Source: Pseudomonadota bacterium (GTDB lineage: Bacteria; Bdellovibrionota; FAC87; UBA2466). Taken from it: a stretch of DNA of 64,000 bases. The translations under genes and the position numbers were made by a program. A model generated the notes under the pieces. The model ran no database searches, was not told the DNA's origin, and worked only from the letters and a program-made list of their open reading frames with translations. This document shows, one piece after another, positions 1-64,000 of the stretch. The DNA lies in NCBI GenBank assembly GCA_043767805.1, contig JAYUGC010000091.1, forward strand, positions 1,467-65,466, in the 5' to 3' direction. The first letter of the stretch is position 1; each line of letters opens with the position of its first letter.

Positions 1-1
1 A

Positions 2-256
2 ATCAGTTGGACCGTGAAGGGAAAAACCCAAACCCATCTGTTGCCCGGCTATTACGACAACGAGTACACGGCGAAGGCGGCGGCCAAGGCATTACTCAAG
101 GCCCGAGGGGTCGAGGTAACCGACTTCAAAGTGTCCGATGTTGGCTCGGTTTTCCAAATCGTCGTGGAAGACATGAAGGAGCCCTGCCGCGTGAGCCGAG
201 AAGGAATTCCCCAATCTCCTCGTATCGAAGGCACGATCAGGTCATTAACACACTAG
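2..256 (+). CDS. hypothetical protein, C-terminal fragment (frame open to left window edge)
   Basis: Frame is open from nt 2 to TAG at 254-256 (listed ORF starts at GTG 14). No recognisable motif. The tail overlaps the convergent gene end by 20 nt. Confidence 0.3.
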   Translation: MSWTVKGKTQTHLLPGYYDNEYTAKAAAKALLKARGVEVTDFKVSDVGSVFQIVVEDMKEPCRVSREGIPQSPRIEGTIRSLTH

Positions 257-1532
257 CGCCGAGCGCATCGGGTCCGAGAAGCGGCACGGGCAGGCTTTTC
301 GGCGCGACCTCTAGCACTCGCGGGCGAATGTTTTCGATGAAGTTCGCGATGGGCAGAGAATCCCCGTACATACCGGCGAACGCGTTCGCCCAGCTCGGAT
401 TCTCTTTGAGCGCTCCCATGAAGCGCAAATCGTCTTCGGTCGCGGCGGCCATCTTCGCTTGCCGGCCCACCCACTGATAATAGTCGTTCAAGTCGGCTTC
501 CCGCCGGCGGCCGTAGCTAGCTCTGGTAATGCTTTCCGCCTCTCGGCCAAGCATCGCGGTGAGCGTTTCCGCGGCAAGCTCCGCGTCCCGAAAGGCGTGG
601 GTCATGCCGATGGCCGTGCACTGATCTTTCGTGCAAGCCGCATCGCCGACGAGCATCCAGCCGGGCCCCGCAGGCTTTCGCTTGAACGCTTTCTGATCGA
701 CGACGCCGTAAAGCTTTTCTTCCTGCTTGGCCGTGCGCAGCGCTTCCCCGTAGCCGGGGTTCACGAAAGCCGCCGCCCGCAGGTAATTCTCCTGAATGTT
801 TTTCTTAAAAAGCGGCGCCCATTCTTTCGGGCCAAACACGAGCGTCATGTTCGCGTTGTAGTTGGTCGGCACTATGACGAGCGCCAGTCTCCCGCGCTTT
901 TCCATCTTCGCCGCCGGCACTTTGAATCCGCTGAAGTAAGTCCAATAGGCGAACGTGCACTCGGCATCAATCGCCGAGACTTCCGCCTGCACCCATTTGG
1001 CTACCGAGGAATTTCGCCCATCCGCGCCAACTACGTAGCGAGCCCGCTCTTCGACCGTAGTCCCGTCGGCAAGCTTCGCGCGAATGCCGACCACTCGGTC
1101 GTTCTCCCAGATCAGACCTTCCACCGGAAAGTTCGGCCGGAACTCGACACCGCACTCGACGGCAGCATCGACTAAAATCTTATCGAGCACGAGACGGCGG
1201 ACGGAAGCATACGTATTTATCGCACCATTGCCATCCCCATGGGCGCTGAGCAACCGATCGCGCACCGCTTCGACCGGCGTCTCGCACGAAAACTCGATGC
1301 CGTCTCTCGCGAAATCGACTCGCGTATCGGACGGCGTCTCCGCGAGCACCCGATCTAAAATTCCCCAACGGTTCAAGTAGGACATGCCCCGAGGCCAAAG
1401 GAAATGCGTCGAGAGAGTATCTGACGGAAAACTAGTGCGATCGACGACGAGGACTTTCGCGCCACGTTTGGCGAGATTGAGCGCGGTGGCCGATCCCGCG
1501 CAGCGTGCCCCGACTAGGATGACGTCGTACAC
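237..1532 (-). CDS. FAD-dependent oxidoreductase/monooxygenase (geranylgeranyl-reductase/aromatic-hydroxylase-like fold)
   Basis: 431 aa with N-terminal dinucleotide-binding motif VILVGARCAGSATALNLAKRG. GTG start directly abuts the stop of the upstream gene (1533). No WxWxIP halogenase motif seen. Confidence 0.75.
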   Translation of the reverse strand: MYDVILVGARCAGSATALNLAKRGAKVLVVDRTSFPSDTLSTHFLWPRGMSYLNRWGILDRVLAETPSDTRVDFARDGIEFSCETPVEAVRDRLLSAHGDGNGAINTYASVRRLVLDKILVDAAVECGVEFRPNFPVEGLIWENDRVVGIRAKLADGTTVEERARYVVGADGRNSSVAKWVQAEVSAIDAECTFAYWTYFSGFKVPAAKMEKRGRLALVIVPTNYNANMTLVFGPKEWAPLFKKNIQENYLRAAAFVNPGYGEALRTAKQEEKLYGVVDQKAFKRKPAGPGWMLVGDAACTKDQCTAIGMTHAFRDAELAAETLTAMLGREAESITRASYGRRREADLNDYYQWVGRQAKMAAATEDDLRFMGALKENPSWANAFAGMYGDSLPIANFIENIRPRVLEVAPKSLPVPLLGPDALGASVLMT

Positions 1533-4307
1533 TTAATCCACCTTGTCCGCGGTTTGGGGCACGGGAAGCTGTTTTCTATCGAGTTTGCCATTCGGGGTCA
1601 GAGGAAATTCCTTGAGGAACACGAAGTAGTCGGGAATCTGATATACGGCGAGCTTCTTCTCAAGCCGCAGCTTGAGTGCGCCACGATCTTGCGCGGGCCC
1701 CACGAAGTAGGCGACGAGGCAGGCCTCGGTGGGATGGGAGACGACCACGCAGTCTCCAGGCGCGCCCGAATCCCGCAGCACTCCCTCGACTTCAGCGGGC
1801 TCGATACGGTAGCCACGCACTTTGATTTGATGATCGAGACGGCCCACGATTTCGATATCGCCGTTTAGGTGATATCGGGCGCGGTCCCCGGTCTTGTAGA
1901 GCTTACGGCCTTCCAAAGTGATGAATCTCTGGGCCGTAAGCTGAGGCTGGCCGCGGTACCCGCGAGCGAGTCCCGCGCCGCCGATGTGAAGCTCTGCGCT
2001 CTCGCCGATAGGGACCGGCTTCAAGGACTCATCGAGGATTTGAATTTCGGTATTGTCGATGGGCCGGCCAACGGTGACTGCTTCCGTGGACTTATCCATT
2101 TCACCGGCCGTCGACCAAATCGTCGTCTCGGTGGGGCCGTAAAGATTCCAAAGCCGCACGCCGCGGTCCAAAAGATCTTTGCGTAAGCCGGGAGGCATGG
2201 CCTCTCCGCCACATAGCGCTTTGAATCCGGGCTTACCTTTCCAACCGCCGTCTAAAATCGAGCGCCAGGTAACGGGCGTGGTCTGGAGAATCGTCGCGCC
2301 GCTCTCTTCCACCGCTTTGGCCAAACGAACACCGTCAAAGACCACGGGCCGAGGCACGAGGATGAGCTTCGCGCCCATCATCCAGGTCAGGTACAAATCG
2401 AGGCCCGCGATGTCGAAGGAAAGCCCCGTCGGCGACAAAAGCACTTCTTTCTCGGTGAAGTCGAAGAGCCGCTGCATGCTGGATAGAAAATTGATGACCG
2501 GCTTGTGACTGACTTCCACGCCCTTCGGACGTCCCGTCGAGCCCGAGGTGTATAGCAGATACGCGAGGTTCTCAGGCCGCACGCCTGAATCGACCGAACT
2601 CGTCGGCAAAGCGCTCCAAGGCGCATCGGCTCTCGGAAACGGAATCGACTCTCCCGAAAATAGGTCCAAAGGCTCGGTCACGCTCTCGTGTACGAGGAGC
2701 ATCTTCGCTTTCGAATCGGTCACCATGTGCTCGAGCCGCTCGCGCGGGTACTGCGGATCGATGGGAACGTAGGCTGCGCCGGCTTTCAGTACGCCCAGCA
2801 CCGCGACCATGAGCTCCAAAGATCGCGGGATGTGTAGCCCGACTACATCCTCCGGCCCAACGCCGCGAGCTTTCAAATAATGGGCGAGCTGATTCGCCCG
2901 CGCTTCGAGCTCGGCGTAGGTGAGCTTCACGCCGTCTAAGTCGACGGCGACCGCATTGGGCACTCGATCGGCCTGTCTCTCGAATAACTGATGGAGGCAG
3001 ACCGTCTCGTCAAAGAGTCTGTGCGTTTCGTTCCAGGCCTTCAAAGGCAGCGGCGCGACTTCCATCTCATAGAGGCCGTTCTTCTCGAGAGCGCGTAAAA
3101 CGAGAAGATCTCGCTCTACTTGGTCCTTCTCGGGATAGACCAGCATTACAAACCCAGGGCAGGTGAAGAAATCGACTGTACGGCGCAGAGGGTAACCGGG
3201 CTTTGCCCGCATCCGCATTTCGTTGAAAGACGGTAAGGCTCGAATCACGGCTTCGCCAGGCACGCTCTTCACGATGCCTTCTTGCTCGGAAATTAAAGAC
3301 ACCGAGAGCGAGTACTGCTTCAGCACATAGGGCTTCGCGGCCTTACGATGGAAGGCTTCCGGGTCGACGTAGGCGTCGACGGTAAGATCGAGCTGGCCGT
3401 ACCCCACGCAAGCTTCATTGAGCTGAGGCGTGGTGATGCCGTTTAACCGCGTTCCCACTTCCACCAAGGCCGGCCCCCGGGGCGTCAGCATGATTTCCGC
3501 GTGTGAGGGCCCTTCGGTAATCTGAAGAGCGTCGAGGGCTTTGACGGCGTAATCGCGAAGCACGGTGCCTTCTTCGCTCGTCGCCTCGACGAGGCCGTCG
3601 CGGTCGTAAACGAAGTTGCGGCCGTTCACGCGAACTTTGTAATACTTCCAGATGGCCGTGCAGTGCGCTTTACCCGCGAGGCTCACCAAGTCCAAGGCGA
3701 ACTCGGGACCTTCCAAAAACTCTTGCGCGAGGACTTCTTCATTCAAAAGCCCAATCTGGTTTACTTTGCCGAGGATGCGATCGAAGGCGTCTCGAATCTC
3801 CGCCTCCCCGGTGCAAATGGCGACGCTGTCGGTGCCTGCGCTCTTTAAAGGCTTCAAGACCACTTTAGAAAAGCCGTGCTTAGCGGTCCACGCGAGAATG
3901 GTCTCGACGTCCGTCGACTTAATCTGCTCGGCGACGAGAAGACCCTTCGCCCGTACCGCCTCGATCATCTTGTACTTGTCCCGACGAGCGGCGCTGAGCT
4001 CAATGCCGTTCCCCGGAGTGCCTAGGCCATCGCTCAAGGCATCGGCAAGCTCGACGCCGGTTTCGGTACCCGCGACGACGCACACGGGATTAAAGAGCTT
4101 AAGGTTCGCAAGCAATTTCGGGAGATCCCCGTCGAAAGCAAAGTGCGCTTCGTAGTCCGCGGGGCGATAGGTAATATTGAGGAGCGCCCAAATCTCGGGC
4201 GTGCTTTGTACGTGAATCGAAGTGTAGCCCCGGCCCTTGAACTCGCCCGGAAGGAAATTTCCAGCGGAGTAGCCGTCGACAATGACCGCGTATTTTTTCT
4301 TGCTCAC
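1533..4307 (-). CDS. ATP-grasp (L-amino-acid-ligase-like) :: adenylation (AMP-binding) didomain protein without carrier domain
   Basis: 924 aa. Residues ~1-420 are ATP-grasp-like. The C-terminal half carries NRPS-type A-domain cores LAYLLYTSGSTGRPKGV (A3), YGPTETT (A5), YKTGDRARY (A7), GRLDHQIKVRGYRIEPAEVE (A8) and PLTPNGKLDRK (A10). The ORF ends 12 aa after A10. GTGA start/stop overlap with the MATE gene. Confidence 0.85.
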   Translation of the reverse strand: MSKKKYAVIVDGYSAGNFLPGEFKGRGYTSIHVQSTPEIWALLNITYRPADYEAHFAFDGDLPKLLANLKLFNPVCVVAGTETGVELADALSDGLGTPGNGIELSAARRDKYKMIEAVRAKGLLVAEQIKSTDVETILAWTAKHGFSKVVLKPLKSAGTDSVAICTGEAEIRDAFDRILGKVNQIGLLNEEVLAQEFLEGPEFALDLVSLAGKAHCTAIWKYYKVRVNGRNFVYDRDGLVEATSEEGTVLRDYAVKALDALQITEGPSHAEIMLTPRGPALVEVGTRLNGITTPQLNEACVGYGQLDLTVDAYVDPEAFHRKAAKPYVLKQYSLSVSLISEQEGIVKSVPGEAVIRALPSFNEMRMRAKPGYPLRRTVDFFTCPGFVMLVYPEKDQVERDLLVLRALEKNGLYEMEVAPLPLKAWNETHRLFDETVCLHQLFERQADRVPNAVAVDLDGVKLTYAELEARANQLAHYLKARGVGPEDVVGLHIPRSLELMVAVLGVLKAGAAYVPIDPQYPRERLEHMVTDSKAKMLLVHESVTEPLDLFSGESIPFPRADAPWSALPTSSVDSGVRPENLAYLLYTSGSTGRPKGVEVSHKPVINFLSSMQRLFDFTEKEVLLSPTGLSFDIAGLDLYLTWMMGAKLILVPRPVVFDGVRLAKAVEESGATILQTTPVTWRSILDGGWKGKPGFKALCGGEAMPPGLRKDLLDRGVRLWNLYGPTETTIWSTAGEMDKSTEAVTVGRPIDNTEIQILDESLKPVPIGESAELHIGGAGLARGYRGQPQLTAQRFITLEGRKLYKTGDRARYHLNGDIEIVGRLDHQIKVRGYRIEPAEVEGVLRDSGAPGDCVVVSHPTEACLVAYFVGPAQDRGALKLRLEKKLAVYQIPDYFVFLKEFPLTPNGKLDRKQLPVPQTADKVD

Positions 4308-5713
4308 GCTAAAGCCTCATTCACTTTCGTCCCTTGTACCCAGTTCCAGAGCACATAGGCGGCCACCGCGAAAATTCCGGCGGTAAGCCCTCCCCAGAAG
4401 CCCAGTACGCCGAGCCCGAGGGAGAAACAAAGGTAGTACCCGATCGGTAGCCCCAGAATCCAGTACCCCAGAAAATTTCCCACCATGGCGGCGCGGGTAT
4501 TGCCCAGGCCGCGCAAAGCCCCGCACCCGACGCTTTGAATGCCGTCCGCCACTTGAAAGACCGCGGCCAGCATCAAGAGCCGTCGCCCGAGCTCGATGAC
4601 GCCCGCGTCTTGGCTGAAAAGACCGACGATGGGCGCCCCTAGCGTGAACATAATCACCGCGAAGCAAGCCATGACGCTCGCGCCAAGCCCAATCGACGTC
4701 CAACCGGAGAGCCGCGCCTGAACGGGATTTCCTTCTCCTAACGCTTGGCCCACCAGCACCGCGGTGGAGGCGGCGATGCCGTAGGGAACCATGTAAGTGA
4801 GACCCGCGAGATTTAAGACGATGGTGTGGGCCGCAAGTGAAATCGCGCCCAAAGGGACGATGAGCGTCGTCGCGAGCGAAAAGACGCCTGACTCAAAGAG
4901 GAGTTGCCCGCCGGCGGGAAGGCCCACTTGGAGAAGCCGCTTCATTCCCCTGGTATCAAAGGCGAGCGAGGCTTTGCTGAGCCCCAGCTCGAGACGCTTA
5001 TCTCTATGAAGCGCATAGACCAGGATGACTGCCGCCATGAGCGTGCGGCTAATCGTCGTCGCCACGCCCGCCCCGGCCACCCCGAACGCTTTCGCGCCCA
5101 GATTCCCGAAGATGAGCACCCAGTTGAGATAGGCGTTCAAAGCGACGGCGACGATGGTGATCACCGTTCCCGCATGCACGTTGCTCATGGCCTGCAGGTA
5201 CTGACGAAACGAGATGAAAACGAGAAAGGGGAGAAGACTCCAGCTCAACGTGCTCAAGAAGGCTCGCGCCGGCACGGCGATCGTGGGATCGAAGCCGAGA
5301 GCGGGAAGATTGCCCGCGACGATTTGAAGCAGGAGCACGAGCGGCAATCCCAGCAGAAAAGAGAGATAAACCGCCTGCACCAGCCAGTAGTGGCACTCCT
5401 TCACGTCTTTGCGGCCGTAGGCATGGGATACGAGGTAATCGAGCCCAAAAAGCGTACCGGCGCTAAACAGCGTGAAAACGTAAAAGAGAGCGGAGCCCAG
5501 GCCCGCGCCGCCGATGGCCTCGGGGCCGAGCTTTCCCAGCATGTACGTATCGATGAGGATCATCACCATCTGCCCGACCTGGCCGAGAGCGAGCGGGGTG
5601 GCCATGGCGATAGTCTTCGGCAGCTGACCTTTTACCGCGCGAGACCATTCTGAGTACGTCACAGCAGAACGTCTTAGCAGAGAGTTTGGTGCCGTGCGAA
5701 AAAACAGTTCCAA
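4304..5713 (-). CDS. MATE family efflux transporter
   Basis: 469-aa polytopic hydrophobic protein with MATE/NorM-like N-terminus (PKTIAMATPLALGQVGQMVMILIDTYMLGKLG). Start uncertain: TTG 5713, GTG 5662 or ATG 5605. Confidence 0.85.
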   Translation of the reverse strand: MELFFRTAPNSLLRRSAVTYSEWSRAVKGQLPKTIAMATPLALGQVGQMVMILIDTYMLGKLGPEAIGGAGLGSALFYVFTLFSAGTLFGLDYLVSHAYGRKDVKECHYWLVQAVYLSFLLGLPLVLLLQIVAGNLPALGFDPTIAVPARAFLSTLSWSLLPFLVFISFRQYLQAMSNVHAGTVITIVAVALNAYLNWVLIFGNLGAKAFGVAGAGVATTISRTLMAAVILVYALHRDKRLELGLSKASLAFDTRGMKRLLQVGLPAGGQLLFESGVFSLATTLIVPLGAISLAAHTIVLNLAGLTYMVPYGIAASTAVLVGQALGEGNPVQARLSGWTSIGLGASVMACFAVIMFTLGAPIVGLFSQDAGVIELGRRLLMLAAVFQVADGIQSVGCGALRGLGNTRAAMVGNFLGYWILGLPIGYYLCFSLGLGVLGFWGGLTAGIFAVAAYVLWNWVQGTKVNEALA

Positions 5714-5769
5714 AGGCTAAACGACTCGGCTTATATGCTGGGCTCGCTCCCAACCCTCTAGGTGGTGCC

Positions 5770-6549
5770 ATGAACCCGGGCCTTTCCAAAAAAACTAAGT
5801 TGATTCTCGGGTCGGTGCTGGTCACCTATCTCATTCTGATGGCGGTGAAGGCTTGGGTACCCGAGACCGCTCCGGTCATCGGAATTCTCATCTGGCTCCA
5901 AGAGATCGGCCTGAACTTGGGCGCTCTCTATTTAGTCTCCCTTCACCTGCGCAAGAAGGATCCCGCCGATACCGCTTTTGATAGATGCGCTTATCAATGT
6001 CTCGCGGCTTCCCTGGTCTTTACACTGACGGCCTCTACCACCTACCAAATCCTCTCTCGCGGGTTTGGCTGGACGCTTGAAAAAGCGATGGGCACGCCGG
6101 TCGAACTAGCCATCAACATTCCCTACATGTCTTTCTTCGCGTTCGGCTTGGTCGCTCTTTGGCGCGGGCACAACGGCTACGCCCCCAAAGCGAACAAAAC
6201 CGCGCTGCTTTCTCTCGTACTCTTCGTCATGACCGTTCTGGCGTTTCGCCACGGACTGGCCGCGACCGAGAACCCGCTTCAGAACCGCACCATCCATTGG
6301 ATGTGCTTCGCTTTGGAGTGCGCGATCCTTACGGTTGGCGTAATCAACGCCTTAGCTCCGCCGCTAAGCCTTCGGTTCGTGAGCCTAGCTTACGTCTGCA
6401 TCGCGGCTTCGGGTTATCTCTTTCAGATTTATGAAATCTACCCGACTATCCCCTATCTCGATTTCCCCATCGATGCGTCCTGGACGCTGGGACAACTGCT
6501 TCTCGTCTCGGGCTTGAGCCTCACTGGCTCGGAGAAACTCAGGGCATGA
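5770..6549 (+). CDS. polytopic membrane protein, unknown function
   Basis: ATG at 5770 inside the listed ORF avoids overlap with the divergent MATE gene. Several hydrophobic helices. ATGA overlap with the next gene. Confidence 0.5.
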   Translation: MNPGLSKKTKLILGSVLVTYLILMAVKAWVPETAPVIGILIWLQEIGLNLGALYLVSLHLRKKDPADTAFDRCAYQCLAASLVFTLTASTTYQILSRGFGWTLEKAMGTPVELAINIPYMSFFAFGLVALWRGHNGYAPKANKTALLSLVLFVMTVLAFRHGLAATENPLQNRTIHWMCFALECAILTVGVINALAPPLSLRFVSLAYVCIAASGYLFQIYEIYPTIPYLDFPIDASWTLGQLLLVSGLSLTGSEKLRA

Positions 6550-7916
6550 CCGGAAAGCCCGCCACCGAGACGAAACACCTCGCCATCGTCGGCGCCGGCC
6601 CGAAGGCCATCGCCATCGCGGCGAAGGCCTCCGTCTTGAAGCGGCTGGGCTTCAAAGTTCCGGACATCACCATTTTCGAGCGCGGCCACATCGCCCACCA
6701 TTGGCGAGCGGAGTCCGGTTTTACGAACGGCAAGCTCACTCTCGGTACCGGTCCCGACAAAGACGTCGGCTTTCCGTATTATTCTTTCTGCTGGGGCGAC
6801 GCCGCGAACCGCAAGATCAACTACCTCATTCAGGAGTTCTCCTGGCAGAACTACCTGATTGCAACTCACGAGTTCGGCGATTGGGTCGATCGCGGTAAGC
6901 CCGCCCCCACCCACCACCATTGGGCAAGATATCTCGAATGGGTCTTTAAGCGCGTCGAAAAGAACGTGACTCTCGTGCAAGCGAACCTAAGCGAGGCCGA
7001 GGTTCAGGGCGACCACTGGAAACTGACCTCCGTCGATAAGTCGGGACAGAAAACGGAGACCCTCGCCGATGGCCTCGTCTTCACCGGCCCGGGCGAGCCT
7101 CGCTTTTCGGGAGGCTCCCTTCCGGTCCACGAGCGCATTCTCCGCATGGAGACCTTTTGGCTGAGATACAAAGAATATACGTCGCTCGAAAAAGCGTCCG
7201 TCGCCCTGGTCGGCACGGGGGAGACGGCGGCGACGATCGCGGTGGCGATGGCGCAATCAAGCCCCAACGTGCGCGTCGACATCATCTCGCCCAGCGCAAT
7301 GGCCTACTCGCGCGGCGAAAGCTACGTCGAGAACCATATTTACACCGACCCGTTCCAGGGTAACTGGCTGCACCTCACGCGGGAGGACCGGCGCAATTTC
7401 ATCAACCGCACCGATCGCGGCGTTTTCTCCATCTCCACCAAGCAGGAGATGGACAGGCTTAAGAACATCGAAATCGTGCCGGGCCTTTTCACGGGCATCA
7501 CGGTGGACTCGCTCGATCAGCTGGTCGTGAACATCGCCTACAACTCAGGCTCCGAAACGCGGCTCTACGACATGCTCATTCTCTCGGTGGGCTTCGATCA
7601 CCTGGAGTTCGTCAAACGCGTGCTCACGAAAAAGGCACAAGACCATCTGGTCTCGAAGGCGGCCTTACCCGATCTCTCGACCCCCAACGTGGAAGACAAG
7701 ATTGATCGCTACCTAGCGGTCGACGGCATGCGGCCCTATTTGCATCTGCCCATGCTAGCGGGGATGAGCCAAGGGCCGGGCTTCGCCAACTTGAGCTGCC
7801 TCGGGAGATTGTCGGATCATATTTTGTCTCGTTACGTTCCTCCGCAATCGGCGCTCCTCGCCGAGCATCCCATTCTTAGGGGCGTGAACGATTTTTCGAG
7901 TCATGACGGGTTCTGA
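6546..7916 (+). CDS. FAD/NADPH-dependent amine N-hydroxylase-like protein (IucD/PvdA/SidA class; Spb38-like candidate)
   Basis: 456 aa. FAD motif AIVGAGPKAIAIAAKA (cf. IucD GVGTGPFNLSIAAL), second dinucleotide motif VALVGTGETAATIAVAMA, and a distal DMLILSVGF (cf. ATGY region). The spacing matches lysine/ornithine N-monooxygenases. Confidence 0.55.
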   Translation: MTGKPATETKHLAIVGAGPKAIAIAAKASVLKRLGFKVPDITIFERGHIAHHWRAESGFTNGKLTLGTGPDKDVGFPYYSFCWGDAANRKINYLIQEFSWQNYLIATHEFGDWVDRGKPAPTHHHWARYLEWVFKRVEKNVTLVQANLSEAEVQGDHWKLTSVDKSGQKTETLADGLVFTGPGEPRFSGGSLPVHERILRMETFWLRYKEYTSLEKASVALVGTGETAATIAVAMAQSSPNVRVDIISPSAMAYSRGESYVENHIYTDPFQGNWLHLTREDRRNFINRTDRGVFSISTKQEMDRLKNIEIVPGLFTGITVDSLDQLVVNIAYNSGSETRLYDMLILSVGFDHLEFVKRVLTKKAQDHLVSKAALPDLSTPNVEDKIDRYLAVDGMRPYLHLPMLAGMSQGPGFANLSCLGRLSDHILSRYVPPQSALLAEHPILRGVNDFSSHDGF

Positions 7917-9012
7917 CATCATCGTCCTCGGCGCGGGTGGCCTGGGAAGCGCCATTCTTCAACACCTAGCCAAGGCGGGAGCGAACGTTCTCGGCATCGA
8001 TCGCCATCATCCCCCTCACCGGCACGGCAGTAGCCACGGCAACACTCGGCTCATTCGCAAGGCTTACTTCGAGGATACGCGCTACATCCCGCTTCTCGAA
8101 CGCAGCTACGAATTGTGGCGAAACTTGGAGCAGGCGTCGGGAAAGACCCTTTACCGAGAGACCGGCCTCTTAATTCTGCGAGACACCGAAACGGGTTTTA
8201 CGGCAAAAGCGCTGGAGAACGCAAAAGCCAATAACGTCGAGATGGACCGGCTCGACGCTTCCGAGCTAAAAGCGCGCTTTCCTCAGTTCGAAGTGAGCCC
8301 GGACGTGCACGGGCTCTTTGAAAGACAGGCGGGCTACTTGAACGTCGAGGCTTCCGTCCAAGCCCATCTCGAGCAAGCCAAACGCTCGGGCGCCCACTTT
8401 GCCTTCAATGAGACGGTCCAATCGTGGAGCGTGCGCCACGGCAAAGTCACCGTCCGCACCGACAAGAAGAAGTACACCGCGAAACAGCTCGTTCTCGCTC
8501 CCGGCGCGTGGACCGCGGGCCTTCTTAAAGACTTCGGCATGTCTTTCACCGTGAGACGGGGCGTGCAGTTCTGGTTCGCGGGCCTTCCCAAGCACCAGAC
8601 TATTCCCTGCTTTGGCTTTGCGGTCGGAGACACTTTCATTTACGGCTTTCCGCAAATTCCGGGAGTAGGGCTAAAAGCCGCGGACTACGCGCCTTCCGAC
8701 GTCTTGAAAGTCCCCGAGGATCAAACCTCCGGCTTTCGGCCCGATGAGCTTTTGCCGGTGACCTCCCGGCTACAGAGATTTCTACCCGACGTAAGCCCCG
8801 TGCCGATTGCTTCGAGCCCTTGCCTCTATTCCATCACCCGGGACGAGAACTTCTTGATCGACCGCCACCCCGAGCACTCGGAAGTCTTTCTCGCGGCGGG
8901 AGATTCCGGCCATGCGTTTAAATTCGCGCCGGTCATCGGAGAGATGGTGACGGGGATGGCCCTGGGCTCGTCGCCCAAGTTTGATTTGAGCTTCTTGGCC
9001 TACCGAAGCTGA
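7903..9012 (+). CDS. monomeric sarcosine oxidase / N-methyltryptophan oxidase family FAD amine oxidase
   Basis: 369 aa. IIVLGAGGLGSAILQHLAKAG then HGSSHGNTRLIRKAYFED, typical of the MSOX/SolA family. 14-nt overlap with the upstream gene. Confidence 0.75.
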   Translation: MTGSDIIVLGAGGLGSAILQHLAKAGANVLGIDRHHPPHRHGSSHGNTRLIRKAYFEDTRYIPLLERSYELWRNLEQASGKTLYRETGLLILRDTETGFTAKALENAKANNVEMDRLDASELKARFPQFEVSPDVHGLFERQAGYLNVEASVQAHLEQAKRSGAHFAFNETVQSWSVRHGKVTVRTDKKKYTAKQLVLAPGAWTAGLLKDFGMSFTVRRGVQFWFAGLPKHQTIPCFGFAVGDTFIYGFPQIPGVGLKAADYAPSDVLKVPEDQTSGFRPDELLPVTSRLQRFLPDVSPVPIASSPCLYSITRDENFLIDRHPEHSEVFLAAGDSGHAFKFAPVIGEMVTGMALGSSPKFDLSFLAYRS

Positions 9013-10424
9013 TTGAGAACCGCGACAAGCGTGTCCACGTGCTCTTTTTGCGTCGCGAAGTTAGAGATGCCCGCCCGCAATACGTCCTGCCCCGTGTGAT
9101 AGAGCTTGGTCGGCGTAATCCAGGTCTTGCCCGTTTCCCCGACACGTTTCGCGAACGTTTTGACGTCGAGAGAGGGCTGCTTCGGGTCGACGAAGCAAAC
9201 GACCGGAAGCGCCGTCTCGTTCACGACTTTCCATCCGTTTACTTCGAGCTTTTCTCGCAAGTAGCCGCCCATCTCAATCTGATGGCGGAGGACTTTTTGA
9301 TAGCCCTCTTCGCCGTGCACCGCGAGCGTCAGAAAGAGCTTCAGGCCCGTAAAGCGACGCGACCACTGCAGGGATTGCTTGTAGGGCTCCGCGTACTCGG
9401 CAGCGTGCGTGCCAGGAGGCATGTAGTGGCTCGCCTCGACACTAAAGGTCTCTTCCAAAATGTTCGCGTGAGGCGTGAAGAAGATCCCCGCGCCCATTGG
9501 CACCGACAGCCACTTATGCGCATCGAGAGTCAGAGAATCGGTTTTCTCGACGCCCGCGAAAAGCGCGCGGTGCTCAGGTAAAAGAATGGCCGCCCCACCC
9601 CAAGCCGCATCGGCATGGAGCCAAAGGCCGTGGCGTTTCGCCACTTCCGCTATCGGGTCCAAAGCATCAAAGACGCCCGCGCTGGTGCTTCCGAGAGTCG
9701 CGACCACGAATAGCGGCAACTTCCCCGCCGCCTTATCAATCGATATCTGTTTATCGAGAGCCGCCACATCGAGCTGAAGCCGCGCATCGACCGGAAGCTC
9801 CACCACGCTCTTCGTGCCTAGCCCGCAGACGCGGGCCGCACGCAAAAACGAATGATGGGTTTCCTTCGAAGTGTAGAGGACCGGCCTATATGTCCCGACC
9901 CCGTCCGTGCGGAAATCGGGCAGCTTTGCCGCCAACGCACAAAGAACCGCCGTATAGTTCGCTTCGGTACCACCCGTGGTGAAGCAGCCTCTTACGGAAC
10001 CGGACGGATACCCGAACTTCATCCCGAAATACCGCACGAGATGGTTCTCCATCTCGATGCAAACCTTGGCGCTCGCCGTGGAGGCAAGCTGGGGGTTGAA
10101 GCTCGCGACCAAGAGGTCGGCCGCGACTCCCATGGTGGAAGGGCTCGGGTTGAACACCCCGAAGTAGGCGGGGTGACTCGTATGAAGAAGCCCCTCTTTA
10201 AGGAGCGTTCCGACCTGGGCCACGACCGAGGCGGACCTTTGAGGAGCCTGGAAATCTTGGGTCTTTAGATAAGCGGAGAGGGCGGCGCTTTGGTCGGAAG
10301 GCGCGACGGGAAGACGGGCGACCTCACCGAGGTGGCTTTCCATGAGAGCAGAGAGCTGACCCCAAAGCGCTTGCCGCTCTTTTTGGGGGAGCAAGAGACC
10401 GAATCCTTCCCGAAACGGGTCCAT
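9000..10424 (-). CDS. group II pyridoxal-phosphate-dependent amino-acid decarboxylase
   Basis: 474 aa. PLP-lysine motif SLTLDAHKWLSVPMGAG and TTGGTEANY. Length and layout match aromatic-amino-acid/DABA/glutamate decarboxylases. Confidence 0.85.
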   Translation of the reverse strand: MDPFREGFGLLLPQKERQALWGQLSALMESHLGEVARLPVAPSDQSAALSAYLKTQDFQAPQRSASVVAQVGTLLKEGLLHTSHPAYFGVFNPSPSTMGVAADLLVASFNPQLASTASAKVCIEMENHLVRYFGMKFGYPSGSVRGCFTTGGTEANYTAVLCALAAKLPDFRTDGVGTYRPVLYTSKETHHSFLRAARVCGLGTKSVVELPVDARLQLDVAALDKQISIDKAAGKLPLFVVATLGSTSAGVFDALDPIAEVAKRHGLWLHADAAWGGAAILLPEHRALFAGVEKTDSLTLDAHKWLSVPMGAGIFFTPHANILEETFSVEASHYMPPGTHAAEYAEPYKQSLQWSRRFTGLKLFLTLAVHGEEGYQKVLRHQIEMGGYLREKLEVNGWKVVNETALPVVCFVDPKQPSLDVKTFAKRVGETGKTWITPTKLYHTGQDVLRAGISNFATQKEHVDTLVAVLNQLR

Positions 10425-10504
10425 TTCCTTACTCCCTGGGTTATTGCGTTAGAGGGCGGCTCCGAGTTAAGTTGCGGTGCAACAAAGCTAGGGCGGTTCT
10501 AAAC

Positions 10505-12436
10505 ATGATCATTCAGAAGATCAACCCTTCTCAGCTCGAGAAGGCCTACAACATTCGCTGTCAGGGACTCTACCCTTTGAAACGCGAGCATTTCTTTGCT
10601 CCGTTCGGCTCCGCCTATTGCGAGGTCGAGCCCCAAGGTTTTTCCGCGCGCCACAATCACCACGAGAACGAAACGTTCTACATTCTCCAAGGTTCGGGCA
10701 CGATGGAGATCAACGGCGAGAAGGAAAACGTCTCGGCCGGCGACGTCATCTTGATCCCCGCGCTCTCTCACCACCGGCTGGACAACACGTCGACCACCGA
10801 GCGTTTGAACTTCGTCTCCGTCTACTGGAGTGCGCCGCTCGTTCCCGAGATTCCGAAACACCTTCTCGTCATCCCGGCGCCACCCACGCCGAACGGCCCG
10901 CTTCATCTAGGTCATCTTTCAGGACCGTATTTCGCGGCCGATGTGTACACGCGCTACGCGACTTCTCGCGGCTCGAATGCGTTTTATGCGATGGGTACGG
11001 ACGACAACCAGTGTTACGTCGCGGCCAAGGGACGCTTGCTCGGTCTCACGGGAGAAGAAGTCGTCGATAAGTTCACGCCCCTGATCACGAGCGCCCTGGA
11101 AGACTTCGGCTGCAACGTGACGACGTTCTTACATCCCCTCGGCCAGGGCGATTACACGCGCTTCGTGCAAGAGACCTTCGTGACCCTCATGGAAAGAGGA
11201 GTCATCGAGCTTCGGACGGTACCGACGCCTTTCTGTGAAGCCACCCAGCAGTTTCTCTACGGCGCTCAAGTCACGGGCAAATGCCCCACTTGTAAGCAGC
11301 TGACCAGCGGCCAAAGTTGCGAAGCGTGCGGCGCCTACAACGACGCTTGGGACCTCATCGAGCCCAAGTCGAATGTGGGTAAGGGCCCGGTCGTGCTGAA
11401 AGACGCCGAGAAATACTATTTCCCGCTTTCGAAATACGCCGACAAACTGAGAACGATTCTCGCCCAAGTGTCCATGCATCCGAAGTTGCGCGCGTTCTAC
11501 GACGCGTACCTGGACCGTGGGCTTCCGGATGTCGCCGTCACGCAGTTTGGCGAATGGGGCGTGCCCTGCCCGCTCATGGACGGCCAAGTCCTCTACGAAT
11601 GGTTCGAGATGGCGGGAAGCTACTTCCACCTTTCCGATCAGGTTTGCGAAACGAAAGGCGAACCCGCTTTTTGGCAAGACAAGCTCGCGGGCGTCGTCGA
11701 GTGCTTCGGCTTCGACAATAGTTTCTTCTACGGCTTGCTCGTTCCGGCTTTGATGAGCGAGATCGACCCGTCGTCGCATCCGCCGAAGGCGTTTCTTTTT
11801 AATTTCTTCTATAACCTAGACGGCAAGAAGTTCTCGACGAGCCGGGGCCACGCGGTCTGGGCCCACGAGATTCTCGCAACAGTGCCTCCGGATGCGATTC
11901 GCTTTTACCTCGCCAAAACCCGCCCCGAGGACATCGAGACCAACTTCAATTTGAATGAGATGACCGCCTTCGTCGAGCGGGAGCTGGTCGGCCGGTGGGA
12001 ACCGTTCCTGGCGGCAGTCACGACCGGCACCGTTCCGGCGTTCACGGATTCTCTCGCCTGGGACCACGAGCGGTTTCTGTCGCGCGTGAACCGCATCGTC
12101 GAAGAAATTCATCAGCACTACAACGTCGACCGCTTCTCTCTGAACGCGGCCGCCGAGGGCCTGATCGAGCTCTTCAACACCGTCTCGCTCTTTCATGCTC
12201 GGTTTGATGCCCTCGATCCGCGGGCCCGCAACCTGACGGCGCAGGCCTTGCGCGCTTGGGCGACGCTTCTGACTCCCCTCATGCCGGAGTTCGGCGCGAA
12301 AGTCGCCAAAGCGATGAGCGCCTCGGGCAAAGCCACTTTGATTACTGAGCTTCGTACCGACTCTTCTATCGATGAGCTCCCCAAGCGCGACTTGAGCGAC
12401 GCCTTGGCCAAATTGAAAGCTTTCACTCATGGATAA
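10505..12436 (+). CDS. cupin :: methionyl-tRNA-synthetase-like didomain protein (candidate hydrazine synthetase, Spb40/Tri28/PyrN type)
   Basis: N-terminal cupin motifs RHNHHENETFYILQG and GDVILIPALSHHRLDN. Class I aaRS core follows: HIGH-type PNGPLHLGH, MetRS zinc knuckle CPTCK-x8-CEACG and KMSKS-type KFSTSRG. ATG at 10505 (the track opens at TTG 10472). Confidence 0.8.
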   Translation: MIIQKINPSQLEKAYNIRCQGLYPLKREHFFAPFGSAYCEVEPQGFSARHNHHENETFYILQGSGTMEINGEKENVSAGDVILIPALSHHRLDNTSTTERLNFVSVYWSAPLVPEIPKHLLVIPAPPTPNGPLHLGHLSGPYFAADVYTRYATSRGSNAFYAMGTDDNQCYVAAKGRLLGLTGEEVVDKFTPLITSALEDFGCNVTTFLHPLGQGDYTRFVQETFVTLMERGVIELRTVPTPFCEATQQFLYGAQVTGKCPTCKQLTSGQSCEACGAYNDAWDLIEPKSNVGKGPVVLKDAEKYYFPLSKYADKLRTILAQVSMHPKLRAFYDAYLDRGLPDVAVTQFGEWGVPCPLMDGQVLYEWFEMAGSYFHLSDQVCETKGEPAFWQDKLAGVVECFGFDNSFFYGLLVPALMSEIDPSSHPPKAFLFNFFYNLDGKKFSTSRGHAVWAHEILATVPPDAIRFYLAKTRPEDIETNFNLNEMTAFVERELVGRWEPFLAAVTTGTVPAFTDSLAWDHERFLSRVNRIVEEIHQHYNVDRFSLNAAAEGLIELFNTVSLFHARFDALDPRARNLTAQALRAWATLLTPLMPEFGAKVAKAMSASGKATLITELRTDSSIDELPKRDLSDALAKLKAFTHG

Positions 12437-13499
12437 GTTCGACGCCATCGTCATTGGAGGCGGCATCGTCGGCGCCTCCGCCCTTCACCAGCTGACCCGG
12501 CAGGGAAAGACCAGAAACCTCCTTCTCGAAAAGAAAGCGGGCTTTGGCCGCGGCGCCACCGGTTCCTGGGGCTCACTCGTTCGCATGTTTCACTTGAGCC
12601 TTGCGACCACGACGTCGGCCGCAAAAAGCGTTCCCTTTTATCTCGATTTCAAAAAGCACACCGGCGAGGACTTCAACTGGACCCGCACCGGATCGCTCTA
12701 TTTCCTGAAAGAACCTGAGTTGCCCCAGTTCGAGGCGCATTTCGAACAGCTTAGGAGATCAGGTCTCGAGTTCGAACTGATCCGAGCAAGAGAAGGCAAA
12801 CAACGCTTCCAAGATTTTTCCTGGTACGAGAATGATGTCGCGGTCTATGAGCCAAACGCCGGTGTGGCTTGCCCCTGGAGCACGACCGAATCGTTTCTGC
12901 ATGCGGCCGAGAAGCTCGGCGCCACCTCCAAGCTCAATACGGAAGTCACCGAAGTTCTGTCTCAGGGCGACAAAATCAGGGGCGTCCGGACGTCTAACGG
13001 CGCCGAGTACGAGTGCGACCTGCTGGTAGTCGCCTCCGGCGTTTGGACCAATGCCTTACTGGAAAAGATCGGCACGACTTCCAGCGCCTTTTCGAAGTCG
13101 CTTCAGCTTAATCGGTTTTGCCGGCACCACGGCGACGTCTCTCATCCCTTCTTCATCGATAAGGCGTCGCAGACTTTCGGCCATCCCTCGCAAAGCGGCT
13201 CCTTCATCGGCGGCTACTTGGGAGGCGAAGCCAAGAACGGGGATCATTCCGTCGAGCACGTGAGCCTTCTCGATGCAAATGAAGCGAAGCAAAAGATTTC
13301 CCAGCGCATCCCTTGGGTCAAGAATGCTACGCTAGAGGGTGGCATCCGCGCTTTGGAAGCCTACACGAACACCAACGTGGGCATCGTCGAACGGTCCGCC
13401 AGTTACGACAACCTCATCGTCACTACCGGATGGAGCTGCTCGGGCTTCACTTTGGCGCCGGTCGCGGGCCAGCGGGTGGCCGAGGCCGCTCTGCACTAA
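12429..13499 (+). CDS. DAO-family FAD-dependent oxidoreductase (Spb39-like candidate)
   Basis: 356 aa with N-terminal FDAIVIGGGIVGASALHQL. Length is that of glycine/D-amino-acid-oxidase-like proteins. 8-nt overlap with the cupin::MetRS-like gene. Confidence 0.75.
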   Translation: MDKFDAIVIGGGIVGASALHQLTRQGKTRNLLLEKKAGFGRGATGSWGSLVRMFHLSLATTTSAAKSVPFYLDFKKHTGEDFNWTRTGSLYFLKEPELPQFEAHFEQLRRSGLEFELIRAREGKQRFQDFSWYENDVAVYEPNAGVACPWSTTESFLHAAEKLGATSKLNTEVTEVLSQGDKIRGVRTSNGAEYECDLLVVASGVWTNALLEKIGTTSSAFSKSLQLNRFCRHHGDVSHPFFIDKASQTFGHPSQSGSFIGGYLGGEAKNGDHSVEHVSLLDANEAKQKISQRIPWVKNATLEGGIRALEAYTNTNVGIVERSASYDNLIVTTGWSCSGFTLAPVAGQRVAEAALH

Positions 13500-13954
13500 T
13501 GGATATCTATCTCGACGCCGATGCGAGCCCCAATAAGGAAGACACGTTTCGTGTCGCCAAGCGCTACAACTTGAAGGTCTTCGTCGTTTCGAATACGCCC
13601 AAGCACATCCCTCGGGAAGACTGGATCGTTCAGATACTGGTCGAAAAGGATTTCGACGCCGCCGACAACTGGATTGCGGATCACGTTCAGAAGGACGACA
13701 TCGTCATCACGAACGACTTGCTACTCGCCGGCCGTTGCGTGAAGAAGGAAGCCCGGGTCATCGACCCGCGCGGCAGGATCTTAGACGAGGACAACATCGG
13801 TGACGCCCTCTCGACGCGTGAGCTGATGTCCGAGCTCAGACAACGGGGGGAGCTCAACCTTGGCCCCAAGAAAATGGGCAAGAACCACCGTTCCGCCTAC
13901 CTCTCTGGCCTCGATGAGCTCATCAATCAGGTGCTCAGACAAAAACGGGCGTGA
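13499..13954 (+). CDS. yaiI: YaiI/YqxD family protein (UPF0178)
   Basis: 151 aa from the internal ATG. IYLDADASPN, DDIVITNDLLLAG and DPRGRIL align with E. coli YaiI IWVDADACPN, GDLVITADIPLAA and NPRGERY (recalled from memory). TAATG overlap with the DAO gene. Confidence 0.75.
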   Translation: MDIYLDADASPNKEDTFRVAKRYNLKVFVVSNTPKHIPREDWIVQILVEKDFDAADNWIADHVQKDDIVITNDLLLAGRCVKKEARVIDPRGRILDEDNIGDALSTRELMSELRQRGELNLGPKKMGKNHRSAYLSGLDELINQVLRQKRA

Positions 13955-14086
13955 AGATTTCTCCCCATGCCCGCTTCGTAACTCTAAGACTTAGTTAAAT
14001 TCTGTCGCGTGAAACGTTCCCGCCCGAGATTCACGATCCCGCGCCCCGGGCCCGGGAAAAGATTCCGGCGCCAGCGAAAATAGTAA

Positions 14087-15937
14087 TTAGCGGCCCGTCG
14101 GCGACACCAATTTAGGCAACGTCATCTGATTTGAAAACGCAGCGACCGGCGCATAGTGCCTCGCCGTTCCATTTTTGAAATAGACAGCCTTCGGCCATCC
14201 ATCTGAGGCAAACGCATTGTGTAGCTCATTGTACCCCGGTTTTTTCCCGACCTCATGCATGTCGATAACGACGAATCTCATCTGATCGGCGTACTGGCGC
14301 ATGTAATTTTCCAGATTCTTCTTATACGTTGGCTCAGCGCAACGACTGCAACCCACGCTGTTGGTCACCACTAAAAATACCGGCTTTGGCGAAGCCGCCA
14401 CCAGCGCCTGGAACTGCGCCAGGTTCTCCGGATCCGGAAGAGCGGCCGGCGTCGCAGGCGGCTGCTGCGCCGGTTGTTGGGCCGGCGGCTGCTGCGCGGT
14501 TTCTTGTTCCGCCGGCTTCGTCTTCGCGGGCTTCACGAAATAGACCCATCCTCTGCCAGGCGCTTTGGCCTGACAAAATTCGCCGCCAATGCAACTGGCT
14601 TGCGTCGTATCGAGGTCGGCTATTCGTACATTGGCCGGATCGAGCTTCACTCCTTTAGAAGCTGAAGCCAAAGTTACTTTATTCAGCAGCGTCGGACCGT
14701 GAAAGAGTTGCGTCCCCTCGGGATACTCCGCGGAATGCACTTTCATATAACTTGCCACGGTTTCATCGCCCTCTTTAGGGGCGGGAAACTCGGATTTCTT
14801 GCTCGAGCCCGAGATATCGAGGTCCAAGCCGGCTGTCCTCGGCTGAGCGACTTCACCGGCACCCTCAGGCTCCGTGGTCGTAGAAGGCTCAGGAGAATCG
14901 CATTTCACGTTTTCCAGCATCTTCTTCGCGTCGCGATCTAAGTTCGCGGTAGCGTCCTTGCCATTGCCATCTAATCCGAGTCCCGACGAAACCAGAGCGG
15001 CGTTAGATCCATTGGTATAGCCAGTGAGGACTCCCGCCAGGTACCACTTCCCGTCTTTCGGATCTTGAATGAACGACGGTGAGCCTGAGTCACCCGGATT
15101 AGGCCTCTGTCCGGAAAGAAATTCGAAAGAGCCTGACTGAGGACTGTTCGTTGCCGCGGTAATCGGGAAACCATCCTTGCTTCCGATGACCAGCTCCTTT
15201 TGGCGTGTATGCGTTACTGGCGTCCCGTTCAACGTCCTCGTCATCGGCAAATACGTCGTAACACTGGTGGGCGCCTGATTCTGAATTAAAGGAAATCGCT
15301 TCAAACGGGTCGTGCACGGAATCGCCATGACCGTCATGTCGCTTTTCTTATTGCCGTCCGGATAGAGCATGACCGCATCGACCAAAGGAGAACCCGGAAG
15401 AGACGTATGAATCTTCGTGCGAAAACCTTTCGCATTGGCTCCCTTACAAAGCGGGGGCCTTTCGCCATCCAAGACTTTTTGGCCGAGCTCCGCGAGCGCG
15501 TCCTTGATGCAATGCTTGGCGGTCATTGCCACGCACCAACCTCCGGGACCGGGAGCGGGCCCAAGTCCCTTGAGATCCACGCCTTCCACCACGGCGCCAG
15601 TGCCCGAGCACCGGCCCAATTCAGTGAACGAATCGCCTTCAAGCGCGTAACGAAAAAAAGGCGTGTTTTCCGAAACCGTAAGCTGGCGAGCAGTAACCGC
15701 CGCATTCTCGCTTCTCGGCGCGGCGAACGAAGAACTGGCCCTCTCCTTGAGGCTGCGACGTCGAGCCTTGGCTCGCCAAAGGTGCTCCGGTGTTTCCGGA
15801 ATCTGTGTGCGAACCACCTTGGATACTTCCGTTAAGCCCCAACGCAGGCGCTTGTTGCACGCCTCCGAAATTACCCGGAGCGGCTTGCGTGGCGGGCGCG
15901 GCCCCGCCTTTACGCATGCGAAAAATGTTATCGGCAC
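14087..15937 (-). CDS. trypsin-like serine protease with C-terminal thioredoxin-fold domain (probably the downstream part of a frame-disrupted gene)
   Basis: His motif AMTAKHC and Ser motif GDSGSPSF. PQ-rich linker QQPPAQQPAQQPPATP, then Trx-like VFLVVTNSVGCSRCAEP...WPKAVYFKNG. The first ~70 codons look like out-of-frame sequence, with no signal peptide. Confidence 0.65.
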   Translation of the reverse strand: MPITFFACVKAGPRPPRKPLRVISEACNKRLRWGLTEVSKVVRTQIPETPEHLWRAKARRRSLKERASSSFAAPRSENAAVTARQLTVSENTPFFRYALEGDSFTELGRCSGTGAVVEGVDLKGLGPAPGPGGWCVAMTAKHCIKDALAELGQKVLDGERPPLCKGANAKGFRTKIHTSLPGSPLVDAVMLYPDGNKKSDMTVMAIPCTTRLKRFPLIQNQAPTSVTTYLPMTRTLNGTPVTHTRQKELVIGSKDGFPITAATNSPQSGSFEFLSGQRPNPGDSGSPSFIQDPKDGKWYLAGVLTGYTNGSNAALVSSGLGLDGNGKDATANLDRDAKKMLENVKCDSPEPSTTTEPEGAGEVAQPRTAGLDLDISGSSKKSEFPAPKEGDETVASYMKVHSAEYPEGTQLFHGPTLLNKVTLASASKGVKLDPANVRIADLDTTQASCIGGEFCQAKAPGRGWVYFVKPAKTKPAEQETAQQPPAQQPAQQPPATPAALPDPENLAQFQALVAASPKPVFLVVTNSVGCSRCAEPTYKKNLENYMRQYADQMRFVVIDMHEVGKKPGYNELHNAFASDGWPKAVYFKNGTARHYAPVAAFSNQMTLPKLVSPTGR

Positions 15938-16379
15938 CGCGATCCAAAATTCCGTCCGAACAGATCAATACGTTTTGATTCTCGCCGTAATGACAAGCTC
16001 CACCGCCGCCGGAGTTTGGATTTCCCCCGCAAGACCGATTGCCTCCGCAGGAAGAAGCCACATTGGTTCGGGCGCCGCAATTACCCAGGCCGCCACAATT
16101 AGAGGGCTGACCTACCGAAAAGGATTGGCCACACGGTCGGCCGCCACAAGGCGAGGGCATGGAGCTAAATCCACCGCCGCCACAAGGCCGGCCGCCGCAA
16201 GGGCTAGGATTGCTCATGAAAACCGGGCCCTGATTCCTGAAGACCGGAGCTTGCTTGATGACTCTCCCTCGTTGTCCGCAACCCACGCAGCCGCCGGCGA
16301 GGCCTGAGTCACTCAAGCAAAAAGCGAAAACTATGAAAAGGAGACGGAAGGCGACAGAAGTCGCGAGATATCGGCCCAT
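15639..16379 (-). CDS. secreted Cys/Gly-rich repeat protein (probably the N-terminal part of the protease gene)
   Basis: ATG 16379 gives signal peptide MGRYLATSVAFRLLFIVFAFCLS. Repeated PSPCGGRPCG / CGG-x-x-CGG units follow. The last ~30 codons look out of frame and overlap the protease ORF in another frame. Confidence 0.55.
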   Translation of the reverse strand: MGRYLATSVAFRLLFIVFAFCLSDSGLAGGCVGCGQRGRVIKQAPVFRNQGPVFMSNPSPCGGRPCGGGGFSSMPSPCGGRPCGQSFSVGQPSNCGGLGNCGARTNVASSCGGNRSCGGNPNSGGGGACHYGENQNVLICSDGILDRGADNIFRMRKGGAAPATQAAPGNFGGVQQAPALGLNGSIQGGSHTDSGNTGAPLASQGSTSQPQGEGQFFVRRAEKRECGGYCSPAYGFGKHAFFSLRA

Positions 16380-16416
16380 CACACACCCCCAAAAAACCCC
16401 AGTACCGTGTAGACAA

Positions 16417-16432
16417 TGCAAAAGAAGCACCA
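16417..16432 (-). promoter_or_regulatory. sigma-54-type promoter motif (TGGTGC-N5-TTGCA)
   Basis: Minus strand reads TGGTGCTTCTTTTGCA with correct GG/GC spacing and a perfect -12 TTGCA, about 38 nt upstream of ATG 16379. Confidence 0.4.
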
Positions 16433-16576
16433 GAAAAAACTAAATGCTTTCAAGGCCCGGGCGTGAAGACTTTGTTCGATTGAAAGCAACCCCGCCTACT
16501 TCTTGGACAGGGCGAAGTCTCAAAAATCCTTACGTTAATTCTTTTAGAATACGGGCGAATCTGAGACCCTCTCCGC

Positions 16577-17260
16577 ATGCGTTTCCCTCTCCTTTTGCTG
16601 CTCTTTCTGCCCCTTTTGGCCCTAGCAAAGGACAGGTTCCCGAGCTTTTCCGCCCTCGCTCGCCACAAACTGGAGGGCACGGACTTCAAAGTCGTGGTTC
16701 TGAAGCGAAGATCTCCCGTGACTTCCCTCGCCATCCACGGAGGGCTCATCGAGCCCTTCACGGAAAAGCTCGCGGAAGGTTTTGCCGGTACGGATTTCAA
16801 TCTCTATACGTTCGAAGCGCTTTCCATACCGGGGTGGGACCTGCACGTCACGGCGACTCACTTCGATGATTGGCGCGCAGTGGAGATCGTCACGCAATCC
16901 GATTTCTGCGTCTCCTTTCATGGAGAAAAAAGCGTAGGCCGAGAAGAGATTTGCGTGGGCGGAACGAATCAGCCCATGCGAAGCGCGATGGCTCAGGCGC
17001 TGGTAAAAGAATTTCCGGAGATCCAAGTCGAGTTTCCCTGTCAGCGCTTGCCCGGTGTCGAGCCTAAAAATATCGGCAATCGTTGCAAGCAAGGCGGGGT
17101 TCAGCTCGAGTTTTCGATGAAGCTCTTAAAGGCGTTGCAAACCGATCCCACGCGCGCGGAAAAAATGGTTGAGACTTTGCGCGCTACCGCGGCAAGACCC
17201 GCCGAGCCCGGACGCCTTCCGCAACGACTGTCTCGCCCACCGCCTACGATTGGACACTGA
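16577..17260 (+). CDS. poly-gamma-glutamate hydrolase family protein (PF05908-like), secreted
   Basis: Signal peptide MRFPLLLLLFLPLLALA. LAIHGGLIEPFTE...YTFEA...LHVTATHFDD pattern matches the YjqB/gamma-PGA hydrolase family. Confidence 0.65.
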   Translation: MRFPLLLLLFLPLLALAKDRFPSFSALARHKLEGTDFKVVVLKRRSPVTSLAIHGGLIEPFTEKLAEGFAGTDFNLYTFEALSIPGWDLHVTATHFDDWRAVEIVTQSDFCVSFHGEKSVGREEICVGGTNQPMRSAMAQALVKEFPEIQVEFPCQRLPGVEPKNIGNRCKQGGVQLEFSMKLLKALQTDPTRAEKMVETLRATAARPAEPGRLPQRLSRPPPTIGH

Positions 17261-18125
17261 TTTTTTTTCCGAAGGCGAGCACGTTCAGCCACGTCATGTG
17301 AAGATAAGGCTGCTTGAGAATGTGCTCCTTCGAATCGGGATCGAGGAGCGTTTCCAGCTTTTGAAAAAGACCTGAGTCCAAATACGGCTCGACTCGCTTC
17401 GCGGTATTCTCCAGATAACTCTGCAAGAGTATCCGTTCCGGCTCGCCGAGCGGCGCTTGGCGATCGATGGCTTGCGTGCTCATGCCGATGGGCTCCAGTC
17501 CCGCGGAGGCAATGACCGAAGGAAGCTTTCTTCCGATATAGAACCGGCTCGAGTGCTTTCCTTCTTCGAGAAACGCCCGCAGCTCGGCGGCGCGAAGCTC
17601 CAGCTCGAGCGGCACGGGCCAGGGCAAAGAGACTTGATGGAGCGAATCGTTTTCCAGGATGGCGACGATGCCTCCCCCTCGCAAAACCCGCTTCATGTGC
17701 TTTAACGCCGCGACCGGATCGGGAAGGCTGAAGAAGCTTTGCGCGCACCAGACGAGGTCGAAAGTTTCGTCCTCGAAAGGAAGCTTATCGAACTCGGCCG
17801 TAATGAAGTCGATGCCGGCGCCACGCCGCTTTCTCGCGGCTTCTTGCCGGGCCCGTTCCAGATACGCGTCGTTCGAGTCGACTCCCGTCACCTGCCCGCC
17901 CTCAGCCATGCGCTCCGCGAGCCGTCTCGTATAGAACCCATCGCCGCAAGCGAGATCGAGAACCCGCGGCGCGGTCTTAAGAGGTAGGCCATCCAGAACG
18001 GTCTCCAGCTCCACTTCGAACGCTTTATGAAAGTTCGAGAGCTGGAGATCGTAGTCAGGTACCGAACTCATGCCGCTCTTCCGTGACGACGTGTCTCCAG
18101 AAGGAGACAGATCGGAGCCGCTCAT
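17244..18125 (-). CDS. class I SAM-dependent methyltransferase
   Basis: 293 aa with motif I VLDLACGDGFYTRRLA. 4-nt overlap with the upstream FAD-Rieske gene. Confidence 0.8.
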   Translation of the reverse strand: MSGSDLSPSGDTSSRKSGMSSVPDYDLQLSNFHKAFEVELETVLDGLPLKTAPRVLDLACGDGFYTRRLAERMAEGGQVTGVDSNDAYLERARQEAARKRRGAGIDFITAEFDKLPFEDETFDLVWCAQSFFSLPDPVAALKHMKRVLRGGGIVAILENDSLHQVSLPWPVPLELELRAAELRAFLEEGKHSSRFYIGRKLPSVIASAGLEPIGMSTQAIDRQAPLGEPERILLQSYLENTAKRVEPYLDSGLFQKLETLLDPDSKEHILKQPYLHMTWLNVLAFGKKISVQS

Positions 18126-19651
18126 CCCGTCTTCCGCTGCTTTTCCACCACCGCGAGGCCTTCGGTGGCCGGGCCGCTGATAACGCTTCCCTTACAGGTA
18201 AAGCGCGAGCCGTGGCACGGGCAGTCCCAAGTTTTCTCTTCGGTGTTCCAGCGTACGATACCGCCCAAATGAGGACAAACGGCGGTCATCTCGTGAGTTT
18301 TACCGGCCTCGTCGCGGAAGACCGCCACTTTCTCAAGCCCGCGTCGCACGACGGCGCCCTCGCCCATGGGCACGTCTTCGGGAGATTTAACCTCGCCCGG
18401 AGTCAGGTAATCGCCGTACTGCAGGACGGTATTGAAGTTGCCTTTCACCCATTCGGACAACGAACGGACCGTTTTGCGAGCCGGATCGTAGAGCTTTGCC
18501 CAGGGATTCTCTCGTCCCAAGATGAGGTCCGTGATGAGCTTGCCCGCGATCGTCCCGTGCGTCATGCCCATGCCCGAATCGCCCGTGGCGATGTATACGT
18601 TCGCCTCGTCCTGAGGATTTCGGCCAATATAGGCAAGACCATCGACCGTCTCCTCCACTTGGCCGGACCATTTGAAGAGGGCTTCTCCTACCTGCGGGAA
18701 ATGCTCGCGCGCCCAGGCCTCGAGTCGCTTCAAAGCTTCGGTCTCATCGGCGGATTGGCCGGTGCGGTGATCCTCGCCGCCGACGATGAGGACGGAGCGT
18801 TCTTCCTCATGCTGAACCCGAATGTAATGATAGGGGTCCAAAGTGTCCCAATAGAGGGCGATCGGAATCGAGCCTTGAGGAATGTGAAAGCCAATGGCGT
18901 AGGTACGATAGGCTTCCTGCTTCGTGTGAATGATGAAGCGATCGTTGAGCGGCGTATTGCTAGCGACCACGACCGCTTCACACTTGATTTCATAGCCGGA
19001 TTTCGTTTTGACGACGGCCTTTTCACCCCCTTCGACGCTGGTGACCAAAGCATCGGAGTATACCCGGCCGCCTTTTTCCAAAAAGGCTGCGGTCAATCCG
19101 CCCAGATATTTCGTCGGGTGGATTTGAGCCTGACGGGGAAAGAGCAGGCAAGGCCCGTCGGAGAGCCGCGGAACGGGAATCTTGTCGAGTAGCTTCACCT
19201 TGGACAGCCCGGCGCGGTGCGCAGCCTCGAGCTCTTTTTGCAAAAGGTCGGACTTTTCGCCCGGAGGCGTGAAGAGATAGCCGTCCAGGCGCCTCAGATC
19301 GCAGCGGATCTCCTCTTTTTTGCAGATGGCCTCGATGAGATCGATGGCGGCGGTGTGGCTTTCCGCCGCAAGGCGCGCGCCTTCTTCGCCATGAATTTTC
19401 TCGATGCGCACGTAGCGATCGTCAATGGCGTTGGCCAGATGAGCCGTGGTGCGGCAAGTCTCTCCGCCAGCGACCTTACCCTTGTCCAAAACTACGACTT
19501 TCTTGCCTTCGCAGGCCAAAAGGTAGGCCGTCGTCATCCCGGATATACCGGCTCCCACCACACAGACTTCGGTCCTTAAATTCGTTTTGAGCTTACCCGT
19601 CGTGGGGAGCTTGGTGATTTCCATCCAAAGGGATTTTGACTCTCGTTTCAT
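18122..19651 (-). CDS. FAD-dependent oxidoreductase with C-terminal Rieske [2Fe-2S] domain
   Basis: 509 aa. VCVVGAGISGMTTAYLLA at the N-terminus and Rieske ligands CPHLGG...CPCHGSRF at the C-terminus. Confidence 0.85.
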   Translation of the reverse strand: MKRESKSLWMEITKLPTTGKLKTNLRTEVCVVGAGISGMTTAYLLACEGKKVVVLDKGKVAGGETCRTTAHLANAIDDRYVRIEKIHGEEGARLAAESHTAAIDLIEAICKKEEIRCDLRRLDGYLFTPPGEKSDLLQKELEAAHRAGLSKVKLLDKIPVPRLSDGPCLLFPRQAQIHPTKYLGGLTAAFLEKGGRVYSDALVTSVEGGEKAVVKTKSGYEIKCEAVVVASNTPLNDRFIIHTKQEAYRTYAIGFHIPQGSIPIALYWDTLDPYHYIRVQHEEERSVLIVGGEDHRTGQSADETEALKRLEAWAREHFPQVGEALFKWSGQVEETVDGLAYIGRNPQDEANVYIATGDSGMGMTHGTIAGKLITDLILGRENPWAKLYDPARKTVRSLSEWVKGNFNTVLQYGDYLTPGEVKSPEDVPMGEGAVVRRGLEKVAVFRDEAGKTHEMTAVCPHLGGIVRWNTEEKTWDCPCHGSRFTCKGSVISGPATEGLAVVEKQRKTG

Positions 19652-19729
19652 GGCAATGGCCTCCTGCTTTTTGTAGTAGTGGTGCGAAAAGCGTGCCGGA
19701 CCGTGGCTGCCCCATTAGAATTTCTCTCC

Positions 19730-20566
19730 ATGAGAACGACCGTCGCCTACCAAGGGGTTCCCGGGGCTTATAGCGAGCTCGCGGCCTTCCAACATTTCGG
19801 GAAAAAGGCGGTACCCCACCCTTTTCCGGAGTTCGCCGACGTCTTTAACGCCGTGCTCAAAGGGAAAGTAACCTTCGGCATCGTGCCCATCGAAAACTCC
19901 CTCGCCGGCAGCGTTCTCGAAAGTTTCGATCTCCTCATGGAGAAAAAGGTTTGGATCTGCGGGGAGACGAAACTTCGGGTGAGCCATTGTCTCATCGCAA
20001 GCCCCAAGACGAGCCTGAAAGCCATCCGCCAGGTTTACTCCCACCCGCAAGCGCTCCGGCAATGCCATCATTTCTTGAAGCGGTGGAAGGGAGTCGAAGC
20101 GGTTCCCCACTTCGATACGGCCGGCTCGGTGAAGTTCGTGGCGGAAAGCGGGAGAACGGACGTCGCGGCCATCGCAAGCCAAGGCTCGGCCATACGTTAT
20201 GGGCTGAAGGCCTTCAAGTCAGGCATCGAGGACAACAAACACAACTTCACCCGTTTTCTCGTTCTGTCGAAAAAGAAAATCCGTCCAAAGGCAAAGCTCT
20301 GTAAGACTTCCATCGCTTTCGATCTGAAAAGCCGGCCGCGCGCTTTACATCTAGCGCTCGGAGCATTTGCCTCCCCGGGCATCCAGTTATTAAAAATCGA
20401 GTCGCGCCCGATACCGGGTCGGCCGTGGGAGTACCTGTTCTACCTCGATTTCGAAGGAGACTCAGATACCCCCACGGCGAAACTAGCCCTAGCTCATTTG
20501 GAAGAGCTGGCCATTCATGTGAAGGTGCTTGGATCTTATGCGCCGGGTGGCGACTTCAAGCCTTGA
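19730..20566 (+). CDS. pheA: prephenate dehydratase (monofunctional, with ACT domain)
   Basis: ATG 19730 gives MRTTVAYQGVPGAYSELAA, a typical PDT N-terminus. C-terminal ACT-like region TSIAFDLKSRPRALHLAL...ESRP. Confidence 0.85.
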   Translation: MRTTVAYQGVPGAYSELAAFQHFGKKAVPHPFPEFADVFNAVLKGKVTFGIVPIENSLAGSVLESFDLLMEKKVWICGETKLRVSHCLIASPKTSLKAIRQVYSHPQALRQCHHFLKRWKGVEAVPHFDTAGSVKFVAESGRTDVAAIASQGSAIRYGLKAFKSGIEDNKHNFTRFLVLSKKKIRPKAKLCKTSIAFDLKSRPRALHLALGAFASPGIQLLKIESRPIPGRPWEYLFYLDFEGDSDTPTAKLALAHLEELAIHVKVLGSYAPGGDFKP

Positions 20567-20720
20567 GACGGCCGCTGCTCAGCATTACGGCAAGTACGAT
20601 GATGAGGAGCAAGAGACCACCGGTCGGTCCATAGCCCCAACCGCTGCTATAGCCCCAGAAGGGCAACACGCCAAACAAACTCAAAACCAACAGGACCAAC
20701 AGAATATTGATAATCGACAT
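20556..20720 (-). CDS. DUF3309 family small membrane protein
   Basis: 54 aa from the internal ATG, preceded by AAGGA. MSIINILLVLLVLSLFGVLPFWGYSSGWGYGPTGGLLLLIIVLAV is the characteristic DUF3309 pattern. Confidence 0.6.
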   Translation of the reverse strand: MSIINILLVLLVLSLFGVLPFWGYSSGWGYGPTGGLLLLIIVLAVMLSSGRLKA

Positions 20721-20835
20721 GACTTTTCCTTTCGATGAATTGCCCCCAAACACAGCTTTCGCGAGGCGCATGGCTCTTGAGAACTTTCGCGAAAACGTAT
20801 TGCGAAGTTCATGCCAGGTGGCACGAACTTAAGAT

Positions 20836-21660
20836 TTACTGACCGACGGTTTCGATAGCGGCGATCTCAGCGGGAAGCAGAGCGGCGTCGATAGAAGCGA
20901 GATCGAGTTGCATGTGATCCCGGTTGGAGGTTCCCGTCAGCGGAATCATTCCGACATGGCGCGCGAACGCGAAGATCACTTGAGCGGGAAGAATCCCTAG
21001 CCGCTCACACACCGCTCCGACGGCGGGGCTCTGCATTTCGTAAGGATTCGCCGTGAGCAAAGAAAAACCCTGATAGCGCAGGCCGAACTCTTTGCAAAGC
21101 TCGCGAACCGGCCCGTCCCAGCCGCGGGTGGCGTAACAGCGGTTCTGTACGAAGTGAGGCTTCGTTTTCGCGTGTCGCGCGAGCTCGCTCAACTGAGCGG
21201 CATTCACGTTGGAAATGCCGATGTAGCCGGCTTTTCGTTCGGCATGCAGAGCTTCGATAGCTTCCCAAACTTCCCAGTCCTCGTCTCCGAGGCCCGGATG
21301 ATTATAGGGACCATGGAGCACGTACGAATCGAGATACTCCACGCCGAAATGCGAAAGGGAGCTTTCGAAAGATTGGCGGACTTGGGTCTTGAGGGGCGCT
21401 TTCGGATCGTAAGGCAGGCGGTGATCCTGACCGTCTATGGAAGTGAACTTAGTCTGCAGAAAGAGAGAGTCCCGGGAGTTCCCCGCTTTGAAAAACTGCT
21501 TAACCGCCTCGCCGACCGCGGCTTCGTCATAGTGCTTGAGTTGATTTGCCGTATCAATCGCCCGAAAGCCCGCCTCCAGAGCTAGGCTAGTCAGCTCCGT
21601 CGTACGGGCCTTTTTCCAGGCGGTTCCATAGAAAAAAGAGGGTATTTCCGCAGCCTTCAT
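20836..21660 (-). CDS. aldo/keto reductase
   Basis: ATG 21660 gives MKAAEIPSFFYGTAWK...GFRAIDTANQLKHYDE, an AKR-like sequence. The longer listed ORF would overlap the divergent gene. Confidence 0.8.
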   Translation of the reverse strand: MKAAEIPSFFYGTAWKKARTTELTSLALEAGFRAIDTANQLKHYDEAAVGEAVKQFFKAGNSRDSLFLQTKFTSIDGQDHRLPYDPKAPLKTQVRQSFESSLSHFGVEYLDSYVLHGPYNHPGLGDEDWEVWEAIEALHAERKAGYIGISNVNAAQLSELARHAKTKPHFVQNRCYATRGWDGPVRELCKEFGLRYQGFSLLTANPYEMQSPAVGAVCERLGILPAQVIFAFARHVGMIPLTGTSNRDHMQLDLASIDAALLPAEIAAIETVGQ

Positions 21661-21727
21661 GCCCCTACCTATAGTTCCCATCTGCCCGGATGACGAGGAA
21701 ATAGAGATGAGGTAGCGTTCGCTTCCC

Positions 21728-22504
21728 ATGAAAACCAAAGAAGAAATTTGTAACAACTGGCTGCCCAGATACACCGGCGTGCCGGTCGAGGATTTCCCCG
21801 ATTACATCCTCCTCACCAATTTTCAGTCCTACGTGGACAACTTCGCGCAGAAGCTGCACGTTCCCGTCCTGGGCATGGATAAGCCCATGCCGAGCGCCAT
21901 CTGCCGCGCGACCAACATCGGCATCATCAATTTTCAGATGGGGTCGGCCAATGCGGCGACCATCATGGATTTGCTCTCCGCGGCGAAACCGAAAGCGGTT
22001 CTCTTTCTCGGCAAATGCGGTGGTCTGAAGAAGAGCACTGAAATCGGCCATTTCATTTTGCCCATCGCGGCCATCCGCGGAGAAGGAACCTCGGACGATT
22101 ACTTTCCACCGGAAGTCCCCGCCCTGCCTTCTTTCAAGATGCACAAATTCGTTTCCGAAAAACTCGTGGAGCATAACTTCGAGTACCGCACGGGCGTCAT
22201 CTACACGACGAACCGGCGCGTCTGGGAGTTCGACGACGCCTTCCGCGCGCGACTCGCCAATCTCACGGCGCTTGGCATCGACATGGAGACCGCGACGATT
22301 TTCATCGTGGGCCATAAGAACGAGATCCCGCGGGGCGCGCTCTTACTTGTGACCGACGTTCCGACGACGCCCGATGGCGTGAAGACCGAAGCTTCCGACA
22401 AGAAGACGAACTCCACCTGGGCGGACATTCATTTAGAGCTCGGCATTCAATCTCTCGTCGAAATTCAGACGAAGGGCGAAGAGATCAAGCACTTCACTTA
22501 CTAG
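21728..22504 (+). CDS. nucleoside phosphorylase-fold protein (AMP nucleosidase-like, PNP_UDP_1)
   Basis: 258 aa. LFLGKCGGL and GIDMETATIF motifs are typical of the phosphorylase/AMP nucleosidase catalytic domain. Confidence 0.7.
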   Translation: MKTKEEICNNWLPRYTGVPVEDFPDYILLTNFQSYVDNFAQKLHVPVLGMDKPMPSAICRATNIGIINFQMGSANAATIMDLLSAAKPKAVLFLGKCGGLKKSTEIGHFILPIAAIRGEGTSDDYFPPEVPALPSFKMHKFVSEKLVEHNFEYRTGVIYTTNRRVWEFDDAFRARLANLTALGIDMETATIFIVGHKNEIPRGALLLVTDVPTTPDGVKTEASDKKTNSTWADIHLELGIQSLVEIQTKGEEIKHFTY

Positions 22505-22621
22505 CGATGAAGCTCCTCGAAACCAATTCCGAGAAGGTCTCCGTCTGGGACTTCTTCGATCTCAAGATGAGAAAGTACGGGGACCGCCCGCTTCTCACCC
22601 GCTTGCTCCGCATCAAAGGCC

Positions 22622-22993
22622 TCAACGAGTAGTGGCGCGAAATGTTTCAGAAGCAGCTGGCGTCTTAGCCTTCTTCACGCAGTCCAGCGCATTCCCGTAA
22701 GGGTTAGTGCAGAGGAAACTGGGCAAATAAGCGGCCGGATCAAGCTGGTCTTTCGACTCGTCCAAGTAGGAGCTCAGATGAAGCTTTTCCAGCGCCGGTA
22801 ACTTATCGAGAGCCGCGAACTGCGCCGTCGTAAAACTCATCTTCCAAGACGCCATTTGCAATTTTTTGACGAATACCAAGGACGCGAAGAAGGTAGGCGA
22901 CAGTTTATCGGGGGAAGTCACGTCCATGTGCAATTCGGCCACTTCTTCTCTGCCTAAGGGCTCGAGAGCGCCCAGCTCTCGGGCCCACCCCAC
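22622..22993 (-). CDS. hypothetical protein
   Basis: 123-aa ORF 14 nt downstream of the 506-aa gene on the same strand. Leu-rich with no recognised motif. Start uncertain. Confidence 0.3.
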   Translation of the reverse strand: MGWARELGALEPLGREEVAELHMDVTSPDKLSPTFFASLVFVKKLQMASWKMSFTTAQFAALDKLPALEKLHLSSYLDESKDQLDPAAYLPSFLCTNPYGNALDCVKKAKTPAASETFRATTR

Positions 22994-23007
22994 CTCGCGA
23001 CTTGGTC

Positions 23008-24528
23008 TCAGTCTTCAGCGGACAGAGTGCGGTAGACCTGGTTGCGGATATTTGCCGCAATCTTACCGCCTTCGGCGTGCTGCCGAATGGTGCGGTAAGT
23101 TTGCAGATACATCAGCTGACGATAGTACACGTCCAGCCGTAAATTCTCTCGCACCCCGGCGTCCTCGGGGTTTAATCCCAAGCGAACCGCGAGTGCATCT
23201 AAGGCCCGTGGGTCCTGAAGGTGGGTATTGAAATACCCGCCTTGAAATTGGCCTGAGGCGGACTGAGCTCCCATGCTGTCCTTGAACGTAAGGGAGCCCT
23301 TAATGAATCGTTCGGCGAGCTTGGGATTCTGAGATTGGATGTCCTGGTCGATACGCTGCTCATCTTGTCCATGGCGGTAGCCGGAGGCGGTGGAACGCCG
23401 ATACAGAATGGCCATTTGTTTTTGCACCAGCGAGAAGGCCGCGGAGCGGAAAGGAAAGCCTTGGAACAGGCCATCGAGAGCGAGCCCGTGGACTGCCGCC
23501 GCCGCATTGTAGTGATAATTGCCGTAGCGGGCGGCCTGGGGATTGTAGACCCCGAGGGCAAACTCACCCGACATCGCCGCGTGAAGGTATTCGAGAGCAT
23601 CCATTTCGCGCGGCGGAGTGGAATTGGACCAATCGGAATAGGCGACGGAATAGTGCATCGGCGTCATTTCGATAATCTGCTGAAACACTTCGTAGTCGTC
23701 GGCCGTAAAAGGCCCTCCCTCGCGTGTCAGCCCTTCCTGCGTCACGGCATTGGCCCTGGGGAAATGTTGTACGTCGTCATGAAAGTAGAGCAGCATCTTA
23801 TAAACCAGCGAAAGAACGCGCTTCTTGTCCCGTCGCTCCCCCTCAGGAAGCGCGGCCTGAGCCGCCCGGGTCATCTCTTCGATGAGATTAAAATCTTTGG
23901 TCACTTTCGACAGCGCGTCTCCGTGAATATCACCGGCCAAGAGGCCAACACTGAAATCCGTGGAAGCCGTTTCCCTCTTAACCGCCCGGTCTGTCGGCGC
24001 CAGACGCCGCAATAAGGTGTGCATCGCCTTGCGGTAAACCGGATCGTGAATCAGCTGAGTTTGAATGTAGCTGGCAATCCCTGTGTTGCTCCAGGACACG
24101 GACCGAAATTTATTCCCGCCGTTTGCCGGCTGATAACTATGCGCGAAGAGCAGACTATTGATTCGTTCCAAGAGGGTAATTGAATCGCCGATCGCGTTAA
24201 ACGAGACCTTCGACAGGACCGTGGCGAAGAGCGGTCTCTGCTCCCCAATGGCCCTCCAAGTCCCGCCTAAATCGGCAATGAGGTCCTGAAAGGTTTCCAC
24301 GGGAGAGGACTCGGCTCGCGCTCGGGCCATCGCTATTCTTTTGAGAAGAGAAAGCGGGCTAACATCAGGCTTGCCTCCCATTTTGCCGTAGAGAAGCCGG
24401 CAATGTTCCGCTGGCCAGGAGGGATCAAAACGTTTGAGCTCATCGCCATCCGCTCCAAACCCACGGGTTGCCATCAGCGTGGAAAGCAAGATCGAGCAAA
24501 TGATCTGGACTGTTACCCGAATGGACAA
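23008..24528 (-). CDS. hypothetical secreted protein
   Basis: 506 aa with TTG start and a hydrophobic N-terminus VQIICSILLSTLMATRGFGADG. Amino-acid composition looks protein-like. No recognisable family. Confidence 0.5.
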   Translation of the reverse strand: MSIRVTVQIICSILLSTLMATRGFGADGDELKRFDPSWPAEHCRLLYGKMGGKPDVSPLSLLKRIAMARARAESSPVETFQDLIADLGGTWRAIGEQRPLFATVLSKVSFNAIGDSITLLERINSLLFAHSYQPANGGNKFRSVSWSNTGIASYIQTQLIHDPVYRKAMHTLLRRLAPTDRAVKRETASTDFSVGLLAGDIHGDALSKVTKDFNLIEEMTRAAQAALPEGERRDKKRVLSLVYKMLLYFHDDVQHFPRANAVTQEGLTREGGPFTADDYEVFQQIIEMTPMHYSVAYSDWSNSTPPREMDALEYLHAAMSGEFALGVYNPQAARYGNYHYNAAAAVHGLALDGLFQGFPFRSAAFSLVQKQMAILYRRSTASGYRHGQDEQRIDQDIQSQNPKLAERFIKGSLTFKDSMGAQSASGQFQGGYFNTHLQDPRALDALAVRLGLNPEDAGVRENLRLDVYYRQLMYLQTYRTIRQHAEGGKIAANIRNQVYRTLSAED

Positions 24529-24710
24529 AGAACCCCCCCCTTCCAGTTTAGAGCAGGGAGCTAAGGGCTACCATCCGATACACCGTGAATACGTGAGCGT
24601 GGGCCTAAGACAAACGGAATTCAGGACCGATCTTCCCTACTAGTGGCCCTTGCACGCTCCGCGTTGTGGGTTGAACCAGCTTTTGACCGATACGTGACTG
24701 GGGGTAAACC

Positions 24711-25481
24711 ATGAGGTTTTCGGTACTCGTAATCACGGCGGTCTTCGCTTTTCAAACTAACGCGTGGGCGGATGGGAAACAACTCTTCGCGTTTCCGACC
24801 GCGCCCCAATTCACCACCGTCACCGGCCCAGTTTTTCCGGGACCTGGCGGCGCCGCGGCGGTGAACGCCTCCTCCTTACTCTCCAGCGAAAAAGTTTCGC
24901 ATCTCACCTTCGTGAACTCCGTGCCCATCGGAAGCGGTAACTACGGAGTCGAAGGCACCTATACGGTTGTCGGAAAATCCTTCGGTTTCTCGGCGGGCTA
25001 CGTCGGTACGGTCGGCGGCGAGTCTCCTCACGGCTATCTCGTGGGCCTTGCGACGCTCATCAGCAAGTTCTCCCTCGGCGTCGGCGTCTCGAAAGATCCG
25101 GGACAAACCGGCACGCCCAAAGCCGATGCGAGCGTCACCCTTCCCGTCATGGACAATATGTATCTCACTGCCGTGCTCCACAACGCCGCCGTGGCGCCGC
25201 AAGCGACCGTGGGCTTAGGGCTTCGAGATTACGGATTTCAGCTAGAGCTCTTTGTCGACATGACTCCGTTCAACAATCCCCAAGGCGGCAACTCGGTGGG
25301 AACCGCGCTGACCTTCGGCTTTGGCGACTGGAGTTTTCACGCGGCGGGCAAGCAGCAAACGGTCACGAAAGTGTACAACTACACCGTCGGGATTGGCCGT
25401 GCCTTCAATCAGCACGTGCACATCTCGGTGCAGTACGACGACCAAAAACGCTTGAACGCCGGCCTGACTCTCGGCCTCTAA
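24711..25481 (+). CDS. putative outer-membrane beta-barrel protein
   Basis: Signal peptide [20 protein letters not shown]. Alternating hydrophobic beta-strand-like pattern rich in G/Y/T/V. Confidence 0.45.
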
Positions 25482-25912
25482 TTCAATCGCTTGAGCAGGA
25501 GGGAAAGGCCCTCCGTGTAGGACTTCCACCCCAGTCCCGAGACTTGGGCCACGCAGACTGCCTTCGTCACCGACTTTCGCCGGAAGGCTTCCCTCTTCTT
25601 GATGTCGGAGAGATGGACTTCGACCGCGGGTAAATCCACGGCCGCAATCGCGTCCCGAAGGGCGAGGGAGTAATGCGTGTACGCCGCGGGGTTGATGACT
25701 AGGCCATCGGCCCATTTTCTCTGCGCGTGGAGAAAATCAATCAGCTCGCCCTCGCCGTTCGCCTGAAAGAAGCGAAGCTCCGCTTTGCCAGCCGCCGCCT
25801 TCTTGATGTTCGCGTTGATCTCTTTCAGCGTCAGCGTGCCGTAAATATCGGTCTCTCTGGTACCGAGCAGATTTAAGTTAGGCCCGTGAACGACGAGAAT
25901 CTTCTTTTTCAC
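25478..25912 (-). CDS. aroQ: type II 3-dehydroquinate dehydratase
   Basis: 144 aa with N-terminus [25 protein letters not shown]. Confidence 0.9.
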
Positions 25913-26982
25913 TTTACCCTCTGCAGAGCCGCGGCGACGTGTTTGCGATCGATCTTGTTGTCGATTACCGTGTGTCCGATCCTACCCAGCAAAACGTAAT
26001 CGACCTTTCCGTCCTTCGCCTTCTTATCACGCTTCGTATAGCTCATGAGCTTATCGACCGTGATGTGATCCGGAATCGCCGGCACGGGAAGCTTTTTTAG
26101 CACGCCATCGATACGTTCGAAGTCCGCTTCGGAAAGATGGCCGCGCTCCACGGAAAGCGCGGAAGCCCAGCGCATTCCCCAAAGAATGGCTTCCCCATGA
26201 CGAAACGCTCTATATTCCGTCGCAGACTCCAAAGCATGGCCCAGAGTATGGCCGAAATTGAGCAATTTTCTGAGCCCCAAGGTCTCGCACTCGTCTTTCC
26301 CAACGACGTAAGCCTTCCACTTCGCCGACTCTCGAATCGCTTTCTGTAAAGGTTCTGGAGAGAGGAGCATGAGCTCGTTCAAATTCTTGTCGAGGAAGTC
26401 GAAGAACTTCTTATCGAAGGCCAGGCCGTACTTCAAAATCTCGCCAAGCCCCGAGACGAGGTCCCGGCGAGATAGAGAGCTCAACAAATCGAGGTCGCAA
26501 AGAACGAGAGAAGGCTGATGAAAGACGCCGATTAGATTCTTCCCGAGCGGATGATTAACGCCGGTCTTGCCGCCAAGGGAAGAATCCACCTGAGCGAGCA
26601 TTGTCGTAGGCACGCCGACCCAGCGGATGCCTCTCAAATAGGTTCCCGCTATAAAACCCGCGAGATCGCCGATGACCCCACCCCCAACAGCAAAGAGCAC
26701 GGAGTGCCGGTCCACACCGCTCTCGATGAGCTGAGTGAAGATCTCAAACATCTTGCGAAAATCTTTAGCGCTCTCCCGGGCTTTCAACGATACGCCGCTC
26801 GTCTCCCAGCCCGCTTTTCCCAAAGAACGGCCGAGCTGCTTGGCGACATCCGACACGCGGGTATCGGCGATGATAAACGCGCGTTTTGCTTTAAAGGGCT
26901 GAACCAGAGAGGCGGCCTTGTCCAGGATGCCAGAGCCCACGACGATGTCGTAGCCCCGCTTCTTCCCAGGCCCGAACTTCAT
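25909..26982 (-). CDS. aroB: 3-dehydroquinate synthase
   Basis: [14 protein letters not shown] nucleotide-binding region. ATG 26982 is preceded by AAGGGTGAGG (the track opens at TTG 26997). 4-nt overlap with aroQ. Confidence 0.9.
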
Positions 26983-26984
26983 CC

Positions 26985-27515
26985 TCACCCTTTCCAAGCT
27001 TCGGCCCCCTTGATGATTTCCAGCATGATGGCTTCTGGGGTTTTCCCGTCGGTAGTCACCTTGAGATGCGCCTGATCGTAAATGTACTTTCTCGCGGCGA
27101 GCATCGAGGTAATGGTGTCCCGAAGCGTCATGCCCTTCTGAGGCCGGAGCAGAGGCCGTTGGGTTCCTCCCGCGCGAGAGACGATAGAATCGACCGTCGC
27201 TTCCAAAAAGACGACAAAGCCCGAGCGCAGCACTCTCTCGCGGTTGTCACGATCGAGGAGCGCGCCCCCGCCTAAAGCCACCACCGTATGTTTGCCGGTC
27301 GTGGCTACCGCGACTTCCTGGGCTTCGGCGCTACGAAAGGTCGCTTCGCCTTCGGTCTCGAACATCCGAGCGATGGGCATGCCGGCCGTCTTCTCCACCA
27401 TCTGGTCGGTATCGAGAAAGCGCCATTCGAGCTTTCTGGCGACAAGGGCGCCCACCGTGGACTTTCCTGAGCCCATGAATCCAGTCAGGAAAATATTAGT
27501 CAGGGAGGGTTGCAT
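26985..27515 (-). CDS. aroK: shikimate kinase
   Basis: 176 aa with P-loop GFMGSGKSTVG. Confidence 0.9.
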   Translation of the reverse strand: MQPSLTNIFLTGFMGSGKSTVGALVARKLEWRFLDTDQMVEKTAGMPIARMFETEGEATFRSAEAQEVAVATTGKHTVVALGGGALLDRDNRERVLRSGFVVFLEATVDSIVSRAGGTQRPLLRPQKGMTLRDTITSMLAARKYIYDQAHLKVTTDGKTPEAIMLEIIKGAEAWKG

Positions 27516-28665
27516 CGTTCCATTCCTTTAGACGTGGGAGCAATTCCTTCATGGAATCGCCTCCGAATTTTTGAAGTATCGCATCAGCCAGGACAAAAGC
27601 TAAGAGGGACTCGCCGATGACGGCCGCAGCCGGCACCGCGCAGACGTCTGAACGCTCTACGTGAGCCTCGGCTACTTCATTAGTAGCGAGCTTCACCGAT
27701 TTCAGAGGGCTCATCAGAGTCGAGATGGGCTTCATCGCCGCGCGCACTACGATGGTTTGTCCGGTGGTCATGCCGCCGTCGATTCCGCCCGAGCGGTTCG
27801 TCTTGTAGTGAACTTGGCCCGCTTTCTTGCCCGGGTACATCTCGTCGTGAGCGTTCGTTCCCCGCGTCGCTCCCGCGACAAAGCCTAGGCCGACGTCGAC
27901 GCCCTTGATGGCGTTCAAGCTCAAAAACTGCTTGGCGAGATCGCCCTCTAACCGACGATCCCACTGCGCGTAGCTACCCAAAGCAATGGGAACGCCCGAC
28001 GCGTACACCTCAAACACGCCGCCTAAGGTATCGCCCGTCGCCTTACAGGCCTCGACCTCTTCCACCATCTTCTTCTCGGCCTTGGGGTCGAGACAACGAA
28101 GCGGGTTGCCGTCCACCTTGTCGTTCAAGGCGTTGACAGCGACATCCAGCGGAGAAGGGTCTTCAAAGGCCCCAATCCGAGTCACGCGGCTCGCGATGTG
28201 AATACCGCACTCTTCGAGAAATCTTCGGGCGAGGCAACCCAAAGCGACGCGCATGGTGGTCTCTCGCGCACTCGATCGCTCGAGAACGTTTCGCATGTCG
28301 CTATGGTTGTACTTGATGCCGCCGACTAAATCGGCGTGACCCGGGCGCGGCACTTCGAGCACCCGTTTCACTTTGCCGGTGAAGGGCTCGGGCTGCATGA
28401 TGTCGGTCCAAGCCTTGTAATCCTTGTTGAGGATGACGAGCGCGACCGGCGCCCCAATCGTATAGCCATGACGTACGCCGCCCATGATGTCGACGCTATC
28501 GTCTTCAATTTGCTGACGGTGGCCGCGGCCATAGCCGAGCTTTCGGCGCTTTAACTCTTTATGCAGGAACTCGACCGTGATCGGCAGCCCGGACGGAAGC
28601 CCATCCATGATTCCCGTAAGGCCTTTGCCGTGAGATTCCCCGGCGGTGAGATACCTAAGTGCCAT
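27496..28665 (-). CDS. aroC: chorismate synthase
   Basis: 389 aa with N-terminus MALRYLTAGESHGKGLTGIMDGLPSG. Confidence 0.92.
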   Translation of the reverse strand: MALRYLTAGESHGKGLTGIMDGLPSGLPITVEFLHKELKRRKLGYGRGHRQQIEDDSVDIMGGVRHGYTIGAPVALVILNKDYKAWTDIMQPEPFTGKVKRVLEVPRPGHADLVGGIKYNHSDMRNVLERSSARETTMRVALGCLARRFLEECGIHIASRVTRIGAFEDPSPLDVAVNALNDKVDGNPLRCLDPKAEKKMVEEVEACKATGDTLGGVFEVYASGVPIALGSYAQWDRRLEGDLAKQFLSLNAIKGVDVGLGFVAGATRGTNAHDEMYPGKKAGQVHYKTNRSGGIDGGMTTGQTIVVRAAMKPISTLMSPLKSVKLATNEVAEAHVERSDVCAVPAAAVIGESLLAFVLADAILQKFGGDSMKELLPRLKEWNDATLPD

Positions 28666-28674
28666 CGTCTCTCC

Positions 28675-29544
28675 TCAAAGTCTGCTTAAGCGGCGGCTCA
28701 ACGCTTTTTTTAGCGAGGCGCGGCCGCGTATTTTGCCAAACCAAATTTCCCAGGTCGCAAGCGCTTGCCACGCCAGCATGTCGAGGCCGCCGACCCGGCG
28801 CAGCCCTCGTCGCTTCGCCTCTTTCAGAAACGGCGTGTTCGCGGGCCGATAAATGAGATCGAAAGCCAAAGTCGTACGCGCCACCTGAGCGGGAAGCTCG
28901 AACTTTCCCGCAATGCCCTTCATCCCGGCGGGAGTGGCGTTTACCACCAAAGCGATGGGAGCTTCGATTTCAGAGACGCTTTTCACGGTGACAAAGCGAG
29001 TCCGTTGAAACTTTTTCGAAAAGTGCTTACAAAGCGCTTCGGCGCGAGCCGGGTTGCGATTCAAGACCCAGACACGAGACGCTCTTTCTTGCCCGAGAGC
29101 GTAGGCTACGGCGCGCGCCGCACCTCCCGCGCCGTAAAGAACAGCTTCCTTACCCTTAACCCGAGCCTTTTGTTCGAGAAGCGTTTGGCGGATGCCGTAG
29201 ACGTCTGTGTTGTGCGCGACGCTTTTGCCTTTTTGAAAATGAACGACATTACCCGCTCCAATCGCTTTCGCGTCGAGCGAAACCTTCGAGCAGAGCCGTA
29301 AGATGGTTTCCTTGTGCGGAATGGTGACGTTCCAGCCGGTAAATAATTTTTGGGCGGCCAGCGCCTTCACGAAGGACTTCAGTTCCCCCGGGGGCACCTG
29401 AAGCTTCTGATAGAGCACTTCTCGCCCGGTTTTCTTGGCCAGGAACGAAAAGATCGCGGGTGATAGCGAGTGCGAGACGGGATGGCCGATGACGGCGGCA
29501 ACCGCCGGTAGTTTAACCACGGGATAACCTCGCCAACGTTTCAA
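28675..29544 (-). CDS. aroE: shikimate dehydrogenase
   Basis: VIGHPVSHSLSPAIF substrate motif and NADP motif VLYGAGGAARAVAYAL. Start is either TTG 29544 or GTG 29520. Confidence 0.88.
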   Translation of the reverse strand: MKRWRGYPVVKLPAVAAVIGHPVSHSLSPAIFSFLAKKTGREVLYQKLQVPPGELKSFVKALAAQKLFTGWNVTIPHKETILRLCSKVSLDAKAIGAGNVVHFQKGKSVAHNTDVYGIRQTLLEQKARVKGKEAVLYGAGGAARAVAYALGQERASRVWVLNRNPARAEALCKHFSKKFQRTRFVTVKSVSEIEAPIALVVNATPAGMKGIAGKFELPAQVARTTLAFDLIYRPANTPFLKEAKRRGLRRVGGLDMLAWQALATWEIWFGKIRGRASLKKALSRRLSRL

Positions 29545-30796
29545 AAAATCCAGGATAAGAAATATTCACGGACTCCGCGTTTTGAATGAGGGTCGAGCCC
29601 TCGGCGCCGAGCGCGCCCACCGCGAACGCCATCGCTATGCGATGATCGCCCAAGGAATCCACCTTTGCGCCTTTGAGCTTTTGCGGCCCCTTGATGCGAA
29701 AGCCGTCTTCGAAGACTTCAATTTCTCCGCCAATCGCCCGAAAGTTCACGGCAATGGCTTCGATGCGATCCGTTTCTTTCACTCTGAGCTCCTCCGCCCC
29801 TCGCACTTCGGTCACGCCTTCCGCGTAGGCCGCGAGAACCGCGAGCATGGGAAGCTCGTCGATGAGGGAAGCGACTTCGGCTTTGTCGATGGTCACGCCT
29901 TTGAGCGGAGCCTGCCGCACTTCGACTTCTCCCACGAGCTCGGGCTCACGGGAGGTCACGCGTTCGGTAATCTTCGCTCCCATCCGTCCCAAGGCGCGCA
30001 AGAAGCCGACCCGCGTCGGATTGAGAAGCACGTTCCCGGTGCGGACCACGCCCCCTTTGACGACGCAAGCGGCGGCCCACCAAAAAGCGGCGGACGAGGG
30101 ATCGGAGGCGACGGTGACTTTGGCGGCTTTCAAAGTTTGCCCGCCTTTGAGCGAAATCTTTTCGGGCGAAACGGAAATGGCCGCGCCGAAATAAGGCAAA
30201 AGCCGCTCGGTGTGATCCCGGCTCAGAATCTCGCCGGTCAGGTGGGTTTCCCCTTTGGCGTAAAGGGCCGCGAAAAGAATCGCGCTTTTCACCTGAGCGC
30301 TCGCGACCGTCAGCTGGTAGTCCATGGCTTTGAGCTCGCCGACACCTTCGACCGTAACCGGCGTGAAGCTTTTATTCGACAAAGCAATCTTCGCGCCCAT
30401 TAGCGCGAGCGGCTCGGACACCCGCCCCATGGGCCGGCGGCTCAAGGACTCGTCTCCCACGAGCACCGATTTGAAAGTTTGGCCGGCGAGGATTCCCATG
30501 AGCATGCGAATGGTGCTGCCGGAATTGCCGCAATCTAGTGGGGCGGAAGAACCCTTGAAACCCCTAAGCCCCACGCCGTCGACGAAAAGCGATTTTCCTT
30601 TTTTCTCGAACTTCACTCCCAGCGCGGTGAGACAGCGCCAAGTCGAAGTGACATCTTCTCCGCCGGAGAGGCCCAGGATTTCACTACGGCCGACCGCGAG
30701 CGCGCCAAAGAGCTGAGCGCGATGGGAAATCGACTTATCGCCCGGAATCTCGGGAATGCCTTCAAAAGAGCGAGTTGGCTCGATGCGAATCTCCAC
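29513..30796 (-). CDS. aroA: 3-phosphoshikimate 1-carboxyvinyltransferase (EPSP synthase)
   Basis: 427 aa with PGDKSISHRAQLFGALA. GTG start abuts the tyrA stop. Confidence 0.92.
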   Translation of the reverse strand: MEIRIEPTRSFEGIPEIPGDKSISHRAQLFGALAVGRSEILGLSGGEDVTSTWRCLTALGVKFEKKGKSLFVDGVGLRGFKGSSAPLDCGNSGSTIRMLMGILAGQTFKSVLVGDESLSRRPMGRVSEPLALMGAKIALSNKSFTPVTVEGVGELKAMDYQLTVASAQVKSAILFAALYAKGETHLTGEILSRDHTERLLPYFGAAISVSPEKISLKGGQTLKAAKVTVASDPSSAAFWWAAACVVKGGVVRTGNVLLNPTRVGFLRALGRMGAKITERVTSREPELVGEVEVRQAPLKGVTIDKAEVASLIDELPMLAVLAAYAEGVTEVRGAEELRVKETDRIEAIAVNFRAIGGEIEVFEDGFRIKGPQKLKGAKVDSLGDHRIAMAFAVGALGAEGSTLIQNAESVNISYPGFFETLARLSRG

Positions 30797-31906
30797 TCAC
30801 GCTCCTTCTTTGGCAAAATAGGCGCGGCTTTTTTCCATAAGAGACTTAAAACCAGTCCGATCCTTCTTCTCAATGGTCTTCATGTAACTCTCGAGCGCTG
30901 TTTTCATGCCCTGGCACACGGCGGGCGTGAACTCGTTCTCAGCCTGAATCTCGTAATAGAGCTCTTGGTTCTCGTTGACCACGGGCTCGGTCACCTGAGC
31001 CTGAGACTGAAACGTGGTGCTCTCTATTTTCCGTAGCGTCGGAAAATCGATGCCGCTCTTCTCGAGCGTCGCTCCGAAGACGAGATTGGAAAGATGAGCG
31101 AGCCCCAGAAGGTAGCCCATGTACTCGTCGTGGCGCTCGAGCGGCACGCGCAAGATACTCGCCGAGGATTCCTGAAAGAGCGCGGTCGCCTCCTGCGCCA
31201 AGGCGTCGTCCGTCGTCTCGCAGATCAAGATATTTCTCCCGGCGAGCCACTGCGCGCTCGGACCGAACATGGGATGGACGGAAGTGATTTTGAGTCCCGC
31301 TTTCCTCGCTTTCGCGATCACGCCAAGGAGCGGGGATTTCAAAGAACATACGTCGAAAATCATTCCTTTGGGTTTAAAAGGAATGAGGCTTTCCAAGAGC
31401 CCAGCGGTTACCGAAATGGGCGTCGCGAGAATGATGACCTCGGCATTGGCGACGGCGTCCTGGAGAGTCGCGTGCGCTTGAAAATCCGCGGGATCTTTCG
31501 AGGAATCAAAAGTCGAAACGGAATGGCCAAACGCTTCGAAGAACCGGCCGAGCCAGCGGCCCATCTGGCCCGAGCCTCCCAAAATCGTAATTTGTTTTCT
31601 CGACCCGAAAGCGCGCGCCCGCGCTTTGCCCTGATATTCCTCTTGGACCTGACAGGAATATTGAATGAGCGTTTTTAAAATCGCTTCGGCGGCATCTTCC
31701 GGAAAGCCGAGCTCACGCGCGCGTTTTCTGGCGTTCGCAATGACGTCTTTTTCCGTTCGGTAATCTTTGATGGGCAGACCGTGGGCGAGTTTCGCCTTTC
31801 CGATCTGCCTCGCGAGGTCCTGACGGCGGGCGACCAGGGAAAGAAGGGCTTCGTCGACGGCTCGGATCTCACTACGAAGTTCCTTCAGTTCCTTTTCCAA
31901 TTCCAT
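30797..31906 (-). CDS. tyrA: bifunctional chorismate mutase / prephenate dehydrogenase
   Basis: N-terminal AroQ-class CM (LRSEIRAVDEALLSLVARRQDLARQIGKAK), then PDH Rossmann ITILGGSGQMGRWLGRFF. Confidence 0.88.
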   Translation of the reverse strand: MELEKELKELRSEIRAVDEALLSLVARRQDLARQIGKAKLAHGLPIKDYRTEKDVIANARKRARELGFPEDAAEAILKTLIQYSCQVQEEYQGKARARAFGSRKQITILGGSGQMGRWLGRFFEAFGHSVSTFDSSKDPADFQAHATLQDAVANAEVIILATPISVTAGLLESLIPFKPKGMIFDVCSLKSPLLGVIAKARKAGLKITSVHPMFGPSAQWLAGRNILICETTDDALAQEATALFQESSASILRVPLERHDEYMGYLLGLAHLSNLVFGATLEKSGIDFPTLRKIESTTFQSQAQVTEPVVNENQELYYEIQAENEFTPAVCQGMKTALESYMKTIEKKDRTGFKSLMEKSRAYFAKEGA

Positions 31907-31953
31907 CTCGGTTAACCCTATAATAAAGCAACAGAAAAGGCGAGGATGCCCGA

Positions 31954-32997
31954 ATGAGCTCTACCCCCACTTCAGACCTACGCGTCGCAAAAATCGAAGC
32001 CCTGGATCCGCCAAAGGTGATTAAAGCGTCTTTGCCCTTGAGCGAAAAGGCCGCGGCCACGGTGCTCAAAGGAAGGAACGCTTTGCGAGAGGCCCTCGCC
32101 GGGCGGGACCAGAGAGTGGTGGTCATCACCGGGCCTTGCTCCATTCACGATCCGAAGGCCTGCATGGAGTACGCGGAGCGTCTCATTGCTTTGACCAAAG
32201 AGCTCGAGAGCAAGCTTCTCATCGTGATGCGCGTCTACTTCGAAAAACCGCGCACGACGGTCGGCTGGAAAGGGCTCATCAACGATCCGAAGCTCGACGG
32301 CACAGAAGACATCAACTTGGGCCTTCGCACGGCGCGCAAAATACTTCTCGCCATCAATGAGCTCGGCCTACCCTGCGCAAGTGAGTTTTTAGATCCCATC
32401 GTTCCGCAGTACACGGCCGATCTCGTGACATGGGCCGCCATAGGTGCCCGCACCACGGAAAGCCAAACCCATCGCGAGATGGCGAGTGGGCTATCGATGC
32501 CGGTGGGCTTCAAGAACGCGACCGACGGCGACATTCAGGTCGCTTTGGACGCCATGGCGGCTTCCGCCCATGCCCATTCTTTCTTGGGAATCGATCAAAG
32601 TGGGATGACGGCCATCGTGCGCACCACGGGAAACCCCGACATTCACGTGGTCTTGCGAGGGGGCGACGGCAAACCGAACTATTCGCCGGCCAATATCGCC
32701 TTCGCGCGGGTTTCCCTCGAAGGTGTAACCAAGCAACAGCGGGCCATCATGGTCGATTGCAGCCACGGCAACAGCAATAAGGATTACCGCAAGCAGCCGC
32801 AGGTTTTCGAGGACCTGGTAAAACAGATCAAAGGCGGGGAGAAGTCGATCTTGGGCATGATGCTCGAAAGCCACCTCAACGAGGGCAATCAAAAGCTCGG
32901 ACCCACGGCAAAGTACGGCGTCTCGGTAACGGACGGCTGCATCGACTGGAAAACCACCGAAGACCTCCTCCGCCGCGCCCATGCCTCACTATCTTAA
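31954..32997 (+). CDS. aroG: 3-deoxy-7-phosphoheptulonate (DAHP) synthase, class I-alpha
   Basis: 347 aa. VVVITGPCSIHDPKA and RVYFEKPRTTVGWKG are typical of the AroF/G/H type. Feedback specificity cannot be determined. Confidence 0.88.
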   Translation: MSSTPTSDLRVAKIEALDPPKVIKASLPLSEKAAATVLKGRNALREALAGRDQRVVVITGPCSIHDPKACMEYAERLIALTKELESKLLIVMRVYFEKPRTTVGWKGLINDPKLDGTEDINLGLRTARKILLAINELGLPCASEFLDPIVPQYTADLVTWAAIGARTTESQTHREMASGLSMPVGFKNATDGDIQVALDAMAASAHAHSFLGIDQSGMTAIVRTTGNPDIHVVLRGGDGKPNYSPANIAFARVSLEGVTKQQRAIMVDCSHGNSNKDYRKQPQVFEDLVKQIKGGEKSILGMMLESHLNEGNQKLGPTAKYGVSVTDGCIDWKTTEDLLRRAHASLS

Positions 32998-33011
32998 AAG
33001 GTAGTTAGTAT

Positions 33012-34016
33012 TTAAGAGGCGGCGGCGGTTATCTTGCGTAGCATAGGTACCAACGCCGCTAGCTCTTCGGGCGAGATTGCCTGAGGGCCGTCGCAGAGCG
33101 CTTCCTTTGGGCGGTCGTGCACGTCGACCATTACGCCGTTGGCGCCGACTGCGGCCGCCGCGCGCGCCATGGGCGTTACCATCTGCTTGCGGCCCGTGCC
33201 GTGGCTTGGGTCCACGATGACCGGAAGATGACTCTGTAGTTTTAACGCGATGACCGCGCTGAGATCGAGCATGTTGCGAGTTGCCGTATCGAACGAGCGA
33301 ATGCCGCGCTCGCAGAGAATGACCTGAGTATTGCCGTGGTGCAGAATGTACTCGGCCGCCTGCAACCACTCGTCGATAGTCGCCGATAAACCGCGTTTCA
33401 GCATCACGGGCTTTCGGGCCTTACCCGCTTCCGCGAGGAGCGAGAAATTCTGCATGTTGCGGGCGCCGATCTGAATGATGTCTGCGTAATCGGCGACGAG
33501 CTCGAGACTCGCTGGATCGACGGCTTCGGTCACGATCGGAAGTCCCGTTTCCTGGCTGGCGGTCTTTAAGATCTTCAGCCCATCGAGTCCCATGCCCTGA
33601 AAGCTGTACGGAGAAGTCCGCGGCTTAAAAGCGCCACCGCGAAGCACTTGCGCGCCGGCGGCCTTCACCGCGCGGGCCAGGCGCAAAGTCTGCTCTTCGC
33701 TCTCGACCGCGCAGGGACCCGCGATAATTACCATGGAGCCCGGCCCAAAGACCGCGTTCCCTACCTTGACCGAGGTCTCTCCTCGGTGGAAATCACGACT
33801 CGCGAGCTTATAGGGCTTCGTAACGGGAATCGCTTCCAGTACTCCTTCAAAACCGATGAACGCTTGAGGATCGAGAGGCCGATCGTTTCCGGTGATGCCG
33901 ATGGCGACCGAGTGCTCTCCCGGAATGACGTGCGGGTTGTACCCGAGTCGTTTCACTTGCTCCAACACCGCCGCCCTTTGTTCGGGCGTGTGCTCGCTTT
34001 TCATCACGATCAGCAT
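33012..34016 (-). CDS. aroF: DAHP synthase, class I-beta with N-terminal ferredoxin-like regulatory domain
   Basis: 334 aa. N-terminal ~65-aa domain ([26 protein letters not shown]), then [13 protein letters not shown] and [21 protein letters not shown] junction with trpA. Confidence 0.88.
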
Positions 34017-34819
34017 CAGGACTCCTTCTTCAGAGGCGCCACCAGTCGCGTGACCTCTGCTTTCAAACGCTTTTCGGCCTCTTCCGCCGACTTACTCTCT
34101 TCGATCAATTTCACTAACGCGCTGCCGACGATGACGCCGTCCGCGATCTTGGAGACCGTCGCGACATGCTCCGGAGTGGAAATGCCAAAGCCCACGTAGA
34201 TCGGCAAATCGATCTTTCCGCGCAAAGCCGCGAGCTCGCTTCCCAGAGTTTCCGACAAGTTGGATTTCGCACCCGTTACGCCCGTGCGGGATACGTAGTA
34301 GAGAAAGCCGCTGCCGACTTCTCGAATGGCGGGTAAGCGAGCGGGGTCCGTAGTGGGGGACGCGAGAAAGATGGTCTCGATCCCTCTCGCTTGTAAACCC
34401 TTCGCGTAGTCTTTCGCCTCTTCGGGCGGCAAGTCGACGACGAGAACGCCGTCGACGCCAGAGTCCGCGGCCAAACTCGTAAATGCCTCGACTCCCATCC
34501 GGAGGATCGGATTAAAGTAGGTAAAAATAATAATGGGGATCTTGGCGCCCCGTTTGCGCGCGGCTTTCACCATCGCGAGCACGCCGCGCAAGGAAGTCCC
34601 ACTCGCCACCCCCCGGCCAGCCGCCGCGAGATTGGTCGGTCCGTCGGCAACCGGATCGCTATGGGGGATGCCGAGCTCGAGAATATCGGCGCCCGCCGCT
34701 TCGATGGCCGAGACGAAACGATCCGTCGCGGCAAGATTGGGGTCACCCGCTGTGACGTAGGCTACAAAGACCTTTCGACCCTCTCGTTGATTTTTTCGAA
34801 TCAACTCCCCGAGCTTCAT
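34016..34819 (-). CDS. trpA: tryptophan synthase alpha chain
   Basis: 267 aa with [19 protein letters not shown]. Confidence 0.92.
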
Positions 34820-36018
34820 ACCGGGGTCCCTTCCCGCCTCAAAATCTGCTCCAGGTCCTTATCCCCGCGACCCGATAGATTCATCACAATCAACTGATCG
34901 CGAGACATCTTGGGCGCGCGTTTTATAACGTAGGCCAGCGCGTGCGAGCTTTCTAAAGCCGGCAAAATGCCTTCCGTCTCGGCAAGACGATGAAACGCCG
35001 CCAGAGCCTCGTCGTCGGTAACCGACGGATAACTCGCCCGGCCAAGTTCTTTGAGATGAGCATGTTCGGGCCCCACCGCCGCGTAGTCGAGACCGGCCGA
35101 AACGCTGTGCGTGTTCAAAATCTGCCCGTCCTCATCTTGCAGGCAGTACGTGTACGTCCCATGCAGTACGCCCGGTGAGCCGCCCGCGCTAAAGCGCGCC
35201 GCATGGCGTCCCGTACTCACTCCCTCGCCGCCCGCTTCGACTCCCGTCATGGCGACACTCGAGTCGCCGACGAAGGCGGAGAACAAACCTATGGCGTTAC
35301 TGCCGCCGCCCACACACGCGACCAACTCGTCGGGCAAACGGCCTTCGGCTTCGAGAATCTGGCGACGAGCCTCGATGCCGATCACCGACTGAAAATCCCG
35401 CACCATCATCGGATAGGGATGTGGGCCCAACGCGGAGCCGAGCAAGTAATATGTCGTTTTTACGTTCGTTACCCAGTCCCGCATCGCCTCCGAGATGGCG
35501 TCTTTCAAAGTCTCGGTGCCCGACTGGACACTCACCACTTCGGCACCCAGATAGCGCATGCGAGCTACGTTCGGAGCCTGCCGTTCCATGTCGACCCGCC
35601 CCATGTAAATGGAGCACTTCAGACCGAGCAGCGCGCAGACCGTCGCGGTCGCCACACCATGCTGACCCGCGCCCGTTTCGGCAACGACTCGTTCTTTGCC
35701 GATGCGCTTGGCGAGAAGCGCCTGCCCGAGAGCATTATTGATCTTGTGCGCGCCCGTGTGAGCGAGGTCTTCGCGTTTTAAGTAAATGCGCGCGCCGTTT
35801 AGCGACGAGGTCAGTCTCTCCGCCAAGGTCAGAGGCGTGGGCCGGCCTACGTAGTTTTTCAAATAGTCGGCGAGCTCTTTTTGAAAAGCGGGGTCTTGTT
35901 TGACCTGAGCGTAAGCGCGCTCCAGTTCCTTCACCGGCGCAACCAAAGTCTCCGGCACGAAAGCGCCCCCGTATCGGCCGTAGCGGCCTTTGGCGTCGGG
36001 CGCCGAGTACTTATTCAT
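34816..36018 (-). CDS. trpB: tryptophan synthase beta chain
   Basis: 400 aa with PLP-lysine region [15 protein letters not shown]. Confidence 0.93.
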
Positions 36019-36611
36019 TTTAGCGCGCTCGCTTCTTTGAAGAAGGCGCGCATTTTCGCCGGATCCTTGATCCCCGGTCCAACTTCGAGGCTACTCGACA
36101 AGTCGATGGCAAAAGGGGCGACCTCGGTCACCGCTTTCTTGACGTTATCTTTCGTGAGCCCGCCCGCGAGAATGACGTTGCCGTACTTCTTCGCGAGGAT
36201 CGCGAGTTTCCGATCGCAGGGAATCCCCGCGCGCGGTCCGTCGATGAGAAACGCCTCGATGTTCTTGAACTTGGCGAGCGCTTTGACATCGGCCTCTAAC
36301 CCCGCGCGCACCGCTTTGATGATCCGGCCCCCGATCGCTTCGGCCTCCTCGGGAGTCTCGCTGCCGTGAAGCTGAACGATGGTGAGGCCGACGAGCGCCC
36401 GCGCCTCGTCAATGAATTCCTTCGTCGCATTCACGAAGACGCCCACTCGCTCCACCTTCTTCGGCAGCATTACCGCGATGGCACTGGCCTTCTCGGGCGT
36501 GATGTACCGAGGACTATTGGGCGCGAAAATAAATCCCACCGCCCACGCTCCAAGCTCGCACGCGAGCTCCGCATCGGCCGCTCGCGTGATACCACAGACT
36601 TTGATCTTCAC
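36015..36611 (-). CDS. trpF: phosphoribosylanthranilate isomerase
   Basis: 198 aa with N-terminus [14 protein letters not shown]. Confidence 0.9.
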
Positions 36612-37396
36612 TTCGATTCCCCTATTAGTTGCTTGAGCGCCTCTCCGGGAGAGCCGCCTTTCATGAGTGATGTGCCAACGAGAAAACCCTGATAACCCAA
36701 AGCCGCGAGCCCTTTGACGTCGGCCCCCGTGCGGATGCCGCTTTCCGCGATGAGCGTCTTCCCCCGGCCAAGCGGCGCGAGCGCTCGCGCTACCTCCAGG
36801 GAAATTTCCATGGTGCGAAGGTTCCGATTGTTTACACCGATTAGCTCCGCACCGAGCGAAATCGCCCGCTTCATTTCCGCTTCGTCATGGACCTCGACGA
36901 GTGGCATGAGCCCCAACGTACGGGCAAACGCATAGAGACGAGGCAATTCTTCCTCATCGAGGAGCGCGGCAATGAGCAGAGCCGCGTCCGCGCCATGCAA
37001 GCGCCCTTCAAAAAGCTGATACTCGTCGAGGATAAAATCCTTCATGAGAAGTAAGCTATCGGGAAAGCGATCCCGAATCTGCGTCAAGAAATCGAGGCTG
37101 CCGTTGAAGTACTCGACTTCCGTCAGCACGGAAAGCGCGGTCGCTCCGTTCTTCAGATACTCTCCCGCGACCGCCACCGGATCTGCGTGCAGCGCGAGAT
37201 CGCCCTCGGAAGGGCTCTTACGCTTAATCTCCGCGATGACATGCACGCCAGGCGCCGCGAAAGCTTTCAAAAACGCGTGCGGTCGTCTCACCTCACTGAG
37301 CTGAGAGAGCGGCATATTACTCTTACGGGCGTCCAGCCGCTTTCGAGTGCTCAGGGCAATTTTTTCGAGGACCGTCCCCTTTGCCGCCGGATTCAC
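36608..37396 (-). CDS. trpC: indole-3-glycerol-phosphate synthase
   Basis: 262 aa with VIAEIKRKSPSEG. Confidence 0.9.
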   Translation of the reverse strand: MNPAAKGTVLEKIALSTRKRLDARKSNMPLSQLSEVRRPHAFLKAFAAPGVHVIAEIKRKSPSEGDLALHADPVAVAGEYLKNGATALSVLTEVEYFNGSLDFLTQIRDRFPDSLLLMKDFILDEYQLFEGRLHGADAALLIAALLDEEELPRLYAFARTLGLMPLVEVHDEAEMKRAISLGAELIGVNNRNLRTMEISLEVARALAPLGRGKTLIAESGIRTGADVKGLAALGYQGFLVGTSLMKGGSPGEALKQLIGESK

Positions 37397-38400
37397 GCCT
37401 GTAGCTCCTTGACTCGATCGAGCACTTTCACGGGCTTGCCGCTTTTCAACAACTCAGCGGCCAGTACCGCTCCTTCGCGGAGATCTTTGGCCTTGCCGGT
37501 CACGACGAGGCCCAAAGCCGCGTTCATGACGACGATATCTCGCTTGGGTCCCGTAGTCTCCCCCGATAGGATCGAACGGATGAGCCGGGCATTGTCCTTG
37601 GCATCACCACCGGAAAGAGTCTCCACCCCCGCTCGGCTCAAGCCAAACTCTTCGGGGGTAATCTGTAGAAACTTAATCTCGCCGTTTTTTAAGTGCGCCA
37701 CATGAGTCGCGGCGCCGAGCGACACTTCGTCCAGGCCGTCCTCGGAAGAGACGATCATGGCTTCTTCGATGCCGACGTCTCTTAGTAAGAGGGCAAATTG
37801 CTCGAGCCGGGACTTGTCGTAAACACCTACGACCTGACGCCGCACCCGAGCGGGATTGGCGAGGGGCCCAAGCAAATTAAAAAAGGTGCGCATTTCGAGC
37901 GCGCGGCGAATGGGAGCGACTTTCGCGAGAGCCGGGTGAAAGTGCGGCGCGAAAAGAAACCCAAAGCCCACTTCATCGATGGCTCTCGCCGAAAGAGCGG
38001 GCGGATGATCCACTTTGAGACCCAAGGCCTCGATTACATCCGCGCTCCCGCAACGGCTGGAGACCGAGCGGTTTCCGTGCTTGGCGACCTTGACGCCAGC
38101 CGCGGCGACGACGAAGGCCGCGGCCGTGGAGATATTGAAGGTCTGCGCGCCGTCCCCGCCGGTGCCGCAAATATCAAAGAGGGGCTCGCTTTTTGTGGGG
38201 ACCGGAATAGCTCGCGCGCGCATCTCTCCTAAAAATCCCGCGAGCTCCTCGAACGTTTCGCCGCGCACGTGGAGCGCGGTGAGGAAGGCGGCGACTTGCT
38301 CCGGTTTTCCTTCGCCTTGGAGCATGAACTGCATCGCCCGGCCGGCCTCTTCGCGCGGAAGACGTCCGCCTTCATAAACGACTTTGAGAAGATCCTTCAC
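37393..38400 (-). CDS. trpD: anthranilate phosphoribosyltransferase
   Basis: 335 aa with [17 protein letters not shown]. Confidence 0.92.
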
Positions 38401-38966
38401 GCGACTTCACCGAGGAAGTTCGCAAGCAGGCCGCGGCCTTCGTCCGTCAGAATCGACTCCGGGTGAAACTGAACGCCTTCCAGCGGAAACTCCTTGTGCC
38501 GTACGCCCATGATGACCCCGTCTTGAGTCTCGGCGGTGACGCGCAGGACCGACGGTAAGCTTTCTCTTTCGACGACGAGCGAATGGTAGCGAGTCCCCGT
38601 GAACGGATTCTTCAAGCCCCTATAGATCCCTTTGTTGTCGTGAGTGATCTTCGAGGCCTTTCCGTGCATCAGGCGTTTCGCCCGGACGACCTTGCCACCG
38701 AACACCTGACCAATGGCCTGATGTCCCAGACAAACGCCCAGAATAGGAAGTTTACCAGCGAAATGGCGAATCGTTTCGAGAGAGATTCCAGCTTGGTCGG
38801 GAGTGCCCGGCCCAGGCGAAATGACGATGGCTCGCGGCGCCAAACGCTCGATACCGGCAATATCGATGGCGTCGTTGCGAATGACCTGGCAGCTCGCGCC
38901 GAGCTCACCCAGCATTTGATAGAGGTTGTAGGTAAAGGAATCGTAATTATCGAGAATGAGGATCAC
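38397..38966 (-). CDS. trpG: anthranilate synthase component II (glutamine amidotransferase)
   Basis: 189 aa with [11 protein letters not shown] catalytic Cys and a GVQFHPES tail. Confidence 0.9.
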
Positions 38967-40393
38967 CGACGCACCTCGGAGAGCCCCAGCGTGCGCCGGG
39001 CGGCGAGAGATTTGTGCTCAATTTCTTTCAGCTCCCGCGCCGCCGTCGAATCGGCCACGATGCCGGCACCCGCTTGCACACTGATCTTGCCCTCTTTGAC
39101 GAGCAGGCTCCGGATGGTGATGCACGAGTCCAGATTTCCCGAGAAGTCGTACATCACGACCGCGCCGCCGTAAGCTCCGCGCCGTTTCTTCTCGAGGGTC
39201 GCGATGATCTCCATGGCGCGGATTTTCGGAGCGCCAGTGAGCGTTCCCGCCGGAAAGGAGGCAAAGAGCGCGGACAGCGCGGTCTTTCCTTCGACGAGCT
39301 CTCCTTCCACCGTGGAGACGATGTGCATGACGTGAGAAAACTTTTGCACCTGATTGAAATCCCGCACCCGCACTGTTCCGGGCCGGCAAACCCGCCCGAG
39401 ATCGTTGCGGCTGAGATCCACTAGCATGAGATGTTCCGCCGTTTCCTTCGGGCTTCTGAGCAGCTGACGCTCGAGTTTCTTGTCCTCGGCGGGCGTCCTG
39501 CCTCGCGGGCGCGTGCCGGCAATGGGGCAAGTCTCCGCCAAGCGGCCGGTGACCTTCACTAGAAGTTCGGGAGAAGCGCCGAGCAGCGTCTGCGAAGGCG
39601 TCTCGAAATAATATTGATAAGGCGCGGGGCTCACTTCGCGCAGAGTTTGATAGACGTCGAGAGGTTCCGCCTCGAGGTCGTACTCCATCTTCTGCGAGAG
39701 CACGCACTGAAAGATGTCGCCGTCCAAGATGTGCTCTTTGACCGCTTTCACGCTGAGCCGAAACCCGTCGGCGTCTATTCCAGTCGGCTCCTTCTCGACG
39801 CCGCCTTTCTCGGTCACCGGAACCGGCAACGCCGCGCGCACCAAACGCTCTAATCTATCTAGCGCGCCCTGAGGCTCGGCCTCACCCGCGAAGGTATTCA
39901 CCACGACATGGGTGCGATCCGCCTTGGCGTCGACCAAGATGGCTTCGCCAAAAATCAGAAAGGAGGCTTCGTCTTCGGAGGAGCGCAAAGCCTGCAACGG
40001 AATCTTCTCCAGATACTGCACGCAGTCGTAACCTAGGTAACCCACGGCACCCGCGGCAAAAGGCGGAAGACCTTTGCCCACGAGGTTAAATTTCTCTAAA
40101 TGCGCTTGAAGCGCGTTCAAGGGATTGCCGGGCACGACGGTCTGGATGCCGTCGGTATAAACCGTGAAAACGCCGTCTCTAATGGAGAGTGTCTGGCGGG
40201 GTTTCAGAAAAAGGCTCGAGAGACCCTTTCGTTCCATCAGAAAGGAGGGCTGTGCCCGGCCTAAGGCCAAGCGCAAGGCCAGGACATCGGGAGTAACGCC
40301 CCGCAGCTCCCGCACGAAGGGGACCACGGCAATTTTCTCGGCTTCGCTTAACTCTCGGTTTTTTTCGGCTTGGTAGGCTTCTTTCCCTGCCAT
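38963..40393 (-). CDS. trpE: anthranilate synthase component I
   Basis: Chorismate-binding C-terminus ([18 protein letters not shown]). ATG 40393 has SD GAGG 5 nt upstream (the track opens at GTG 40399). Confidence 0.92.
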
Positions 40394-40402
40394 AAACACC
40401 TC

Positions 40403-40505
40403 GGAAATAGGGACGTGAACAAAGGAACCCTATGGTCTCCTGGTGTCCTTATTTCCGTAGTTTAGAAAAGAAAGGCCCGAATGGGAAAGAAGAACACCAG
40501 CGGCT
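40403..40505 (-). promoter_or_regulatory. trp operon attenuator-like leader with mutually exclusive hairpins
   Basis: Minus-strand RNA. Segment 2 is UGGUGUUCUUCUUUCC (40499-40484). It pairs with segment 3, GGAAAUAAGGACACCA (40456-41), in 15 of 16 positions, one of them a G-U wobble. Segment 3 alternatively pairs with segment 4, GUCCCUAUUUCC (40414-03), in 11 of 12 positions. Segment 4 directly abuts the trpE SD GAGG. Confidence 0.6.
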
Positions 40506-40553
40506 TTATCGCCAACCTCGCCAACGCCACGATTGTGTAAAGCCGGTGTTCAT
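40506..40553 (-). CDS. trpL: trp leader peptide (15 aa, MNTGFTQSWRWRGWR)
   Basis: ATG AAC ACC GGC TTT ACA CAA TCG TGG CGT TGG CGA GGT TGG CGA TAA, read by hand from the minus strand. It has 3 Trp codons within 6 codons and lies 112 nt upstream of trpE. The SD is poor (AGG abuts the ATG). Confidence 0.65.
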   Translation of the reverse strand: MNTGFTQSWRWRGWR

Positions 40554-40645
40554 CCTGTTTTAACTATTACTTGAAACCCGAAACCGAATCAACCCTTGGC
40601 GGTGACAATTCTTGCGTCTTGAGTCGGCACTCGGACTTCTGCCAA

Positions 40646-41494
40646 ATGGCGTTCATGAAACAAAAATTCGCGGTTCTCTCGGCGGCTTTATTTCTGAGCG
40701 GCTTGGTTTCCACGACCCAGGCTGCGGACGGTACGTCTCCCGGTTATCCGGTGACGAATCCCCCTCCTGCCGCCGGTCAACAGAGCACCGACCCCTTAGC
40801 GAATGGCCAGGCTCCGGCCGGCGCGCAGGCTCAAACGCCCGCGACCCAAGAGCCGCCGAAACTTCAAGTGTATGATCCCTCACTCACCGCGCCCACCGTT
40901 CAGGTGCAGACCCAAGGCCAGCAGCCCGCCGCGGTTCAACCGGTAGTGCAACCGGTGGTCCAGCCTGTCGCGCAGCCGGTCGGCCAACCCGTGACTCAGC
41001 CGGTGGGACAGCCCATCGCGACCCAGCCGCCTCTCGTGCAGGGACAGCAGGGCGTCCAAGTGATTCAGCCCGCGGTCTTATTGGCGAGACCCGCTTCCTC
41101 TCTCGTGGCCAATGCGGATGAGATGCCTCAAATTTACAACGCGATGATGGCCTCGCGCCGTCTCGAGAACATGGCCGGCCACACGGTCGCGGCCTCTCAG
41201 CTCGTCAATTGTCTTCCCGGTCTGAACCCCGTGCAAAAGGCGCAAGCCTTGATGAATATCGTCGGCGCGCTCTCTCGCAGCCGCCTGCGCGTGGTCAACG
41301 ATGCCTTCGCCTTCGGCATTGGCGACAACCCTCAGGTTACGGTCATCGCCGCGGTTCTCGCGTGCAAGATTGGGCCGCGCTCGCCCGACCAGATCGTGCA
41401 AGACCTCACGATCGCGTACCAGGAAGCGCTCACGCGTTTCAACTACGTAAACGAGCTCTATCAGGTGGAAGTCGCCGCTCGCTTGATGAACTAG
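40646..41494 (+). CDS. secreted Pro/Gln-rich repeat protein
   Basis: ATG 40646 gives signal peptide MAFMKQKFAVLSAALFLSGLVSTTQA. Low-complexity PQ region followed by a ~150-aa C-terminal domain. Confidence 0.6.
   Translation: MAFMKQKFAVLSAALFLSGLVSTTQAADGTSPGYPVTNPPPAAGQQSTDPLANGQAPAGAQAQTPATQEPPKLQVYDPSLTAPTVQVQTQGQQPAAVQPVVQPVVQPVAQPVGQPVTQPVGQPIATQPPLVQGQQGVQVIQPAVLLARPASSLVANADEMPQIYNAMMASRRLENMAGHTVAASQLVNCLPGLNPVQKAQALMNIVGALSRSRLRVVNDAFAFGIGDNPQVTVIAAVLACKIGPRSPDQIVQDLTIAYQEALTRFNYVNELYQVEVAARLMN
40934..41017 (+). repeat. 7 x 12-nt in-frame tandem repeat encoding (V/A/G/T)QP(V/I)
   Basis: VQPV VQPV VQPV AQPV GQPV TQPV GQPI, read directly from the sequence. Confidence 0.85.
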
Positions 41495-41919
41495 TTATTG
41501 CGAGTCTCGAGACGCCGGCGAGGTGTCTCGGCGGAGAGAAACACGCGGTACTGGGAAACTTTGCCCAGCTGCCAGACCCGGCGCTGATAGGGCGCTCGGG
41601 TGCTCTTCCACGTGCCTTGCTTCGTGAGTAAGTAACGCTTTCCCTCTTCGCCGCCCACTTTAAAAAAGGGCAGCACCGTTCCGGGTGCGAGCGCTTCCAC
41701 GGGGTCACGCACTTTCCCCGCTTCGTCGGTCAGCACGAAGATCCAATGACCCAAGGCTTTCGCCCAAACCGCATAGGCCCGTTCGGGGCGAAGCTTATCC
41801 AGCGGTTCTTGAAACTCTCGGTTACTCGAGACTTCGATCCGTCGTGCTAGCGCCTTGTCGAAACCTTTGCCGAACGCGCCGGCACTCAGCGCCACCACGA
41901 GAAGAAAGAGAACTTTCAC
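41491..41919 (-). CDS. small secreted protein, unknown function
   Basis: 142 aa with signal peptide (V)KVLFLLVVALSAGAFG. GTGA overlap with the upstream gene. Confidence 0.55.
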   Translation of the reverse strand: MKVLFLLVVALSAGAFGKGFDKALARRIEVSSNREFQEPLDKLRPERAYAVWAKALGHWIFVLTDEAGKVRDPVEALAPGTVLPFFKVGGEEGKRYLLTKQGTWKSTRAPYQRRVWQLGKVSQYRVFLSAETPRRRLETRNN

Positions 41920-43361
41920 AGCGCCTCCGCTTTCGCGTAAGCCGCGGGTTCCATGCCGCCCGCCACCGCGAACTCGGGCATGCGATCCATGGCCACGTTG
42001 GGATAGCCCACTGTGAACTCGCCGCGGCTCGGCCCTTTGAAGTGATAATCGAGGGCGAGCATCTCGTACTCTTTGCTCTTGGGACTCGGCTTAATGAAAA
42101 TCGTCGTCGAGAGCGGCGTGCCGCCGGACGCGGCATCGATGACTTTCTTCTGCGCCGAGCAGGATTTCTTCAAGTAGGTCGAGGTGCCGTCGGGCAGGGA
42201 CAGAATCCAATAGAGGTTACCGCCCTCCACTTTCTGCGGAGCGGAGCCGCGTTTCGCGCCTTTCGGAAGCACCAGCGCACCCATCACTTCACTATAAAGC
42301 CGATTTCCGTCGGGGCCAGTCACGCTGCCGAGCATCTGTCCGCGAACGACCCAGCTTCCCGTATCGTTCGAGAGGATGACGCCTTGGCATTTCGCTCCCG
42401 CCGTATTTTTTCCGGCGAGCTCCCAGGTATCGCCCGCTTCGGCCACGTACACTTCGTAGTAGCGATTCGAGCTAAACGTCGCCGTGCCGCTCGCTTCGGT
42501 ACCGCCGCAAGCAACCGGATGTCCGCTGCCATCTTTCTCCACCGAGGCTTCGGCTCTGTGGCCCTCGTGAGCGGACTCTCGTTCCCGAGCGGCGGGCGCG
42601 GCGTCCAAATGAGTGAGCTCGCTCTGGTCCATCTTGGGAAGCAGCGCAGGTGGCTCGTCTCTACTTCGCCCGGTCATCGTGGGCATCGAGGACTTCGTCT
42701 TAGGCTCTCGCGCGGGCCCCGTCTGATTGAAATTAGCCAGACTCAGGACCGATCCCAAACCGGAGATCGAGGATTCGTATCCCGCCTGAGCCGCTCTCGA
42801 ATTATCGCAGCTCTCGTTTTTCTCGACGGGCGGAGCGAGACGAGGCAAACAGCGGCCGGCTTCCGCGAAGGACTCACACCAACCGTTTCCCATACGCGCT
42901 TCAAAGATAGCCTGCCAGTTCGCCTCCACCTCCGTGCCGTCGCAGGAGGTGAGTCCTTTGGCGAGCTCCCTGACTTTCGGGTTGGCATCCTCGGGCTCGT
43001 CGGGGTCGCAAACTTTCATCGTCTTATCGAGAGTCTTGAGCTGGGCCAGAAAACCTTCTTTGCCAGTCGATACCAGCTCACATTTACATTGCGGGCGCCG
43101 CGGGATGGGACAGCAATTCGCGGGCACGCGCTTCAAATGATTGCGGTACTGACTCAAGAGGACTTTCTTCCACTGCTCGTAGCTGGCCTTTTGAGACGTC
43201 TCGGTCTTCCAATCCTCGTAAATCCAAGCGAGCGACTGATACTTCTGATCGGTAATCTTCAAGGTGTTCTCGAACGCCTTCGTGCAGCGCTCGGCCATTC
43301 CAGCTTGGGCGAACGTAGCGGTTCCCCATAGACAACTTAAAAGCGTGCAGAAAAGCTTCAC
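41916..43361 (-). CDS. secreted Cys-containing protein, unknown function
   Basis: GTG 43361 has GGAG 6 nt upstream and gives VKLFCTLLSCLWGTATFAQA. GTGA overlap with the upstream gene. The long antisense + ORF is Arg-rich shadow. Confidence 0.55.
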   Translation of the reverse strand: MKLFCTLLSCLWGTATFAQAGMAERCTKAFENTLKITDQKYQSLAWIYEDWKTETSQKASYEQWKKVLLSQYRNHLKRVPANCCPIPRRPQCKCELVSTGKEGFLAQLKTLDKTMKVCDPDEPEDANPKVRELAKGLTSCDGTEVEANWQAIFEARMGNGWCESFAEAGRCLPRLAPPVEKNESCDNSRAAQAGYESSISGLGSVLSLANFNQTGPAREPKTKSSMPTMTGRSRDEPPALLPKMDQSELTHLDAAPAARERESAHEGHRAEASVEKDGSGHPVACGGTEASGTATFSSNRYYEVYVAEAGDTWELAGKNTAGAKCQGVILSNDTGSWVVRGQMLGSVTGPDGNRLYSEVMGALVLPKGAKRGSAPQKVEGGNLYWILSLPDGTSTYLKKSCSAQKKVIDAASGGTPLSTTIFIKPSPKSKEYEMLALDYHFKGPSRGEFTVGYPNVAMDRMPEFAVAGGMEPAAYAKAEAL

Positions 43362-45037
43362 GCCTTCTCCTTCTTCGCGCCGGTGTCGGGCTCGCCGCAA
43401 TCCATGCTGTTCACTTTATCGAGTAGCTCCTGGCGAAGCTTGGGGTCTTTGGGCAGAGATTCCTGGAGCGCGTCGCGGGCCGCTTCCGGGTTTTTCGCTT
43501 TCACGTAACCGGTCGCCACTTGGTCCAGGATTTTACCGCGCACGCCCGCATCGGTTTCCCGCTCGGCGAGATCCATGAGCTCCTCGATATTACCGAACGT
43601 GAGAGGCCCTACTCCCCCCTTGGGCTCATTCTTTGCTTTCGCGACGACGAGCGCGATCTGAATGGGCGGCACTCCGGACTCGGTGCCGGCTTGACCGCTG
43701 AGCCCGTCTTTCAAAGCTTCGCGCACGGGAGCTGAGCTGTCTCCTCTATCCGATAGCGCCGCGGCGGCCAGCGCCCGGACTCCGCCATCGGAATCTTTCA
43801 AAGCGGATTGAAACGCCCCGAGGATGGCTCGCTCGGGAGCCGACTTCGTAGCTGTGGAAGCGGGCGCGCGAGCCGAAGGCTCCGACGCGCCTTGAGCGGG
43901 CGTAAGCTTATCCAGCAGACCCAAAGCCATCGCGGCCTTTTGGCGGGTGGCGGCGTCTTTGTCTTTGGTCATCAAATCGGAAAGCGCTTGTCCCACGACG
44001 GGTTGCTGCTCGGGCGGAACGGCCGCGACCGCGGCGGCGGCCTCGCCACTTCCGATTTGAACGAGAAGCTTGCCGACATCGACCGGCGACGAGCCGCCGG
44101 AGGATGGCTTCGATCCGCCCTCGTCGCCGCCCGCAAATAGCCCCAGCCCTTTACTGTCTTTGCGCGCGTAACATTGACGGGGCACGACGCTTGCCACTTG
44201 GGCTGCCATCGGATCGGCCGGCTTAAACTCATCCAGATGGCCCGCGACTTTATCGACGGGCCTATTGGGTCTCAAGCGCACGACGCGCACGATGCTGGGG
44301 TTCTTGGCGTTGTACTCGATCGCGACGGTGGGAGCGACGCTAACGCTTTCCTTGAGATGGTCGACAAAGAGATCTTGAAACGTCCCGACGGAAAGCCGTC
44401 CGGCGGGCTTGGAGGCAAAAGACTCAGGTCTTTGCATCGCTTCCGAGCCCGTCAAAGTGAGCAGCGAAAAGACTTGGGTGCCTTTAGCCACCGGCATGAG
44501 CAAAGCTCCGGCTCCTTGAAACTTCCCGTCGCGATGAAGCAGGAAAGTACGGCTTCCCGGAAGCGCGCTCGCCCAACGCACTGGCGCGGTGACTTCGGCT
44601 TTGCTGCAATCATCTCCCGCGCACCCCTTGCGGCTCGGATCGTTCCAAAGCGCGTGCAACTTGCGCGGGACTTCGGCGAGCTCCCATTTTTCGCGCGAGT
44701 CGCTCGTTTCCTCGGCAGCGCGGTAATAGGTAAGACTGGGTGCGTCTTGGACGCGCCACAACTCGGCTCCAAAGCCAGGCACCTTCTCGTTTAACCGCCG
44801 CAGGTTGGCTAAGACCGCTTCAAAGGTCTCACAGTGAAATTTCGGCGAGCCATAAAACTCCTGAAGCTCCTTCTTGTAGGCTGCCACCAAGGCTGGCTGA
44901 CTCAGGAAGTCGGAAAGGCTCTTTGCTTTTCCCACAATTTGCTCGAGCGAGTCATAGGGACCAGCGAACGCGAGCGTGCCCCAAGCCAACCCAACCACGA
45001 AGACGTTCAGACTCATCCTTTTTGAAAAGAGCGCCAT
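43358..45037 (-). CDS. secreted protein with C-terminal HEAT/PBS-lyase-like repeats
   Basis: ATG 45037 gives MALFSKRMSLNVFVVGLAWGTLAFA. C-terminal repeats of the type LKDSDGGVRALAAAALS and DKDAATRQKAAMALG. Confidence 0.55.
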   Translation of the reverse strand: MALFSKRMSLNVFVVGLAWGTLAFAGPYDSLEQIVGKAKSLSDFLSQPALVAAYKKELQEFYGSPKFHCETFEAVLANLRRLNEKVPGFGAELWRVQDAPSLTYYRAAEETSDSREKWELAEVPRKLHALWNDPSRKGCAGDDCSKAEVTAPVRWASALPGSRTFLLHRDGKFQGAGALLMPVAKGTQVFSLLTLTGSEAMQRPESFASKPAGRLSVGTFQDLFVDHLKESVSVAPTVAIEYNAKNPSIVRVVRLRPNRPVDKVAGHLDEFKPADPMAAQVASVVPRQCYARKDSKGLGLFAGGDEGGSKPSSGGSSPVDVGKLLVQIGSGEAAAAVAAVPPEQQPVVGQALSDLMTKDKDAATRQKAAMALGLLDKLTPAQGASEPSARAPASTATKSAPERAILGAFQSALKDSDGGVRALAAAALSDRGDSSAPVREALKDGLSGQAGTESGVPPIQIALVVAKAKNEPKGGVGPLTFGNIEELMDLAERETDAGVRGKILDQVATGYVKAKNPEAARDALQESLPKDPKLRQELLDKVNSMDCGEPDTGAKKEKA

Positions 45038-45098
45038 AGCAACGAGGGGAAAACTCAGGAAAGAGTAAACGTTAATTATACAGCGAGATCGCGCTAAG

Positions 45099-45114
45099 TG
45101 GCATGTGCGTTGCA
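45099..45114 (+). promoter_or_regulatory. sigma-54 promoter (TGGCATG-N4-TTGCA)
   Basis: One mismatch to TGGCACG-N4-TTGCW. Lies 35 nt upstream of ATG 45149, which has SD TAGGAGG. Confidence 0.7.
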
Positions 45115-45148
45115 CAAGTTGCCGGCGTAACAAATGTAGGAGGTTAGT

Positions 45149-45628
45149 ATGAAAAAGTTGTTCTCTATGAGTCTGTTGGCCGCTCTTGTGTCCCTTCCGG
45201 TTCTGGGTGCGGTAGATAACGCCCCGATGTTGATCACCTTGAAGGTGACCAGCGTAGAAAATACCGGAAAAGTTCTCAAACACGTCACCGAGGACGAGAT
45301 GGAGCGTTATTCCGTGGGCGTGCCCGTGGAAGTTCAGCTCCCGAACGGTTGTACCAAGTTCGTGGGTATCGAAAAATACGCGCTGAAGATCGCGGGAACG
45401 AGTTTGTTCCCCTCGATCGTCGCCAAAGGCGCCATCGATCCCGTCAATGAAGTCTGCACTGCTGTTGCGCCAAGTCCCATTAAGGCAGTGGTCGTCGTTG
45501 ATTTTTCCCTCAAAAGTGATGAGGACCGTCGCAATCAGCCGCTCACCAAGCGCATGCGTATCGGCGCTGATACGTACGAGATTCGCTTGAACTCCACTCG
45601 GGATCTCATCGACATCTCCAAGCCGTAA
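45149..45628 (+). CDS. small secreted protein, unknown function
   Basis: 159 aa with signal peptide MKKLFSMSLLAALVSLPVLGA and a strong SD. Flanked by the sigma-54 motif and a terminator. Confidence 0.65.
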   Translation: MKKLFSMSLLAALVSLPVLGAVDNAPMLITLKVTSVENTGKVLKHVTEDEMERYSVGVPVEVQLPNGCTKFVGIEKYALKIAGTSLFPSIVAKGAIDPVNEVCTAVAPSPIKAVVVVDFSLKSDEDRRNQPLTKRMRIGADTYEIRLNSTRDLIDISKP

Positions 45629-45638
45629 GTTCCAGCGA

Positions 45639-45672
45639 GGGAGGGACCTTCGCGGGTCCCTCCCCCATTTTT
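45639..45672 (+). terminator. rho-independent terminator
   Basis: Perfect 10-bp stem GGGAGGGACC/GGTCCCTCCC with a 6-nt loop, followed by CCATTTTT. Starts 11 nt after the stop codon. Confidence 0.8.
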
Positions 45673-45731
45673 AGCAGTGGCCATTTCTTAACCAAGCTCT
45701 CAACTGGGACCTCCCCCAGATCAACGTACGC

Positions 45732-46241
45732 ATGGTCAAAAAAGAAAAGACCGCCCTTGGCAAGCGGGTGTCCTACAACGAGCCGGTCACCGAGACGAAA
45801 ATCGAGAAGACCCGCACGGAAACGGTTTTGTTCACGTTGAAAGATGTAGCCCTCATCGCGGAGAAGAAAGAAGGCGCCGATTTGAGTCTCCTCCTTCCGC
45901 CTGAAATCCCCTTGGAGCTCTCCCAAAGGACTCAAATGGCTTCGTCACTTCCCTCCAGGCTTCCATCGAGGAACGCTTTTCGGACAAGGCCTTGGACGAA
46001 GGCATCGCCTTTCGCTTCGAGAACGTACCCGGCACGGTCGAGTCCATTGCCCGGGGACAAAAACCCACGCTCGATAGCGCTTTAAGGGACGCACTGGGCC
46101 CGCAACCTCGGCTATGTATACGCGCTCACGGACGAGGAGCAGCAGCTCGCGGCTTCTGTCCCCGGTCCGAAAGTGGGTTGGTGTGGCTGGGCCTGGAAAA
46201 CCGTGCGCAAACTATTCCCGCCCAAAGCGACCGCCAACTGA
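45732..46241 (+). pseudogene. possible frame-disrupted gene (two compensating shifts) of unknown function
   Basis: Frame 0 looks protein-like at 45732-~45910 and 46100-46241 (NLGYVYALTDEEQQ...GWCGWAWKTVRKLF). Between these, frame +2 looks protein-like and has higher GC3 (FVTSLQASIEERFSDKALDEGIAFRFENVPGTVESIARGQKPTLDSALRDAL). Confidence 0.3.
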
Positions 46242-46244
46242 GAG

Positions 46245-46391
46245 CTAACCTCGTCCGGGTTTAGCCTTAGGCTTTGCCTTGGACTTGCTCTTCGCAGTCG
46301 GCTGATTCTTCGCCTTCGCTGGCGCACCCGTCTCTTCTTTGGGCTTGTCGTTGCTGTGCTCCCAGTTTCCAGTCCGCGGATTTTGTTTCAT
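46245..46391 (-). CDS. small Lys/Ala/Pro-rich basic protein (48 aa)
   Basis: Not in the ORF track. AAGGAG lies 6 nt before the ATG. Hand translation: MKQNPRTGNWEHSNDKPKEETGAPAKAKNQPTAKSKSKAKPKAKPGRG. Confidence 0.5.
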   Translation of the reverse strand: MKQNPRTGNWEHSNDKPKEETGAPAKAKNQPTAKSKSKAKPKAKPGRG

Positions 46392-46440
46392 AGCGATCTC
46401 CTTAACCCCCAGCCTACGAGAGTTTGGAGACCCTGGCTAT

Positions 46441-47229
46441 CTATTGCAGGTTAACCGTGTGCGTGCCTTCGGTGAGCTGGATCTTGTCCCCGCCAACCCG
46501 CTTGTACGCGTTCGTGTCGGAGCAGGTACCAGCCTGCTCGGCGTTACTCAGCTGAAAGCCGCGCGAACGATCGACGCAGAAAGAGCCTTCACCCGTGCCG
46601 GGCCAGTAGCGCTCGCCGCCGTTGAACTCGGCGTAGTAGTAAACGTAGCTACCGGCCGCGGTGTTACCGAAGTTGAACTCTTTGCAGTGGTTCGAAGAGC
46701 TCGCATTCGCGTCGATACGCCACCAGCCTTTCGAAGTCCAAGAGCCGCCTTCGAAGCGAACGATGCTGAGGGACACACCTTCTTTATCGGAGTTATTGCA
46801 AATGCGGAGCTTCGCGTCCGTGTTTTTGCAGTTATTGAACTCGTAGGTGCCGTTGTAAGAACCCGCGCCCACGAAACCCGTCGTGTAGACGCCCGTGCGG
46901 CACGGCCGCGCCGTCGCGGAGCTGATGTTGAAACCGTTCTGGCGATCGATGCAGGCGCCGCCGTTGCCAGGGGTCAGGGTCTGGCCCTTGTACTGCACGA
47001 GAACGCTGCGGCTGGTATAGGCCTGACCGGCGTAACGAGAGGGAAAATCAGAGCTGGAGGAGTGAGGGCCGATTTCGCGCCATCCCCAAGCCACCGTCGG
47101 CTGCTCGTTCCAATCCACTCCGGCGCCTTCCGTCGTGGCGACGAAAATGGGGTGCTGGCAATGGTTCTGAACCGTGAAACCAAAGGCCAACGTACTGAGG
47201 AACGAGAGAACAACGGCAAACTGCTTCAT
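46441..47229 (-). CDS. secreted protein with two DUF1036-like domains
   Basis: Signal peptide MKQFAVVLSFLSTLAFG. LRICNNSDKEGVSLSIV...GWWRI...C pattern, with a weaker first copy TVQNHCQHPIFVA. Confidence 0.45.
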   Translation of the reverse strand: MKQFAVVLSFLSTLAFGFTVQNHCQHPIFVATTEGAGVDWNEQPTVAWGWREIGPHSSSSDFPSRYAGQAYTSRSVLVQYKGQTLTPGNGGACIDRQNGFNISSATARPCRTGVYTTGFVGAGSYNGTYEFNNCKNTDAKLRICNNSDKEGVSLSIVRFEGGSWTSKGWWRIDANASSSNHCKEFNFGNTAAGSYVYYYAEFNGGERYWPGTGEGSFCVDRSRGFQLSNAEQAGTCSDTNAYKRVGGDKIQLTEGTHTVNLQ

Positions 47230-47356
47230 CTAAGGGACCTCCAAGTTAGACCCGTATCTGCCAGTCCTGATACGCCACGTCAACGCGACAAAGCGCGCCA
47301 CTCAAAACAATTGAAATCCTTGAGCCAAAGCCCCTTCGAAGTGAGACCATACCTCG

Positions 47357-49009
47357 ATGAATCGTTGGCTGAAGGCTTCAGGGGCCTTGCTCCTTTGTGC
47401 GGCTTTGGGAATCGTCTCGTCGTTGGCTTGGTGTTACCAGGGCAATACGCTCAATCGAAATGGGAAGTGGGTATCCACCAAGGCGGGGCTCTCTTATGGA
47501 GTCATGGGAGCGCTTCACTACGTCTCGAGCCGGCAAGCGGTAGCTCAAAACCGCTTGAATCTCGGCGCTTGGAACGGCTTTCAGGAGCTCACCTTAAACG
47601 AGCCGGTCTCTCCGAAACATTTGCAGTTTCGCTACGCGCTCGAGGACGGCGCTTATGTCGCCGTGATTTTTAACCGCGGGCCTCACGGCTATTCCGGCCT
47701 GAGACTGAGCCGCCACCCGCTTTTTCCGAGCGCCTATTTCCAAGCGGACCGCTCGGGACGCTTTACCCAAAAAACCGTACTCGATCTTCCAGCCACTTCC
47801 GGTTGGCATCAGCTTCGCTTGAACTTCGGGGGCGGAAAAGCCGAGGCCCGCCTCGATGGACGTAGAGTGTGGGAAGGTCTCGAGAACCTCACCTCCTCCG
47901 GGCTCGTTTCCTTGAAGGGAAGCTTGAAGCCGGCCTTCGTCGACGATTTCCGCCTCGAGCAAACGAACGGGGACGTCCTTAGCGATTCCTTCGACAATTT
48001 CTCCGAAGCCGGGCGTTACGCGCTTTCCTTCAGCCTCTTCTACCTCGCGGCTTTGATGACTTTTGTTTGGATTCTCCGCCGCCGCTTCCAGCGGCCAGAA
48101 GCCCTCGCAGAAGCGTACCTCGGATTTGCGGTCGCGCTCGGAGTCTTGCTCCTCGCTTACAGCTTTGACTACTTGTTTTGGTCGCCCGCCTATTTGAAAG
48201 AAGAGGTCCTCGCCAAGGCGGGCCAATTCAAGGGTTGGGGCAGACAGAAAAACGGCGCCCTCTCTCAAGAATTTCTCAGATCCGCGGCCGCGGTCGATTA
48301 CAAAGAGCCCTCGCCTTTCGTCGAGCTTTCCCTTTATGGGGAAAAGAGCCCGCATAGCTCGACCCATTACGCATTCTATAAAGGAAGGGAAGCCCGCCCC
48401 GAGGAAATCACTTTCGGTAAGGCCCCAGCCTTCTCCGAAACCAAGACGGCGTTCCGCACCGTTTTTCTGGGCTCCTCACAGACCTGGGGCTCAGGTGCGA
48501 TGGACTCGACCGAAACCTTCGTAGCGCTCTGGCACTCGGGCCTGGGGAAATGCCGGCCGGGCCGCGCCTTCGAGACGATGAACCTTTCCAGGAGCAGTAC
48601 CCGCTCGGGAGACCTACTGGACACGTACCTCAAAGAAGACTTCTACGAAAAGTACCACGCGGACTTGGTGGTGATTAACCTCGCCTTCAACGATCAAACC
48701 AATCTCGCTGGTTTCGAGGCTAATCTCGAAAAGTTAGTCGCGCTCAACGAATCCATTGGAGCCACGACCGTGCTCGCAAAAGAGGCGAGCTCTTTGGAAA
48801 AGGGAATTCGCTTATCGTATGAGGCCATCGACCGTGTCGCCAGAGCGCACGGCCTGAAGGTGCTCGATCTCAATGGAGAGCTCAATCAGCCGGCAGTCGC
48901 TGACAGCGGTTTTCTCTGGTGGGATCAGATCCATCTCACTCCGTACGGCCACCGCAAGGTTTCGGAAAGTCTACTCAGCTCGCTCGAGCCCCTTCTCCCT
49001 TTCCCCTGA
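47357..49009 (+). CDS. membrane-anchored SGNH/GDSL-type hydrolase
   Basis: 550 aa. N-terminal anchor and two central TM helices. C-terminal SGNH blocks FLGSSQTWGSG (I), VINLAFNDQ (III) and WWDQIHLT (V). Confidence 0.65.
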   Translation: MNRWLKASGALLLCAALGIVSSLAWCYQGNTLNRNGKWVSTKAGLSYGVMGALHYVSSRQAVAQNRLNLGAWNGFQELTLNEPVSPKHLQFRYALEDGAYVAVIFNRGPHGYSGLRLSRHPLFPSAYFQADRSGRFTQKTVLDLPATSGWHQLRLNFGGGKAEARLDGRRVWEGLENLTSSGLVSLKGSLKPAFVDDFRLEQTNGDVLSDSFDNFSEAGRYALSFSLFYLAALMTFVWILRRRFQRPEALAEAYLGFAVALGVLLLAYSFDYLFWSPAYLKEEVLAKAGQFKGWGRQKNGALSQEFLRSAAAVDYKEPSPFVELSLYGEKSPHSSTHYAFYKGREARPEEITFGKAPAFSETKTAFRTVFLGSSQTWGSGAMDSTETFVALWHSGLGKCRPGRAFETMNLSRSSTRSGDLLDTYLKEDFYEKYHADLVVINLAFNDQTNLAGFEANLEKLVALNESIGATTVLAKEASSLEKGIRLSYEAIDRVARAHGLKVLDLNGELNQPAVADSGFLWWDQIHLTPYGHRKVSESLLSSLEPLLPFP

Positions 49010-49172
49010 AACCCCGTTAGGGGGTCCGAATGTGTACCTCCAGAATACACCTCACATTTCCTCTGTATTTCAATAGACTTAAGTAATTATCCGTTTTTGC
49101 CGATAAGCCTATTGCCTGAAAGATGCACAAGCCTGGGGTTAAAAACGAGCCTGGTTTCAAGGGTGTTAAGTC

Positions 49173-49188
49173 TGGCACCTCCTATGCA
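49173..49188 (+). promoter_or_regulatory. sigma-54 promoter (TGGCAC-N5-ATGCA)
   Basis: TGGCACCTCCTATGCA with correct GG/GC spacing, in a low-GC intergenic region 91 nt upstream of ATG 49279. Confidence 0.6.
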
Positions 49189-49278
49189 TTTCTAAGTCAG
49201 CAAGCCAGTCCATTTCCGCGCCACACCATTGATTCTCCATCCTGGATTAACTGACCCCTGACTTCTGGTTGGTAAAAC

Positions 49279-51417
49279 ATGAAGCACACGCAAATCACTT
49301 TTAAGACGTTTTTGATTTTCGCCGCCGCGGCGCTCGCCGGCTGTAACGGCAAGCTCGTGACTCGTAACTCTCAAGCGCAAGCCCAAGAGCAAGAGACACT
49401 TCCCATTCAGAGCACGACCGAGTGCGCGAAGGGGCTTACGGCCACGGTGACTCAAGTCACGCCGGCGTCTAGCGTCACGGTCGGCCAGGGCGTTCAATTT
49501 AGAATCGATGCGAGTGGTTGTAAGTATGGCTACCTAGCCTTCGTGGTCGGCTCCGCCGATCCTTTAGCTTTCAATAGCTCCGCCACGTACACCCAGACCT
49601 TTAGTACGGTCGGCTCGAACATTCGTGAGAGCGTGCGCGTCGTCGTCTTGAACGACAAGAACCAGGCCGCCAACCAATACACAATTCAATCGGCTCCTTT
49701 TGCGGTCGCCGCTGCTCCGGTCACTCAAGTGAACTGCGCGCTCGTACCGGCCGTCATGACGGTCAACTTGAACGTGGACACCGCGGGTAACCCCACGCAG
49801 GCGCCGCCGAATCTTCGCTTTACGATTCAATCGAGCGTCCCGACCCGCGTGGTGGAAGTCCTTTCTCCCTTCGCCGGCTCGCTCCAGCTATCGCCCGGGA
49901 CGCCGATTCCGAGTGCCGTGCTTTCATCGATTACCCCCATCGACGGGCAGATGATCATTCCTCGCACTGGCCCCTACGCTTTCAAAGTAGTCGATGCTCA
50001 AGGCAACATCGGCCAATGTTTGGCGGACGTGCGCATCAACCCGATTTCGGCGACGATCCCTCAGTTTAACTACCGCGGCGATTTCACCGGCGACGGCGTG
50101 GACGACATCCTCACGCGCGAACCGGCCACGGGCGTTCTCTGGGTAGCTAAGGGAAGCGGTGGCTCGGGCTTCACCTATTTGCCCTTCGGCCTTCTTCCCC
50201 CGACTCAAAACTACGTCGATTTCCTCGCGGCGGATTTCAACCACGACGGAAAGATGGATTTCATCGTCCGCGAATTGGCGACGCGCATGTGGAAGGGCGC
50301 TTTCTCGAACGGTAACGCTTTCGTCATCAGCGACCTCGGCGCTTGGCCTGCGAACCTCGTGCTCAGCGACGTTCGTTTGCTCGACTACAACAACAACGGC
50401 ATGCTCGACATCGTTGGCCGGTTGAACAGCGTGAACTACTTTTCTCTCTTCACGCTGAACCCGGCGAACCCGTTCTTGGGATCTATCGCAGCCCCGATTC
50501 CGGAGCCGTCGGTACTGAGCGTTCAGACTACCGCCACCACCATTGCCTTCGACGGAAGCGTCACTTTCAACTGGACCTCGACCAATACGTCTTCTTGCCT
50601 CGTGAAGAAGAACGGCACGGCGGTCTCGATGCCGAGCGGATCCAACGTTACGGGCGGCATACCCTTCCCGGGACTCGAGTCCACCTCCACGTTTCAGCTT
50701 CAGTGCGTACAAGCCGGTACGAGCAATAATATCGTTTCGACCATTCTGACGGTGGTCGTGCAGCCTCCTCCGGCTCCGGTGCTTACCTTGAAAGTGAAAG
50801 CCTCGGCTTCGGACTCGGCGGCGGACGCTAGAGTCGTCGACCCGAACGGTATCGTCTACTGGAGCTATAGCACTCAGAACGCGAAAGACTGCCAAATGTT
50901 CCGGACGGCGACCGTGCTCTCGACGGCGCTCAACTCCGGGTACGTCGCCTCGGCTCCTATCACGGCGAACGCGGCCTTCATCTTAAAGTGTAAGAGCTTA
51001 TTGGGAGTCGCGGTGGAAACCCCGGCTATCATCGTCTCCGTGAAGGCGGACCTTTCCTTCGCGCCTAGCACGACGATTGATTTCGGTAACGTGAACTTCG
51101 GCGGCGAAGCGGCGGCGCAAACCATCGTCGTCACGGCGGCCGCGAACAAAGCGGGCGCGACGGCCATCAAAGCTACCCTGCCGGCGAACTTCGTCTTTGT
51201 CGCGGGCACCTGCACCGCGGCGGCGGCAACCCCCTTCGTCCTCGCGGCGGGGGCAAGCTGTAACTATAAAGTTAAGTTCGTACCCGCGGGCAGCGGCAAC
51301 TCGGACGTCACTTACCAGGGTGCTTTGGCTTTCTCCTATCACGACGGTATCTCGACGATTTCGGAGAACGCGGTCACCCTGAAGGGCCGCGGCACGAAGC
51401 CTCCCGAAGGAAAGTAA
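49279..51417 (+). CDS. large lipoprotein with FG-GAP/VCBS-like repeats and Ig-like domains
   Basis: Lipobox AALAGC. Repeats GDFTGDGVDDIL, ADFNHDGKMDFIV and LLDYNNNGMLDIV. T/S/V-rich beta-type domains. Confidence 0.7.
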   Translation: MKHTQITFKTFLIFAAAALAGCNGKLVTRNSQAQAQEQETLPIQSTTECAKGLTATVTQVTPASSVTVGQGVQFRIDASGCKYGYLAFVVGSADPLAFNSSATYTQTFSTVGSNIRESVRVVVLNDKNQAANQYTIQSAPFAVAAAPVTQVNCALVPAVMTVNLNVDTAGNPTQAPPNLRFTIQSSVPTRVVEVLSPFAGSLQLSPGTPIPSAVLSSITPIDGQMIIPRTGPYAFKVVDAQGNIGQCLADVRINPISATIPQFNYRGDFTGDGVDDILTREPATGVLWVAKGSGGSGFTYLPFGLLPPTQNYVDFLAADFNHDGKMDFIVRELATRMWKGAFSNGNAFVISDLGAWPANLVLSDVRLLDYNNNGMLDIVGRLNSVNYFSLFTLNPANPFLGSIAAPIPEPSVLSVQTTATTIAFDGSVTFNWTSTNTSSCLVKKNGTAVSMPSGSNVTGGIPFPGLESTSTFQLQCVQAGTSNNIVSTILTVVVQPPPAPVLTLKVKASASDSAADARVVDPNGIVYWSYSTQNAKDCQMFRTATVLSTALNSGYVASAPITANAAFILKCKSLLGVAVETPAIIVSVKADLSFAPSTTIDFGNVNFGGEAAAQTIVVTAAANKAGATAIKATLPANFVFVAGTCTAAAATPFVLAAGASCNYKVKFVPAGSGNSDVTYQGALAFSYHDGISTISENAVTLKGRGTKPPEGK

Positions 51418-51420
51418 CGA

Positions 51421-52428
51421 ATGAAAAGTGCTGCCTTCACACTTGGTGGTCTTCTTCTCTTGGCCTGGGCGGCCGTGAATACCTATCTCGATGTGACTCG
51501 CTATGGAACGACCTGGGGAGCCTATTGGTGGTTTTGTAACCTCGCGACGTTCGGTATCGGCATCGGCCTCTTGATCCGTAGCCGCGGTCTACTCACCGGG
51601 TTCGTCGCCATTGCGAGCTTCACCCAAAGTCTCTGGATCCTCGATAACGTCATGACTCAGTGGTACGGCCAAGGCCCCATCGGCCTCGTCGGCTTCATGT
51701 ACCGCCCGGGCTATCCCATGGACGAGTTCGTCCTCACCCACTATCACTACTTCACGATTCCCATCGCGCTGATGGGCATTCTCTTTCTGCCGAAGCGAAA
51801 CGACTACACGGTTCGCTATATCGCCGTCTTCAATCCGCTCATCTTCGCGGTTTCTTACTTTGCCTTTTCGTCCGAGCAGAACATCAACTGCATTCACCGG
51901 GCTTGTTTCTCTGGTATGTCCACTTGGGACGGACCCATTTATTCCATCGCCTTCTGGGCGGTGGTTTATGCTCTGCACCTCATCATCGGTGCGGGCTTGG
52001 TCCGCTTCTTCGCCAAGGTCGACATGACTCCGGCTCGTCAGAACCTCGCGCTGGCGGGCTTCCTGGCAACGATGGTCGCGGCGGTCGGGCTCACGGTGAA
52101 GGATGTGAATTTCAAGCAGGCCATGCCGCAGTTTGCTTGTAGCGAGCCCGCTTCCGAAGGCGGCGTGACTTCGGGTTGCCAGTTCACCCGCCTTCACTAC
52201 GAAGGTCAGTTTACGCTCACCTATTTCTTAAAGAACGAAGGCGATGCGCTCGTGCATTGCCAGGTCTCTTTAAGGACGGCGGACGGAGTCACGTCTCTTA
52301 ACGAAGGCACGACGGTGGAAGCTCGCGCCGAGGTTCATTTGAGCGCAGCGCTCCCGACGCCGACCAAAGACACCAAAGCGACCGTGGTCACCCACTGCTC
52401 GCCTCTCACCACTCTCAGCGCGAATTAA
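51421..52428 (+). CDS. polytopic membrane protein, unknown function
   Basis: 335 aa with ~7 hydrophobic helices and SD GAAGGAAAG. Starts 3 nt after the lipoprotein gene. Confidence 0.6.
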   Translation: MKSAAFTLGGLLLLAWAAVNTYLDVTRYGTTWGAYWWFCNLATFGIGIGLLIRSRGLLTGFVAIASFTQSLWILDNVMTQWYGQGPIGLVGFMYRPGYPMDEFVLTHYHYFTIPIALMGILFLPKRNDYTVRYIAVFNPLIFAVSYFAFSSEQNINCIHRACFSGMSTWDGPIYSIAFWAVVYALHLIIGAGLVRFFAKVDMTPARQNLALAGFLATMVAAVGLTVKDVNFKQAMPQFACSEPASEGGVTSGCQFTRLHYEGQFTLTYFLKNEGDALVHCQVSLRTADGVTSLNEGTTVEARAEVHLSAALPTPTKDTKATVVTHCSPLTTLSAN

Positions 52429-52477
52429 AGAAAAGCTGTTACCCCGTCGTCAAACGGAGTAACGGCCGCTCAGGTAA

Positions 52478-52744
52478 CTATTCCGCTTTGGACGTAATCT
52501 GCATCGCGGAAGCGTTATGAACGCGAAGGTTGGGCAAGAGCTCGTCGATGAGCTGGGCCGTCTTCGTGCCTTTCAATTCCGCCTTCGCCTCGATGAGCTC
52601 CTTGATGGTGTCGGCGTGGCCGGCATGCATCTCTTGGCCGAAGGCGCGATCGAACTCTGCCCCGTGCGCATTGCTGAGCTTGTCCATCACGATCTTTTCC
52701 TTCTCCTTCATCTTGGGATCGATGGAGCCGACTTCAGAGCTCAA
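52478..52744 (-). CDS. DUF4142-like small protein (possibly truncated or frame-disrupted)
   Basis: GAEFDRAFGQEMHAGHADTIKEL resembles DUF4142. TTG start without SD. A GGAGGA-ATG at 52763 opens a different frame that stops after 9 codons. Confidence 0.35.
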   Translation of the reverse strand: MSSEVGSIDPKMKEKEKIVMDKLSNAHGAEFDRAFGQEMHAGHADTIKELIEAKAELKGTKTAQLIDELLPNLRVHNASAMQITSKAE

Positions 52745-53002
52745 GTCCGCTTGAACGAATCATGGAATCCTCCGATTAGTTTTTTGACGGAAATTCTCTA
52801 TGCCACTCACGTACCCAGGTGTCTGTTTTGCAGACACAGGCCCTCGTAACTGAAACCAAGCCAAGACCTCGAAACTCCGCTCATTAACGGCGTGACTACG
52901 GGCCCTGTCCTAAAGGTAGACAAAAAAGCGGTGCGCCCTCGGCGATCGCCGTTTAAAAGTCTTTTTTATTCAGTGTTTTAAGACAAACTAACCGAGGTAT
53001 TC

Positions 53003-53018
53003 TGGCCCCGAACTTGCT
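53003..53018 (+). promoter_or_regulatory. weak sigma-54-like motif (TGGCCC-N5-TTGCT)
   Basis: Correct GG/GC spacing, but only 15 nt separate it from ATG 53034. This would give an almost leaderless mRNA. Confidence 0.3.
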
Positions 53019-53033
53019 CTCTTATCACTTCTG

Positions 53034-54266
53034 ATGAGGGGGCCCCGGTTCACCATTCTACTCAACTTGCTGCTGTGCTTAGGCGCGCTTTGCCAACCTG
53101 CGAGCGCGTGCCAGGTGGACTACGGAGCTGTCGCAAAAAAGAGACTAACTGGATTACCTCGGCGCGAAACCGATCGCTTCTATCTCACGCGAGAGGCGAT
53201 GCGGGAAGAGTTCACGGAACCCGCCGCGAAACTTGTGGAAGAAGCCCACGAGCTTTTTGTTAGCGAGCCCGGCCGGGACGGTACGCCGGCGAAATTCGGT
53301 AACTACACTTCGGATCAATTGCAGGGACAGTTTACTTTCCTCTTGAAAGCCTTCCGGGACAAGCTCGACATTCCAGAGAAAGATGCCATTCGAATGGTGC
53401 GAACCCTTTTGAGCCAAGGAGAATCGGTCATTCCCAAGACCGAGCCGTTACCCGTCCCGCTGGTACCCAAAGGCTATGAAGTCACCTCCGAGTTAAGAGG
53501 GCTCGACAAGAAAATTCACGACGCGGAAAATAGATTCAATTTGAGAAATGGTCAGTTTCGTCCAAACACGCCCGAAGAAAAATTGTTCGCCTTCAACGAA
53601 AAAATCCGGAGTCTTGAGAAGTCGGCAAAGACTTACGTAGATGCACGCGCCCTATCCACCATCCACCAAAACATCGCTATTTTGGAAGAAGCCAAAGCTG
53701 CCCTCCTCAAGCTAGAGGAAATAAAGCAAGCTAGGTATGAGTCCTTCTATGCTCTAAATCCGCCTAGAGATTTTCCGTACGGGTTCACTAGCAAAGAAAA
53801 CTTTGCCGATTTCGGCCATCAGTTTCGCAACCGCCTGCGGGAATCTCTGACTCACCCTGGAGACACGTCCATAAAAGTGGAATTGGGCGGTAGCGCCACG
53901 GACGGCTTGAGTTTCATCGAGAAGGACGAAGGAATCTTGAGACGTCCTTTCGGACGCAGAAGCGACCTCGATTTCGTCGTCACCCTGCCCAAAAAGGAGT
54001 TCGATCAAATTTTTCCGAGCACCGCGCTGGCCTTGCAGGCCGATTACATTCAGAACGGCGGCGCTCAGTCTTATCCCATCGACGCCCAAAGCCTGCGGAC
54101 GTATCTGAATAAGCATCCCGAAATCAAAGGGCCAGTGCTTAACTTGCCCCATCTCCTCGACAAACAGTCGGAACTCGTGGGCGGAAGACATATTTCCCTT
54201 CTCTTCAACACTGACCCCACCTGGAACCAATCCCGTCCGGGCAGATTCCTTTCCGTTGGCGAGTGA
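53034..54266 (+). CDS. secreted protein with possible Pol-beta-type nucleotidyltransferase motif
   Basis: Signal peptide MRGPRFTILLNLLLCLGALCQPASA. C-terminal GGSATDG-x17-RRSDLDFVV resembles the GS...DxD NTase signature, but with an unusually long spacer. Confidence 0.45.
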   Translation: MRGPRFTILLNLLLCLGALCQPASACQVDYGAVAKKRLTGLPRRETDRFYLTREAMREEFTEPAAKLVEEAHELFVSEPGRDGTPAKFGNYTSDQLQGQFTFLLKAFRDKLDIPEKDAIRMVRTLLSQGESVIPKTEPLPVPLVPKGYEVTSELRGLDKKIHDAENRFNLRNGQFRPNTPEEKLFAFNEKIRSLEKSAKTYVDARALSTIHQNIAILEEAKAALLKLEEIKQARYESFYALNPPRDFPYGFTSKENFADFGHQFRNRLRESLTHPGDTSIKVELGGSATDGLSFIEKDEGILRRPFGRRSDLDFVVTLPKKEFDQIFPSTALALQADYIQNGGAQSYPIDAQSLRTYLNKHPEIKGPVLNLPHLLDKQSELVGGRHISLLFNTDPTWNQSRPGRFLSVGE

Positions 54267-54304
54267 GTGAATGCCAGCGCCTCAGAAATACTCTATAAGA
54301 GGGC

Positions 54305-55561
54305 ATGAAACGCGTTTTCTTGTTGCTCGTCGTCATAATTCCCTGTTTCGCCCAAGCCCTTCAGAAAGACGGGCGAGTCCTTCTGCAGAGTTTCACCTGG
54401 ACCTCCAACGAGCAAGGCGGCTGGTACAACTATCTGCGAACCCGAGTGAAGGACATCCAGGCGACCGGCATTGATGTGATTTGGCTGCCGCCCCCCTCTC
54501 AAGGCGAGGGCGCTGGGTATCACCCTCAACAACTCAATTCGCTCTCCAACAATTACGGGAGCGATAAGGAACATCAGGCACTCTTAAAGGACTTACGTCA
54601 GGCGGGCATTCTGCCGATTGCGGACGTCGTCTTGAATCATCGCCAAGGCACCAACGGCTGGGCGGTCTTTGAAAACCCGGCGTGGCCTTCGAACTTCATC
54701 TGCTCGACCGACGAGTTCTGGAAAAAGAATCCTTCAGAGCTTCCCAACCAAAAAGACCGAGACATCCTCTCTCGCGGCCAGAAGGGCGGACCGGATTACA
54801 CCGGCTCGGATTATCCGGACTGGCCCAACGCTCGCGACATGGATCATTCCAATTCCGCGGTGCGCGCGGAGTACCACAAGTATTTGGCTACTCTTCGACG
54901 CTTCGGCTATGAGGGCTGGCGCTACGACATGGCAAAGGGCATCGATCCGCGCTATTTCGCGGAGTACACCCAGCGCTCGGGTGCTTCCTTCTCCGTTGGC
55001 GAGTATTGGGACGGAGACCTCAACAAAATCGCGGGCTGGGTCCGGGGCAGCGGCTCGGCCGCCTTCGATTTTCCGGGCTACTACGGCGTTACCAAGGCAA
55101 TCCGCGATCAAGATTTTCCCGCCCTCGCCCAGGTCACGCAGAGCTCGAGCTTAATAGCGCATTATCCCGCTTACGCGGTGACGTTTCTGGAAAATCACGA
55201 CACGGGAAAACCTCTAAAGCCCGACGATTCGTTACCAAACGACGCAAGACTCATGCAAGGCTATGCGTATTTGCTCACCCATCCCGGAATTCCCAACGTG
55301 TTTTGGAAACACTTTGACGATTGGAATCACGCCAAAGAGATTTCCGATCTCATCCACGCTCGAAAAACCGCCAAGGTTCACAGCACGAGCTCCGTCGCCG
55401 CCTTCACCGCGGAAAAAATGTATGTCGCCTACGTTGGAGAGCCCGGCAAACAAGTCGACCTCGTCTTGCATCTCGGTCTGGGCGAGGTAGAGGCGCCGAA
55501 GGCTCCGACCTGGCGACTCGTCGCAAGTGGTGTGGGTTACAAGGTGTGGATCCGCAAATAG
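54305..55561 (+). CDS. secreted alpha-amylase (GH13)
   Basis: Signal peptide MKRVFLLLVVIIPCFAQA. GH13 regions DVVLNHR, GWRYDMAKG, VGEYWD and FLENHDT. Confidence 0.88.
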   Translation: MKRVFLLLVVIIPCFAQALQKDGRVLLQSFTWTSNEQGGWYNYLRTRVKDIQATGIDVIWLPPPSQGEGAGYHPQQLNSLSNNYGSDKEHQALLKDLRQAGILPIADVVLNHRQGTNGWAVFENPAWPSNFICSTDEFWKKNPSELPNQKDRDILSRGQKGGPDYTGSDYPDWPNARDMDHSNSAVRAEYHKYLATLRRFGYEGWRYDMAKGIDPRYFAEYTQRSGASFSVGEYWDGDLNKIAGWVRGSGSAAFDFPGYYGVTKAIRDQDFPALAQVTQSSSLIAHYPAYAVTFLENHDTGKPLKPDDSLPNDARLMQGYAYLLTHPGIPNVFWKHFDDWNHAKEISDLIHARKTAKVHSTSSVAAFTAEKMYVAYVGEPGKQVDLVLHLGLGEVEAPKAPTWRLVASGVGYKVWIRK

Positions 55562-55694
55562 CCGCCCAGGCTCCACCTGTTTCACCCGATCTTGGACACG
55601 CGGAGCGCCTGTATTCTCCGTGAGTAACGTCAGTTAAGCCGACGATTTCTGGCATATCGTTCGCAGGGTTGATCCCGGGGGGTTCTGCCACGCC

Positions 55695-57452
55695 ATGGGC
55701 TTTCGACTGGGCCAAGTCGCCATCATTTTCAGCCTGCTATTTGGGTTTTGCGGTTCCGTTTGGGGGGCGTGCGCGCCAGACTATGCGGCGGTATCCGCCG
55801 TGCTTCACGACGTTCCGGCCTTGAACCGTGAACGCGCTCTCACGCAAATGACCGAAGCCCCTGTGGATCTCCTGATCATTGGAGGCGGAGCGACGGGGCT
55901 CTCGGCCGCGCACTCGGCGGCAAGCCGCGGCTTAAAAGTGGCTCTCGTCGAAAAGAACGATCTGGCTTCAGGAACCTCCGGCTATAGCACGAAGATCAAT
56001 CACGGCGGCGTTCGGTATCTAAAAGATGCGGTCTTCGATTTTCTTAAGTTCAAGTTCGCTTCGGCCATGAAGAAATATCAGCTCGTCAAAGAGGGCCTGC
56101 ACGAGAGGAACCTCTCTCTGCAAAACGCGCCTCACAACGTAAAGCCACTCGAGATCTTTACTCCCGTCTATTCTCACATTGAGCTCGTTCAGATGTGGAT
56201 CGGCCTCAAGCTCTACGAGAAGATGGCCGGTCCCTCAGCGTTTCCAAAGAGCCGCTACGTAAGCAAAGCGGAAGCGCTCAAACTATTTCCCAATCTAAAA
56301 GCCGAAGGACTGACGGGCGGCGTAATTTATAGCGACGGGCAGTTCAACGACAGCCAGATGGCGGTCGACATCGCCCAAACCGCGGCTCGGCAAGGCGCGC
56401 AGATCGCCAACCACACGGAGCTCGTCTCCTTCGTCAAGAACGCGGACGGCAAGAATATCGGCGCTGTCGTCGAGGATAAGCTCACGGGAGAGCGCCAGAC
56501 GGTTTACGCGAAGGTCATCCTCAATGCAGGCGGCCCCTTTAGCGACGGCGTCCGTAAAATAGACGACCCCGACTCTGAGCCACTCTTGAAGACCAGTTCG
56601 GGCGTTCACGTCGTTTTGCCTCAGAAATACCTCGCGGGCTCCACGGGCTTACTCATCCCGGAAACGACCGATAAGCGGGTGCTCTTCATCCTGCCCTGGC
56701 AGAACCGAGTCTTGGTGGGCACGACCGATCACGCGGAGAAGCCTTCGGACAACGCCGCGCCGACAAAGGCCGAAATCGACGAGATCTTTTTCGAGCTCGG
56801 AAAGGTGTTTGAAAACGCTCCCACACCCGACATGCGGGAAGCGGACTTTAAAGGATATCGCCCTCTTCTCGCAGGTAAGGGAGACACTAAGTCGGCCGTG
56901 CGAGATTTCGTCATAGTTGAGGATAAGTCGGGGCTACTCACCATCGTCGGCGGCAAGTGGACCAACGCGCGCTACATGGGCGATCGCGCCATTGAGCGAG
57001 TCGCTGAGACCGGCCAAGTCACGCCTCCTCGCAAGAGCACCACCGAGACCACGAAGATCACGGGCGCCGAAAATTATTCGCCGGATATCGGCGCAAAACT
57101 CGAATCGACCTACGGTACGCCCAAGGACGTGGCGAAACATCTCGCCGAAACTTACGGCGACCGCGCCGATGTCGTCGCACAAGTGGCGCAGCTTGGCTTT
57201 GGCGCACGCCTGCACCCTGACTTTCCTCACATCGAGGCGGAAGTGATTTTTGCCGTTCAGATTCAAGCCGCCCAGACGCCAGTGGACGTGCTGGCTCGCC
57301 GCACGCGACTGAGCTTTCTCAATAAGGACGCGGCCCTCAGCGCTTTACCCAGGGTCGTCGAAATTATGGGCGACGCCAAGGGATGGACCCCTGAAGTCCG
57401 CCGCGCCCAGCAGAGCCAAGCGGAAGCCTATTTCAACCGCCCACTACCTTAG
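55695..57452 (+). CDS. glpD: FAD-dependent glycerol-3-phosphate dehydrogenase
   Basis: 585 aa with DLLIIGGGATGLSAAHSAASRGLKVALVEKNDLASGTSGYSTKINHGGVRYL. Confidence 0.85.
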   Translation: MGFRLGQVAIIFSLLFGFCGSVWGACAPDYAAVSAVLHDVPALNRERALTQMTEAPVDLLIIGGGATGLSAAHSAASRGLKVALVEKNDLASGTSGYSTKINHGGVRYLKDAVFDFLKFKFASAMKKYQLVKEGLHERNLSLQNAPHNVKPLEIFTPVYSHIELVQMWIGLKLYEKMAGPSAFPKSRYVSKAEALKLFPNLKAEGLTGGVIYSDGQFNDSQMAVDIAQTAARQGAQIANHTELVSFVKNADGKNIGAVVEDKLTGERQTVYAKVILNAGGPFSDGVRKIDDPDSEPLLKTSSGVHVVLPQKYLAGSTGLLIPETTDKRVLFILPWQNRVLVGTTDHAEKPSDNAAPTKAEIDEIFFELGKVFENAPTPDMREADFKGYRPLLAGKGDTKSAVRDFVIVEDKSGLLTIVGGKWTNARYMGDRAIERVAETGQVTPPRKSTTETTKITGAENYSPDIGAKLESTYGTPKDVAKHLAETYGDRADVVAQVAQLGFGARLHPDFPHIEAEVIFAVQIQAAQTPVDVLARRTRLSFLNKDAALSALPRVVEIMGDAKGWTPEVRRAQQSQAEAYFNRPLP

Positions 57453-57705
57453 TGCCCTTTTCCTCTAAGTTAGGGGGCTTCGCTCGGTGTTTCCACTCGC
57501 CGAAGCAGGGTGGCCAAGTCCCTCAGCGCGTTTACACGGTGTCTTATGATTTTCATGGGTTGCGGTTAACCGAGACGCCGCGGAAATCTGGCTGGCCACT
57601 CAGCTTCCTTACCTGGGCGAGCCCGCGCTCACTTCGCTCTCCGAGGAAACGACGGCAACCATCGCAAGCCTTCCCACCGAAAAGTTCAGAAAATTGGCCT
57701 AGCTG

Positions 57706-58269
57706 TTATTGATGGCCTAGCTCGAGAGAAGCTGGCCCCTGGTGCCTCAGCTCAGGTTGAATGCCGCTAATGGTATGCGTCCAATCTCCCAATCTCGATT
57801 TGATTTGGTAACGAGTCAGGAGAAGTTTCTTTCCCCCACCCGCCGGGTCCCAGATCATATACTGATCCCCTTGTTGCCCGTAAATGACAACGAAATGCCC
57901 AAGTCCCGTCGGCTTTAATACCCTGATGACCACGGGGCGCTCGGCCGCCAGTTCCGACTCGATCTCATCTTTACTCAACGAAATGGGAGACTGCTTGCAC
58001 TCAAAGTTACAAGCGTGGAGCGCCATCGGCACTTTACCTGGAACGTTTTTGCACTGGGCCTTGGGCAGAGTCAGATCAACGATTTCAGTTTGAGAAAATT
58101 TCTTCTGAAAACTCGAAGCCGCCGATTGGACGCACGCCGCCCAGCACCATTTACTCTTCTCCTGGGGACAAAAGTTGAGAGAAACTTCATAGTCCTGCCC
58201 CCATCCAAAAAGACAAAAAAAGACACCGACTGTGAAAAACCAGAGATGTTTAGAGGCAAAACTCAGCAT
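57706..58269 (-). CDS. papain-like cysteine peptidase (C39/C70-like), membrane-anchored or secreted
   Basis: ATG 58269. Hydrophobic N-terminus, catalytic-Cys context QEKSKWCWAACVQSAA and His context GLGHFVVIYG. Confidence 0.5.
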   Translation of the reverse strand: MLSFASKHLWFFTVGVFFCLFGWGQDYEVSLNFCPQEKSKWCWAACVQSAASSFQKKFSQTEIVDLTLPKAQCKNVPGKVPMALHACNFECKQSPISLSKDEIESELAAERPVVIRVLKPTGLGHFVVIYGQQGDQYMIWDPAGGGKKLLLTRYQIKSRLGDWTHTISGIQPELRHQGPASLELGHQ

Positions 58270-58400
58270 ACCCAACCCCTATTATAGCTCGGCCAGGCAA
58301 TACTGCAGGGAAGACGGGCCGATCGGACGCCGAAGGCGGAATTGGATGGGACGCAGTTCGCCGACAAACGCGTGTGCCGTCACGGCAAGTGCCTTCCCCG

Positions 58401-59168
58401 CTAGTTCAGCATGCGGTCCACGGGCTTACTCATCTGAGTGAGGATAAACCCCGGCGCAATCCGGCTCATCAAGCGAAGCTGCTTCGCCTGGCCAGGACAA
58501 ATTTCCAGACAATCCGATTCCATCCCTTTGAGAGCGGCCGCCACCATGGCCTCGACGGGCATGATGCTTACGTTCTTCATGTCTTCAGGATTAAAATCCC
58601 CTAAAAGAGGAGTTTGAGTCGCCGGCGGGGCGAGCTCGAACACTTTGACGGCGGTTTTCTTAAGCTGCACGCGAAGCGACAAGGTGTAGGAGTGAAGGCC
58701 CGCTTTGGTCGCGCAATAAATCGGCGAGGTCGGCAACGGAACGAAGGCCAGGCCCGAGGTCACGTTCAAGATGGCGGCGGTCGATTGTTTTTTGAGCATC
58801 GGCAAAAAGGCCTGCACCATGCGAATAGGTCCCATGAGGTTGATCTCGACCTCCCGGGTCAGAGCATCGAGGCTCGTAGGATTGTGCAGGTTTATTTCGT
58901 TCATCACACCGGCGTTATTGATGAGGAAGTTTAGCTTGGGAAATTCCTTCCCGATTCGCTCAGCTAGCTTTTCGATTTCTTGCGGCCGTCCGACGTCGCT
59001 AACGAGGGTGTTTAACTTCGGGAATTCTTTCTTAACTCCGTCGAGCTTCTTCGCGTCCCGTCCGGTCACGATGACGGTATTATTTCTCTCCAAAAGGCGT
59101 TTGGTGAGCTCGAGCCCAATGCCGCTGGTTCCGCCCGTAATCAAAATCGTATTGTCAGAGAGTTTCAT
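58401..59168 (-). CDS. short-chain dehydrogenase/reductase (SDR)
   Basis: ATG 59168 gives MKLSDNTILITGGTSGIGLE. Catalytic YCATK. Confidence 0.85.
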   Translation of the reverse strand: MKLSDNTILITGGTSGIGLELTKRLLERNNTVIVTGRDAKKLDGVKKEFPKLNTLVSDVGRPQEIEKLAERIGKEFPKLNFLINNAGVMNEINLHNPTSLDALTREVEINLMGPIRMVQAFLPMLKKQSTAAILNVTSGLAFVPLPTSPIYCATKAGLHSYTLSLRVQLKKTAVKVFELAPPATQTPLLGDFNPEDMKNVSIMPVEAMVAAALKGMESDCLEICPGQAKQLRLMSRIAPGFILTQMSKPVDRMLN

Positions 59169-59542
59169 GCGCCGACCTTTCGTTTGCTTCGTCAAAAGTA
59201 ATGGCGCACCGTAGCAGAATTTACCCCTAGTTCAAGTTTCTGCCCCGGAAAACGAGCCTAAATTTTCCTGGGCGTATTCTGACACTGCCCAACTCTCATA
59301 CGTTTTGTGCCTACTCCCGCCGCTCGGCAACCAAGCGGTCACAACGGATCGTTTCGAGGCGTTTCTGACTCACTCGACCGGCATGAACTTACGCGCTCAT
59401 TTCGCCCGCTACGTACGAGGCAAGCAGCGCGTACCAAACCGCGATCTCCTCATCGATTCGCCTCAATAATTGTTTTTCGTGAGTGCCCAAAACGGCGCGC
59501 GGAGACAAAGTTACGAATGAACGGTTAATCAAAGGAGATCCT

Positions 59543-59824
59543 ATGAAATACAAAACTCTATTGATGTTGATCTCTCTTTTTGTCGGCGCGGTGGCGTTTG
59601 GCGCCGTGGAGTCGAACCCCTTCGTCATCGAATGGAATTGTAAGGAAACCCCTGCGTGCTCCATCGATGACGGAAATTATGAGGGCGGGTACGCCATCAT
59701 TGGGTCGACGTATTACGTCGACAGCGGATCCTCCTCGAGCTGCTGTCACATCGGCAAAAATATCTGGAACTCTGCGTGCAAGGATGGCGAGAATCCAAAA
59801 GGGGCTAAGGTCCGCTGTCAGTAG
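59543..59824 (+). CDS. small secreted Cys-rich protein (93 aa)
   Basis: SD AAAGGAGA and signal peptide MKYKTLLMLISLFVGAVAFGA. Six Cys in the mature part. Confidence 0.5.
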   Translation: MKYKTLLMLISLFVGAVAFGAVESNPFVIEWNCKETPACSIDDGNYEGGYAIIGSTYYVDSGSSSSCCHIGKNIWNSACKDGENPKGAKVRCQ

Positions 59825-60165
59825 ACAGCAAAGGACCCAAACCGCTCTTAAAGGCCTGACCTACAGTTCTTACAGCAGCGAGCTGGAGCACTGTGGGCGG
59901 GCCGGCCATAAAAGTCTGCCTTTCAGCGAAGCTCCCCCGCAAGACTTCTCCAGCCCGGATTAATCCGGCGCACCAATCTCTTCCCCAATCCTTATTAGCT
60001 ACAGCCCGGTGTTACAAAAAGGAGACAGCAGGTCGTCCGAAACGATCTTGGCTAAGCACGACTCCTTGGTACATGGATTGCTAGCTTTCAAGAAAGTTAC
60101 CCGGTTGCATTCCAGATGAGTTTCGAAAAATTAATTGAATGCCCATTTTGAAAGGATAGACAAAC

Positions 60166-61320
60166 ATGAAATCCAATTCTCAGGCGCCGACGATGACGGC
60201 GCTGATGTCCGCGCTAGTAATGACGGCCGGCTTATCCATACACAGCCCAGTTTTTGCGGAAACGACGCAGGAGCGTGTCGTAGACACCTCGGAGCTGACC
60301 CGCACCACCTCGTCGACAGAAACCGAAGCGCCTAAACAAAAGCGCACCACGGTCAAGAAGAGCTCGGCATCCACCGCCGCCCACAAACGCCAGGCGGCGT
60401 CTGCCGCTGAGAACGCCCGCCTCAAGTCCGAGAACGAAGAGGCTCGGCTACGCAACGAGGCTTACGCCGAAAGACTGAAGACGGCCGAGAATCGCGCGGC
60501 CGCCGATACGGCCTCTGCCGCGGGCCGGACTACAGCGGAGCGCGACTCCGCGCGACCGAACAACGACGCCGCCAAAGAGAGACTCGATTCCGAGAACTAT
60601 AGAGTGAACGCTAAAGTCGATTCGGCGGAAACCCGCTCCAAGGCGGAGCAAGACGCTTCCAAGACCGAGGCCAAAAGTGGCAAGGAGGCGGCAAACTCCC
60701 GCGTTGAGGCTGAGAAGATTCGCGCCGCCGCGCAGGTAGAAGCCGCGCAGATCCGAGCGGATGCCAAAGTCGAAAACGCGGAAACCCGCGCCGCGGCTAA
60801 AATCGAAGCCACGGAAACTCGCGCCGCCGCGAGGCAGGAGACCACCGAACAGCGCGCTGACGCTAAGTCCGACAGCCGGTCTCAAACCAGCGTATCGGAG
60901 AGCGGCCGTCTAACGGATCGGCTCGGCGTGTACGTCTCGCTGTGGGGCGATCCGTATCCGGCTCCCGTCGGTATGAACGTCGCTTACAACGTCTATGACT
61001 TTGCCCGAGTCACCGTCGGCGTCGGTACTAAAGACGACAAGAGCTTCACCGTGTCCACCATCGGAGCGGGTCTGAAGGCCATGGTCCCGAACTGGAGTTT
61101 GACGCCTATTCTCGGCATCAACGTTTCGAACACATCCAATGGCTCGGGCAGTGCACCCGGGAGCATCCGCGGATTTAATCCTGGCGGCACCCGCGCTTAC
61201 GCCACTGGCGGAATCGATTGGCAAACCGGCGTCGGCATCAACCTCGCGGCCGGTTATGCGCAGAGCTTGCGCCGAGGAGAAGATGGCAGCGTCTTCTTCA
61301 ACGCCGGCTTTTTTCTCTAG
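60166..61320 (+). CDS. secreted hendecad-repeat protein with C-terminal beta-rich (barrel-like) domain
   Basis: Signal peptide ...ALVMTAGLSIHSPVFA. Charged Ala-rich 11-residue repeats, then ~120 aa with an alternating beta pattern ending FFNAGFFL. Confidence 0.55.
   Translation: MKSNSQAPTMTALMSALVMTAGLSIHSPVFAETTQERVVDTSELTRTTSSTETEAPKQKRTTVKKSSASTAAHKRQAASAAENARLKSENEEARLRNEAYAERLKTAENRAAADTASAAGRTTAERDSARPNNDAAKERLDSENYRVNAKVDSAETRSKAEQDASKTEAKSGKEAANSRVEAEKIRAAAQVEAAQIRADAKVENAETRAAAKIEATETRAAARQETTEQRADAKSDSRSQTSVSESGRLTDRLGVYVSLWGDPYPAPVGMNVAYNVYDFARVTVGVGTKDDKSFTVSTIGAGLKAMVPNWSLTPILGINVSNTSNGSGSAPGSIRGFNPGGTRAYATGGIDWQTGVGINLAAGYAQSLRRGEDGSVFFNAGFFL
60709..60873 (+). repeat. 5 x 33-nt in-frame tandem repeat (11-residue units)
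   Basis: AEKIRAAAQVE AAQIRADAKVE NAETRAAAKIE ATETRAAARQE TTEQRADAKSD. More degenerate units lie upstream. Confidence 0.85.
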
Positions 61321-61339
61321 TTCCGACGCTTAAAATGAG

Positions 61340-61369
61340 CGGGGGCGGCCTTCTCGCGGGTCGCCCCCG
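61340..61369. terminator. bidirectional terminator hairpin between convergent genes
   Basis: CGGGGGCG/CGCCCCCG 8-bp core, extendable to ~12 bp with G-U pairs. Followed by TTTCATT on the + strand and CATTTTA on the - strand. Fills the 54-nt convergent gap. Confidence 0.55.
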
Positions 61370-61374
61370 TTTCA

Positions 61375-61998
61375 TTACCAGAGGTAGGCGACACCCAGCT
61401 TAAAGAGCAATCCGGAGATGATGTACCGGCTGTCACTCGACGCAAAATCGACGACGGCAGCGTTTCCTTCCATGGTGAGCTGGATCCGCGTGGAAAGGCG
61501 AAAGTCGGCGCCGAGCGCGGCGTTTAATCCCAACGAGTTGCCGGTAGTGTTCATCGAGGTGGAGGAGGCGGGCGTAGCGCTCCCGATATAGTAGTCGCGC
61601 CGGCCGAACTCCGCGCTCAGATAGAGGTTGAAAGCGTCGTTACGTTCGGAAGTCATCGAGGCGTAGTTCGTTCGCGAACTGGTTCCCTGCCCCAAAAGGT
61701 AAAAGCGCCCGACTACGTCTAAACTCGAGAACGGAACCGTTTTGTTCTTGAAGTCGAAATGCGCTTGATAACCCGCGCCGACAAAAAATCCGGCGCCGAC
61801 GGGATATAGAAAAGACAGGTCGATACCTCCGACGCTAATCGAGCTTCCCCCTTGGCTACCGGAGTTCTTCAGAACCCCGTTGTTCGTTCGCAAGCAAAGC
61901 TTACTGGAATAGGAAGTCCCCTCGGTATCCGCGGCCACGGTAACCCATGGTAAGAGGAACAGGCAAAGCAGCAGCGATCGGCAAAACCTCCAAGTCAT
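61375..61998 (-). CDS. small outer-membrane beta-barrel protein
   Basis: 207 aa with signal peptide LLLCLFLLPWVTVAA, alternating beta pattern and C-terminal ...LGVAYLW. ATGA overlap with the upstream gene. Confidence 0.6.
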   Translation of the reverse strand: MTWRFCRSLLLCLFLLPWVTVAADTEGTSYSSKLCLRTNNGVLKNSGSQGGSSISVGGIDLSFLYPVGAGFFVGAGYQAHFDFKNKTVPFSSLDVVGRFYLLGQGTSSRTNYASMTSERNDAFNLYLSAEFGRRDYYIGSATPASSTSMNTTGNSLGLNAALGADFRLSTRIQLTMEGNAAVVDFASSDSRYIISGLLFKLGVAYLW

Positions 61999-63848
61999 CG
62001 GGCGCCCTTCTTTTTCTGTTGAATGGATGGCTCTTCAACCTCCTGCTCCGACGAGGCCGCATTGGAAACGGTCTGATCCTTCAAGTTGATGGAAAGAGTC
62101 CCCTCATTTTTCATGATCTGCATCTTCTGAACGACCGCGTTCTTGGCCGCAGAAGCTGCCGCGGCGGTTTGCTTGCCGCCTCGGTGGATGAGAGTGTCGA
62201 GCTCCTCGGCGATAAGGGCCCGGCGTCTTTCGCCCGCGGCATTCACGAGCATCAACCGTTCCTCTTTCGAGAGACCCACACAGAGAGCCGCCACGACTTT
62301 GTTAGAAAGCGCCGCGACCATTTCCTTTCGGGCCTCCGGCGCCAAGCGAAAAATCGTTTTAGCGGTGATGAGGTTCTCACTCAGGTAGGTGTCCAAGCGG
62401 GCATTCGCCGACAGTTTCAATAGAATGTCCCCGCCCACTTCCTCGCCCGCCGCCTCGATGATTTTTTGATAGGTCCTGAGGAACGGGGCCTGCACGTCGG
62501 ACTGAACCTTGGTGACATATTCTTCGAGCACCTTCATGATCGTCGCGTCCAGCGAATCCATCTTGGCGACCTCGGGCATGCGCGGGAGCATATCGACCGC
62601 TTGCTCGAATTTAGTCCGATCGATTTTCTTGAGGAGAGCCAGGGAAGCCGAAATTTTAGCGGGTTCCATGTAAAGATAGAGCCGCGCGAGCGCATCGGTG
62701 GGCAATTTTACGAAAGCTTCGGCTAGCTGCTGATCGCTCAGATGGATGATTCTCTCGGCCACTTCCTCGCTGGCCCCCGCTTTCAGACTGTCGAACGAGT
62801 CCACGAGCAGCTTGGTCTTTAGCTCCTCCGCCGTCTCCAGCATGAGTTCCATCTTGGGGCGCGACAGGACTCCCTGCCGCATGAACTGCACTACGACCTG
62901 ACGGGTGTGAATGGGAAGCCGCTTGAAGAAGTTGGCGGCGGCGTCTTTTCCCAAAAGCTCCAGAAGCACGACCGCTCTTTCGACCGTGGCATCGGCGGCT
63001 ACTAGAGTATTTAAATGATGAAGAATCGTCGCCTCGGTCGCCTGATTCATGTTCTCCAGAATCTCGGTTCGAACCTTCAGCATTTGGATACGAAGCGTCG
63101 CCATCGGCGGCGCAGGCGAAGAGGAAGACGACGGAGGCGCAAGGCGGGGCACTTCCGCCGCTCCCAAGCCTTCGTTCTTGATGTTCACATTCGTTTCCGC
63201 GCCGCCGGCTTCTCCACCAACGCTCGGCATGCGTTCCGCGATGACGTTGGCCGATCGCCGTATGGTGAGCCCCATGAACGTGAGGCCAAAGGCCAAGATT
63301 AAAGCCGCGCCCAGAGCGCCGATGACGGGAAGGTACGGCTTCCAGACCGAGAGTTTTTTCAAAATCCCGTCCGCGAAGGAAACCGAAGTCTTATTCACTC
63401 GGATGCCGGGTCTATAGGCGGAAAGTGTCTGTTTCACGAGCGACTTCACACTCTCGACGGTCGTGTCCGGAGTGTCCTCGTGAATCCAAAGATCGACTTC
63501 CACGCTTTCGATGGAGAGCTTGGCCTCCGGTTTGGTCAATTCCTGTTCCGCTTCTTGAGGCACGGGAACGGGCAGATAGCCGAGCTCCATCTCGTCCGCC
63601 TGCGGTCCGGTTCTGGCGCGGCGAGGCGCGGGCCTCACGGGCCGTCCTTCTTTCACGTGAACGTTGACGACGATACGGGCGCCCTCGCCGAAGAGAGAGT
63701 TCACCTGGTCCTGCAAGCGGACTTGCAGGCTCGACTCCAGCTGTTTGATTCCCGGACTCAGCTCGAGTGCGAGCATGGGCGAGGCAAGCAGGCAGAAGAT
63801 CGCCCCGAGGACGATTAAGCTACGCCGCATGTCTTTCCGCCGCTTCAA
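61995..63848 (-). CDS. membrane-anchored protein with periplasmic ring-building-motif-like loop and cytoplasmic FliG/MgtE_N-like helical repeats
   Basis: 617 aa. TTG start with AGGGAGA SD. Two TM segments flank ~140 aa (GARIVVNVHV..., IESVEVDLWIHEDTPDTTVESVKSLVKQTL). The C-terminal 380 aa resemble FliG (VVLLELLGKDAAANFFKRLP...; MVAALSNKVVAALCVGLSKEERLMLVNAAGERRRALIAEELDTL). Confidence 0.45.
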   Translation of the reverse strand: MKRRKDMRRSLIVLGAIFCLLASPMLALELSPGIKQLESSLQVRLQDQVNSLFGEGARIVVNVHVKEGRPVRPAPRRARTGPQADEMELGYLPVPVPQEAEQELTKPEAKLSIESVEVDLWIHEDTPDTTVESVKSLVKQTLSAYRPGIRVNKTSVSFADGILKKLSVWKPYLPVIGALGAALILAFGLTFMGLTIRRSANVIAERMPSVGGEAGGAETNVNIKNEGLGAAEVPRLAPPSSSSSPAPPMATLRIQMLKVRTEILENMNQATEATILHHLNTLVAADATVERAVVLLELLGKDAAANFFKRLPIHTRQVVVQFMRQGVLSRPKMELMLETAEELKTKLLVDSFDSLKAGASEEVAERIIHLSDQQLAEAFVKLPTDALARLYLYMEPAKISASLALLKKIDRTKFEQAVDMLPRMPEVAKMDSLDATIMKVLEEYVTKVQSDVQAPFLRTYQKIIEAAGEEVGGDILLKLSANARLDTYLSENLITAKTIFRLAPEARKEMVAALSNKVVAALCVGLSKEERLMLVNAAGERRRALIAEELDTLIHRGGKQTAAAASAAKNAVVQKMQIMKNEGTLSINLKDQTVSNAASSEQEVEEPSIQQKKKGAR

Positions 63849-63857
63849 TCCGTCTCC

Positions 63858-64000
63858 CTAATCCTTCGTTCCCGCCAGCATCCGGCTAATCACCGCGTCG
63901 CTGGGATCAAGAGATTTCGCCCGAATCAGATAACCCCGAGCCGCGCGCCTCTTTCCCCGCATCAGCTCTACGTTAGCCATCAGAACGAAGCTCGAAGCGA
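63858..64000 (-). CDS. C-terminal fragment of a TPR-like protein (continues beyond window)
   Basis: Hand translation ...ASSFVLMANVELMRGKRRAARGYLIRAKSLDPSDAVISRMLAGTKD*. The stop lies 9 nt upstream of the next start on the same strand. Confidence 0.3.
   Translation of the reverse strand, partial: ASSFVLMANVELMRGKRRAARGYLIRAKSLDPSDAVISRMLAGTKD

Follow-up and report, generated by a model that had tools for sequence, protein, structure and literature searches.

The window, a stretch of 64,000 nucleotides, contains a real, evolutionarily conserved gene cluster centred on an N-N-bond-making enzyme. As judged by sequence comparison, the conserved arrangement of its enzyme set is far beyond chance, since the same set surrounds hydrazine synthetase (HS) homologues on independent contigs from several phyla. 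On balance we favour an explanation in which positions 237-13499 form a single gene cluster for the biosynthesis, without carrier proteins, of a small metabolite containing an N-N bond: a hydrazine made from glycine would be elaborated by carrier-free ligases and exported. The cluster belongs to an already well-documented pathway type. The predicted product is probably an undescribed small glycine-derived hydrazine or hydrazide. An earlier, sequence-only reading had likewise called the product undescribed.

Ten open reading frames lie at or near the positions given by that reading, carry the domains it had named (ORF calls, Pfam, NCBIfam) and fall into the four transcription units it had described, with stop and start codons that overlap or abut by start-codon analysis (Table 1). 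The same analysis placed two likely starts inside longer frames: the MATE ORF reaches 5713, with its likely ATG at 5605, and the membrane-protein ORF runs from 5686, with its likely ATG at 5770. The 3′ end of the decarboxylase gene overlaps the MSOX-like oxidase gene by 13 nt. The cluster's non-coding DNA is limited to 164 nt and 80 nt, leaving no room for a carrier-protein gene, and a scan of all six frames found no PCP motif within the cluster. Together with Pfam and the C-terminus of the adenylation (A) domain, this upholds the claim that T domain, C domain and carrier protein are all absent from the cluster. Its left edge is cut by the window, as gene 1 ends at 237.

Table 1. Features of the cluster and its 3′ neighbour, in window positions
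Positions	Strand	Feature	Basis
237..1532	-	FAD-dependent oxidoreductase/monooxygenase, last gene of MATE operon	FAD_binding_3, PF01494 (Pfam, NCBIfam)
1533..4307	-	Fused didomain ligase, ATP-grasp/LAL_C2 + NRPS-type adenylation (A)	Pfam, NCBIfam
4304..5605	-	MATE-family efflux transporter	PF01554; TIGR00797 274.6 bits
5606..5769	.	Divergent intergenic region between MATE operon and membrane-protein/N-hydroxylase operon, presumed promoters	164 nt, start-codon analysis
5770..6549	+	Multi-pass membrane protein, translationally coupled to N-hydroxylase	Several hydrophobic segments
6546..7916	+	NbtG/MbtG-like class B flavin N-hydroxylase	Lys_Orn_oxgnase, PF13434 57 bits
7903..9012	+	MSOX/N-methyltryptophan oxidase (MTOX)-like flavoprotein amine oxidase	NF008425 375 bits (cut-off 257)
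9000..10424	-	Group II PLP-dependent amino-acid decarboxylase, monocistronic	PF00282 226 bits; DAHK motif with PLP lysine
10505..12436	+	Hydrazine synthetase (HS), cupin::MetRS-like	Cupin_2 + tRNA-synt_1g (Pfam)
12429..13499	+	DAO-family FAD oxidoreductase	PF01266 156 bits; translationally coupled to HS
13499..13954	+	YaiI/DUF188 protein	NF001095 143.9 bits (cut-off 139); PF02639

Domain and residue comparisons identify the cupin::MetRS-like protein as a bona fide hydrazine synthetase. Its N-terminal Zn-cupin (residues 1-110) is fused to a MetRS-like O-aminoacyl-hydroxylamine synthetase domain. The cupin keeps the PyrN catalytic residues H50/H52/E56/H90 (PMC8664883) with identical numbering, and the second domain has HLGH134-137 and KFSTS442-446 where PyrN has HLGH and KFSTG; T128, N130, Q169, D404 and N405 correspond to T141, N143, Q182, D420 and N421 of PyrN (bioRxiv 10.1101/2025.08.22.671884). 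In a PDB search the best match was PyrN-C (9VQ4/9L8V, 240 bits), and the MetRS structures of P. abyssi and E. coli scored 181 and 126 bits. A Pfam tRNA-synt_1g match of 231 bits and a weak Anticodon_1 match would suit an additional methionyl-tRNA synthetase such as an antibiotic-resistant copy, but the chance of this is negligible: the protein reaches at most 245 bits with the NCBIfam MetRS equivalog models and misses all of their cut-offs (336-633), KFSTS stands in place of KMSKS, a catalytic cupin is fused at the N terminus, PyrN-C is closer than any MetRS, and the gene always adjoins an N-hydroxylase and an oxidase. The proposal of a hydrazine synthetase rather than a housekeeping MetRS was thus confirmed.

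The amino-acid pocket of the HS suggests that its substrate is most probably glycine. This pocket, APDQWMNY, is invariant across the clade and common, being present in 82 of the 120 best matches. It shares six of eight positions with the TPDQWMNH of the glycine-using Spb40/AzsN and keeps the W, M and N that close off side-chain space in glycine-using HSs (PMC12376268). Read from the same alignment columns, three other HSs have TPDQWMNH: one of tri/azs-like type from Streptomyces, one from Bacillus and one from Mesorhizobium. As two of the eight residues differ from the glycine motif (T to A and H to Y), alanine or serine are also possible substrates.

The earlier reading had likened the triad to Spb38/39/40 and Tri26-28. 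The HS gene is indeed accompanied by one for a flavin N-hydroxylase and translationally coupled to one for a DAO-family oxidase; orthology as a set did not hold, as the N-hydroxylase is NbtG-like and BLASTP (E<=1e-3) matched neither flavoprotein to its counterpart in a Streptomyces tri/azs-type cassette. In the PDB the N-hydroxylase matches only NbtG, an L-Lys monooxygenase (4D7E, E 1.5e-82), and its PF13434 score of 57 bits compares with 310-350 bits for N-hydroxylases beside other HSs. Homologues with 46-62% identity share contigs with HS homologues, and the enzyme would supply the hydroxylamine for the N-N bond, its substrate being lysine or a diamine or diamino acid related to it. The DAO-family gene follows the HS gene in every relative. 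Its product has distant PDB matches to sarcosine and glycine oxidases and 28.5% identity (E 1e-40) to the FAD oxidoreductase of an HS cluster on a Bacillus plasmid, and its presumed role is oxidative cleavage of the hydrazine adduct. Because these two enzymes are not close to characterised-type Tri26/Tri27-like enzymes, lysine use and the regiochemistry of cleavage are guesses.

In the left operon, the ligase joins an L-amino-acid-ligase-type ATP-grasp (residues 1-416) to an NRPS-type A domain (about 420-924), and its sequence stops at the A10 motif PNGKLDR, so it is without a thiolation domain. It passes NF005543 (420.6 bits, cut-off 302) and TIGR01733 (395.7 bits, cut-off 317.4), scores 231 bits with the DdaF model, under its cut-off, and matches PDB entry 30vh, deposited as an L-amino acid ligase, at 241 bits. 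The A-domain code that we extracted, DILQLGLIWK, which we take to be the canonical glycine code, is the same in three related loci, L001, L003 and L009, where ATP-grasp and A domain are separate, overlapping genes rather than fused. It is one residue off the reported glycine code DILQLGMIWK (PMC12283262). Alternatively, the A domain could load a carrier protein whose gene lies in another part of the genome.

The MATE protein, with homologues in L003, L008, L009, L013, L014, L015 and L018, is the probable exporter of the product. The flavoprotein encoded last in this operon is distant from geranylgeranyl reductases and halogenases; its PDB matches to flavin halogenases and monooxygenases are weak (<=48 bits), and it does not contain the WxWxIP halogenase motif. 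Its homologues (56-57% identity) occur only in L003/L004 and L009, loci that also have the A domain, and we speculate that it is an accessory tailoring enzyme. The membrane protein has no Pfam or NCBIfam match, and a homologue (35-38% identity) in the L003/L004 cluster only; it possibly serves in transport or self-protection.

The MSOX-like gene is the cluster's second oxidase gene and is coupled to the N-hydroxylase gene. Its product scores 217-234 bits against MSOX structures in the PDB and keeps Cys315 (covalent FAD), H45, R49, R52, K265, Y317 and K348, including the carboxylate-binding R52 and K348, with Tyr in place of H269. Hydrazinoacetate would be isosteric with sarcosine. The decarboxylase is about equidistant (128-164 bits) from CSAD/GADL1, DOPA, DABA and DesA decarboxylases. 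Free hydrazines inactivate PLP enzymes, which constrains the point at which it could act.

Neighbourhoods recur around HS homologues with 38-59% identity in MAGs of Deltaproteobacteria and Bdellovibrionota and in Ca. Uabimicrobium. The recurring set comprises N-hydroxylase, MSOX-like oxidase, PLP decarboxylase, HS, DAO and ATP-grasp, usually with MATE, and gene-neighbourhood comparison therefore bore out the expected co-conservation across Deltaproteobacteria, Bdellovibrionota and Planctomycetota genomes. Decarboxylase homologues (43-64% identity) were found in L001, L003, L006, L008, L009, L014, L015 and L018; the MSOX-like gene occurs in the same loci except L009, in whose fetched part none was seen. 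An Acetyltransf_3 GNAT is present in every A-domain-free relative and missing from the A-domain carriers (the window, L003 and L009), a pattern of exchange that fits glycylation replacing acylation of the hydrazine; L001 is an exception with both. In L008 the genes for GNAT, ATP-grasp and PLP decarboxylase overlap as a sub-operon; in L014 and L015 they are adjacent.

Two further claims, that a Gram-negative host is new and that such ligases are absent from described pathways, did not survive comparison with known systems. Gram-negative HSs are already characterised, with enzymes tested from Pseudomonas orientalis, Ralstonia, Burkholderia, Bradyrhizobium, Mesorhizobium, Colwellia and Corallococcus (PMC11705231; bioRxiv 10.1101/2025.08.22.671884). 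Two ATP-grasp ligases build the hydrazide tripeptide fuscazine, with FuzC making the hydrazide on a free hydrazino acid (PMC13149037); in the tri/azs pathways a GNAT, an AMP-ligase and an FAD dehydrogenase act on hydrazinoacetate (PMC10445470); and E-64 biosynthesis follows a logic of ATP-grasp, amide-bond synthetase and decarboxylase (PMC12568646). Clusters with HS, ATP-grasp, GNAT and exporter lie on Bacillus and Pantoea plasmids, and a Ralstonia megaplasmid carries one with HS, a stand-alone A domain and a PCP.

In the favoured route, the NbtG-like flavoprotein would N-hydroxylate lysine, or some related diamine or diamino acid, at the terminal amine. The MetRS-like domain, whose family assignment is firm, would adenylate a small amino acid, most probably glycine, and esterify the N-OH, and the Zn-cupin would then rearrange the ester to a hydrazine. 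Gene coupling and precedent suggest that the DAO-family flavoprotein cleaves this adduct oxidatively to a free hydrazine unit, most simply hydrazinoacetate. The ATP-grasp and the T-less, glycine-coded A domain would extend the unit by forming amide or hydrazide bonds on free substrates, through attack of the hydrazine nitrogen, a strong nucleophile, on glycyl-AMP or an acyl phosphate. More speculatively, the PLP decarboxylase may supply or trim an amine partner, the MSOX-like enzyme may oxidise the N-substituted-glycine (hydrazinoacetyl) unit, and the extra flavoprotein may tailor the product before its export by the MATE pump. The product would be expected to be a pseudo-peptide rich in glycine, of hydrazide or hydrazone type.

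A tentative alternative gives the decarboxylase an earlier part: it would make a diamine (cadaverine, putrescine or 1,3-diaminopropane) that is N-hydroxylated and HS-coupled to glycine, and an oxidase, possibly the MSOX-like one, would remove the glycine carbon as glyoxylate, so that the amine skeleton is retained in an aminoalkyl-hydrazine acylated by the ligases. Pairs of decarboxylase and N-hydroxylase (DesA/DesB, RhbB/RhbE) are standard in hydroxamate siderophore pathways, and the top NCBIfam match of the window's decarboxylase is the DABA decarboxylase RhbB, though far under cut-off. In the HS cluster of the Bacillus plasmid the N-hydroxylase adjoins an arginase, an enzyme of substrate supply, and conservation of a decarboxylase would make little sense were lysine no more than a disposable nitrogen donor. 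Published HSs include some that take N-hydroxy-putrescine and N-hydroxy-1,3-diaminopropane (PMC11705231; PMC12376268), and there is precedent for Apy10-type cleavage on the amino-acid side (PMC11705231). Decarboxylases of three non-homologous families, PLP group II (window, L018), AdoMet_dc-like (L016, L017) and PanD-like (L019), accompany HSs with the same or a similar pocket (APDQWMNY in the first four, PADQWFNY in L019); however, L016, L017 and L019 may be other pathways, since their N-hydroxylases and oxidases are unrelated to the window's. The diamine route also sits poorly with an N-hydroxylase whose only structural relative is an L-lysine enzyme, with a decarboxylase no nearer to basic than to acidic or aromatic amino-acid decarboxylases, and with the coupling of that gene to ATP-grasp, not the N-hydroxylase, in L008, L014 and L015. 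The siderophore comparison can be pressed further, as PLP decarboxylase, N-hydroxylase and, in relatives, GNAT resemble the DesABC/RhbBDE logic; the HS-like protein would then be an auxiliary aminoacyl ligase in a hydroxamate pathway. This is very unlikely: Pfam and NCBIfam revealed no IucA/IucC synthetase, TonB-dependent receptor or siderophore transporter, the window has no GNAT, the cupin is intact in every residue that N-N formation requires, and HS and DAO always occur as a pair.

Rather unlikely, and purely analogical, is a pathway without carrier proteins that leads to a hydrazone or diazo warhead. In it, hydrazinoacetate would be N-acylated or ligated, and the MSOX-like oxidase would dehydrogenate its N-CH2 to a 2-hydrazineylideneacetyl group (a glyoxylate hydrazone). 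Further oxidation of this group, perhaps by the extra flavoprotein, would give a diazo ester or amide, an azaserine-like reactive metabolite. AzsF/Tri22 perform the analogous dehydrogenation on carrier proteins, yet no homologue of these acyl-CoA-dehydrogenase-type enzymes, of the diiron oxygenase AzsE/ThzE, of a C45 peptidase or of a carrier protein was found with Pfam and NCBIfam, and MSOX enzymes normally oxidise the N-alkyl side, not the glycine alpha carbon. What speaks for such a warhead is a family core of GNAT, activating ligase and an extra flavin amine oxidase with its glycine-carboxylate-binding residues kept, the H269 to Tyr change, which suggests a substrate other than sarcosine, and the tri/azs precedent of GNAT, activation and FAD-dependent dehydrogenation of a hydrazinoacetyl unit (PMC10445470). 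It is improbable that the left operon is a functionally unrelated neighbour and that the hydrazine module alone yields a free hydrazino acid. The A domain and the PF01494 flavoprotein are indeed restricted to a sub-clade (window, L003 and L009; the A domain also in L001), and minimal cassettes of N-hydroxylase, HS and decarboxylase, with or without DAO, exist without any ligase in L016 and L017. Against this, every related locus of sufficient length, across three phyla, has an ATP-grasp homologue (36-59% identity), most have MATE, and gene content is kept though gene order is shuffled, which argues for a functional link.

The YaiI gene, whose ATG at 13499 overlaps the DAO stop (TAATG), shares the operon; having a homologue in no related locus, it was dropped as a pathway member and probably lies outside the pathway. 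The locus had also been called an island in a sigma-54-using genome. Its GC, GC3 and tetranucleotide usage match those of neighbouring aro/trp genes, leaving no compositional sign of recent transfer; -24/-12 elements are not enriched (25 matches, 21.7 expected), and no rpoN or sigma-54 activator domain was found among the window ORFs scanned. Sigma-70 and sigma-54 consensus scans of the divergent intergenic region gave no informative signal. As a separate observation, the contig of one relative encodes RpoN.

An ORF map together with Pfam and NCBIfam scans bore out the ten genes that a sequence-only reading had called at the left end of the window, nine of which we assign to the cluster. On the minus strand, the genes for a MATE exporter, a fusion of an L-amino-acid-ligase-type ATP-grasp to an adenylation (A) domain, hereafter the didomain, and a PF01494 flavoprotein abut or overlap one another, and a 164-nt spacer separates this trio from the divergent genes for a membrane protein, a flavin N-hydroxylase (NMO) and a sarcosine-oxidase-like (MSOX-like) flavoprotein. 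The decarboxylase gene is convergent with the MSOX-like gene, with a 13-nt overlap, and divergent over 80 nt from the gene for the cupin::MetRS-like protein, our candidate hydrazine synthetase (HS). The HS gene in turn overlaps that for an FAD oxidoreductase of the DAO family (DAO).

Genes of the candidate hydrazine cluster and the adjoining YaiI gene, in window coordinates
Feature	Coordinates	Strand	Basis
PF01494 flavoprotein	237-1532	-	ORF map, Pfam/NCBIfam
Didomain, 924 aa	1533-4307	-	ORF map, Pfam/NCBIfam
MATE exporter	ORF 4304-5713, likely start ATG at 5605	-	ORF map, Pfam/NCBIfam
Multi-pass membrane protein, no family	5770-6549	+	Pfam/NCBIfam scans
PF13434 N-hydroxylase (NMO)	6546-7916	+	Pfam
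Sarcosine-oxidase-like flavoprotein (MSOX-like)	7903-9012	+	Pfam/NCBIfam
Group II PLP decarboxylase	9000-10424	-	Pfam/NCBIfam
Cupin::MetRS-like protein (HS)	10505-12436	+	Pfam/NCBIfam
DAO-family gene, PF01266	12429-13499	+	Pfam
YaiI/DUF188	13499-13954	+	Start overlaps DAO stop (TAATG)

The left border of the cluster is cut by the window edge, and no gene start was found within the 236 nt downstream of its last gene, that for the PF01494 flavoprotein. Near HS in the relatives, neither YaiI nor any gene to its right has a counterpart, and we therefore set the right border at 13499. By its position YaiI rides in the predicted hydrazine operon while probably lying outside the cluster; its start is translationally coupled to that operon through TAATG, yet it is absent from every related cluster. 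We also considered as members the further downstream genes (a 616-aa ORF, a poly-gamma-glutamate hydrolase, a methyltransferase and a DAO::Rieske fusion) and rejected them together with YaiI, as none is conserved near HS in relatives. Two descriptions from the sequence-only reading were not borne out. The locus is not a compositionally recognisable island, because its GC, GC3 and tetranucleotide usage are the same as those of the adjacent aromatic-amino-acid/tryptophan operon genes. The genome had also been called sigma-54-using; a promoter scan gave no enrichment and no site in the intergenic regions of the cluster.

Judged by its sequence, the cupin::MetRS-like protein is a hydrazine synthetase and not a housekeeping MetRS. 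The cupin residues H50, H52, E56 and H90 are identical to those of PyrN, even in numbering, and are invariant in 10 relatives; in PyrN these four residues were mutated and E56 proved essential (PMC8664883). In the MetRS-like domain, HLGH134-137 and KFSTS442-446 align to HLGH147-150 and KFSTG458-462 of PyrN, and T128, N130, Q169, D404 and N405 align to PyrN T141, N143, Q182, D420 and N421, which bind the aminoacyl-adenylate and N6-hydroxylysine (bioRxiv 10.1101/2025.08.22.671884). Among solved structures, the best matches were the PyrN C-domain entries 9VQ4/9L8V at 240 bits, against 181 bits for the top MetRS (Pyrococcus) and 126 bits for that of E. coli. The best NCBIfam MetRS model reached 244.9 bits where MetRS cut-offs run from 336 to 633, and the KMSKS motif reads KFSTS. 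HS keeps one four-cysteine zinc knuckle (C260, C263, C272, C275), of which PyrN has two. The alternative that this domain would cluster with housekeeping MetRS therefore fails. As comparators for HS, NMO and DAO we used PyrN-C (PDB) and a cassette on a Streptomyces plasmid that was recognised by its triacsin/azaserine-like (tri/azs-type) gene content and is not the published cluster itself. An exact-sequence look-up of HS returned no matching record, and we ruled out that the locus is the por cluster of Pseudomonas orientalis, as its nearest HS homologues reach only 58-59% identity and belong to MAGs.

To predict the substrate of HS, we read its amino acid pocket by mapping onto PyrN-C, with the spacing checked. 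The eight pocket positions are T128, P129, D169, Q172, W371, M374, N412 and H416 in Spb40, and the resulting codes are TPDQWMNH for the glycine-using Spb40 and AzsN, SADQWYGH for the threonine-using ThzN and SFVQALNR for the glutamate-using PyrN (PMC12376268; bioRxiv 10.1101/2025.08.22.671884). The corresponding HS residues (A125, P126, D166, Q169, W366, M369, N405 and Y409) give APDQWMNY, which agrees with the glycine type at 6/8 positions, is invariant in the clade and occurs in 82 of the 120 best database matches. The same columns give TPDQWMNH in the tri/azs-type Streptomyces, Bacillus plasmid and Mesorhizobium symbiosis-plasmid HSs, and APDQWMNY in that of a Rhizobium rhizogenes plasmid. 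HS retains W, M and N, the residues that close the side-chain cavity, of which N is replaced by G in ThzN to admit threonine; on this ground glycine is the most likely predicted substrate, with alanine or serine possible. The Rhizobium HS belongs to an operon of NMO, FAD oxidoreductase and HS genes at 6606-11016 of contig L022 (plasmid pC5.7b) and adjoins Rieske, DapA, GNAT, TauD and PEP-mutase-family genes; the strain is cultured and is thus a tractable organism in which to determine the substrate of this pocket type.

At its ten Stachelhaus positions, the A domain reads DILQLGLIWK, which we take to be the canonical glycine code; the A domains of two related loci (L003 and L009) share it, and that of a third (L001) reads DILQLGVIWK. 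The window code is one residue off the glycine code DILQLGMIWK (PMC12283262). The domain scored 395.7 bits with TIGR01733 (cut-off 317.4), is 33-45% identical to megasynthase A domains, and the protein ends directly after motif A10. The ATP-grasp half has Pfam matches to ATP-grasp_4, ATP-grasp_3 and LAL_C2, scored 420.6 bits with NF005543 (cut-off 302) and 241 bits with the closest L-amino acid ligase in the PDB ('30vh'). It also matched the DdaF model (E 2e-68, 231 bits), though below the equivalog cut-off of 840, so it is not a DdaF equivalog. When we used the didomain in a profile search for other ATP-grasp::A fusions, the matches were swamped by multi-module NRPSs. The locus had been described as free of carrier proteins and of C and T domains, and this proved correct: non-coding sequence totals 244 nt in the cluster, the didomain stops after A10, and a six-frame search of the cluster found no PCP serine motif. 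No Condensation or PP-binding Pfam matches were found either.

We next characterized the partner enzymes. NMO has one structural relative only, the L-lysine N6-monooxygenase NbtG (4D7E, E 1.5e-82), and its relatives are annotated by JGI as mycobactin lysine N-oxygenase. It scored 57 bits with PF13434, as against 310-350 bits for the NMOs beside Streptomyces, Bacillus and Rhizobium HSs, and BLASTP against NMOs of those types gave marginal matches or none, with no match to the tri/azs-type Streptomyces N-hydroxylase at E<=1e-3. The Bacillus cluster contains an oxidase homologous to DAO (28.5% identity, E 1e-40); with the tri/azs-type oxidase, DAO shares PF01266 and has no BLASTP match at E<=1e-3. 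NMO, HS and DAO had been put forward as the enzyme set described for bacterial hydrazine formation, and this holds for the combination of enzyme families. It does not hold for an orthologous cassette, since NMO and DAO lack BLASTP matches to their tri/azs-type counterparts and only HS is clearly shared.

The MSOX-like protein scored 375 bits with NF008425 (N-methyltryptophan oxidase; cut-off 257). It keeps the equivalents of C315, the covalent-flavin cysteine, and of R49, R52, K265, Y317 and K348, thus retaining the carboxylate-binding Arg and Lys, and its active-site His269 is changed to Tyr. We found no literature link between sarcosine oxidase and hydrazinoacetate. The PLP lysine of the decarboxylase lies within a DAHK motif, and the enzyme is equally distant from the cysteine-sulfinate/GADL1, DOPA, DABA and DesA decarboxylases. 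The PF01494 protein was considered as a halogenase and rejected, as it has no WxWxIP motif and a similarity of only 40-48 bits.

The window HS is encoded on a metagenomic contig of 66.4 kb. To determine whether these genes are conserved together, we inspected the contigs of HS homologues and built a tblastn matrix, and the enzyme set did repeat there, as the sequence-only reading had proposed checking. NMO, MSOX-like, decarboxylase, HS, DAO and ATP-grasp genes occur together in six related loci (L003, L006, L008, L014, L015 and L018). A seventh, L001, has the same set without the ATP-grasp, its contig ending inside the cluster, and a MATE gene is present in most of these seven. In L009, no MSOX-like gene was seen in the part of the contig examined. 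An NMO-type gene and an FAD oxidoreductase gene are linked to HS in the window and in all sufficiently long related loci. Gene order is shuffled between loci, with three recurrent couplings: HS then DAO in every locus; NMO then MSOX-like in the window, L001, L003 and L006; and GNAT, ATP-grasp and decarboxylase, which overlap in L008 and are adjacent in L014 and L015. The A domain together with the PF01494 flavoprotein is limited to the window, L003 and L009, with an A domain also in L001; ATP-grasp and A domain are fused only in the window and are separate, overlapping genes in L003 and L009. A GNAT of about 190 aa (Acetyltransf_3) is present in every A-domain-free relative and in L001, but not in the window, L003 or L009; a search of all 64 kb turned up neither a GNAT nor a SnoaL homologue.

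Two peptide patterns specific to the clade, run against 185,579 species genomes, matched seven loci, namely a groundwater Deltaproteobacteria MAG, Pseudobdellovibrionaceae, Bdellovibrionales and Bdellovibrionota MAGs, a Bacteroidota MAG fragment and two genomes of Ca. Uabimicrobium (Planctomycetota). The named genomes that carry the HS clade (L009, L010/L008, L011/L005, L013, L014 and L015) are mostly Bdellovibrionota MAGs and this prey-engulfing planctomycete. As far as seven loci can tell, this hints at a link between the HS clade and predatory lifestyles. On a 2.4-Mb contig of a Bdellovibrionales MAG (L005/L011), only GNAT, ATP-grasp, HS and DAO are left of the cluster, amid several transposase genes, and an N-hydroxylase homologue lies elsewhere on the contig; this cluster may be decaying or mobilised. 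Among more distant HSs, AdoMet_dc-like pyruvoyl enzymes (L016, 12189-12653; L017, 12271-12723) adjoin HSs with the APDQWMNY pocket, and a PanD-like protein of the aspartate decarboxylase family (L019, 4616-5101) adjoins one with the pocket PADQWFNY. With the group II PLP enzyme, three unrelated decarboxylase families thus recur with HSs of this type.

In the pathway that we favor, the joint action of NMO, HS and DAO would give a free hydrazine building block, in the simplest case hydrazinoacetate derived from glycine, and the two carrier-free ligases would then extend it. When an A domain has no T domain, its aminoacyl-AMP is easily trapped by alpha-effect nucleophiles, a reactivity on which the hydroxylamine-trapping adenylation assay is based. 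For the ATP-grasp enzyme FuzC, hydrazide formation on a free hydrazino acid has been demonstrated (PMC13149037), and in the triacsin and azaserine pathways Tri31 and AzsS N-acylate the hydrazine (PMC10445470). The near-complementary distribution of GNAT and glycine A domain suggests that glycylation may replace this N-acylation in the sub-clade of the window. More speculatively, the MSOX-like enzyme could convert the hydrazinoacetyl unit, a sarcosine isostere, oxidatively towards a hydrazone, analogous to AzsF/Tri22.

The role of the decarboxylase divides the readings. It could provide or trim an amine partner for the ligases, as in the E-64 pathway (PMC12568646), and we favor this role in view of its coupling to the ATP-grasp in three loci. 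The chief rival reading has it making a diamine for the N-hydroxylase. HSs do accept N-hydroxy-putrescine and N-hydroxy-1,3-diaminopropane (PMC11705231; PMC12376268), an arginase adjoins the N-hydroxylase in the Bacillus cluster, and the decarboxylases beside the more distant HSs (AdoMet_dc-like in L016/L017, PanD-like in L019) are not homologous to that of the window. A conserved decarboxylase would also be hard to explain if lysine were only a disposable nitrogen donor. One bolder proposal, which we think improbable, is that the T-less, glycine-coded A domain and the L-amino-acid ligase together form a new carrier-free "hydrazide synthetase" in which the alpha-effect hydrazine captures glycyl-AMP or an acyl phosphate. 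With the MSOX-like enzyme acting on the hydrazinoacetyl unit, and with the decarboxylase, it would assemble a reactive pseudo-peptide of the hydrazone or diazo type. Such a product could be a weapon in predation or competition, an idea that stems from the near restriction of the clade to Bdellovibrionota-like MAGs and Ca. Uabimicrobium.

We compared the locus with known systems. With Spb38-40 (s56-p1), Tri26-28 (triacsin), AzsLMN (azaserine) and PyrM/PyrN (pyrazomycin), it shares the cupin::MetRS-like didomain with identical catalytic residues, the linkage to a PF13434 NMO and a PF01266 flavoprotein, and a pocket close to the glycine type, matching it at six of eight positions. The window HS is nevertheless only about 32% identical to the tri/azs-type Streptomyces HS, and the locus lacks the AMP-ligase/CP pair, carrier protein, C45 peptidase, acyl-CoA-dehydrogenase-like enzyme and saccharopine dehydrogenases of these pathways while adding the PLP decarboxylase and the MSOX-like oxidase. 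Of the tri/azs-type machinery for processing hydrazinoacetate (GNAT, AMP-ligase, carrier protein and FAD dehydrogenase), the locus has no carrier protein and no acyl-CoA-dehydrogenase-type enzyme, and the whole window has no GNAT. Plasmid clusters of the Bacillus cereus group and Pantoea ananatis likewise combine NMO, HS, FAD oxidoreductase, ATP-grasp and exporter, with a GNAT as in the relatives of the window. However, their N-hydroxylases are of the IucD type, their ATP-grasp enzymes are unrelated or very distant (at most 23% identical to that of the window), an arginase or a substrate-binding protein takes the place of the PLP decarboxylase, there is no MSOX-like enzyme or A domain, and the Bacillus pocket is TPDQWMNH as opposed to APDQWMNY. 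These plasmid clusters are relatives of the Bac1-Bac2 pair, which was reportedly studied by Matsuda et al. in 2024. The Ral1-Ral2-type HS cluster on a Ralstonia solanacearum megaplasmid (L024, 9025-16292) resembles the window in having HS, a stand-alone A domain, a GNAT and an FAD oxidoreductase in a Gram-negative host. There, cupin and MetRS-like proteins are split, and the A domain, 28% identical to that of the window, is followed by a 92-aa "hypothetical" ORF with the PCP-type motif GIDSL, whereas the window clade has no PCP.

A parallel in architecture, drawn from the published description, is the fuscazine (Fuz) pathway of Microbispora fusca with its two ATP-grasp ligases (PMC13149037). 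It too is NRPS-independent, joins a hydrazino acid made by NMO, HS and flavoprotein through a hydrazide by ATP-grasp, and yields a small peptide-like product, as we predict for the window. Fuz differs in its separate cupin and MetRS-like proteins, Arg/hydroxy-Arg acceptor, Fe/2OG hydroxylase, AlaX tRNA deacylase and actinomycete host; the window has a single ATP-grasp fused to a T-less glycine A domain, along with the decarboxylase, MSOX-like oxidase and MATE exporter, and no AlaX-type tRNA deacylase was found among the ORFs scanned in 1-20 kb. Dapdiamide (DdaG/DdaF) and E-64 biosynthesis also use an ATP-grasp ligase and an adenylating ligase in sequence on free intermediates, and in the latter a decarboxylase, a type of enzyme also present in the window, supplies the amine (PMC12568646). 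In contrast to DdaG/ABS, the adenylating enzyme of the window is an A domain of genuine NRPS type and carries a glycine code, and those two pathways lack N-N chemistry. Pfam scans of the cluster and the genes flanking it gave no NIS siderophore functions (IucA/IucC, siderophore uptake).

Several points of novelty raised for this locus have been overtaken. A Gram-negative host is no longer new, as HSs have been assayed from Pseudomonas, Ralstonia, Burkholderia, Bradyrhizobium, Mesorhizobium, Colwellia and Corallococcus (PMC11705231; bioRxiv 10.1101/2025.08.22.671884). Nor is the pairing of ligases with an HS as such, given that ATP-grasp ligases partner HS in fuscazine (PMC13149037) and in the Bacillus/Pantoea plasmid clusters and that Ralstonia pairs HS with an A domain. 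What remains unmatched in the literature covered is the conserved PLP decarboxylase, the MSOX-like second oxidase, the NbtG-type hydroxylase and the carrier-less glycine A domain that is coupled, and in the window fused, to a ligase. The host range, which comprises uncultured Deltaproteobacteria- and Bdellovibrionota-like bacteria and Ca. Uabimicrobium, is also unusual. [quoted passage not shown] Here HS has three partners that are missing from the characterised pathways in the literature covered (the PLP decarboxylase, the sarcosine-oxidase-like flavoenzyme and, in one sub-clade, the carrier-less glycine A domain beside an ATP-grasp), in bacteria that are uncultured or hard to grow, several of them from predatory lineages. 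Working the cluster out could yield a new N-N natural product and possibly new carrier-free hydrazide-forming biocatalysts, and would define the role of the recurrent decarboxylase. It would not overturn current understanding, in which the core chemistry, Gram-negative hosts and ATP-grasp use are already established, and the cluster is a reasonable product-discovery target, one of many uncharacterised HS clusters.

Finally, we note other features of the window. A long aromatic-amino-acid super-operon, mostly on the minus strand (25909-40399), encodes 3-dehydroquinate synthase, chorismate synthase, shikimate dehydrogenase, EPSP synthase, chorismate mutase/prephenate dehydrogenase, two DAHP synthases (one with a ferredoxin-like domain) and trpA, B, F, C, D, G and E, and a prephenate dehydratase lies at 19679-20566. 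For the chorismate synthase, no database sequence exceeds 82% identity, and the best matches with a name (about 64-65%) are from Deltaproteobacteria and Oligoflexia MAGs. Many large ORFs (307-616 aa) at 40571-54266 and 14087-15937 have no Pfam family at E<=1e-5, which fits a poorly sampled lineage. On the minus strand at 17244-19651, the SAM methyltransferase gene overlaps that for the DAO::Rieske [2Fe-2S] fusion (509 aa) and adjoins the poly-gamma-glutamate hydrolase-like gene (16577-17260). The window also encodes an FG-GAP repeat protein (49279-51417) and a papain-like C70/C39 peptidase (57706-58275).

What the first reader, a model, noticed from the sequence alone, without database searches (positions are those of the whole stretch)
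1533..4307. ATP-grasp ligase fused to a stand-alone adenylation domain, with no thiolation or condensation partner
One 924-aa polypeptide joins an L-amino-acid-ligase-like ATP-grasp domain (ADP-forming) to a complete A domain with cores A3-A10 (AMP-forming). It ends 12 residues after A10. No PCP/ACP-like ORF is visible anywhere in the window. The nearest precedent I know uses separate proteins of these two classes: DdaG, an AMP-forming ligase, and DdaF, an ATP-grasp, in dapdiamide biosynthesis. These form two successive amide bonds without carrier proteins. A fused version next to a hydrazine cassette suggests two consecutive ATP-dependent N-acylations, possibly hydrazide formation. The gene is coupled to a MATE exporter (GTGA overlap) and abuts a FAD oxidoreductase gene.
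Basis: partly seen in the sequence, partly recalled or inferred. Interest (0 to 1): 0.75.

Follow-up and report, generated by a model that had tools for sequence, protein, structure and literature searches.

The report
Fused two-ligase enzyme in hydrazine cluster
One 924-residue protein joins two different ATP-using ligases that are separate neighbouring genes in related gene clusters; it sits in an uncharacterised, carrier-free pathway that probably builds a small peptide-like molecule around a nitrogen-nitrogen building block.

Summary
Window 1533-4307 (-) is one uninterrupted 924-aa ORF. Residues 1-416 are a DdaF/TabS-type L-amino-acid-ligase ATP-grasp with intact catalytic residues. Residues 426-924 are a complete NRPS-type adenylation domain that stops 13 residues after A10. 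Its specificity code is DILQLGLIWK, which I recall as the canonical glycine code. No carrier or MbtH protein is detectable in six frames of the window or of the nine syntenic loci scanned.

New points:
- The gene belongs to a conserved, uncharacterised hydrazine cluster family, seen here in ten related loci (nine distinct).
- In the closest relatives, L010/L011 and L012, the ATP-grasp (417 aa) and the A protein (515 aa) are separate, overlapping, translationally coupled genes. The window is an in-frame fusion of the two.
- The fusion is unique. It is absent from 80 metagenome loci and from the 150 best ATP-grasp representatives of a 1.84-billion-protein library.
- The hydrazine synthetase pocket (APDQWMNY) matches the glycine-type motif TPDQWMNH at 6 of 8 positions. 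This points to hydrazinoacetate, a glycine analogue that fits the A-domain code.

Most likely function: two successive carrier-independent ligations, a hydrazide or amide bond followed by an amide bond. It is a new variant of known logic (DdaF/DdaG, E-64, FuzC, Tri29-31). Only one contig supports the fusion.

The parts
1533..4307 (-). Whole fused ORF, 924 aa plus stop: ATP-grasp ligase joined to an adenylation domain
3060..4307 (-). ATP-grasp L-amino-acid-ligase half (residues 1-416), PRK07206/DdaF/TabS type
   Evidence: Pfam and NCBIfam hits. PDB entry 30vh, 'L-amino acid ligase', matches at E 2e-70 over residues 2-409. It is 59% identical to the stand-alone 417-aa ATP-grasp of L010. K152, H269, E271, E283 and R287 are invariant in alignment A1.
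3033..3059 (-). Junction (residues 417-425, MEVAPLPLK). In the relatives this is where the ATP-grasp stop codon and the nested ATG of the A gene lie.
   Evidence: the window reads through in one frame. L010 ends LYELEAQ* and L012 ends MYELE*, each with the A-gene ATG inside TATGAG in another frame.
1536..3032 (-). NRPS-type adenylation domain (residues 426-924), motifs A1-A10, code DILQLGLIWK, no T domain
   Evidence: It is 50-52% identical to the stand-alone 515/521-aa A proteins of L010 and L008.
4304..5713 (-). MatE exporter; its stop codon overlaps the GTG start of the fusion (GTGA)
   Evidence: The same MatE-then-ATP-grasp order occurs in L010 and L012; in L010 the two genes share their boundary base (coordinates 1913-3277 and 3277-4530).
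237..1532 (-). FAD_binding_3 flavoprotein (monooxygenase or halogenase-like); its start abuts the stop of the fusion
   Evidence: Orthologues at 56-57% identity in L010 and L012.
5686..6549 (+). Hydrophobic protein, probably membrane-embedded, with no family match; conserved in L010
   Evidence: 37% identity to the L010 277-aa protein.
6546..7916 (+). Lys/Orn-type flavin N-monooxygenase (hydrazine cassette)
   Evidence: 56-61% identity to L008 and L010.
7903..9012 (+). FAD oxidase of the sarcosine / N-methyltryptophan oxidase family
   Evidence: NF008425: 375 bits against a cut-off of 257.
9000..10424 (-). Group II PLP-dependent decarboxylase, the likely source of an amine
   Evidence: Conserved in seven of the related loci (L008, L010/L011, L012, L013, L014, L017; a fragment in L009); not present in the 22-kb stretch around L016.
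10472..12436 (+). Cupin-MetRS-like hydrazine synthetase, pocket motif APDQWMNY
12429..13499 (+). FAD oxidase whose start overlaps the end of the hydrazine synthetase gene (same position as Spb39/Tri27/AzsM)

Best explanation
The 924-aa protein is a bifunctional, carrier-protein-independent ligase. It arose by in-frame fusion of two adjacent, translationally coupled genes of a conserved hydrazine-type biosynthetic cluster.

Proposed pathway:
1. Inferred by homology to Spb38-40/Tri26-28: the N-monooxygenase, the cupin-MetRS hydrazine synthetase and the adjoining FAD oxidase make hydrazinoacetate, or a very similar small hydrazino acid, from lysine and glycine.
2. Inferred: the N-terminal ATP-grasp half activates a carboxylate as an acyl phosphate (ADP-forming) and couples it to a nitrogen nucleophile. 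The most likely nucleophile is the distal nitrogen of the hydrazino acid, which gives a hydrazide, as FuzC does. This would play the part of the N'-acylation that Tri31 performs before Tri29 acts.
3. Inferred: the C-terminal adenylation half has a glycine-type pocket. It adenylates the glycine-like carboxylate of that intermediate, or glycine itself.
4. Inferred: because no thiolation domain exists, the acyl-AMP is captured directly by an amine, in the manner of an amide-bond synthetase. The amine is plausibly the product of the cluster's PLP-dependent decarboxylase.
5. Inferred: the product is exported by the co-transcribed MatE pump.

Shown by tool results: the domain architecture, intact motifs, the Gly-type code, absence of carriers, synteny with unfused orthologues, and uniqueness of the fusion. 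Substrates, the order of steps and the amide-synthetase mode are inferred.
For: Architecture and intact catalytic motifs.

Orthologous clusters:
- L010/L011 and L012 carry ATP-grasp and A as separate, overlapping genes in the same order. They are 59% and 50% identical to the two halves.
- L008 carries a stand-alone 521-aa A protein.
- The two full-length orthologous A proteins (L010, L008) end just after A10. The code is DILQLGLIWK or DILQLGVIWK. The GrsA control returned DAWTIAAICK.

No carrier: no PCP was found in the window or in L008-L019, and the positive controls were detected.

Hydrazine synthetase pocket: APDQWMNY in all family members. My mapping of the pocket positions recovered the published Gly motif TPDQWMNH from a Bacillus homologue. 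The motifs come from PMC12376268 and bioRxiv 10.1101/2025.08.22.671884.

Precedents:
- FuzC, an ATP-grasp that forms a hydrazide (PMC13149037).
- Tri31/Tri29/Tri30, which acylate and then adenylate hydrazinoacetate (bioRxiv 10.1101/2021.05.12.443849; PMC10445470).
- ATP-grasp plus amide-bond synthetase, with a cluster-encoded PLP-dependent decarboxylase thought to supply the amine, in E-64; and DdaF/DdaG (PMC12568646).

Operon structure: the MatE gene overlaps the start of the fusion gene (GTGA), which suggests co-translation.
Against: - There is no biochemical evidence.
- The A domain is of NRPS descent, 45-47% identical to C-A-T modules. It could still serve a carrier encoded elsewhere in the genome.
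- Sister clusters (L013, L014, L016, L017, L019) lack the A gene, so its step is accessory and its substrate may not be the hydrazino acid at all.
- The GNAT present in seven of the related loci is absent from the window, so the pathway here may differ.
- The Gly assignment of the hydrazine synthetase rests on 6 of 8 pocket residues.
- I could not obtain Tri29/AzsP sequences to test whether they are related to this A domain.
- The fused form is seen on one contig only.
Confidence: 0.45

Rival explanations
1. The A half simply activates free glycine and N-glycylates an amine or hydrazine nitrogen of the intermediate. This would be a carrier-free aminoacyl transfer that functionally replaces the GNAT acylation missing from this cluster. 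The ATP-grasp half adds another residue independently.
For: The code DILQLGLIWK is, to my knowledge, the canonical glycine code, and it keeps D235 for a free alpha-amino group. The GNAT is present in seven of the related loci but absent from the window.
Against: L010 and L012 carry both a GNAT and the A gene, so the A gene is not a simple replacement. The pocket code cannot distinguish glycine from hydrazinoacetate.
Confidence: 0.25
2. The A half is a conventional loading enzyme for a free-standing carrier protein (type II NRPS, or Tri29/Tri30-like) encoded outside the cluster. The pathway would then be thiotemplated after all.
For: The domain is of NRPS type with all motifs that a thiolation-competent domain has. 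The homologous logic in triacsin and azaserine uses an ACP (PMC10445470).
Against: No PCP or ACP was found in 64 kb of window or in nine syntenic loci from different samples (the L010/L011 pair being near-identical). L010 covers the whole cluster. No condensation, thioesterase, ketosynthase or PPTase gene is in the cluster.
Confidence: 0.15
3. The fusion is a sequencing or assembly artefact. A small indel error between the conserved TATGAG and the AWNET segment would have joined two genes that are separate in the organism, as in L010 and L012.
For: The fused protein is a singleton: 1 member and 1 contig. The unfused arrangement is seen in three or more contigs. No other fusion was found among 80 loci or the top 150 representatives.
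Against: - Frame 0 is open throughout.
- The segment PLKAWNETHRLFDETVCLHQ is homologous to the N-terminus of the L008 A protein (NAWNATTRSYSSDCCIHT).
- The alternative frame starting at the nested ATG stops after 9 codons. An error would therefore have to fall within about 24 bases that contain no homopolymer run.
- Even if the genes were unfused, the biology is unchanged: coupled, carrier-free ATP-grasp and A genes.
Confidence: 0.1

Closest known systems
DdaF (ATP-grasp) and DdaG (AMP-forming ligase) of dapdiamide biosynthesis
   Same: Two successive carrier-free amide bonds are made by one ADP-forming and one AMP-forming ligase. The ATP-grasp half is a true homologue of DdaF (NCBIfam DdaF model: 231 bits over residues 3-410).
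   Different: DdaF and DdaG are separate proteins. The DdaF equivalog cut-off (840) is not reached. To my knowledge DdaG is not an NRPS-type A domain. Dapdiamide biosynthesis involves no hydrazine chemistry.
Tri29/Tri30/Tri31 (also AzsP/Q/S and Spb41-43) hydrazinoacetate activation module, with Tri26-28 (Spb38-40)
   Same: Both have an N-monooxygenase, a cupin-MetRS hydrazine synthetase with a Gly-like pocket, a FAD oxidase and an AMP-forming ligase of about 515 aa. The relatives also have a GNAT.
   Different: No ACP is present anywhere. An ATP-grasp ligase and a PLP decarboxylase are added. The window has no GNAT. Sequence relatedness of this A domain to Tri29 was not tested.
FuzC/FuzH ATP-grasp ligases of fuscazine biosynthesis (PMC13149037)
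   Same: ATP-grasp ligases sit next to a hydrazine cassette. FuzC uses a hydrazine nitrogen as nucleophile to form a hydrazide without a thioester.
   Different: The Fuz cluster uses two ATP-grasp enzymes and no A domain. Its hydrazine synthetase is split and specific for Arg or hydroxy-Arg.
E-64 pathway Cp1B (ATP-grasp) and Cp1D (amide-bond synthetase), with a PLP decarboxylase (PMC12568646)
   Same: An ATP-grasp step is followed by an ANL-type amide-bond synthetase that couples to a decarboxylase-derived amine. The pathway is independent of NRPS machinery.
   Different: The E-64 pathway is fungal, its enzymes are unrelated in sequence, they are separate proteins, and no N-N bond is made.
Stand-alone NRPS A domains that form amide bonds directly (streptothricin ORF19; recalled from memory)
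   Same: An NRPS-type A domain without a T domain acts as an amide synthetase.
   Different: The substrate is beta-lysine rather than a glycine-like acid, and the domain is not fused to an ATP-grasp.

Membership tests
ATP-grasp L-amino-acid ligase (PRK07206 / TabS-DdaF type) | ATP-grasp domain plus LAL C-terminal domain, both above curated thresholds | tested here: met
   ATP-grasp_4: 32.8 against 27. LAL_C2: 29.9 against 29.4. NF005543: 420.6 against 302. PDB 'L-amino acid ligase' 30vh: E 2e-70, full length.
ATP-grasp L-amino-acid ligase (PRK07206 / TabS-DdaF type) | Conserved nucleotide-, Mg- and acyl-phosphate-binding residues (KP...G loop, QEFLEG hinge, H-x-E, E-x-G-x-R) | tested here: met
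   VVLKPLKSAGTDSV, LAQEFLEGPEF, PSHAEIM and VEVGTRLNG are present. K152, H269, E271, E283 and R287 are invariant in A1.
DdaF (dapdiamide A synthase) equivalog | Score above the equivalog cut-off of NF041595 | tested here: not met
   230.8 bits against a cut-off of 840. It is a homologue, not an orthologue.
NRPS adenylation domain | AMP-binding and AMP-binding_C domains, TIGR01733, and core motifs A1-A10 including the A10 lysine | tested here: met
   (TIGR01733: 395.7 against 317.4). PDB top hits are NRPS A domains.
NRPS module (thiotemplated) | A cognate thiolation (PP-binding) domain or protein, and a condensation domain | tested here: not met
   The protein ends 13 residues after A10. The PCP profile found nothing in the window or in L008-L019, and positive controls were detected. 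No Condensation hit appeared in the Pfam scans.
Amide-bond synthetase (carrier-independent ANL enzyme such as McbA, DdaG, Cp1D) | Direct aminolysis of the acyl-adenylate by a free amine | not testable with these tools
   This is an activity-defined class. The only available evidence is contextual: no carrier, and a PLP decarboxylase in the cluster.
Cupin/MetRS hydrazine cassette (Spb38-40 / Tri26-28 type) | Flavin N-monooxygenase, cupin-MetRS-like synthetase and FAD oxidase encoded together | tested here: met
   Syntenic in seven of the related loci (L008, L010/L011, L012, L013, L014, L099); in L016 only the synthetase and its oxidase are seen. PyrN-C structure 9vq4 matches at E 4e-70.
Glycine-utilising hydrazine synthetase (hydrazinoacetate-forming) | Eight-residue pocket motif TPDQWMNH (Spb40/AzsN) | tested here: inconclusive
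   The window has APDQWMNY, a 6 of 8 match. The mapping was validated by recovering TPDQWMNH from a Bacillus homologue. No characterised enzyme is known to me with this exact motif.
Tri29-31 / AzsPQS hydrazinoacetate loading module | AMP-ligase, ACP and N-acyltransferase together | tested here: not met
   An AMP-ligase-like A domain is present. An ACP is absent everywhere. The GNAT is absent from the window but present in relatives.

The most novel reading that the evidence does not exclude
An NRPS glycine A domain has been cut loose from its module and turned into a carrier-independent amide or hydrazide synthetase. In this organism it is welded to an L-amino-acid-ligase ATP-grasp. A single polypeptide would then perform an ADP-forming and an AMP-forming ligation in sequence on hydrazinoacetate, producing a new class of N-N-containing pseudopeptide from uncultured Proteobacteria.
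Probability: 0.35. Interest if true: 0.65.

Novelty: new variant of a known kind. Interest (0 to 1): 0.5.

Why it matters
If the reading is right, the protein is a natural two-in-one amide/hydrazide ligase that needs no carrier protein. That is attractive for biocatalytic synthesis of hydrazide-containing peptides.

The cluster family is seen here only on metagenomic and MAG contigs of uncultured bacteria, those that carry a name being labelled proteobacterial. It would be a carrier-free alternative to the known Tri/Azs/Spb route for using hydrazinoacetate. The fusion also works as a Rosetta-stone link: it indicates that the ATP-grasp and A steps act on the same intermediate.

The underlying logic (ATP-grasp plus AMP-forming ligase; ATP-grasp hydrazide formation) is already published. 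The surprise is therefore moderate rather than fundamental.

Tried and rejected
- Exact-sequence lookup of the fused protein's contig, to see beyond the window, returned nothing on record.
- The GTDB genome scan found only distant relatives. The best one, L001, lies in an unrelated context.
- The closest long ATP-grasp hits turned out to be tandem double ATP-grasp proteins. The two whose contigs were examined lie among eukaryotic-type genes, so they say nothing about this pathway.
- The 287-aa neighbour with no family match was considered as a hidden carrier or ligase. It is a hydrophobic, probably membrane-embedded protein.
- I tried to obtain a Tri29/AzsP-type AMP-ligase for direct comparison, through plasmid records and an actinobacterial hydrazine-synthetase locus. 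Neither locus contains that module.
- A single-sequence AlphaFold model of the ATP-grasp half was unusable (pLDDT 35), so no fold search was run.
- The source of PDB entry 30vh could not be identified from the literature.
- A glutamate-type specificity for the hydrazine synthetase was rejected: PyrN R390 and R425 correspond to S and Y here.
- The full-length word-indexed search missed the unfused orthologues that clearly exist. I therefore did not rely on it for uniqueness and used the exhaustive representative search instead.
Full report
**Observation**

Window 1533-4307 (-) is a single 924-codon ORF that starts with GTG and has no internal stop.

Pfam places four features on it:
- ATP-grasp_4 and ATP-grasp_3 at residues 110-293.
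- The L-amino-acid-ligase C-terminal domain LAL_C2 at residues 338-400.
- AMP-binding at residues 442-784 (294 bits).
- AMP-binding_C at residues 839-908.

NCBIfam agrees. The PRK07206 ATP-grasp subfamily scores 420.6 bits against a cut-off of 302. The amino-acid adenylation domain TIGR01733 scores 395.7 against 317.4.

All A-domain core motifs are legible in the translation. The protein ends NGKLDRKQLPVPQTADKVD*, 13 residues after A10.

The gene's GTG start overlaps the TGA stop of the upstream MatE gene (GTGA). Its TAA stop is followed at once by the GTG start of a FAD_binding_3 gene.

The ATP-grasp residues expected for catalysis are present, and they are invariant among seven family members.

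**No carrier protein**

I built a PCP profile from 63 PCP segments of the NRPS hits. I searched all six-frame stop-to-stop fragments of the window with HMMER filters off. The best hit had E = 0.41.

The same profile detected the PCP domains of NRPS loci L002 and L021/L022, so it works. It found nothing in the nine related cluster loci scanned (L008-L017, L019).

At the window's left edge the cluster ends. Downstream of the FAD_binding_3 gene the minus strand is closed, and a convergent plus-strand ORF runs in from outside the window.

**What the gene belongs to**

The neighbours are:
- a Lys/Orn-type N-monooxygenase;
- two DAO-family FAD oxidases;
- a group II PLP-dependent decarboxylase;
- a cupin-MetRS-like hydrazine synthetase.

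I searched with the hydrazine synthetase and looked up the contigs of its closest relatives, which are 45-67% identical. This revealed a conserved cluster family.

| Locus | Content |
|---|---|
| L010/L011 (two samples) | FAD_binding_3, GNAT, MatE, ATP-grasp (417 aa), AMP-binding (515 aa), N-monooxygenase, DAO, PLP decarboxylase, hydrazine synthetase, DAO |
| L012 | The same set, up to the contig end |
| L008 | A stand-alone 521-aa AMP-binding protein with the cassette |
| L013, L014, L016, L017 | Cassette genes with the ATP-grasp (plus a GNAT in L013, L014 and L016); no AMP-binding gene |
| L019 | A 2-kb contig on which the orthologous ATP-grasp is followed by a convergent gene, not by an A gene |

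Most of the window's cluster genes are 50-67% identical to their counterparts in these loci.

**The fusion**

Residues 1-416 of the window protein are 59% identical to the stand-alone ATP-grasp of L010. Residues 426-918 are 50% identical to the stand-alone A protein that follows it in another frame.

In L010 the ATP-grasp ends ...LYELEAQ*. The A gene starts at an ATG nested in the TAT-GAG codons, so the two genes overlap by 20 nt. L012 is built the same way (...MYELE*).

The window keeps CTCTATGAG but then reads on in the same frame...LYE-MEVAPLPLKAWNETHRLFDETVCLHQLF....

The segment after the junction is homologous to the N-terminus of the L008 A protein (NAWNATTRSYSSDCCIHT). The alternative frame from the nested ATG closes after nine codons. 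The fusion is therefore explained by a small frame-changing indel in the poorly conserved leader of the A gene.

An assembly error would have to fall in about 24 bases that contain no homopolymer run. I rate that at about 10%. Only one contig carries the sequence, so it cannot be excluded.

**Uniqueness**

- None of 80 metagenome loci that encode relatives of the ATP-grasp has an A domain fused to it. Where an A domain occurs, it lies more than 1 kb away.
- An exhaustive HMMER search of 1.84 billion cluster representatives with the ATP-grasp half gave 6005 relatives. Among the best 150, which reach down to about 31-35% identity, only the window's own protein contains an A domain.
- This ATP-grasp family does fuse readily with other partners: a second ATP-grasp, EamA and MFS transporters, an AurF-like N-oxygenase, methyltransferases and DUF192. 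A fusion with a pathway neighbour is thus in character for the family, but this partner is new.

**Substrate clues**

I aligned the A domain with the GrsA PheA segment, recalled from memory. The control returned GrsA's own code, DAWTIAAICK.

- The window and L010 give D-I-L-Q-L-G-L-I-W-K. L008 gives DILQLGVIWK. Position 278 is Q by ungapped numbering, in the conserved LLQTTP segment.
- To my knowledge DILQLGLIWK is the canonical glycine code.
- The two full-length orthologous A proteins (L010, L008) also stop just after A10.

For the hydrazine synthetase I mapped the published eight-residue pocket motif through the PyrN-C structure alignment (residue numbers from bioRxiv 10.1101/2025.08.22.671884; motifs from PMC12376268).

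- The window and every family member read APDQWMNY.
- A Bacillus plasmid homologue run through the same mapping gave exactly the published glycine motif TPDQWMNH. This validates the mapping.
- APDQWMNY shares 6 of 8 positions with the Gly motif, 3 of 8 with the Thr motif and 2 of 8 with the Glu motif.
- The two arginines that bind glutamate in PyrN correspond to Ser and Tyr here.

The most economical reading is that the cassette makes hydrazinoacetate. Hydrazinoacetate is N-aminoglycine, so it fits a glycine-type A-domain pocket.

**Mechanism proposed**

In triacsin, azaserine and s56-p1 biosynthesis, hydrazinoacetate is handled in three steps (bioRxiv 10.1101/2021.05.12.443849; PMC10445470):
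1. A GNAT (Tri31/AzsS) acylates its distal nitrogen.
2. An AMP-ligase of about 57 kDa (Tri29/AzsP) adenylates it.
3. The ligase loads it on an ACP (Tri30/AzsQ).

The family studied here has the cassette, a GNAT in most members and an AMP-forming enzyme of the same size. It has no ACP, and it adds an ATP-grasp ligase and a PLP decarboxylase.

Published precedents cover the added parts:
- FuzC, an ATP-grasp next to a hydrazine cassette, uses the hydrazine nitrogen to form a hydrazide (PMC13149037).
- DdaF/DdaG and the E-64 enzymes Cp1B/Cp1D make two amide bonds without carriers. In E-64 the second bond goes to an amine that the cluster's own PLP-dependent decarboxylase is thought to supply (PMC12568646).

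I therefore propose this sequence:
1. The ATP-grasp half acylates a nitrogen of the hydrazino acid, most likely the distal one.
2. The A half adenylates the glycine-like carboxylate.
3. An amine, plausibly from the cluster's decarboxylase, attacks the adenylate directly.
4. MatE exports the product.

The domain order in the fusion matches this reaction order.

Architecture, motifs, codes, absence of carriers and synteny are shown by tool results. Substrates, step order and the amide-synthetase mode are inferred. My confidence in this explanation is about 0.45.

**Rivals**

- The A half activates free glycine and N-glycylates the intermediate (0.25).
- The A half loads a carrier encoded elsewhere in the genome (0.15). 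No carrier appears in any of the nine syntenic loci scanned, and no C, TE, KS or PPTase genes are present.
- The fusion is an assembly artefact (0.10). Even then, the coupled carrier-free gene pair would remain.

**Comparison and novelty**

- The ATP-grasp half is a member of the PRK07206 L-amino-acid-ligase subfamily. It is a homologue of DdaF but not an orthologue (231 bits against an 840 cut-off).
- The A half is a bona fide NRPS-type A domain, but it is not part of an NRPS module, because the T and C tests fail.
- The cassette is of the Spb38-40/Tri26-28 kind. The Tri29-31 loading module is not reproduced, because the ACP is absent.

The finding is a new variant of known kinds: a previously unseen domain fusion inside an uncharacterised, carrier-free branch of hydrazine biosynthesis.

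It would interest natural-product enzymologists and biocatalysis groups.

Noticed in passing
P0007, P0009, P0011, P0020, P0027, P0029, P0043; loci L006, L007: The highest-scoring ATP-grasp relatives in the first protein search are tandem double ATP-grasp (LAL-LAL) proteins of 900-1000 aa. P0027 (L006) and the shorter 681-aa relative P0060 (L007) lie on contigs whose neighbours are eukaryotic genes (kinesin, Alg6/Alg8, CDC48, WD40 giants). A eukaryotic lineage appears to carry duplicated bacterial-type L-amino-acid ligases.
   Followed up: partly
P0268, P0288, P0317, P0367 (EamA); P0351 (MFS); P0330 (AurF-like); P0370, P0378 (methyltransferase); P0325, P0357 (DUF192): The same ATP-grasp family is fused to many different partners, including transporters and an AurF-type diiron N-oxygenase. 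These fusions may mark further NRPS-independent pathways.
   Followed up: partly
window 1-13499 compared with L010, L012, L008, L013, L014, L016: A GNAT acetyltransferase gene is present in seven of the related loci (L008, L010/L011, L012, L013, L014, L016) but has no detectable counterpart anywhere in the 64-kb window (tblastn).
   Followed up: partly
window 7903-9012 (+): The first FAD oxidase scores above the curated cut-off of the N-methyl-L-tryptophan oxidase (SolA) model: 375 bits against 257. It is conserved next to the N-monooxygenase or close by in six of the related loci. Its role is unexplained: second oxidation to a hydrazone, cleavage of a secondary amine, or lysine recycling.
   Followed up: no
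window 5686-6549 (+) and L010 12988-13821 (-): A hydrophobic protein of about 280 aa, probably membrane-embedded, with no Pfam or NCBIfam match. The two copies are 37% identical. It may act in immunity or transport.
   Followed up: partly
window 14087-19651: Just beyond the cassette lie a 616-aa ORF with no family match, a poly-gamma-glutamate hydrolase-like gene (16577-17260), a class I methyltransferase (17244-18125) and a DAO-Rieske fusion protein (18122-19651). Whether these belong to the cluster is unknown. They have no counterparts in the related loci examined.
   Followed up: no
window 19679-28665: Aromatic amino-acid and shikimate genes (prephenate dehydratase, 3-dehydroquinate synthase, chorismate synthase) follow. 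This looks like ordinary chromosomal context rather than a plasmid or mobile island.
   Followed up: no
L099 1350-8719: A MAG labelled Nanopelagicales has a hydrazine synthetase with the same pocket motif, APDQWMNY. It sits next to a FemAB-like (aminoacyl-tRNA-dependent) transferase gene instead of an ATP-grasp. This may be a third way of acylating the same hydrazino acid.
   Followed up: no
L097 (Bacillus toyonensis plasmid p246, NZ_CP036016.1 187636-207609): Plasmids of the Bacillus cereus group carry a cassette with the exact published glycine-type pocket TPDQWMNH. It is accompanied by an ATP-grasp, arginase, GNAT, MFS transporter and a separate cupin gene. 36 Bacillus plasmid records match.
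   Followed up: no

Follow-up and report, generated by a model that had tools for sequence, protein, structure and literature searches.

The gene at 10505 to 12436 of the window (by which we mean the whole 64-kb stretch of DNA analyzed) very probably, at a rough probability of 85%, encodes a didomain hydrazine synthetase (HS) that works after the manner of PyrN and Spb40. It is a further member of the known HS family, which includes Spb40, Tri28, PyrN, AzsN, and ThzN, and the kind of enzyme is not new. Among families of enzymes that form N-N bonds, the HSs are, to our knowledge, the largest; their biochemical characterization dates from 2018 and their structural characterization from 2025, and they are sought after for biocatalysis and for use as markers of N-N natural products, such as diazo, triazene, pyrazole, and hydrazide compounds. 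The family is estimated to hold more than 1,200 members (PMC13149037). The gene stands among the following features, in which L numbers denote related loci.

237..1532, minus strand: FAD_binding_3 flavoprotein monooxygenase, probably a tailoring enzyme; the L003 and L005 orthologues show 56-57% identity.
1533..4307, minus strand: ATP-grasp L-amino-acid ligase (DdaF-like) fused to an NRPS-type adenylation domain, with no carrier domain (Pfam, NCBIfam).
4304..5713, minus strand: MATE efflux protein, the probable product exporter; conserved in L003, L005, L011, L013, and L014.
5686..6549, plus strand: conserved protein without a Pfam or NCBIfam match; the TTG start overlaps the start of MatE, which leaves the start codon uncertain.
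6546..7916, plus strand: NbtG-like flavin N-monooxygenase (Pfam Lys_Orn_oxgnase), putative supplier of the N-hydroxy-amine.
7903..9012, plus strand: DAO1, a second DAO-family oxidase of the MSOX/N-methyl-Trp-oxidase type (NCBIfam NF008425, 375 bits against a cut-off of 257).
9000..10424, minus strand: PLP-dependent decarboxylase of group II, oriented divergently to the HS gene (Pfam Pyridoxal_deC, E 6e-67).
10505..12436, plus strand: HS gene, 643 aa, comprising a Zn-cupin, a linker, and a C-terminal MetRS-like O-aminoacyl-hydroxylamine synthetase (Pfam, sequence, and fold; functions assigned by homology).
10616..10825, plus strand: Cupin_2 domain of the HS protein, aa 38-107 (Pfam).
10877..12001, plus strand: class I aaRS catalytic core of the HS protein, aa 125-499 (Pfam tRNA-synt_1g, E 2e-68).
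12429..13499, plus strand: DAO2, a DAO-family FAD oxidoreductase (Pfam DAO, E 2e-45) and candidate Spb39/Tri27/Apy10/FuzF-type enzyme that would cleave the hydrazine conjugate.

The open reading frame of the HS gene spans 10472-12436 on the plus strand, and the ATG at 10505 yields the 643-residue protein, whose N-terminus, MxIQ, is common to its relatives. The Pfam matches bear out the cupin::MetRS-like didomain proposed in a preliminary description of this DNA, and every motif quoted there is found in the protein. PyrN, from the pyrazomycin pathway of Streptomyces candidus (9L8V, 9VQ4, 9VQJ, 9VR2), shares this didomain build. The ATP signatures are PNGPLHLGH (129-137), with HLGH at 134-137 where PyrN has 147-HLGH-150, and KFSTS (442-446) where PyrN has 458-KFSTG-462, so that K442 equals K458 of PyrN. 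GTDDNQ lies at 164-169 and FFYGLLVPA at 407-415. A single Cys4 zinc knuckle is formed by C260, C263, C272, and C275 (CPTCK 260-264, CEACG 272-276); PyrN has two such knuckles, whereas the protein here retains the inner one alone. The cupin carries HNHH (50-53) and SHH (88-90), and its predicted metal ligands, H50, H52, E56, and H90, coincide with PyrN even in numbering (compared with PMC8664883), in agreement with the earlier reading that these motifs are intact. All four are invariant in 40 of 40 relatives. An AlphaFold2 model (pLDDT 93.1) places a helical bundle at residues 483-603, the C-terminal domain that had been anticipated. This architecture is far beyond chance. The protein has 1455 homologues at E <= 1e-10, and among the best 120 most are built of the same cupin and tRNA-synt_1g domains.

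Kinship is closer to PyrN than to methionyl-tRNA synthetase (MetRS). The best PDB sequence match is PyrN-C (9L8V, 9VQ4; E 4e-70), while genuine MetRSs match more weakly (Pyrococcus abyssi, written P. abyssi below, E 4e-52; E. coli E 1e-35). Superposition of a predicted structure had been proposed as a check, and it separates the two groups in the same way: the best Foldseek match of the model is 9L8V (TM 0.90, rmsd 2.4 A, 30% identity), against TM 0.70-0.77 and rmsd 5-7 A for MetRSs. We weighed, and reject as highly improbable, a scenario in which the gene encodes a genuine MetRS, perhaps auxiliary or antibiotic resistant, with an incidental N-terminal cupin. The strong tRNA-synt_1g match, the retention of HxGH, of the lysine of KMSKS, of the zinc knuckle, and of the helical C-terminal bundle, and the annotation of relatives in databases as "methionyl-tRNA synthetase" would all suit such an enzyme. 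In common with MetRS (E. coli MetG, P. abyssi) the protein also has the Rossmann core, the location of the knuckle in the connective peptide, and W366, the counterpart of Trp253. But the best score against curated metG equivalogs is 245 bits, more than 300 short of the cut-offs of 553 (NF008859) and 587 (NF001100), and TIGR00398 (metG) gives 226 bits against a cut-off of 336. The preliminary description had compared the pocket with E. coli MetRS motifs, and that comparison holds, because the HMMER alignment sets PYANG opposite PTPNG and YFHSLFWPA opposite FFYGLLVPA, replacing the methionine-pocket residues Tyr15 and His301 with Thr128 and Tyr409. The same alignment ends at residue 497, with no detectable anticodon-domain match, and Anticodon_1 reaches 20.4 bits at residues 524-601, below its Pfam cut-off of 25.1. 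Unlike MetRS, moreover, the protein has an N-terminal cupin and is encoded in a biosynthetic operon with an N-hydroxylase and oxidases rather than in a translation context, and the aminoacyl acceptor of PyrN is N6-OH-lysine and no tRNA (PMC8664883). Within the 64-kb window, tblastn with the MetRS-like domain matched only itself, so that no second MetRS-like gene was found, and ARAGORN found no tRNA genes. The PyrN-C match, the cupin ligands, the metG scores, and the clustered N-hydroxylase together support the original proposal, in which an enzyme of the Spb40/PyrN type activates some amino acid that is not methionine and is paired with a putative Spb39-type oxidase.

Which amino acid this HS activates can be approached through its pocket. 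Matsuda and colleagues reportedly presented in 2024 an HS phylogeny and a table of 8-residue codes for 401 HSs. The codes used here come from PMC12376268, which quotes the 8-residue form, and from the 11-position table of the bioRxiv supplement. Positions 1-11 of the pocket are A125, P126, P127, T128, D166, Q169, W366, M369, S372, N405, and Y409. Positions 3, 4, 6, and 10 (P127, T128, Q169, N405) are the same residues as in PyrN, but the variable side-chain positions read APDWMSY here against SFVALRR in the glutamate-using PyrN; in the 8-residue form, the code of this protein is APDQWMNY. The closest published code is that of the alanine-using Afn8 (PPDWMGY; identical at five of seven positions, with the Tyr at position 11 among them), with the glycine-using Tri28 (TPDWMGH) next; the glycine-using P. 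rubra enzyme A0A0U3GF74 reads TPDWMAF (bioRxiv supplement). Our prediction is accordingly a small neutral amino acid, with alanine ahead of glycine. The preliminary description had considered the activated amino acid unreadable from the sequence, a view that the published codes amend by pointing to a small neutral residue, alanine or glycine. The activated amino acid might also be non-proteinogenic or otherwise unexpected, because APDWMSY is identical to the code of no characterized enzyme and departs from Afn8 at positions 1 and 9; the authors of the code table make the same caveat (bioRxiv supplement).

That the HS is specific for glycine, like Spb40, Tri28, and AzsN, strikes us as improbable; it would then make N6-(carboxymethylamino)lysine as the conjugate, from which DAO2 would release hydrazinoacetic acid (HAA). 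Positions 2, 5, 7, and 8 (P, D, W, M) are those of Tri28, making four of seven code positions alike; APDQWMNY differs from the AzsN code TPDQWMNH, as quoted in PMC12376268, at two positions and matches it at six of eight; and the pairing of HS with a DAO is that of Spb40-Spb39 (PMC11705231). Position 11, however, is His, Phe, or Arg in the glycine-only enzymes of the code table, and His in Spb40 and Tri28, whereas it is Tyr here. Eight characterized enzymes in the table carry Tyr at this position, and seven of them accept Ala and one Ser. Position 1 likewise is Ala rather than the Thr of Spb40 and Tri28.

The neighbors of the HS gene also speak for the HS reading. Its stop codon, TAA at 12434-12436, lies beyond the ATG of DAO2 at 12429, confirming the reported 8-nt overlap (ATGGATAA) with a DAO-family gene. 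In each of the eight other loci with downstream flank in the data, a DAO-family gene sits directly downstream of the HS gene, which it overlaps by 1-32 nt. The PDB relatives of DAO2 are sarcosine-oxidase-like, and it is only 21% identical to DAO1. DAO1 itself occurs in L001, L003, L010, and L011 and not in L005 or L012; L013 and L014 also have a second DAO-family gene. The N-hydroxylase gene lies 2.6 kb upstream of the HS gene, its product matches the L-Lys monooxygenase NbtG (PDB 4D7E) at E 1.5e-82, and orthologues are present in every related locus that keeps the cassette (L012 is degraded). By default its substrate would be lysine, with a diamine possible, as likeness to NbtG is no proof of lysine; N-hydroxylases associated with HSs are known to act also on DABA, ornithine, putrescine, and 1,3-diaminopropane (PMC12376268, PMC11705231).

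This bears on the acceptor of the HS. Instead of N6-hydroxy-lysine it might be an N-hydroxy-diamine: the PLP decarboxylase of the cluster would produce cadaverine, putrescine, or 1,3-diaminopropane, and N-hydroxylation would follow. We consider this rather doubtful. In its favor, the decarboxylase adjoins the HS gene in seven of eight distinct related loci, Acidobacteriota relatives have a decarboxylase of another family, AdoMet_dc, at the same place, and there are reports of HSs that act on N-hydroxy-putrescine and on N-hydroxy-1,3-diaminopropane (PMC11705231, PMC12376268). The best NCBIfam match of the decarboxylase is also the DABA decarboxylase RhbB, but at 153 bits against 900, and no equivalog cut-off is reached. 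Its PDB relatives are CSAD, GADL1, DDC, and GAD, and since these score alike with RhbB and DesA, NCBIfam and PDB similarity is uninformative as to its substrate. The sole strong solved relative of the N-hydroxylase, moreover, is the lysine enzyme NbtG, and a role late in the pathway is equally open to the decarboxylase.

The cassette as a whole is conserved at 45-64% identity. For the cluster the range is 38-64% across related loci, whose hosts are MAGs labeled Deltaproteobacteria or Proteobacteria, a Bdellovibrionales MAG, and the planctomycete Candidatus Uabimicrobium. In L003 and L005 the ATP-grasp ligase and the adenylation domain are encoded by two genes rather than by one fusion, and the protein at 5686..6549 has a homologue in L003 (12988-13821 of that locus) at 35-38% identity. 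Sister loci variably carry a GNAT or SnoaL-like gene, an adenylation domain, and an FAD monooxygenase; no GNAT or SnoaL gene was found in the 64-kb window. A DUF188/YaiI gene (13502-13954) was considered as a cluster member and rejected, as it adjoins the cassette in no related locus. A scan for promoters and terminators around the operon gave matches no commoner than in shuffled sequence.

Known systems offer points of comparison. PyrN is likewise partnered with an NbtG-type N-hydroxylase, but its cluster makes an actinomycete C-nucleoside, whereas the one here is a small, ligase-based cluster of an uncultured bacterium. In the HAA pathway, Spb40/Spb39 (s56-p1) and Tri28/Tri27 (triacsins) pair a didomain HS with an FAD oxidase of the DAO type that cuts the conjugate, as the product of the DAO-family gene here may do; those clusters feed PKS or ACP machinery, whereas this one has no carrier proteins and has an extra decarboxylase and second oxidase. 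In the albofungin system (Afn8/Afn9) the cupin and the MetRS-like part are two proteins instead of a fusion, and the type II PKS cluster is proposed to provide free hydrazine for a hydrazine transferase. The fuscazine (Fuz) cluster resembles this one in joining a hydrazine cassette to ATP-grasp ligases with no NRPS or PKS, and it is the precedent for an ATP-grasp enzyme that makes a hydrazide from an HS-derived hydrazino acid. It differs in its separate cupin and MetRS-like proteins, its Arg or hydroxy-Arg acceptor, and its tRNA deacylase and dioxygenase, and it is without the PLP decarboxylase and second DAO found here. A search of the literature for an HS combined with an ATP-grasp enzyme and a decarboxylase found no paper on this cluster type.

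In the pathway that we infer, from both substrates through the regiochemistry of cleavage to every downstream step and the product, the mechanism described for the family (bioRxiv 10.1101/2025.08.22.671884) would run as follows. The MetRS-like domain would convert a free amino acid, most likely L-alanine and then glycine, to its adenylate with ATP and, charging no tRNA, would load the aminoacyl group onto an N-hydroxy-amine at its N-OH oxygen. That acceptor, by default N6-hydroxy-lysine and possibly a diamine, would come from the upstream NbtG-like monooxygenase. The zinc-cupin, through H50, H52, E56, and H90, would rearrange the unstable O-aminoacyl-hydroxylamine ester to form the N-N bond; in PyrN, E56A abolishes activity (PMC8664883). 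The translationally coupled DAO-type flavoenzyme would then cut one C-N bond oxidatively to give a hydrazino building block, which the ATP-grasp ligase and adenylation domain would probably couple to other acids, as FuzC forms a hydrazide in fuscazine biosynthesis (PMC13149037). Tailoring of the product would fall to the decarboxylase, second oxidase, and FAD monooxygenase, and its export to the MATE pump.

The PLP decarboxylase and second oxidase are extra to the canonical four-gene hydrazine cassette and are unexplained by the canonical scheme. The clade has the pocket APPTDQWM-x-NY and a conserved set of N-hydroxylase, HS, two unrelated DAO-type oxidases, PLP decarboxylase, ATP-grasp ligase, and MATE exporter. 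We suggest, tentatively, that it might make an undescribed hydrazine or hydrazide metabolite by chemistry beyond the canonical cassette. Possible routes are that the hydroxylamine partner comes from the decarboxylase, or that the two oxidases cut both C-N bonds to yield free hydrazine or an N-aminated amine for capture by the ATP-grasp enzyme.

The locus leaves the current view of how HS enzymes act unchanged. It adds to the family an uncharacterized and phylogenetically widespread HS clade from uncultured, non-actinomycete bacteria, with a nearly invariant pocket code and an accessory set of PLP decarboxylase, second oxidase, and ATP-grasp ligase. If expressed, the cluster would probably make a small, hydrazine-derived metabolite that is new, and it would add one further entry to the specificity-code table.

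The gene at positions 10505-12436 of the window (forward strand) encodes a hydrazine synthetase (HS), not a tRNA synthetase. In this family, a MetRS-like domain forms an aminoacyl-adenylate and then acylates an N-hydroxy-amine at its oxygen, and a zinc cupin converts the resulting ester into an N-N bond by rearrangement (PMC8664883; bioRxiv 10.1101/2025.08.22.671884). The family was discovered in 2018 with Spb40; biochemical dissection followed in 2021 (PMC8664883) and structural dissection in 2025. It has been repeatedly mined, with an estimate of >1,200 members (PMC13149037); our own homologue search recovered 1455 at E <= 1e-10. The HS gene belongs to the following cluster.

Genes of the HS cluster (window coordinates)
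237-1532, reverse strand: FAD_binding_3 monooxygenase
1533-4307, reverse strand: DdaF-like ATP-grasp ligase fused to an NRPS-type adenylation domain, without a carrier domain
4304-5713, reverse strand: MATE exporter
5686-6549, forward strand: conserved protein with no family match
6546-7916, forward strand: N-monooxygenase (N-hydroxylase), sole strong solved relative NbtG
7903-9012, forward strand: DAO1, a DAO-type oxidase scoring above the NCBIfam cut-off for N-methyl-L-tryptophan oxidase
9000-10424, reverse strand: group II PLP decarboxylase
10505-12436, forward strand: HS
12429-13499, forward strand: DAO2, a DAO-family protein (Pfam, E 2e-45)

The HS reading frame spans 10472-12436 (forward strand); read from the ATG at 10505, it encodes 643 aa, with an N terminus (MxIQ...) common to the relatives of the protein. 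Pfam places Cupin_2 at residues 38-107 and tRNA-synt_1g at residues 125-499 (E 2e-68), with an Anticodon_1 match below threshold. The preliminary description had called this protein a cupin::MetRS-like didomain of the PyrN/Spb40 type with altered methionine-pocket residues. Our analysis supports this assignment, and all of the motifs that were quoted are present, at the residues below.

Sequence motifs of HS (residues)
HNHH: 50-53
SHH: 88-90
PNGPLHLGH: 129-137
GTDDNQ: 164-169
CPTCK + CEACG: 260-276
FFYGLLVPA: 407-415
KFSTS: 442-446

The Cys4 motif (C260, C263, C272, and C275) is the inner zinc knuckle. PyrN carries an inner and an outer knuckle, whereas HS and its nearest relatives have the inner one only. 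At the outer-knuckle positions (residues 244-292), HS keeps C244, the others being T247, S289, and G292; among 40 aligned relatives, the outer knuckle is lost in 17 and all four of its cysteines are retained in 23.

A methionyl-tRNA synthetase would account for the synthetase domain, and real MetRSs do match HS, both in sequence (Pyrococcus abyssi, 4e-52; Escherichia coli, 1e-35) and in fold (Foldseek TM 0.70-0.77, rmsd 5-7 A). These matches are weaker, however, than those to 9L8V and 9VQ4 (E about 4e-70), which are structures of PyrN-C, the C-terminal domain of the pyrazomycin hydrazine synthetase PyrN (bioRxiv 10.1101/2025.08.22.671884). The fold also favors PyrN: an AlphaFold2 model built from 40 homologues is confident (pLDDT 93.1, pTM 0.89), and its top Foldseek match is 9L8V (TM 0.90, rmsd 2.4 A, 30% identity). 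The PyrN cupin residues probed by mutagenesis, H50, H52, E56, and H90, of which E56A abolished activity (PMC8664883), recur in HS with identical numbering and are invariant in all 40 relatives, and K442 of the KFSTS motif is the counterpart of PyrN K458. Against the NCBI curated metG models, HS reaches 245 bits, short of the required 553-587. HMMER alignment with E. coli MetRS replaces Tyr15 (PYANG) by Thr128 and His301 (YFHSLFWPA) by Tyr409, bearing out the comparison made in the preliminary description. Neither a second MetRS-like gene nor a tRNA gene was found in the 64-kb window. We reject a MetRS identity: HS is closer to PyrN in sequence and fold, keeps the cupin residues, and scores too low as a metG product. 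As far as sequence can tell, it has the cupin, synthetase-domain and pocket features and the N-hydroxylase partner that define hydrazine synthetases, and its metG score and pocket residues place it outside the MetRS family.

The preliminary description also held that the activated amino acid could not be read from the sequence, a view that the published specificity codes have partly overtaken. PyrN co-crystals define eleven pocket positions (S138, F139, P140, T141, V179, Q182, A384, L387, R390, N421, and R425), whose HS equivalents in a HMMER alignment to PyrN-C are A125, P126, P127, T128, D166, Q169, W366, M369, S372, N405, and Y409. HS conserves the residues at the four positions that bind the backbone (P, T, Q, and N), and the other seven positions give the code APDWMSY.

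Seven-letter pocket codes and amino acid substrates
HS: APDWMSY, predicted Ala, then Gly
PyrN: SFVALRR, Glu
Tri28: TPDWMGH, Gly
Afn8: PPDWMGY, Ala
SerHS: PADWFGY, Ser
P. rubra enzyme (A0A0U3GF74): TPDWMAF, Gly

As a control on this mapping, two of the aligned relatives return published codes, P0110 that of Afn8 exactly and P0104 that of SerHS. No published enzyme has exactly the HS code; the nearest is Afn8, identical at 5/7 positions. Eight characterized enzymes share the Tyr at position 11, of which seven accept Ala and one Ser; the glycine-only enzymes carry His, Phe, or Arg at this position. Because of the proximity to Afn8 and the Tyr at position 11, we predict a small neutral substrate, alanine before glycine before serine, from a code that its own authors hedge. 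Across the 40 relatives (34-59% identity), the pocket hardly departs from APPTDQWM-x-NY, with position 9 alone varying (A, G, S, or R). The clade is uncharacterized (nearest relative 59% identity, nearest characterized relative 30%), and its novelty is modest.

The HS stop codon (TAA, 12434-12436) overlaps the DAO2 start (ATG, 12429) by 8 nt, as previously described, and the analogy then drawn to the Spb40-Spb39 step fits this gene pairing. The tight coupling is conserved, since in all eight other loci that cover the downstream flank the start of a DAO gene precedes the HS stop by 1-32 nt. Orthologues of the cluster are grouped together at 45-64% amino acid identity in L001/L002 (a MAG labeled Proteobacteria, GCA_026390475.1), L003/L004, L005 (a groundwater MAG labeled Deltaproteobacteria), L010, L011, and, in degraded form, L012. 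The same gene set plus GNAT and SnoaL genes occurs in L013 (a Bdellovibrionales MAG) and L014 (Candidatus Uabimicrobium), where HS identity is about 39%. We found no paper in the literature describing this conserved accessory gene set, which spans several phyla of mostly uncultured bacteria.

The remainder of the window holds shikimate and tryptophan biosynthesis genes, with a long stretch at 19679-40399 encoding prephenate dehydratase, DHQ synthase, chorismate synthase, shikimate dehydrogenase, EPSP synthase, chorismate mutase/prephenate dehydrogenase, two DAHP synthases, TrpA, TrpB, TrpD, and TrpE. Given these genes and a uniform G+C content, the cluster is set among housekeeping genes of the core chromosome. 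A DUF188/YaiI-family gene (13502-13954, forward strand) starts 3 nt past the DAO2 stop; it adjoins the cassette in no related locus and, lacking conserved linkage, is probably not a pathway member. Two unusual ORFs of low complexity lie at 14087-16430 (reverse strand), neither convincingly matched to a family: one, of 616 aa, contains a PAQQP-type repeat region, and the other, of 263 aa, is Gly- and Cys-rich with repeated GGRPCGG-like units. Just past the cluster, 16577-19651 holds a poly-gamma-glutamate hydrolase-like gene (forward strand), a class I methyltransferase (reverse strand), and a 509-aa DAO::Rieske [2Fe-2S] fusion protein (reverse strand), none with counterparts next to the cassette in related loci.

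In the pathway that we propose, the NbtG-like enzyme (E 1.5e-82 to the L-lysine N6-monooxygenase NbtG) would N-hydroxylate lysine or possibly a diamine, HS would link that hydroxylamine with Ala or Gly, and DAO2 would cleave one C-N bond of the conjugate. The FAD oxidoreductases Spb39 and Tri27 yield an alpha-hydrazino acid and aminoadipate semialdehyde; with Apy10, pyruvate is released and the hydrazine stays on the other partner (PMC11705231). The ATP-grasp ligase and adenylation domain would join other acids to the hydrazino unit, for which the characterized precedent is FuzC of fuscazine biosynthesis, an ATP-grasp ligase that converts a hydrazino acid made through an HS into a hydrazide (PMC13149037), and the MATE protein would export the product. 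In the window, one 924-aa ORF encodes both the ligase and the adenylation domain; in L003/L004 and L005 each has its own gene, and the two genes overlap. None of the related loci showed a carrier (PP-binding) domain, so the adenylation domain may be a free-standing amide ligase. The 287-aa ORF at 5686-6549, immediately 5' of the N-hydroxylase gene, has no Pfam or NCBIfam match and a homologue (35-38% identity) at the opposite cluster end in L003 (12988-13821); where it truly begins is uncertain, since its TTG overlaps the start of MatE.

The canonical cassette leaves DAO1 and the PLP decarboxylase unexplained. A possible role for DAO1, an MSOX/MTOX oxidase family member with only 21% identity to DAO2, is cleavage of a second C-N bond or processing of the lysine-derived by-product. 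The decarboxylase may supply a diamine substrate, by analogy with known HSs for N-hydroxy-putrescine and N-hydroxy-1,3-diaminopropane (PMC11705231, PMC12376268), or may instead serve a late pathway step. In relatives whose pocket position 9 is Arg, the cassette differs and consists of N-hydroxylase, HS, AdoMet_dc-family (pyruvoyl) decarboxylase, and DAO, as in the Acidobacteriota-labeled relatives represented by L015 (8001-12121; JGI 3300085980 contig). Since decarboxylases of unrelated families, pyruvoyl there and PLP here, both adjoin the HS gene, this neighborhood suggests that decarboxylation is integral to the chemistry of the wider HS clade.
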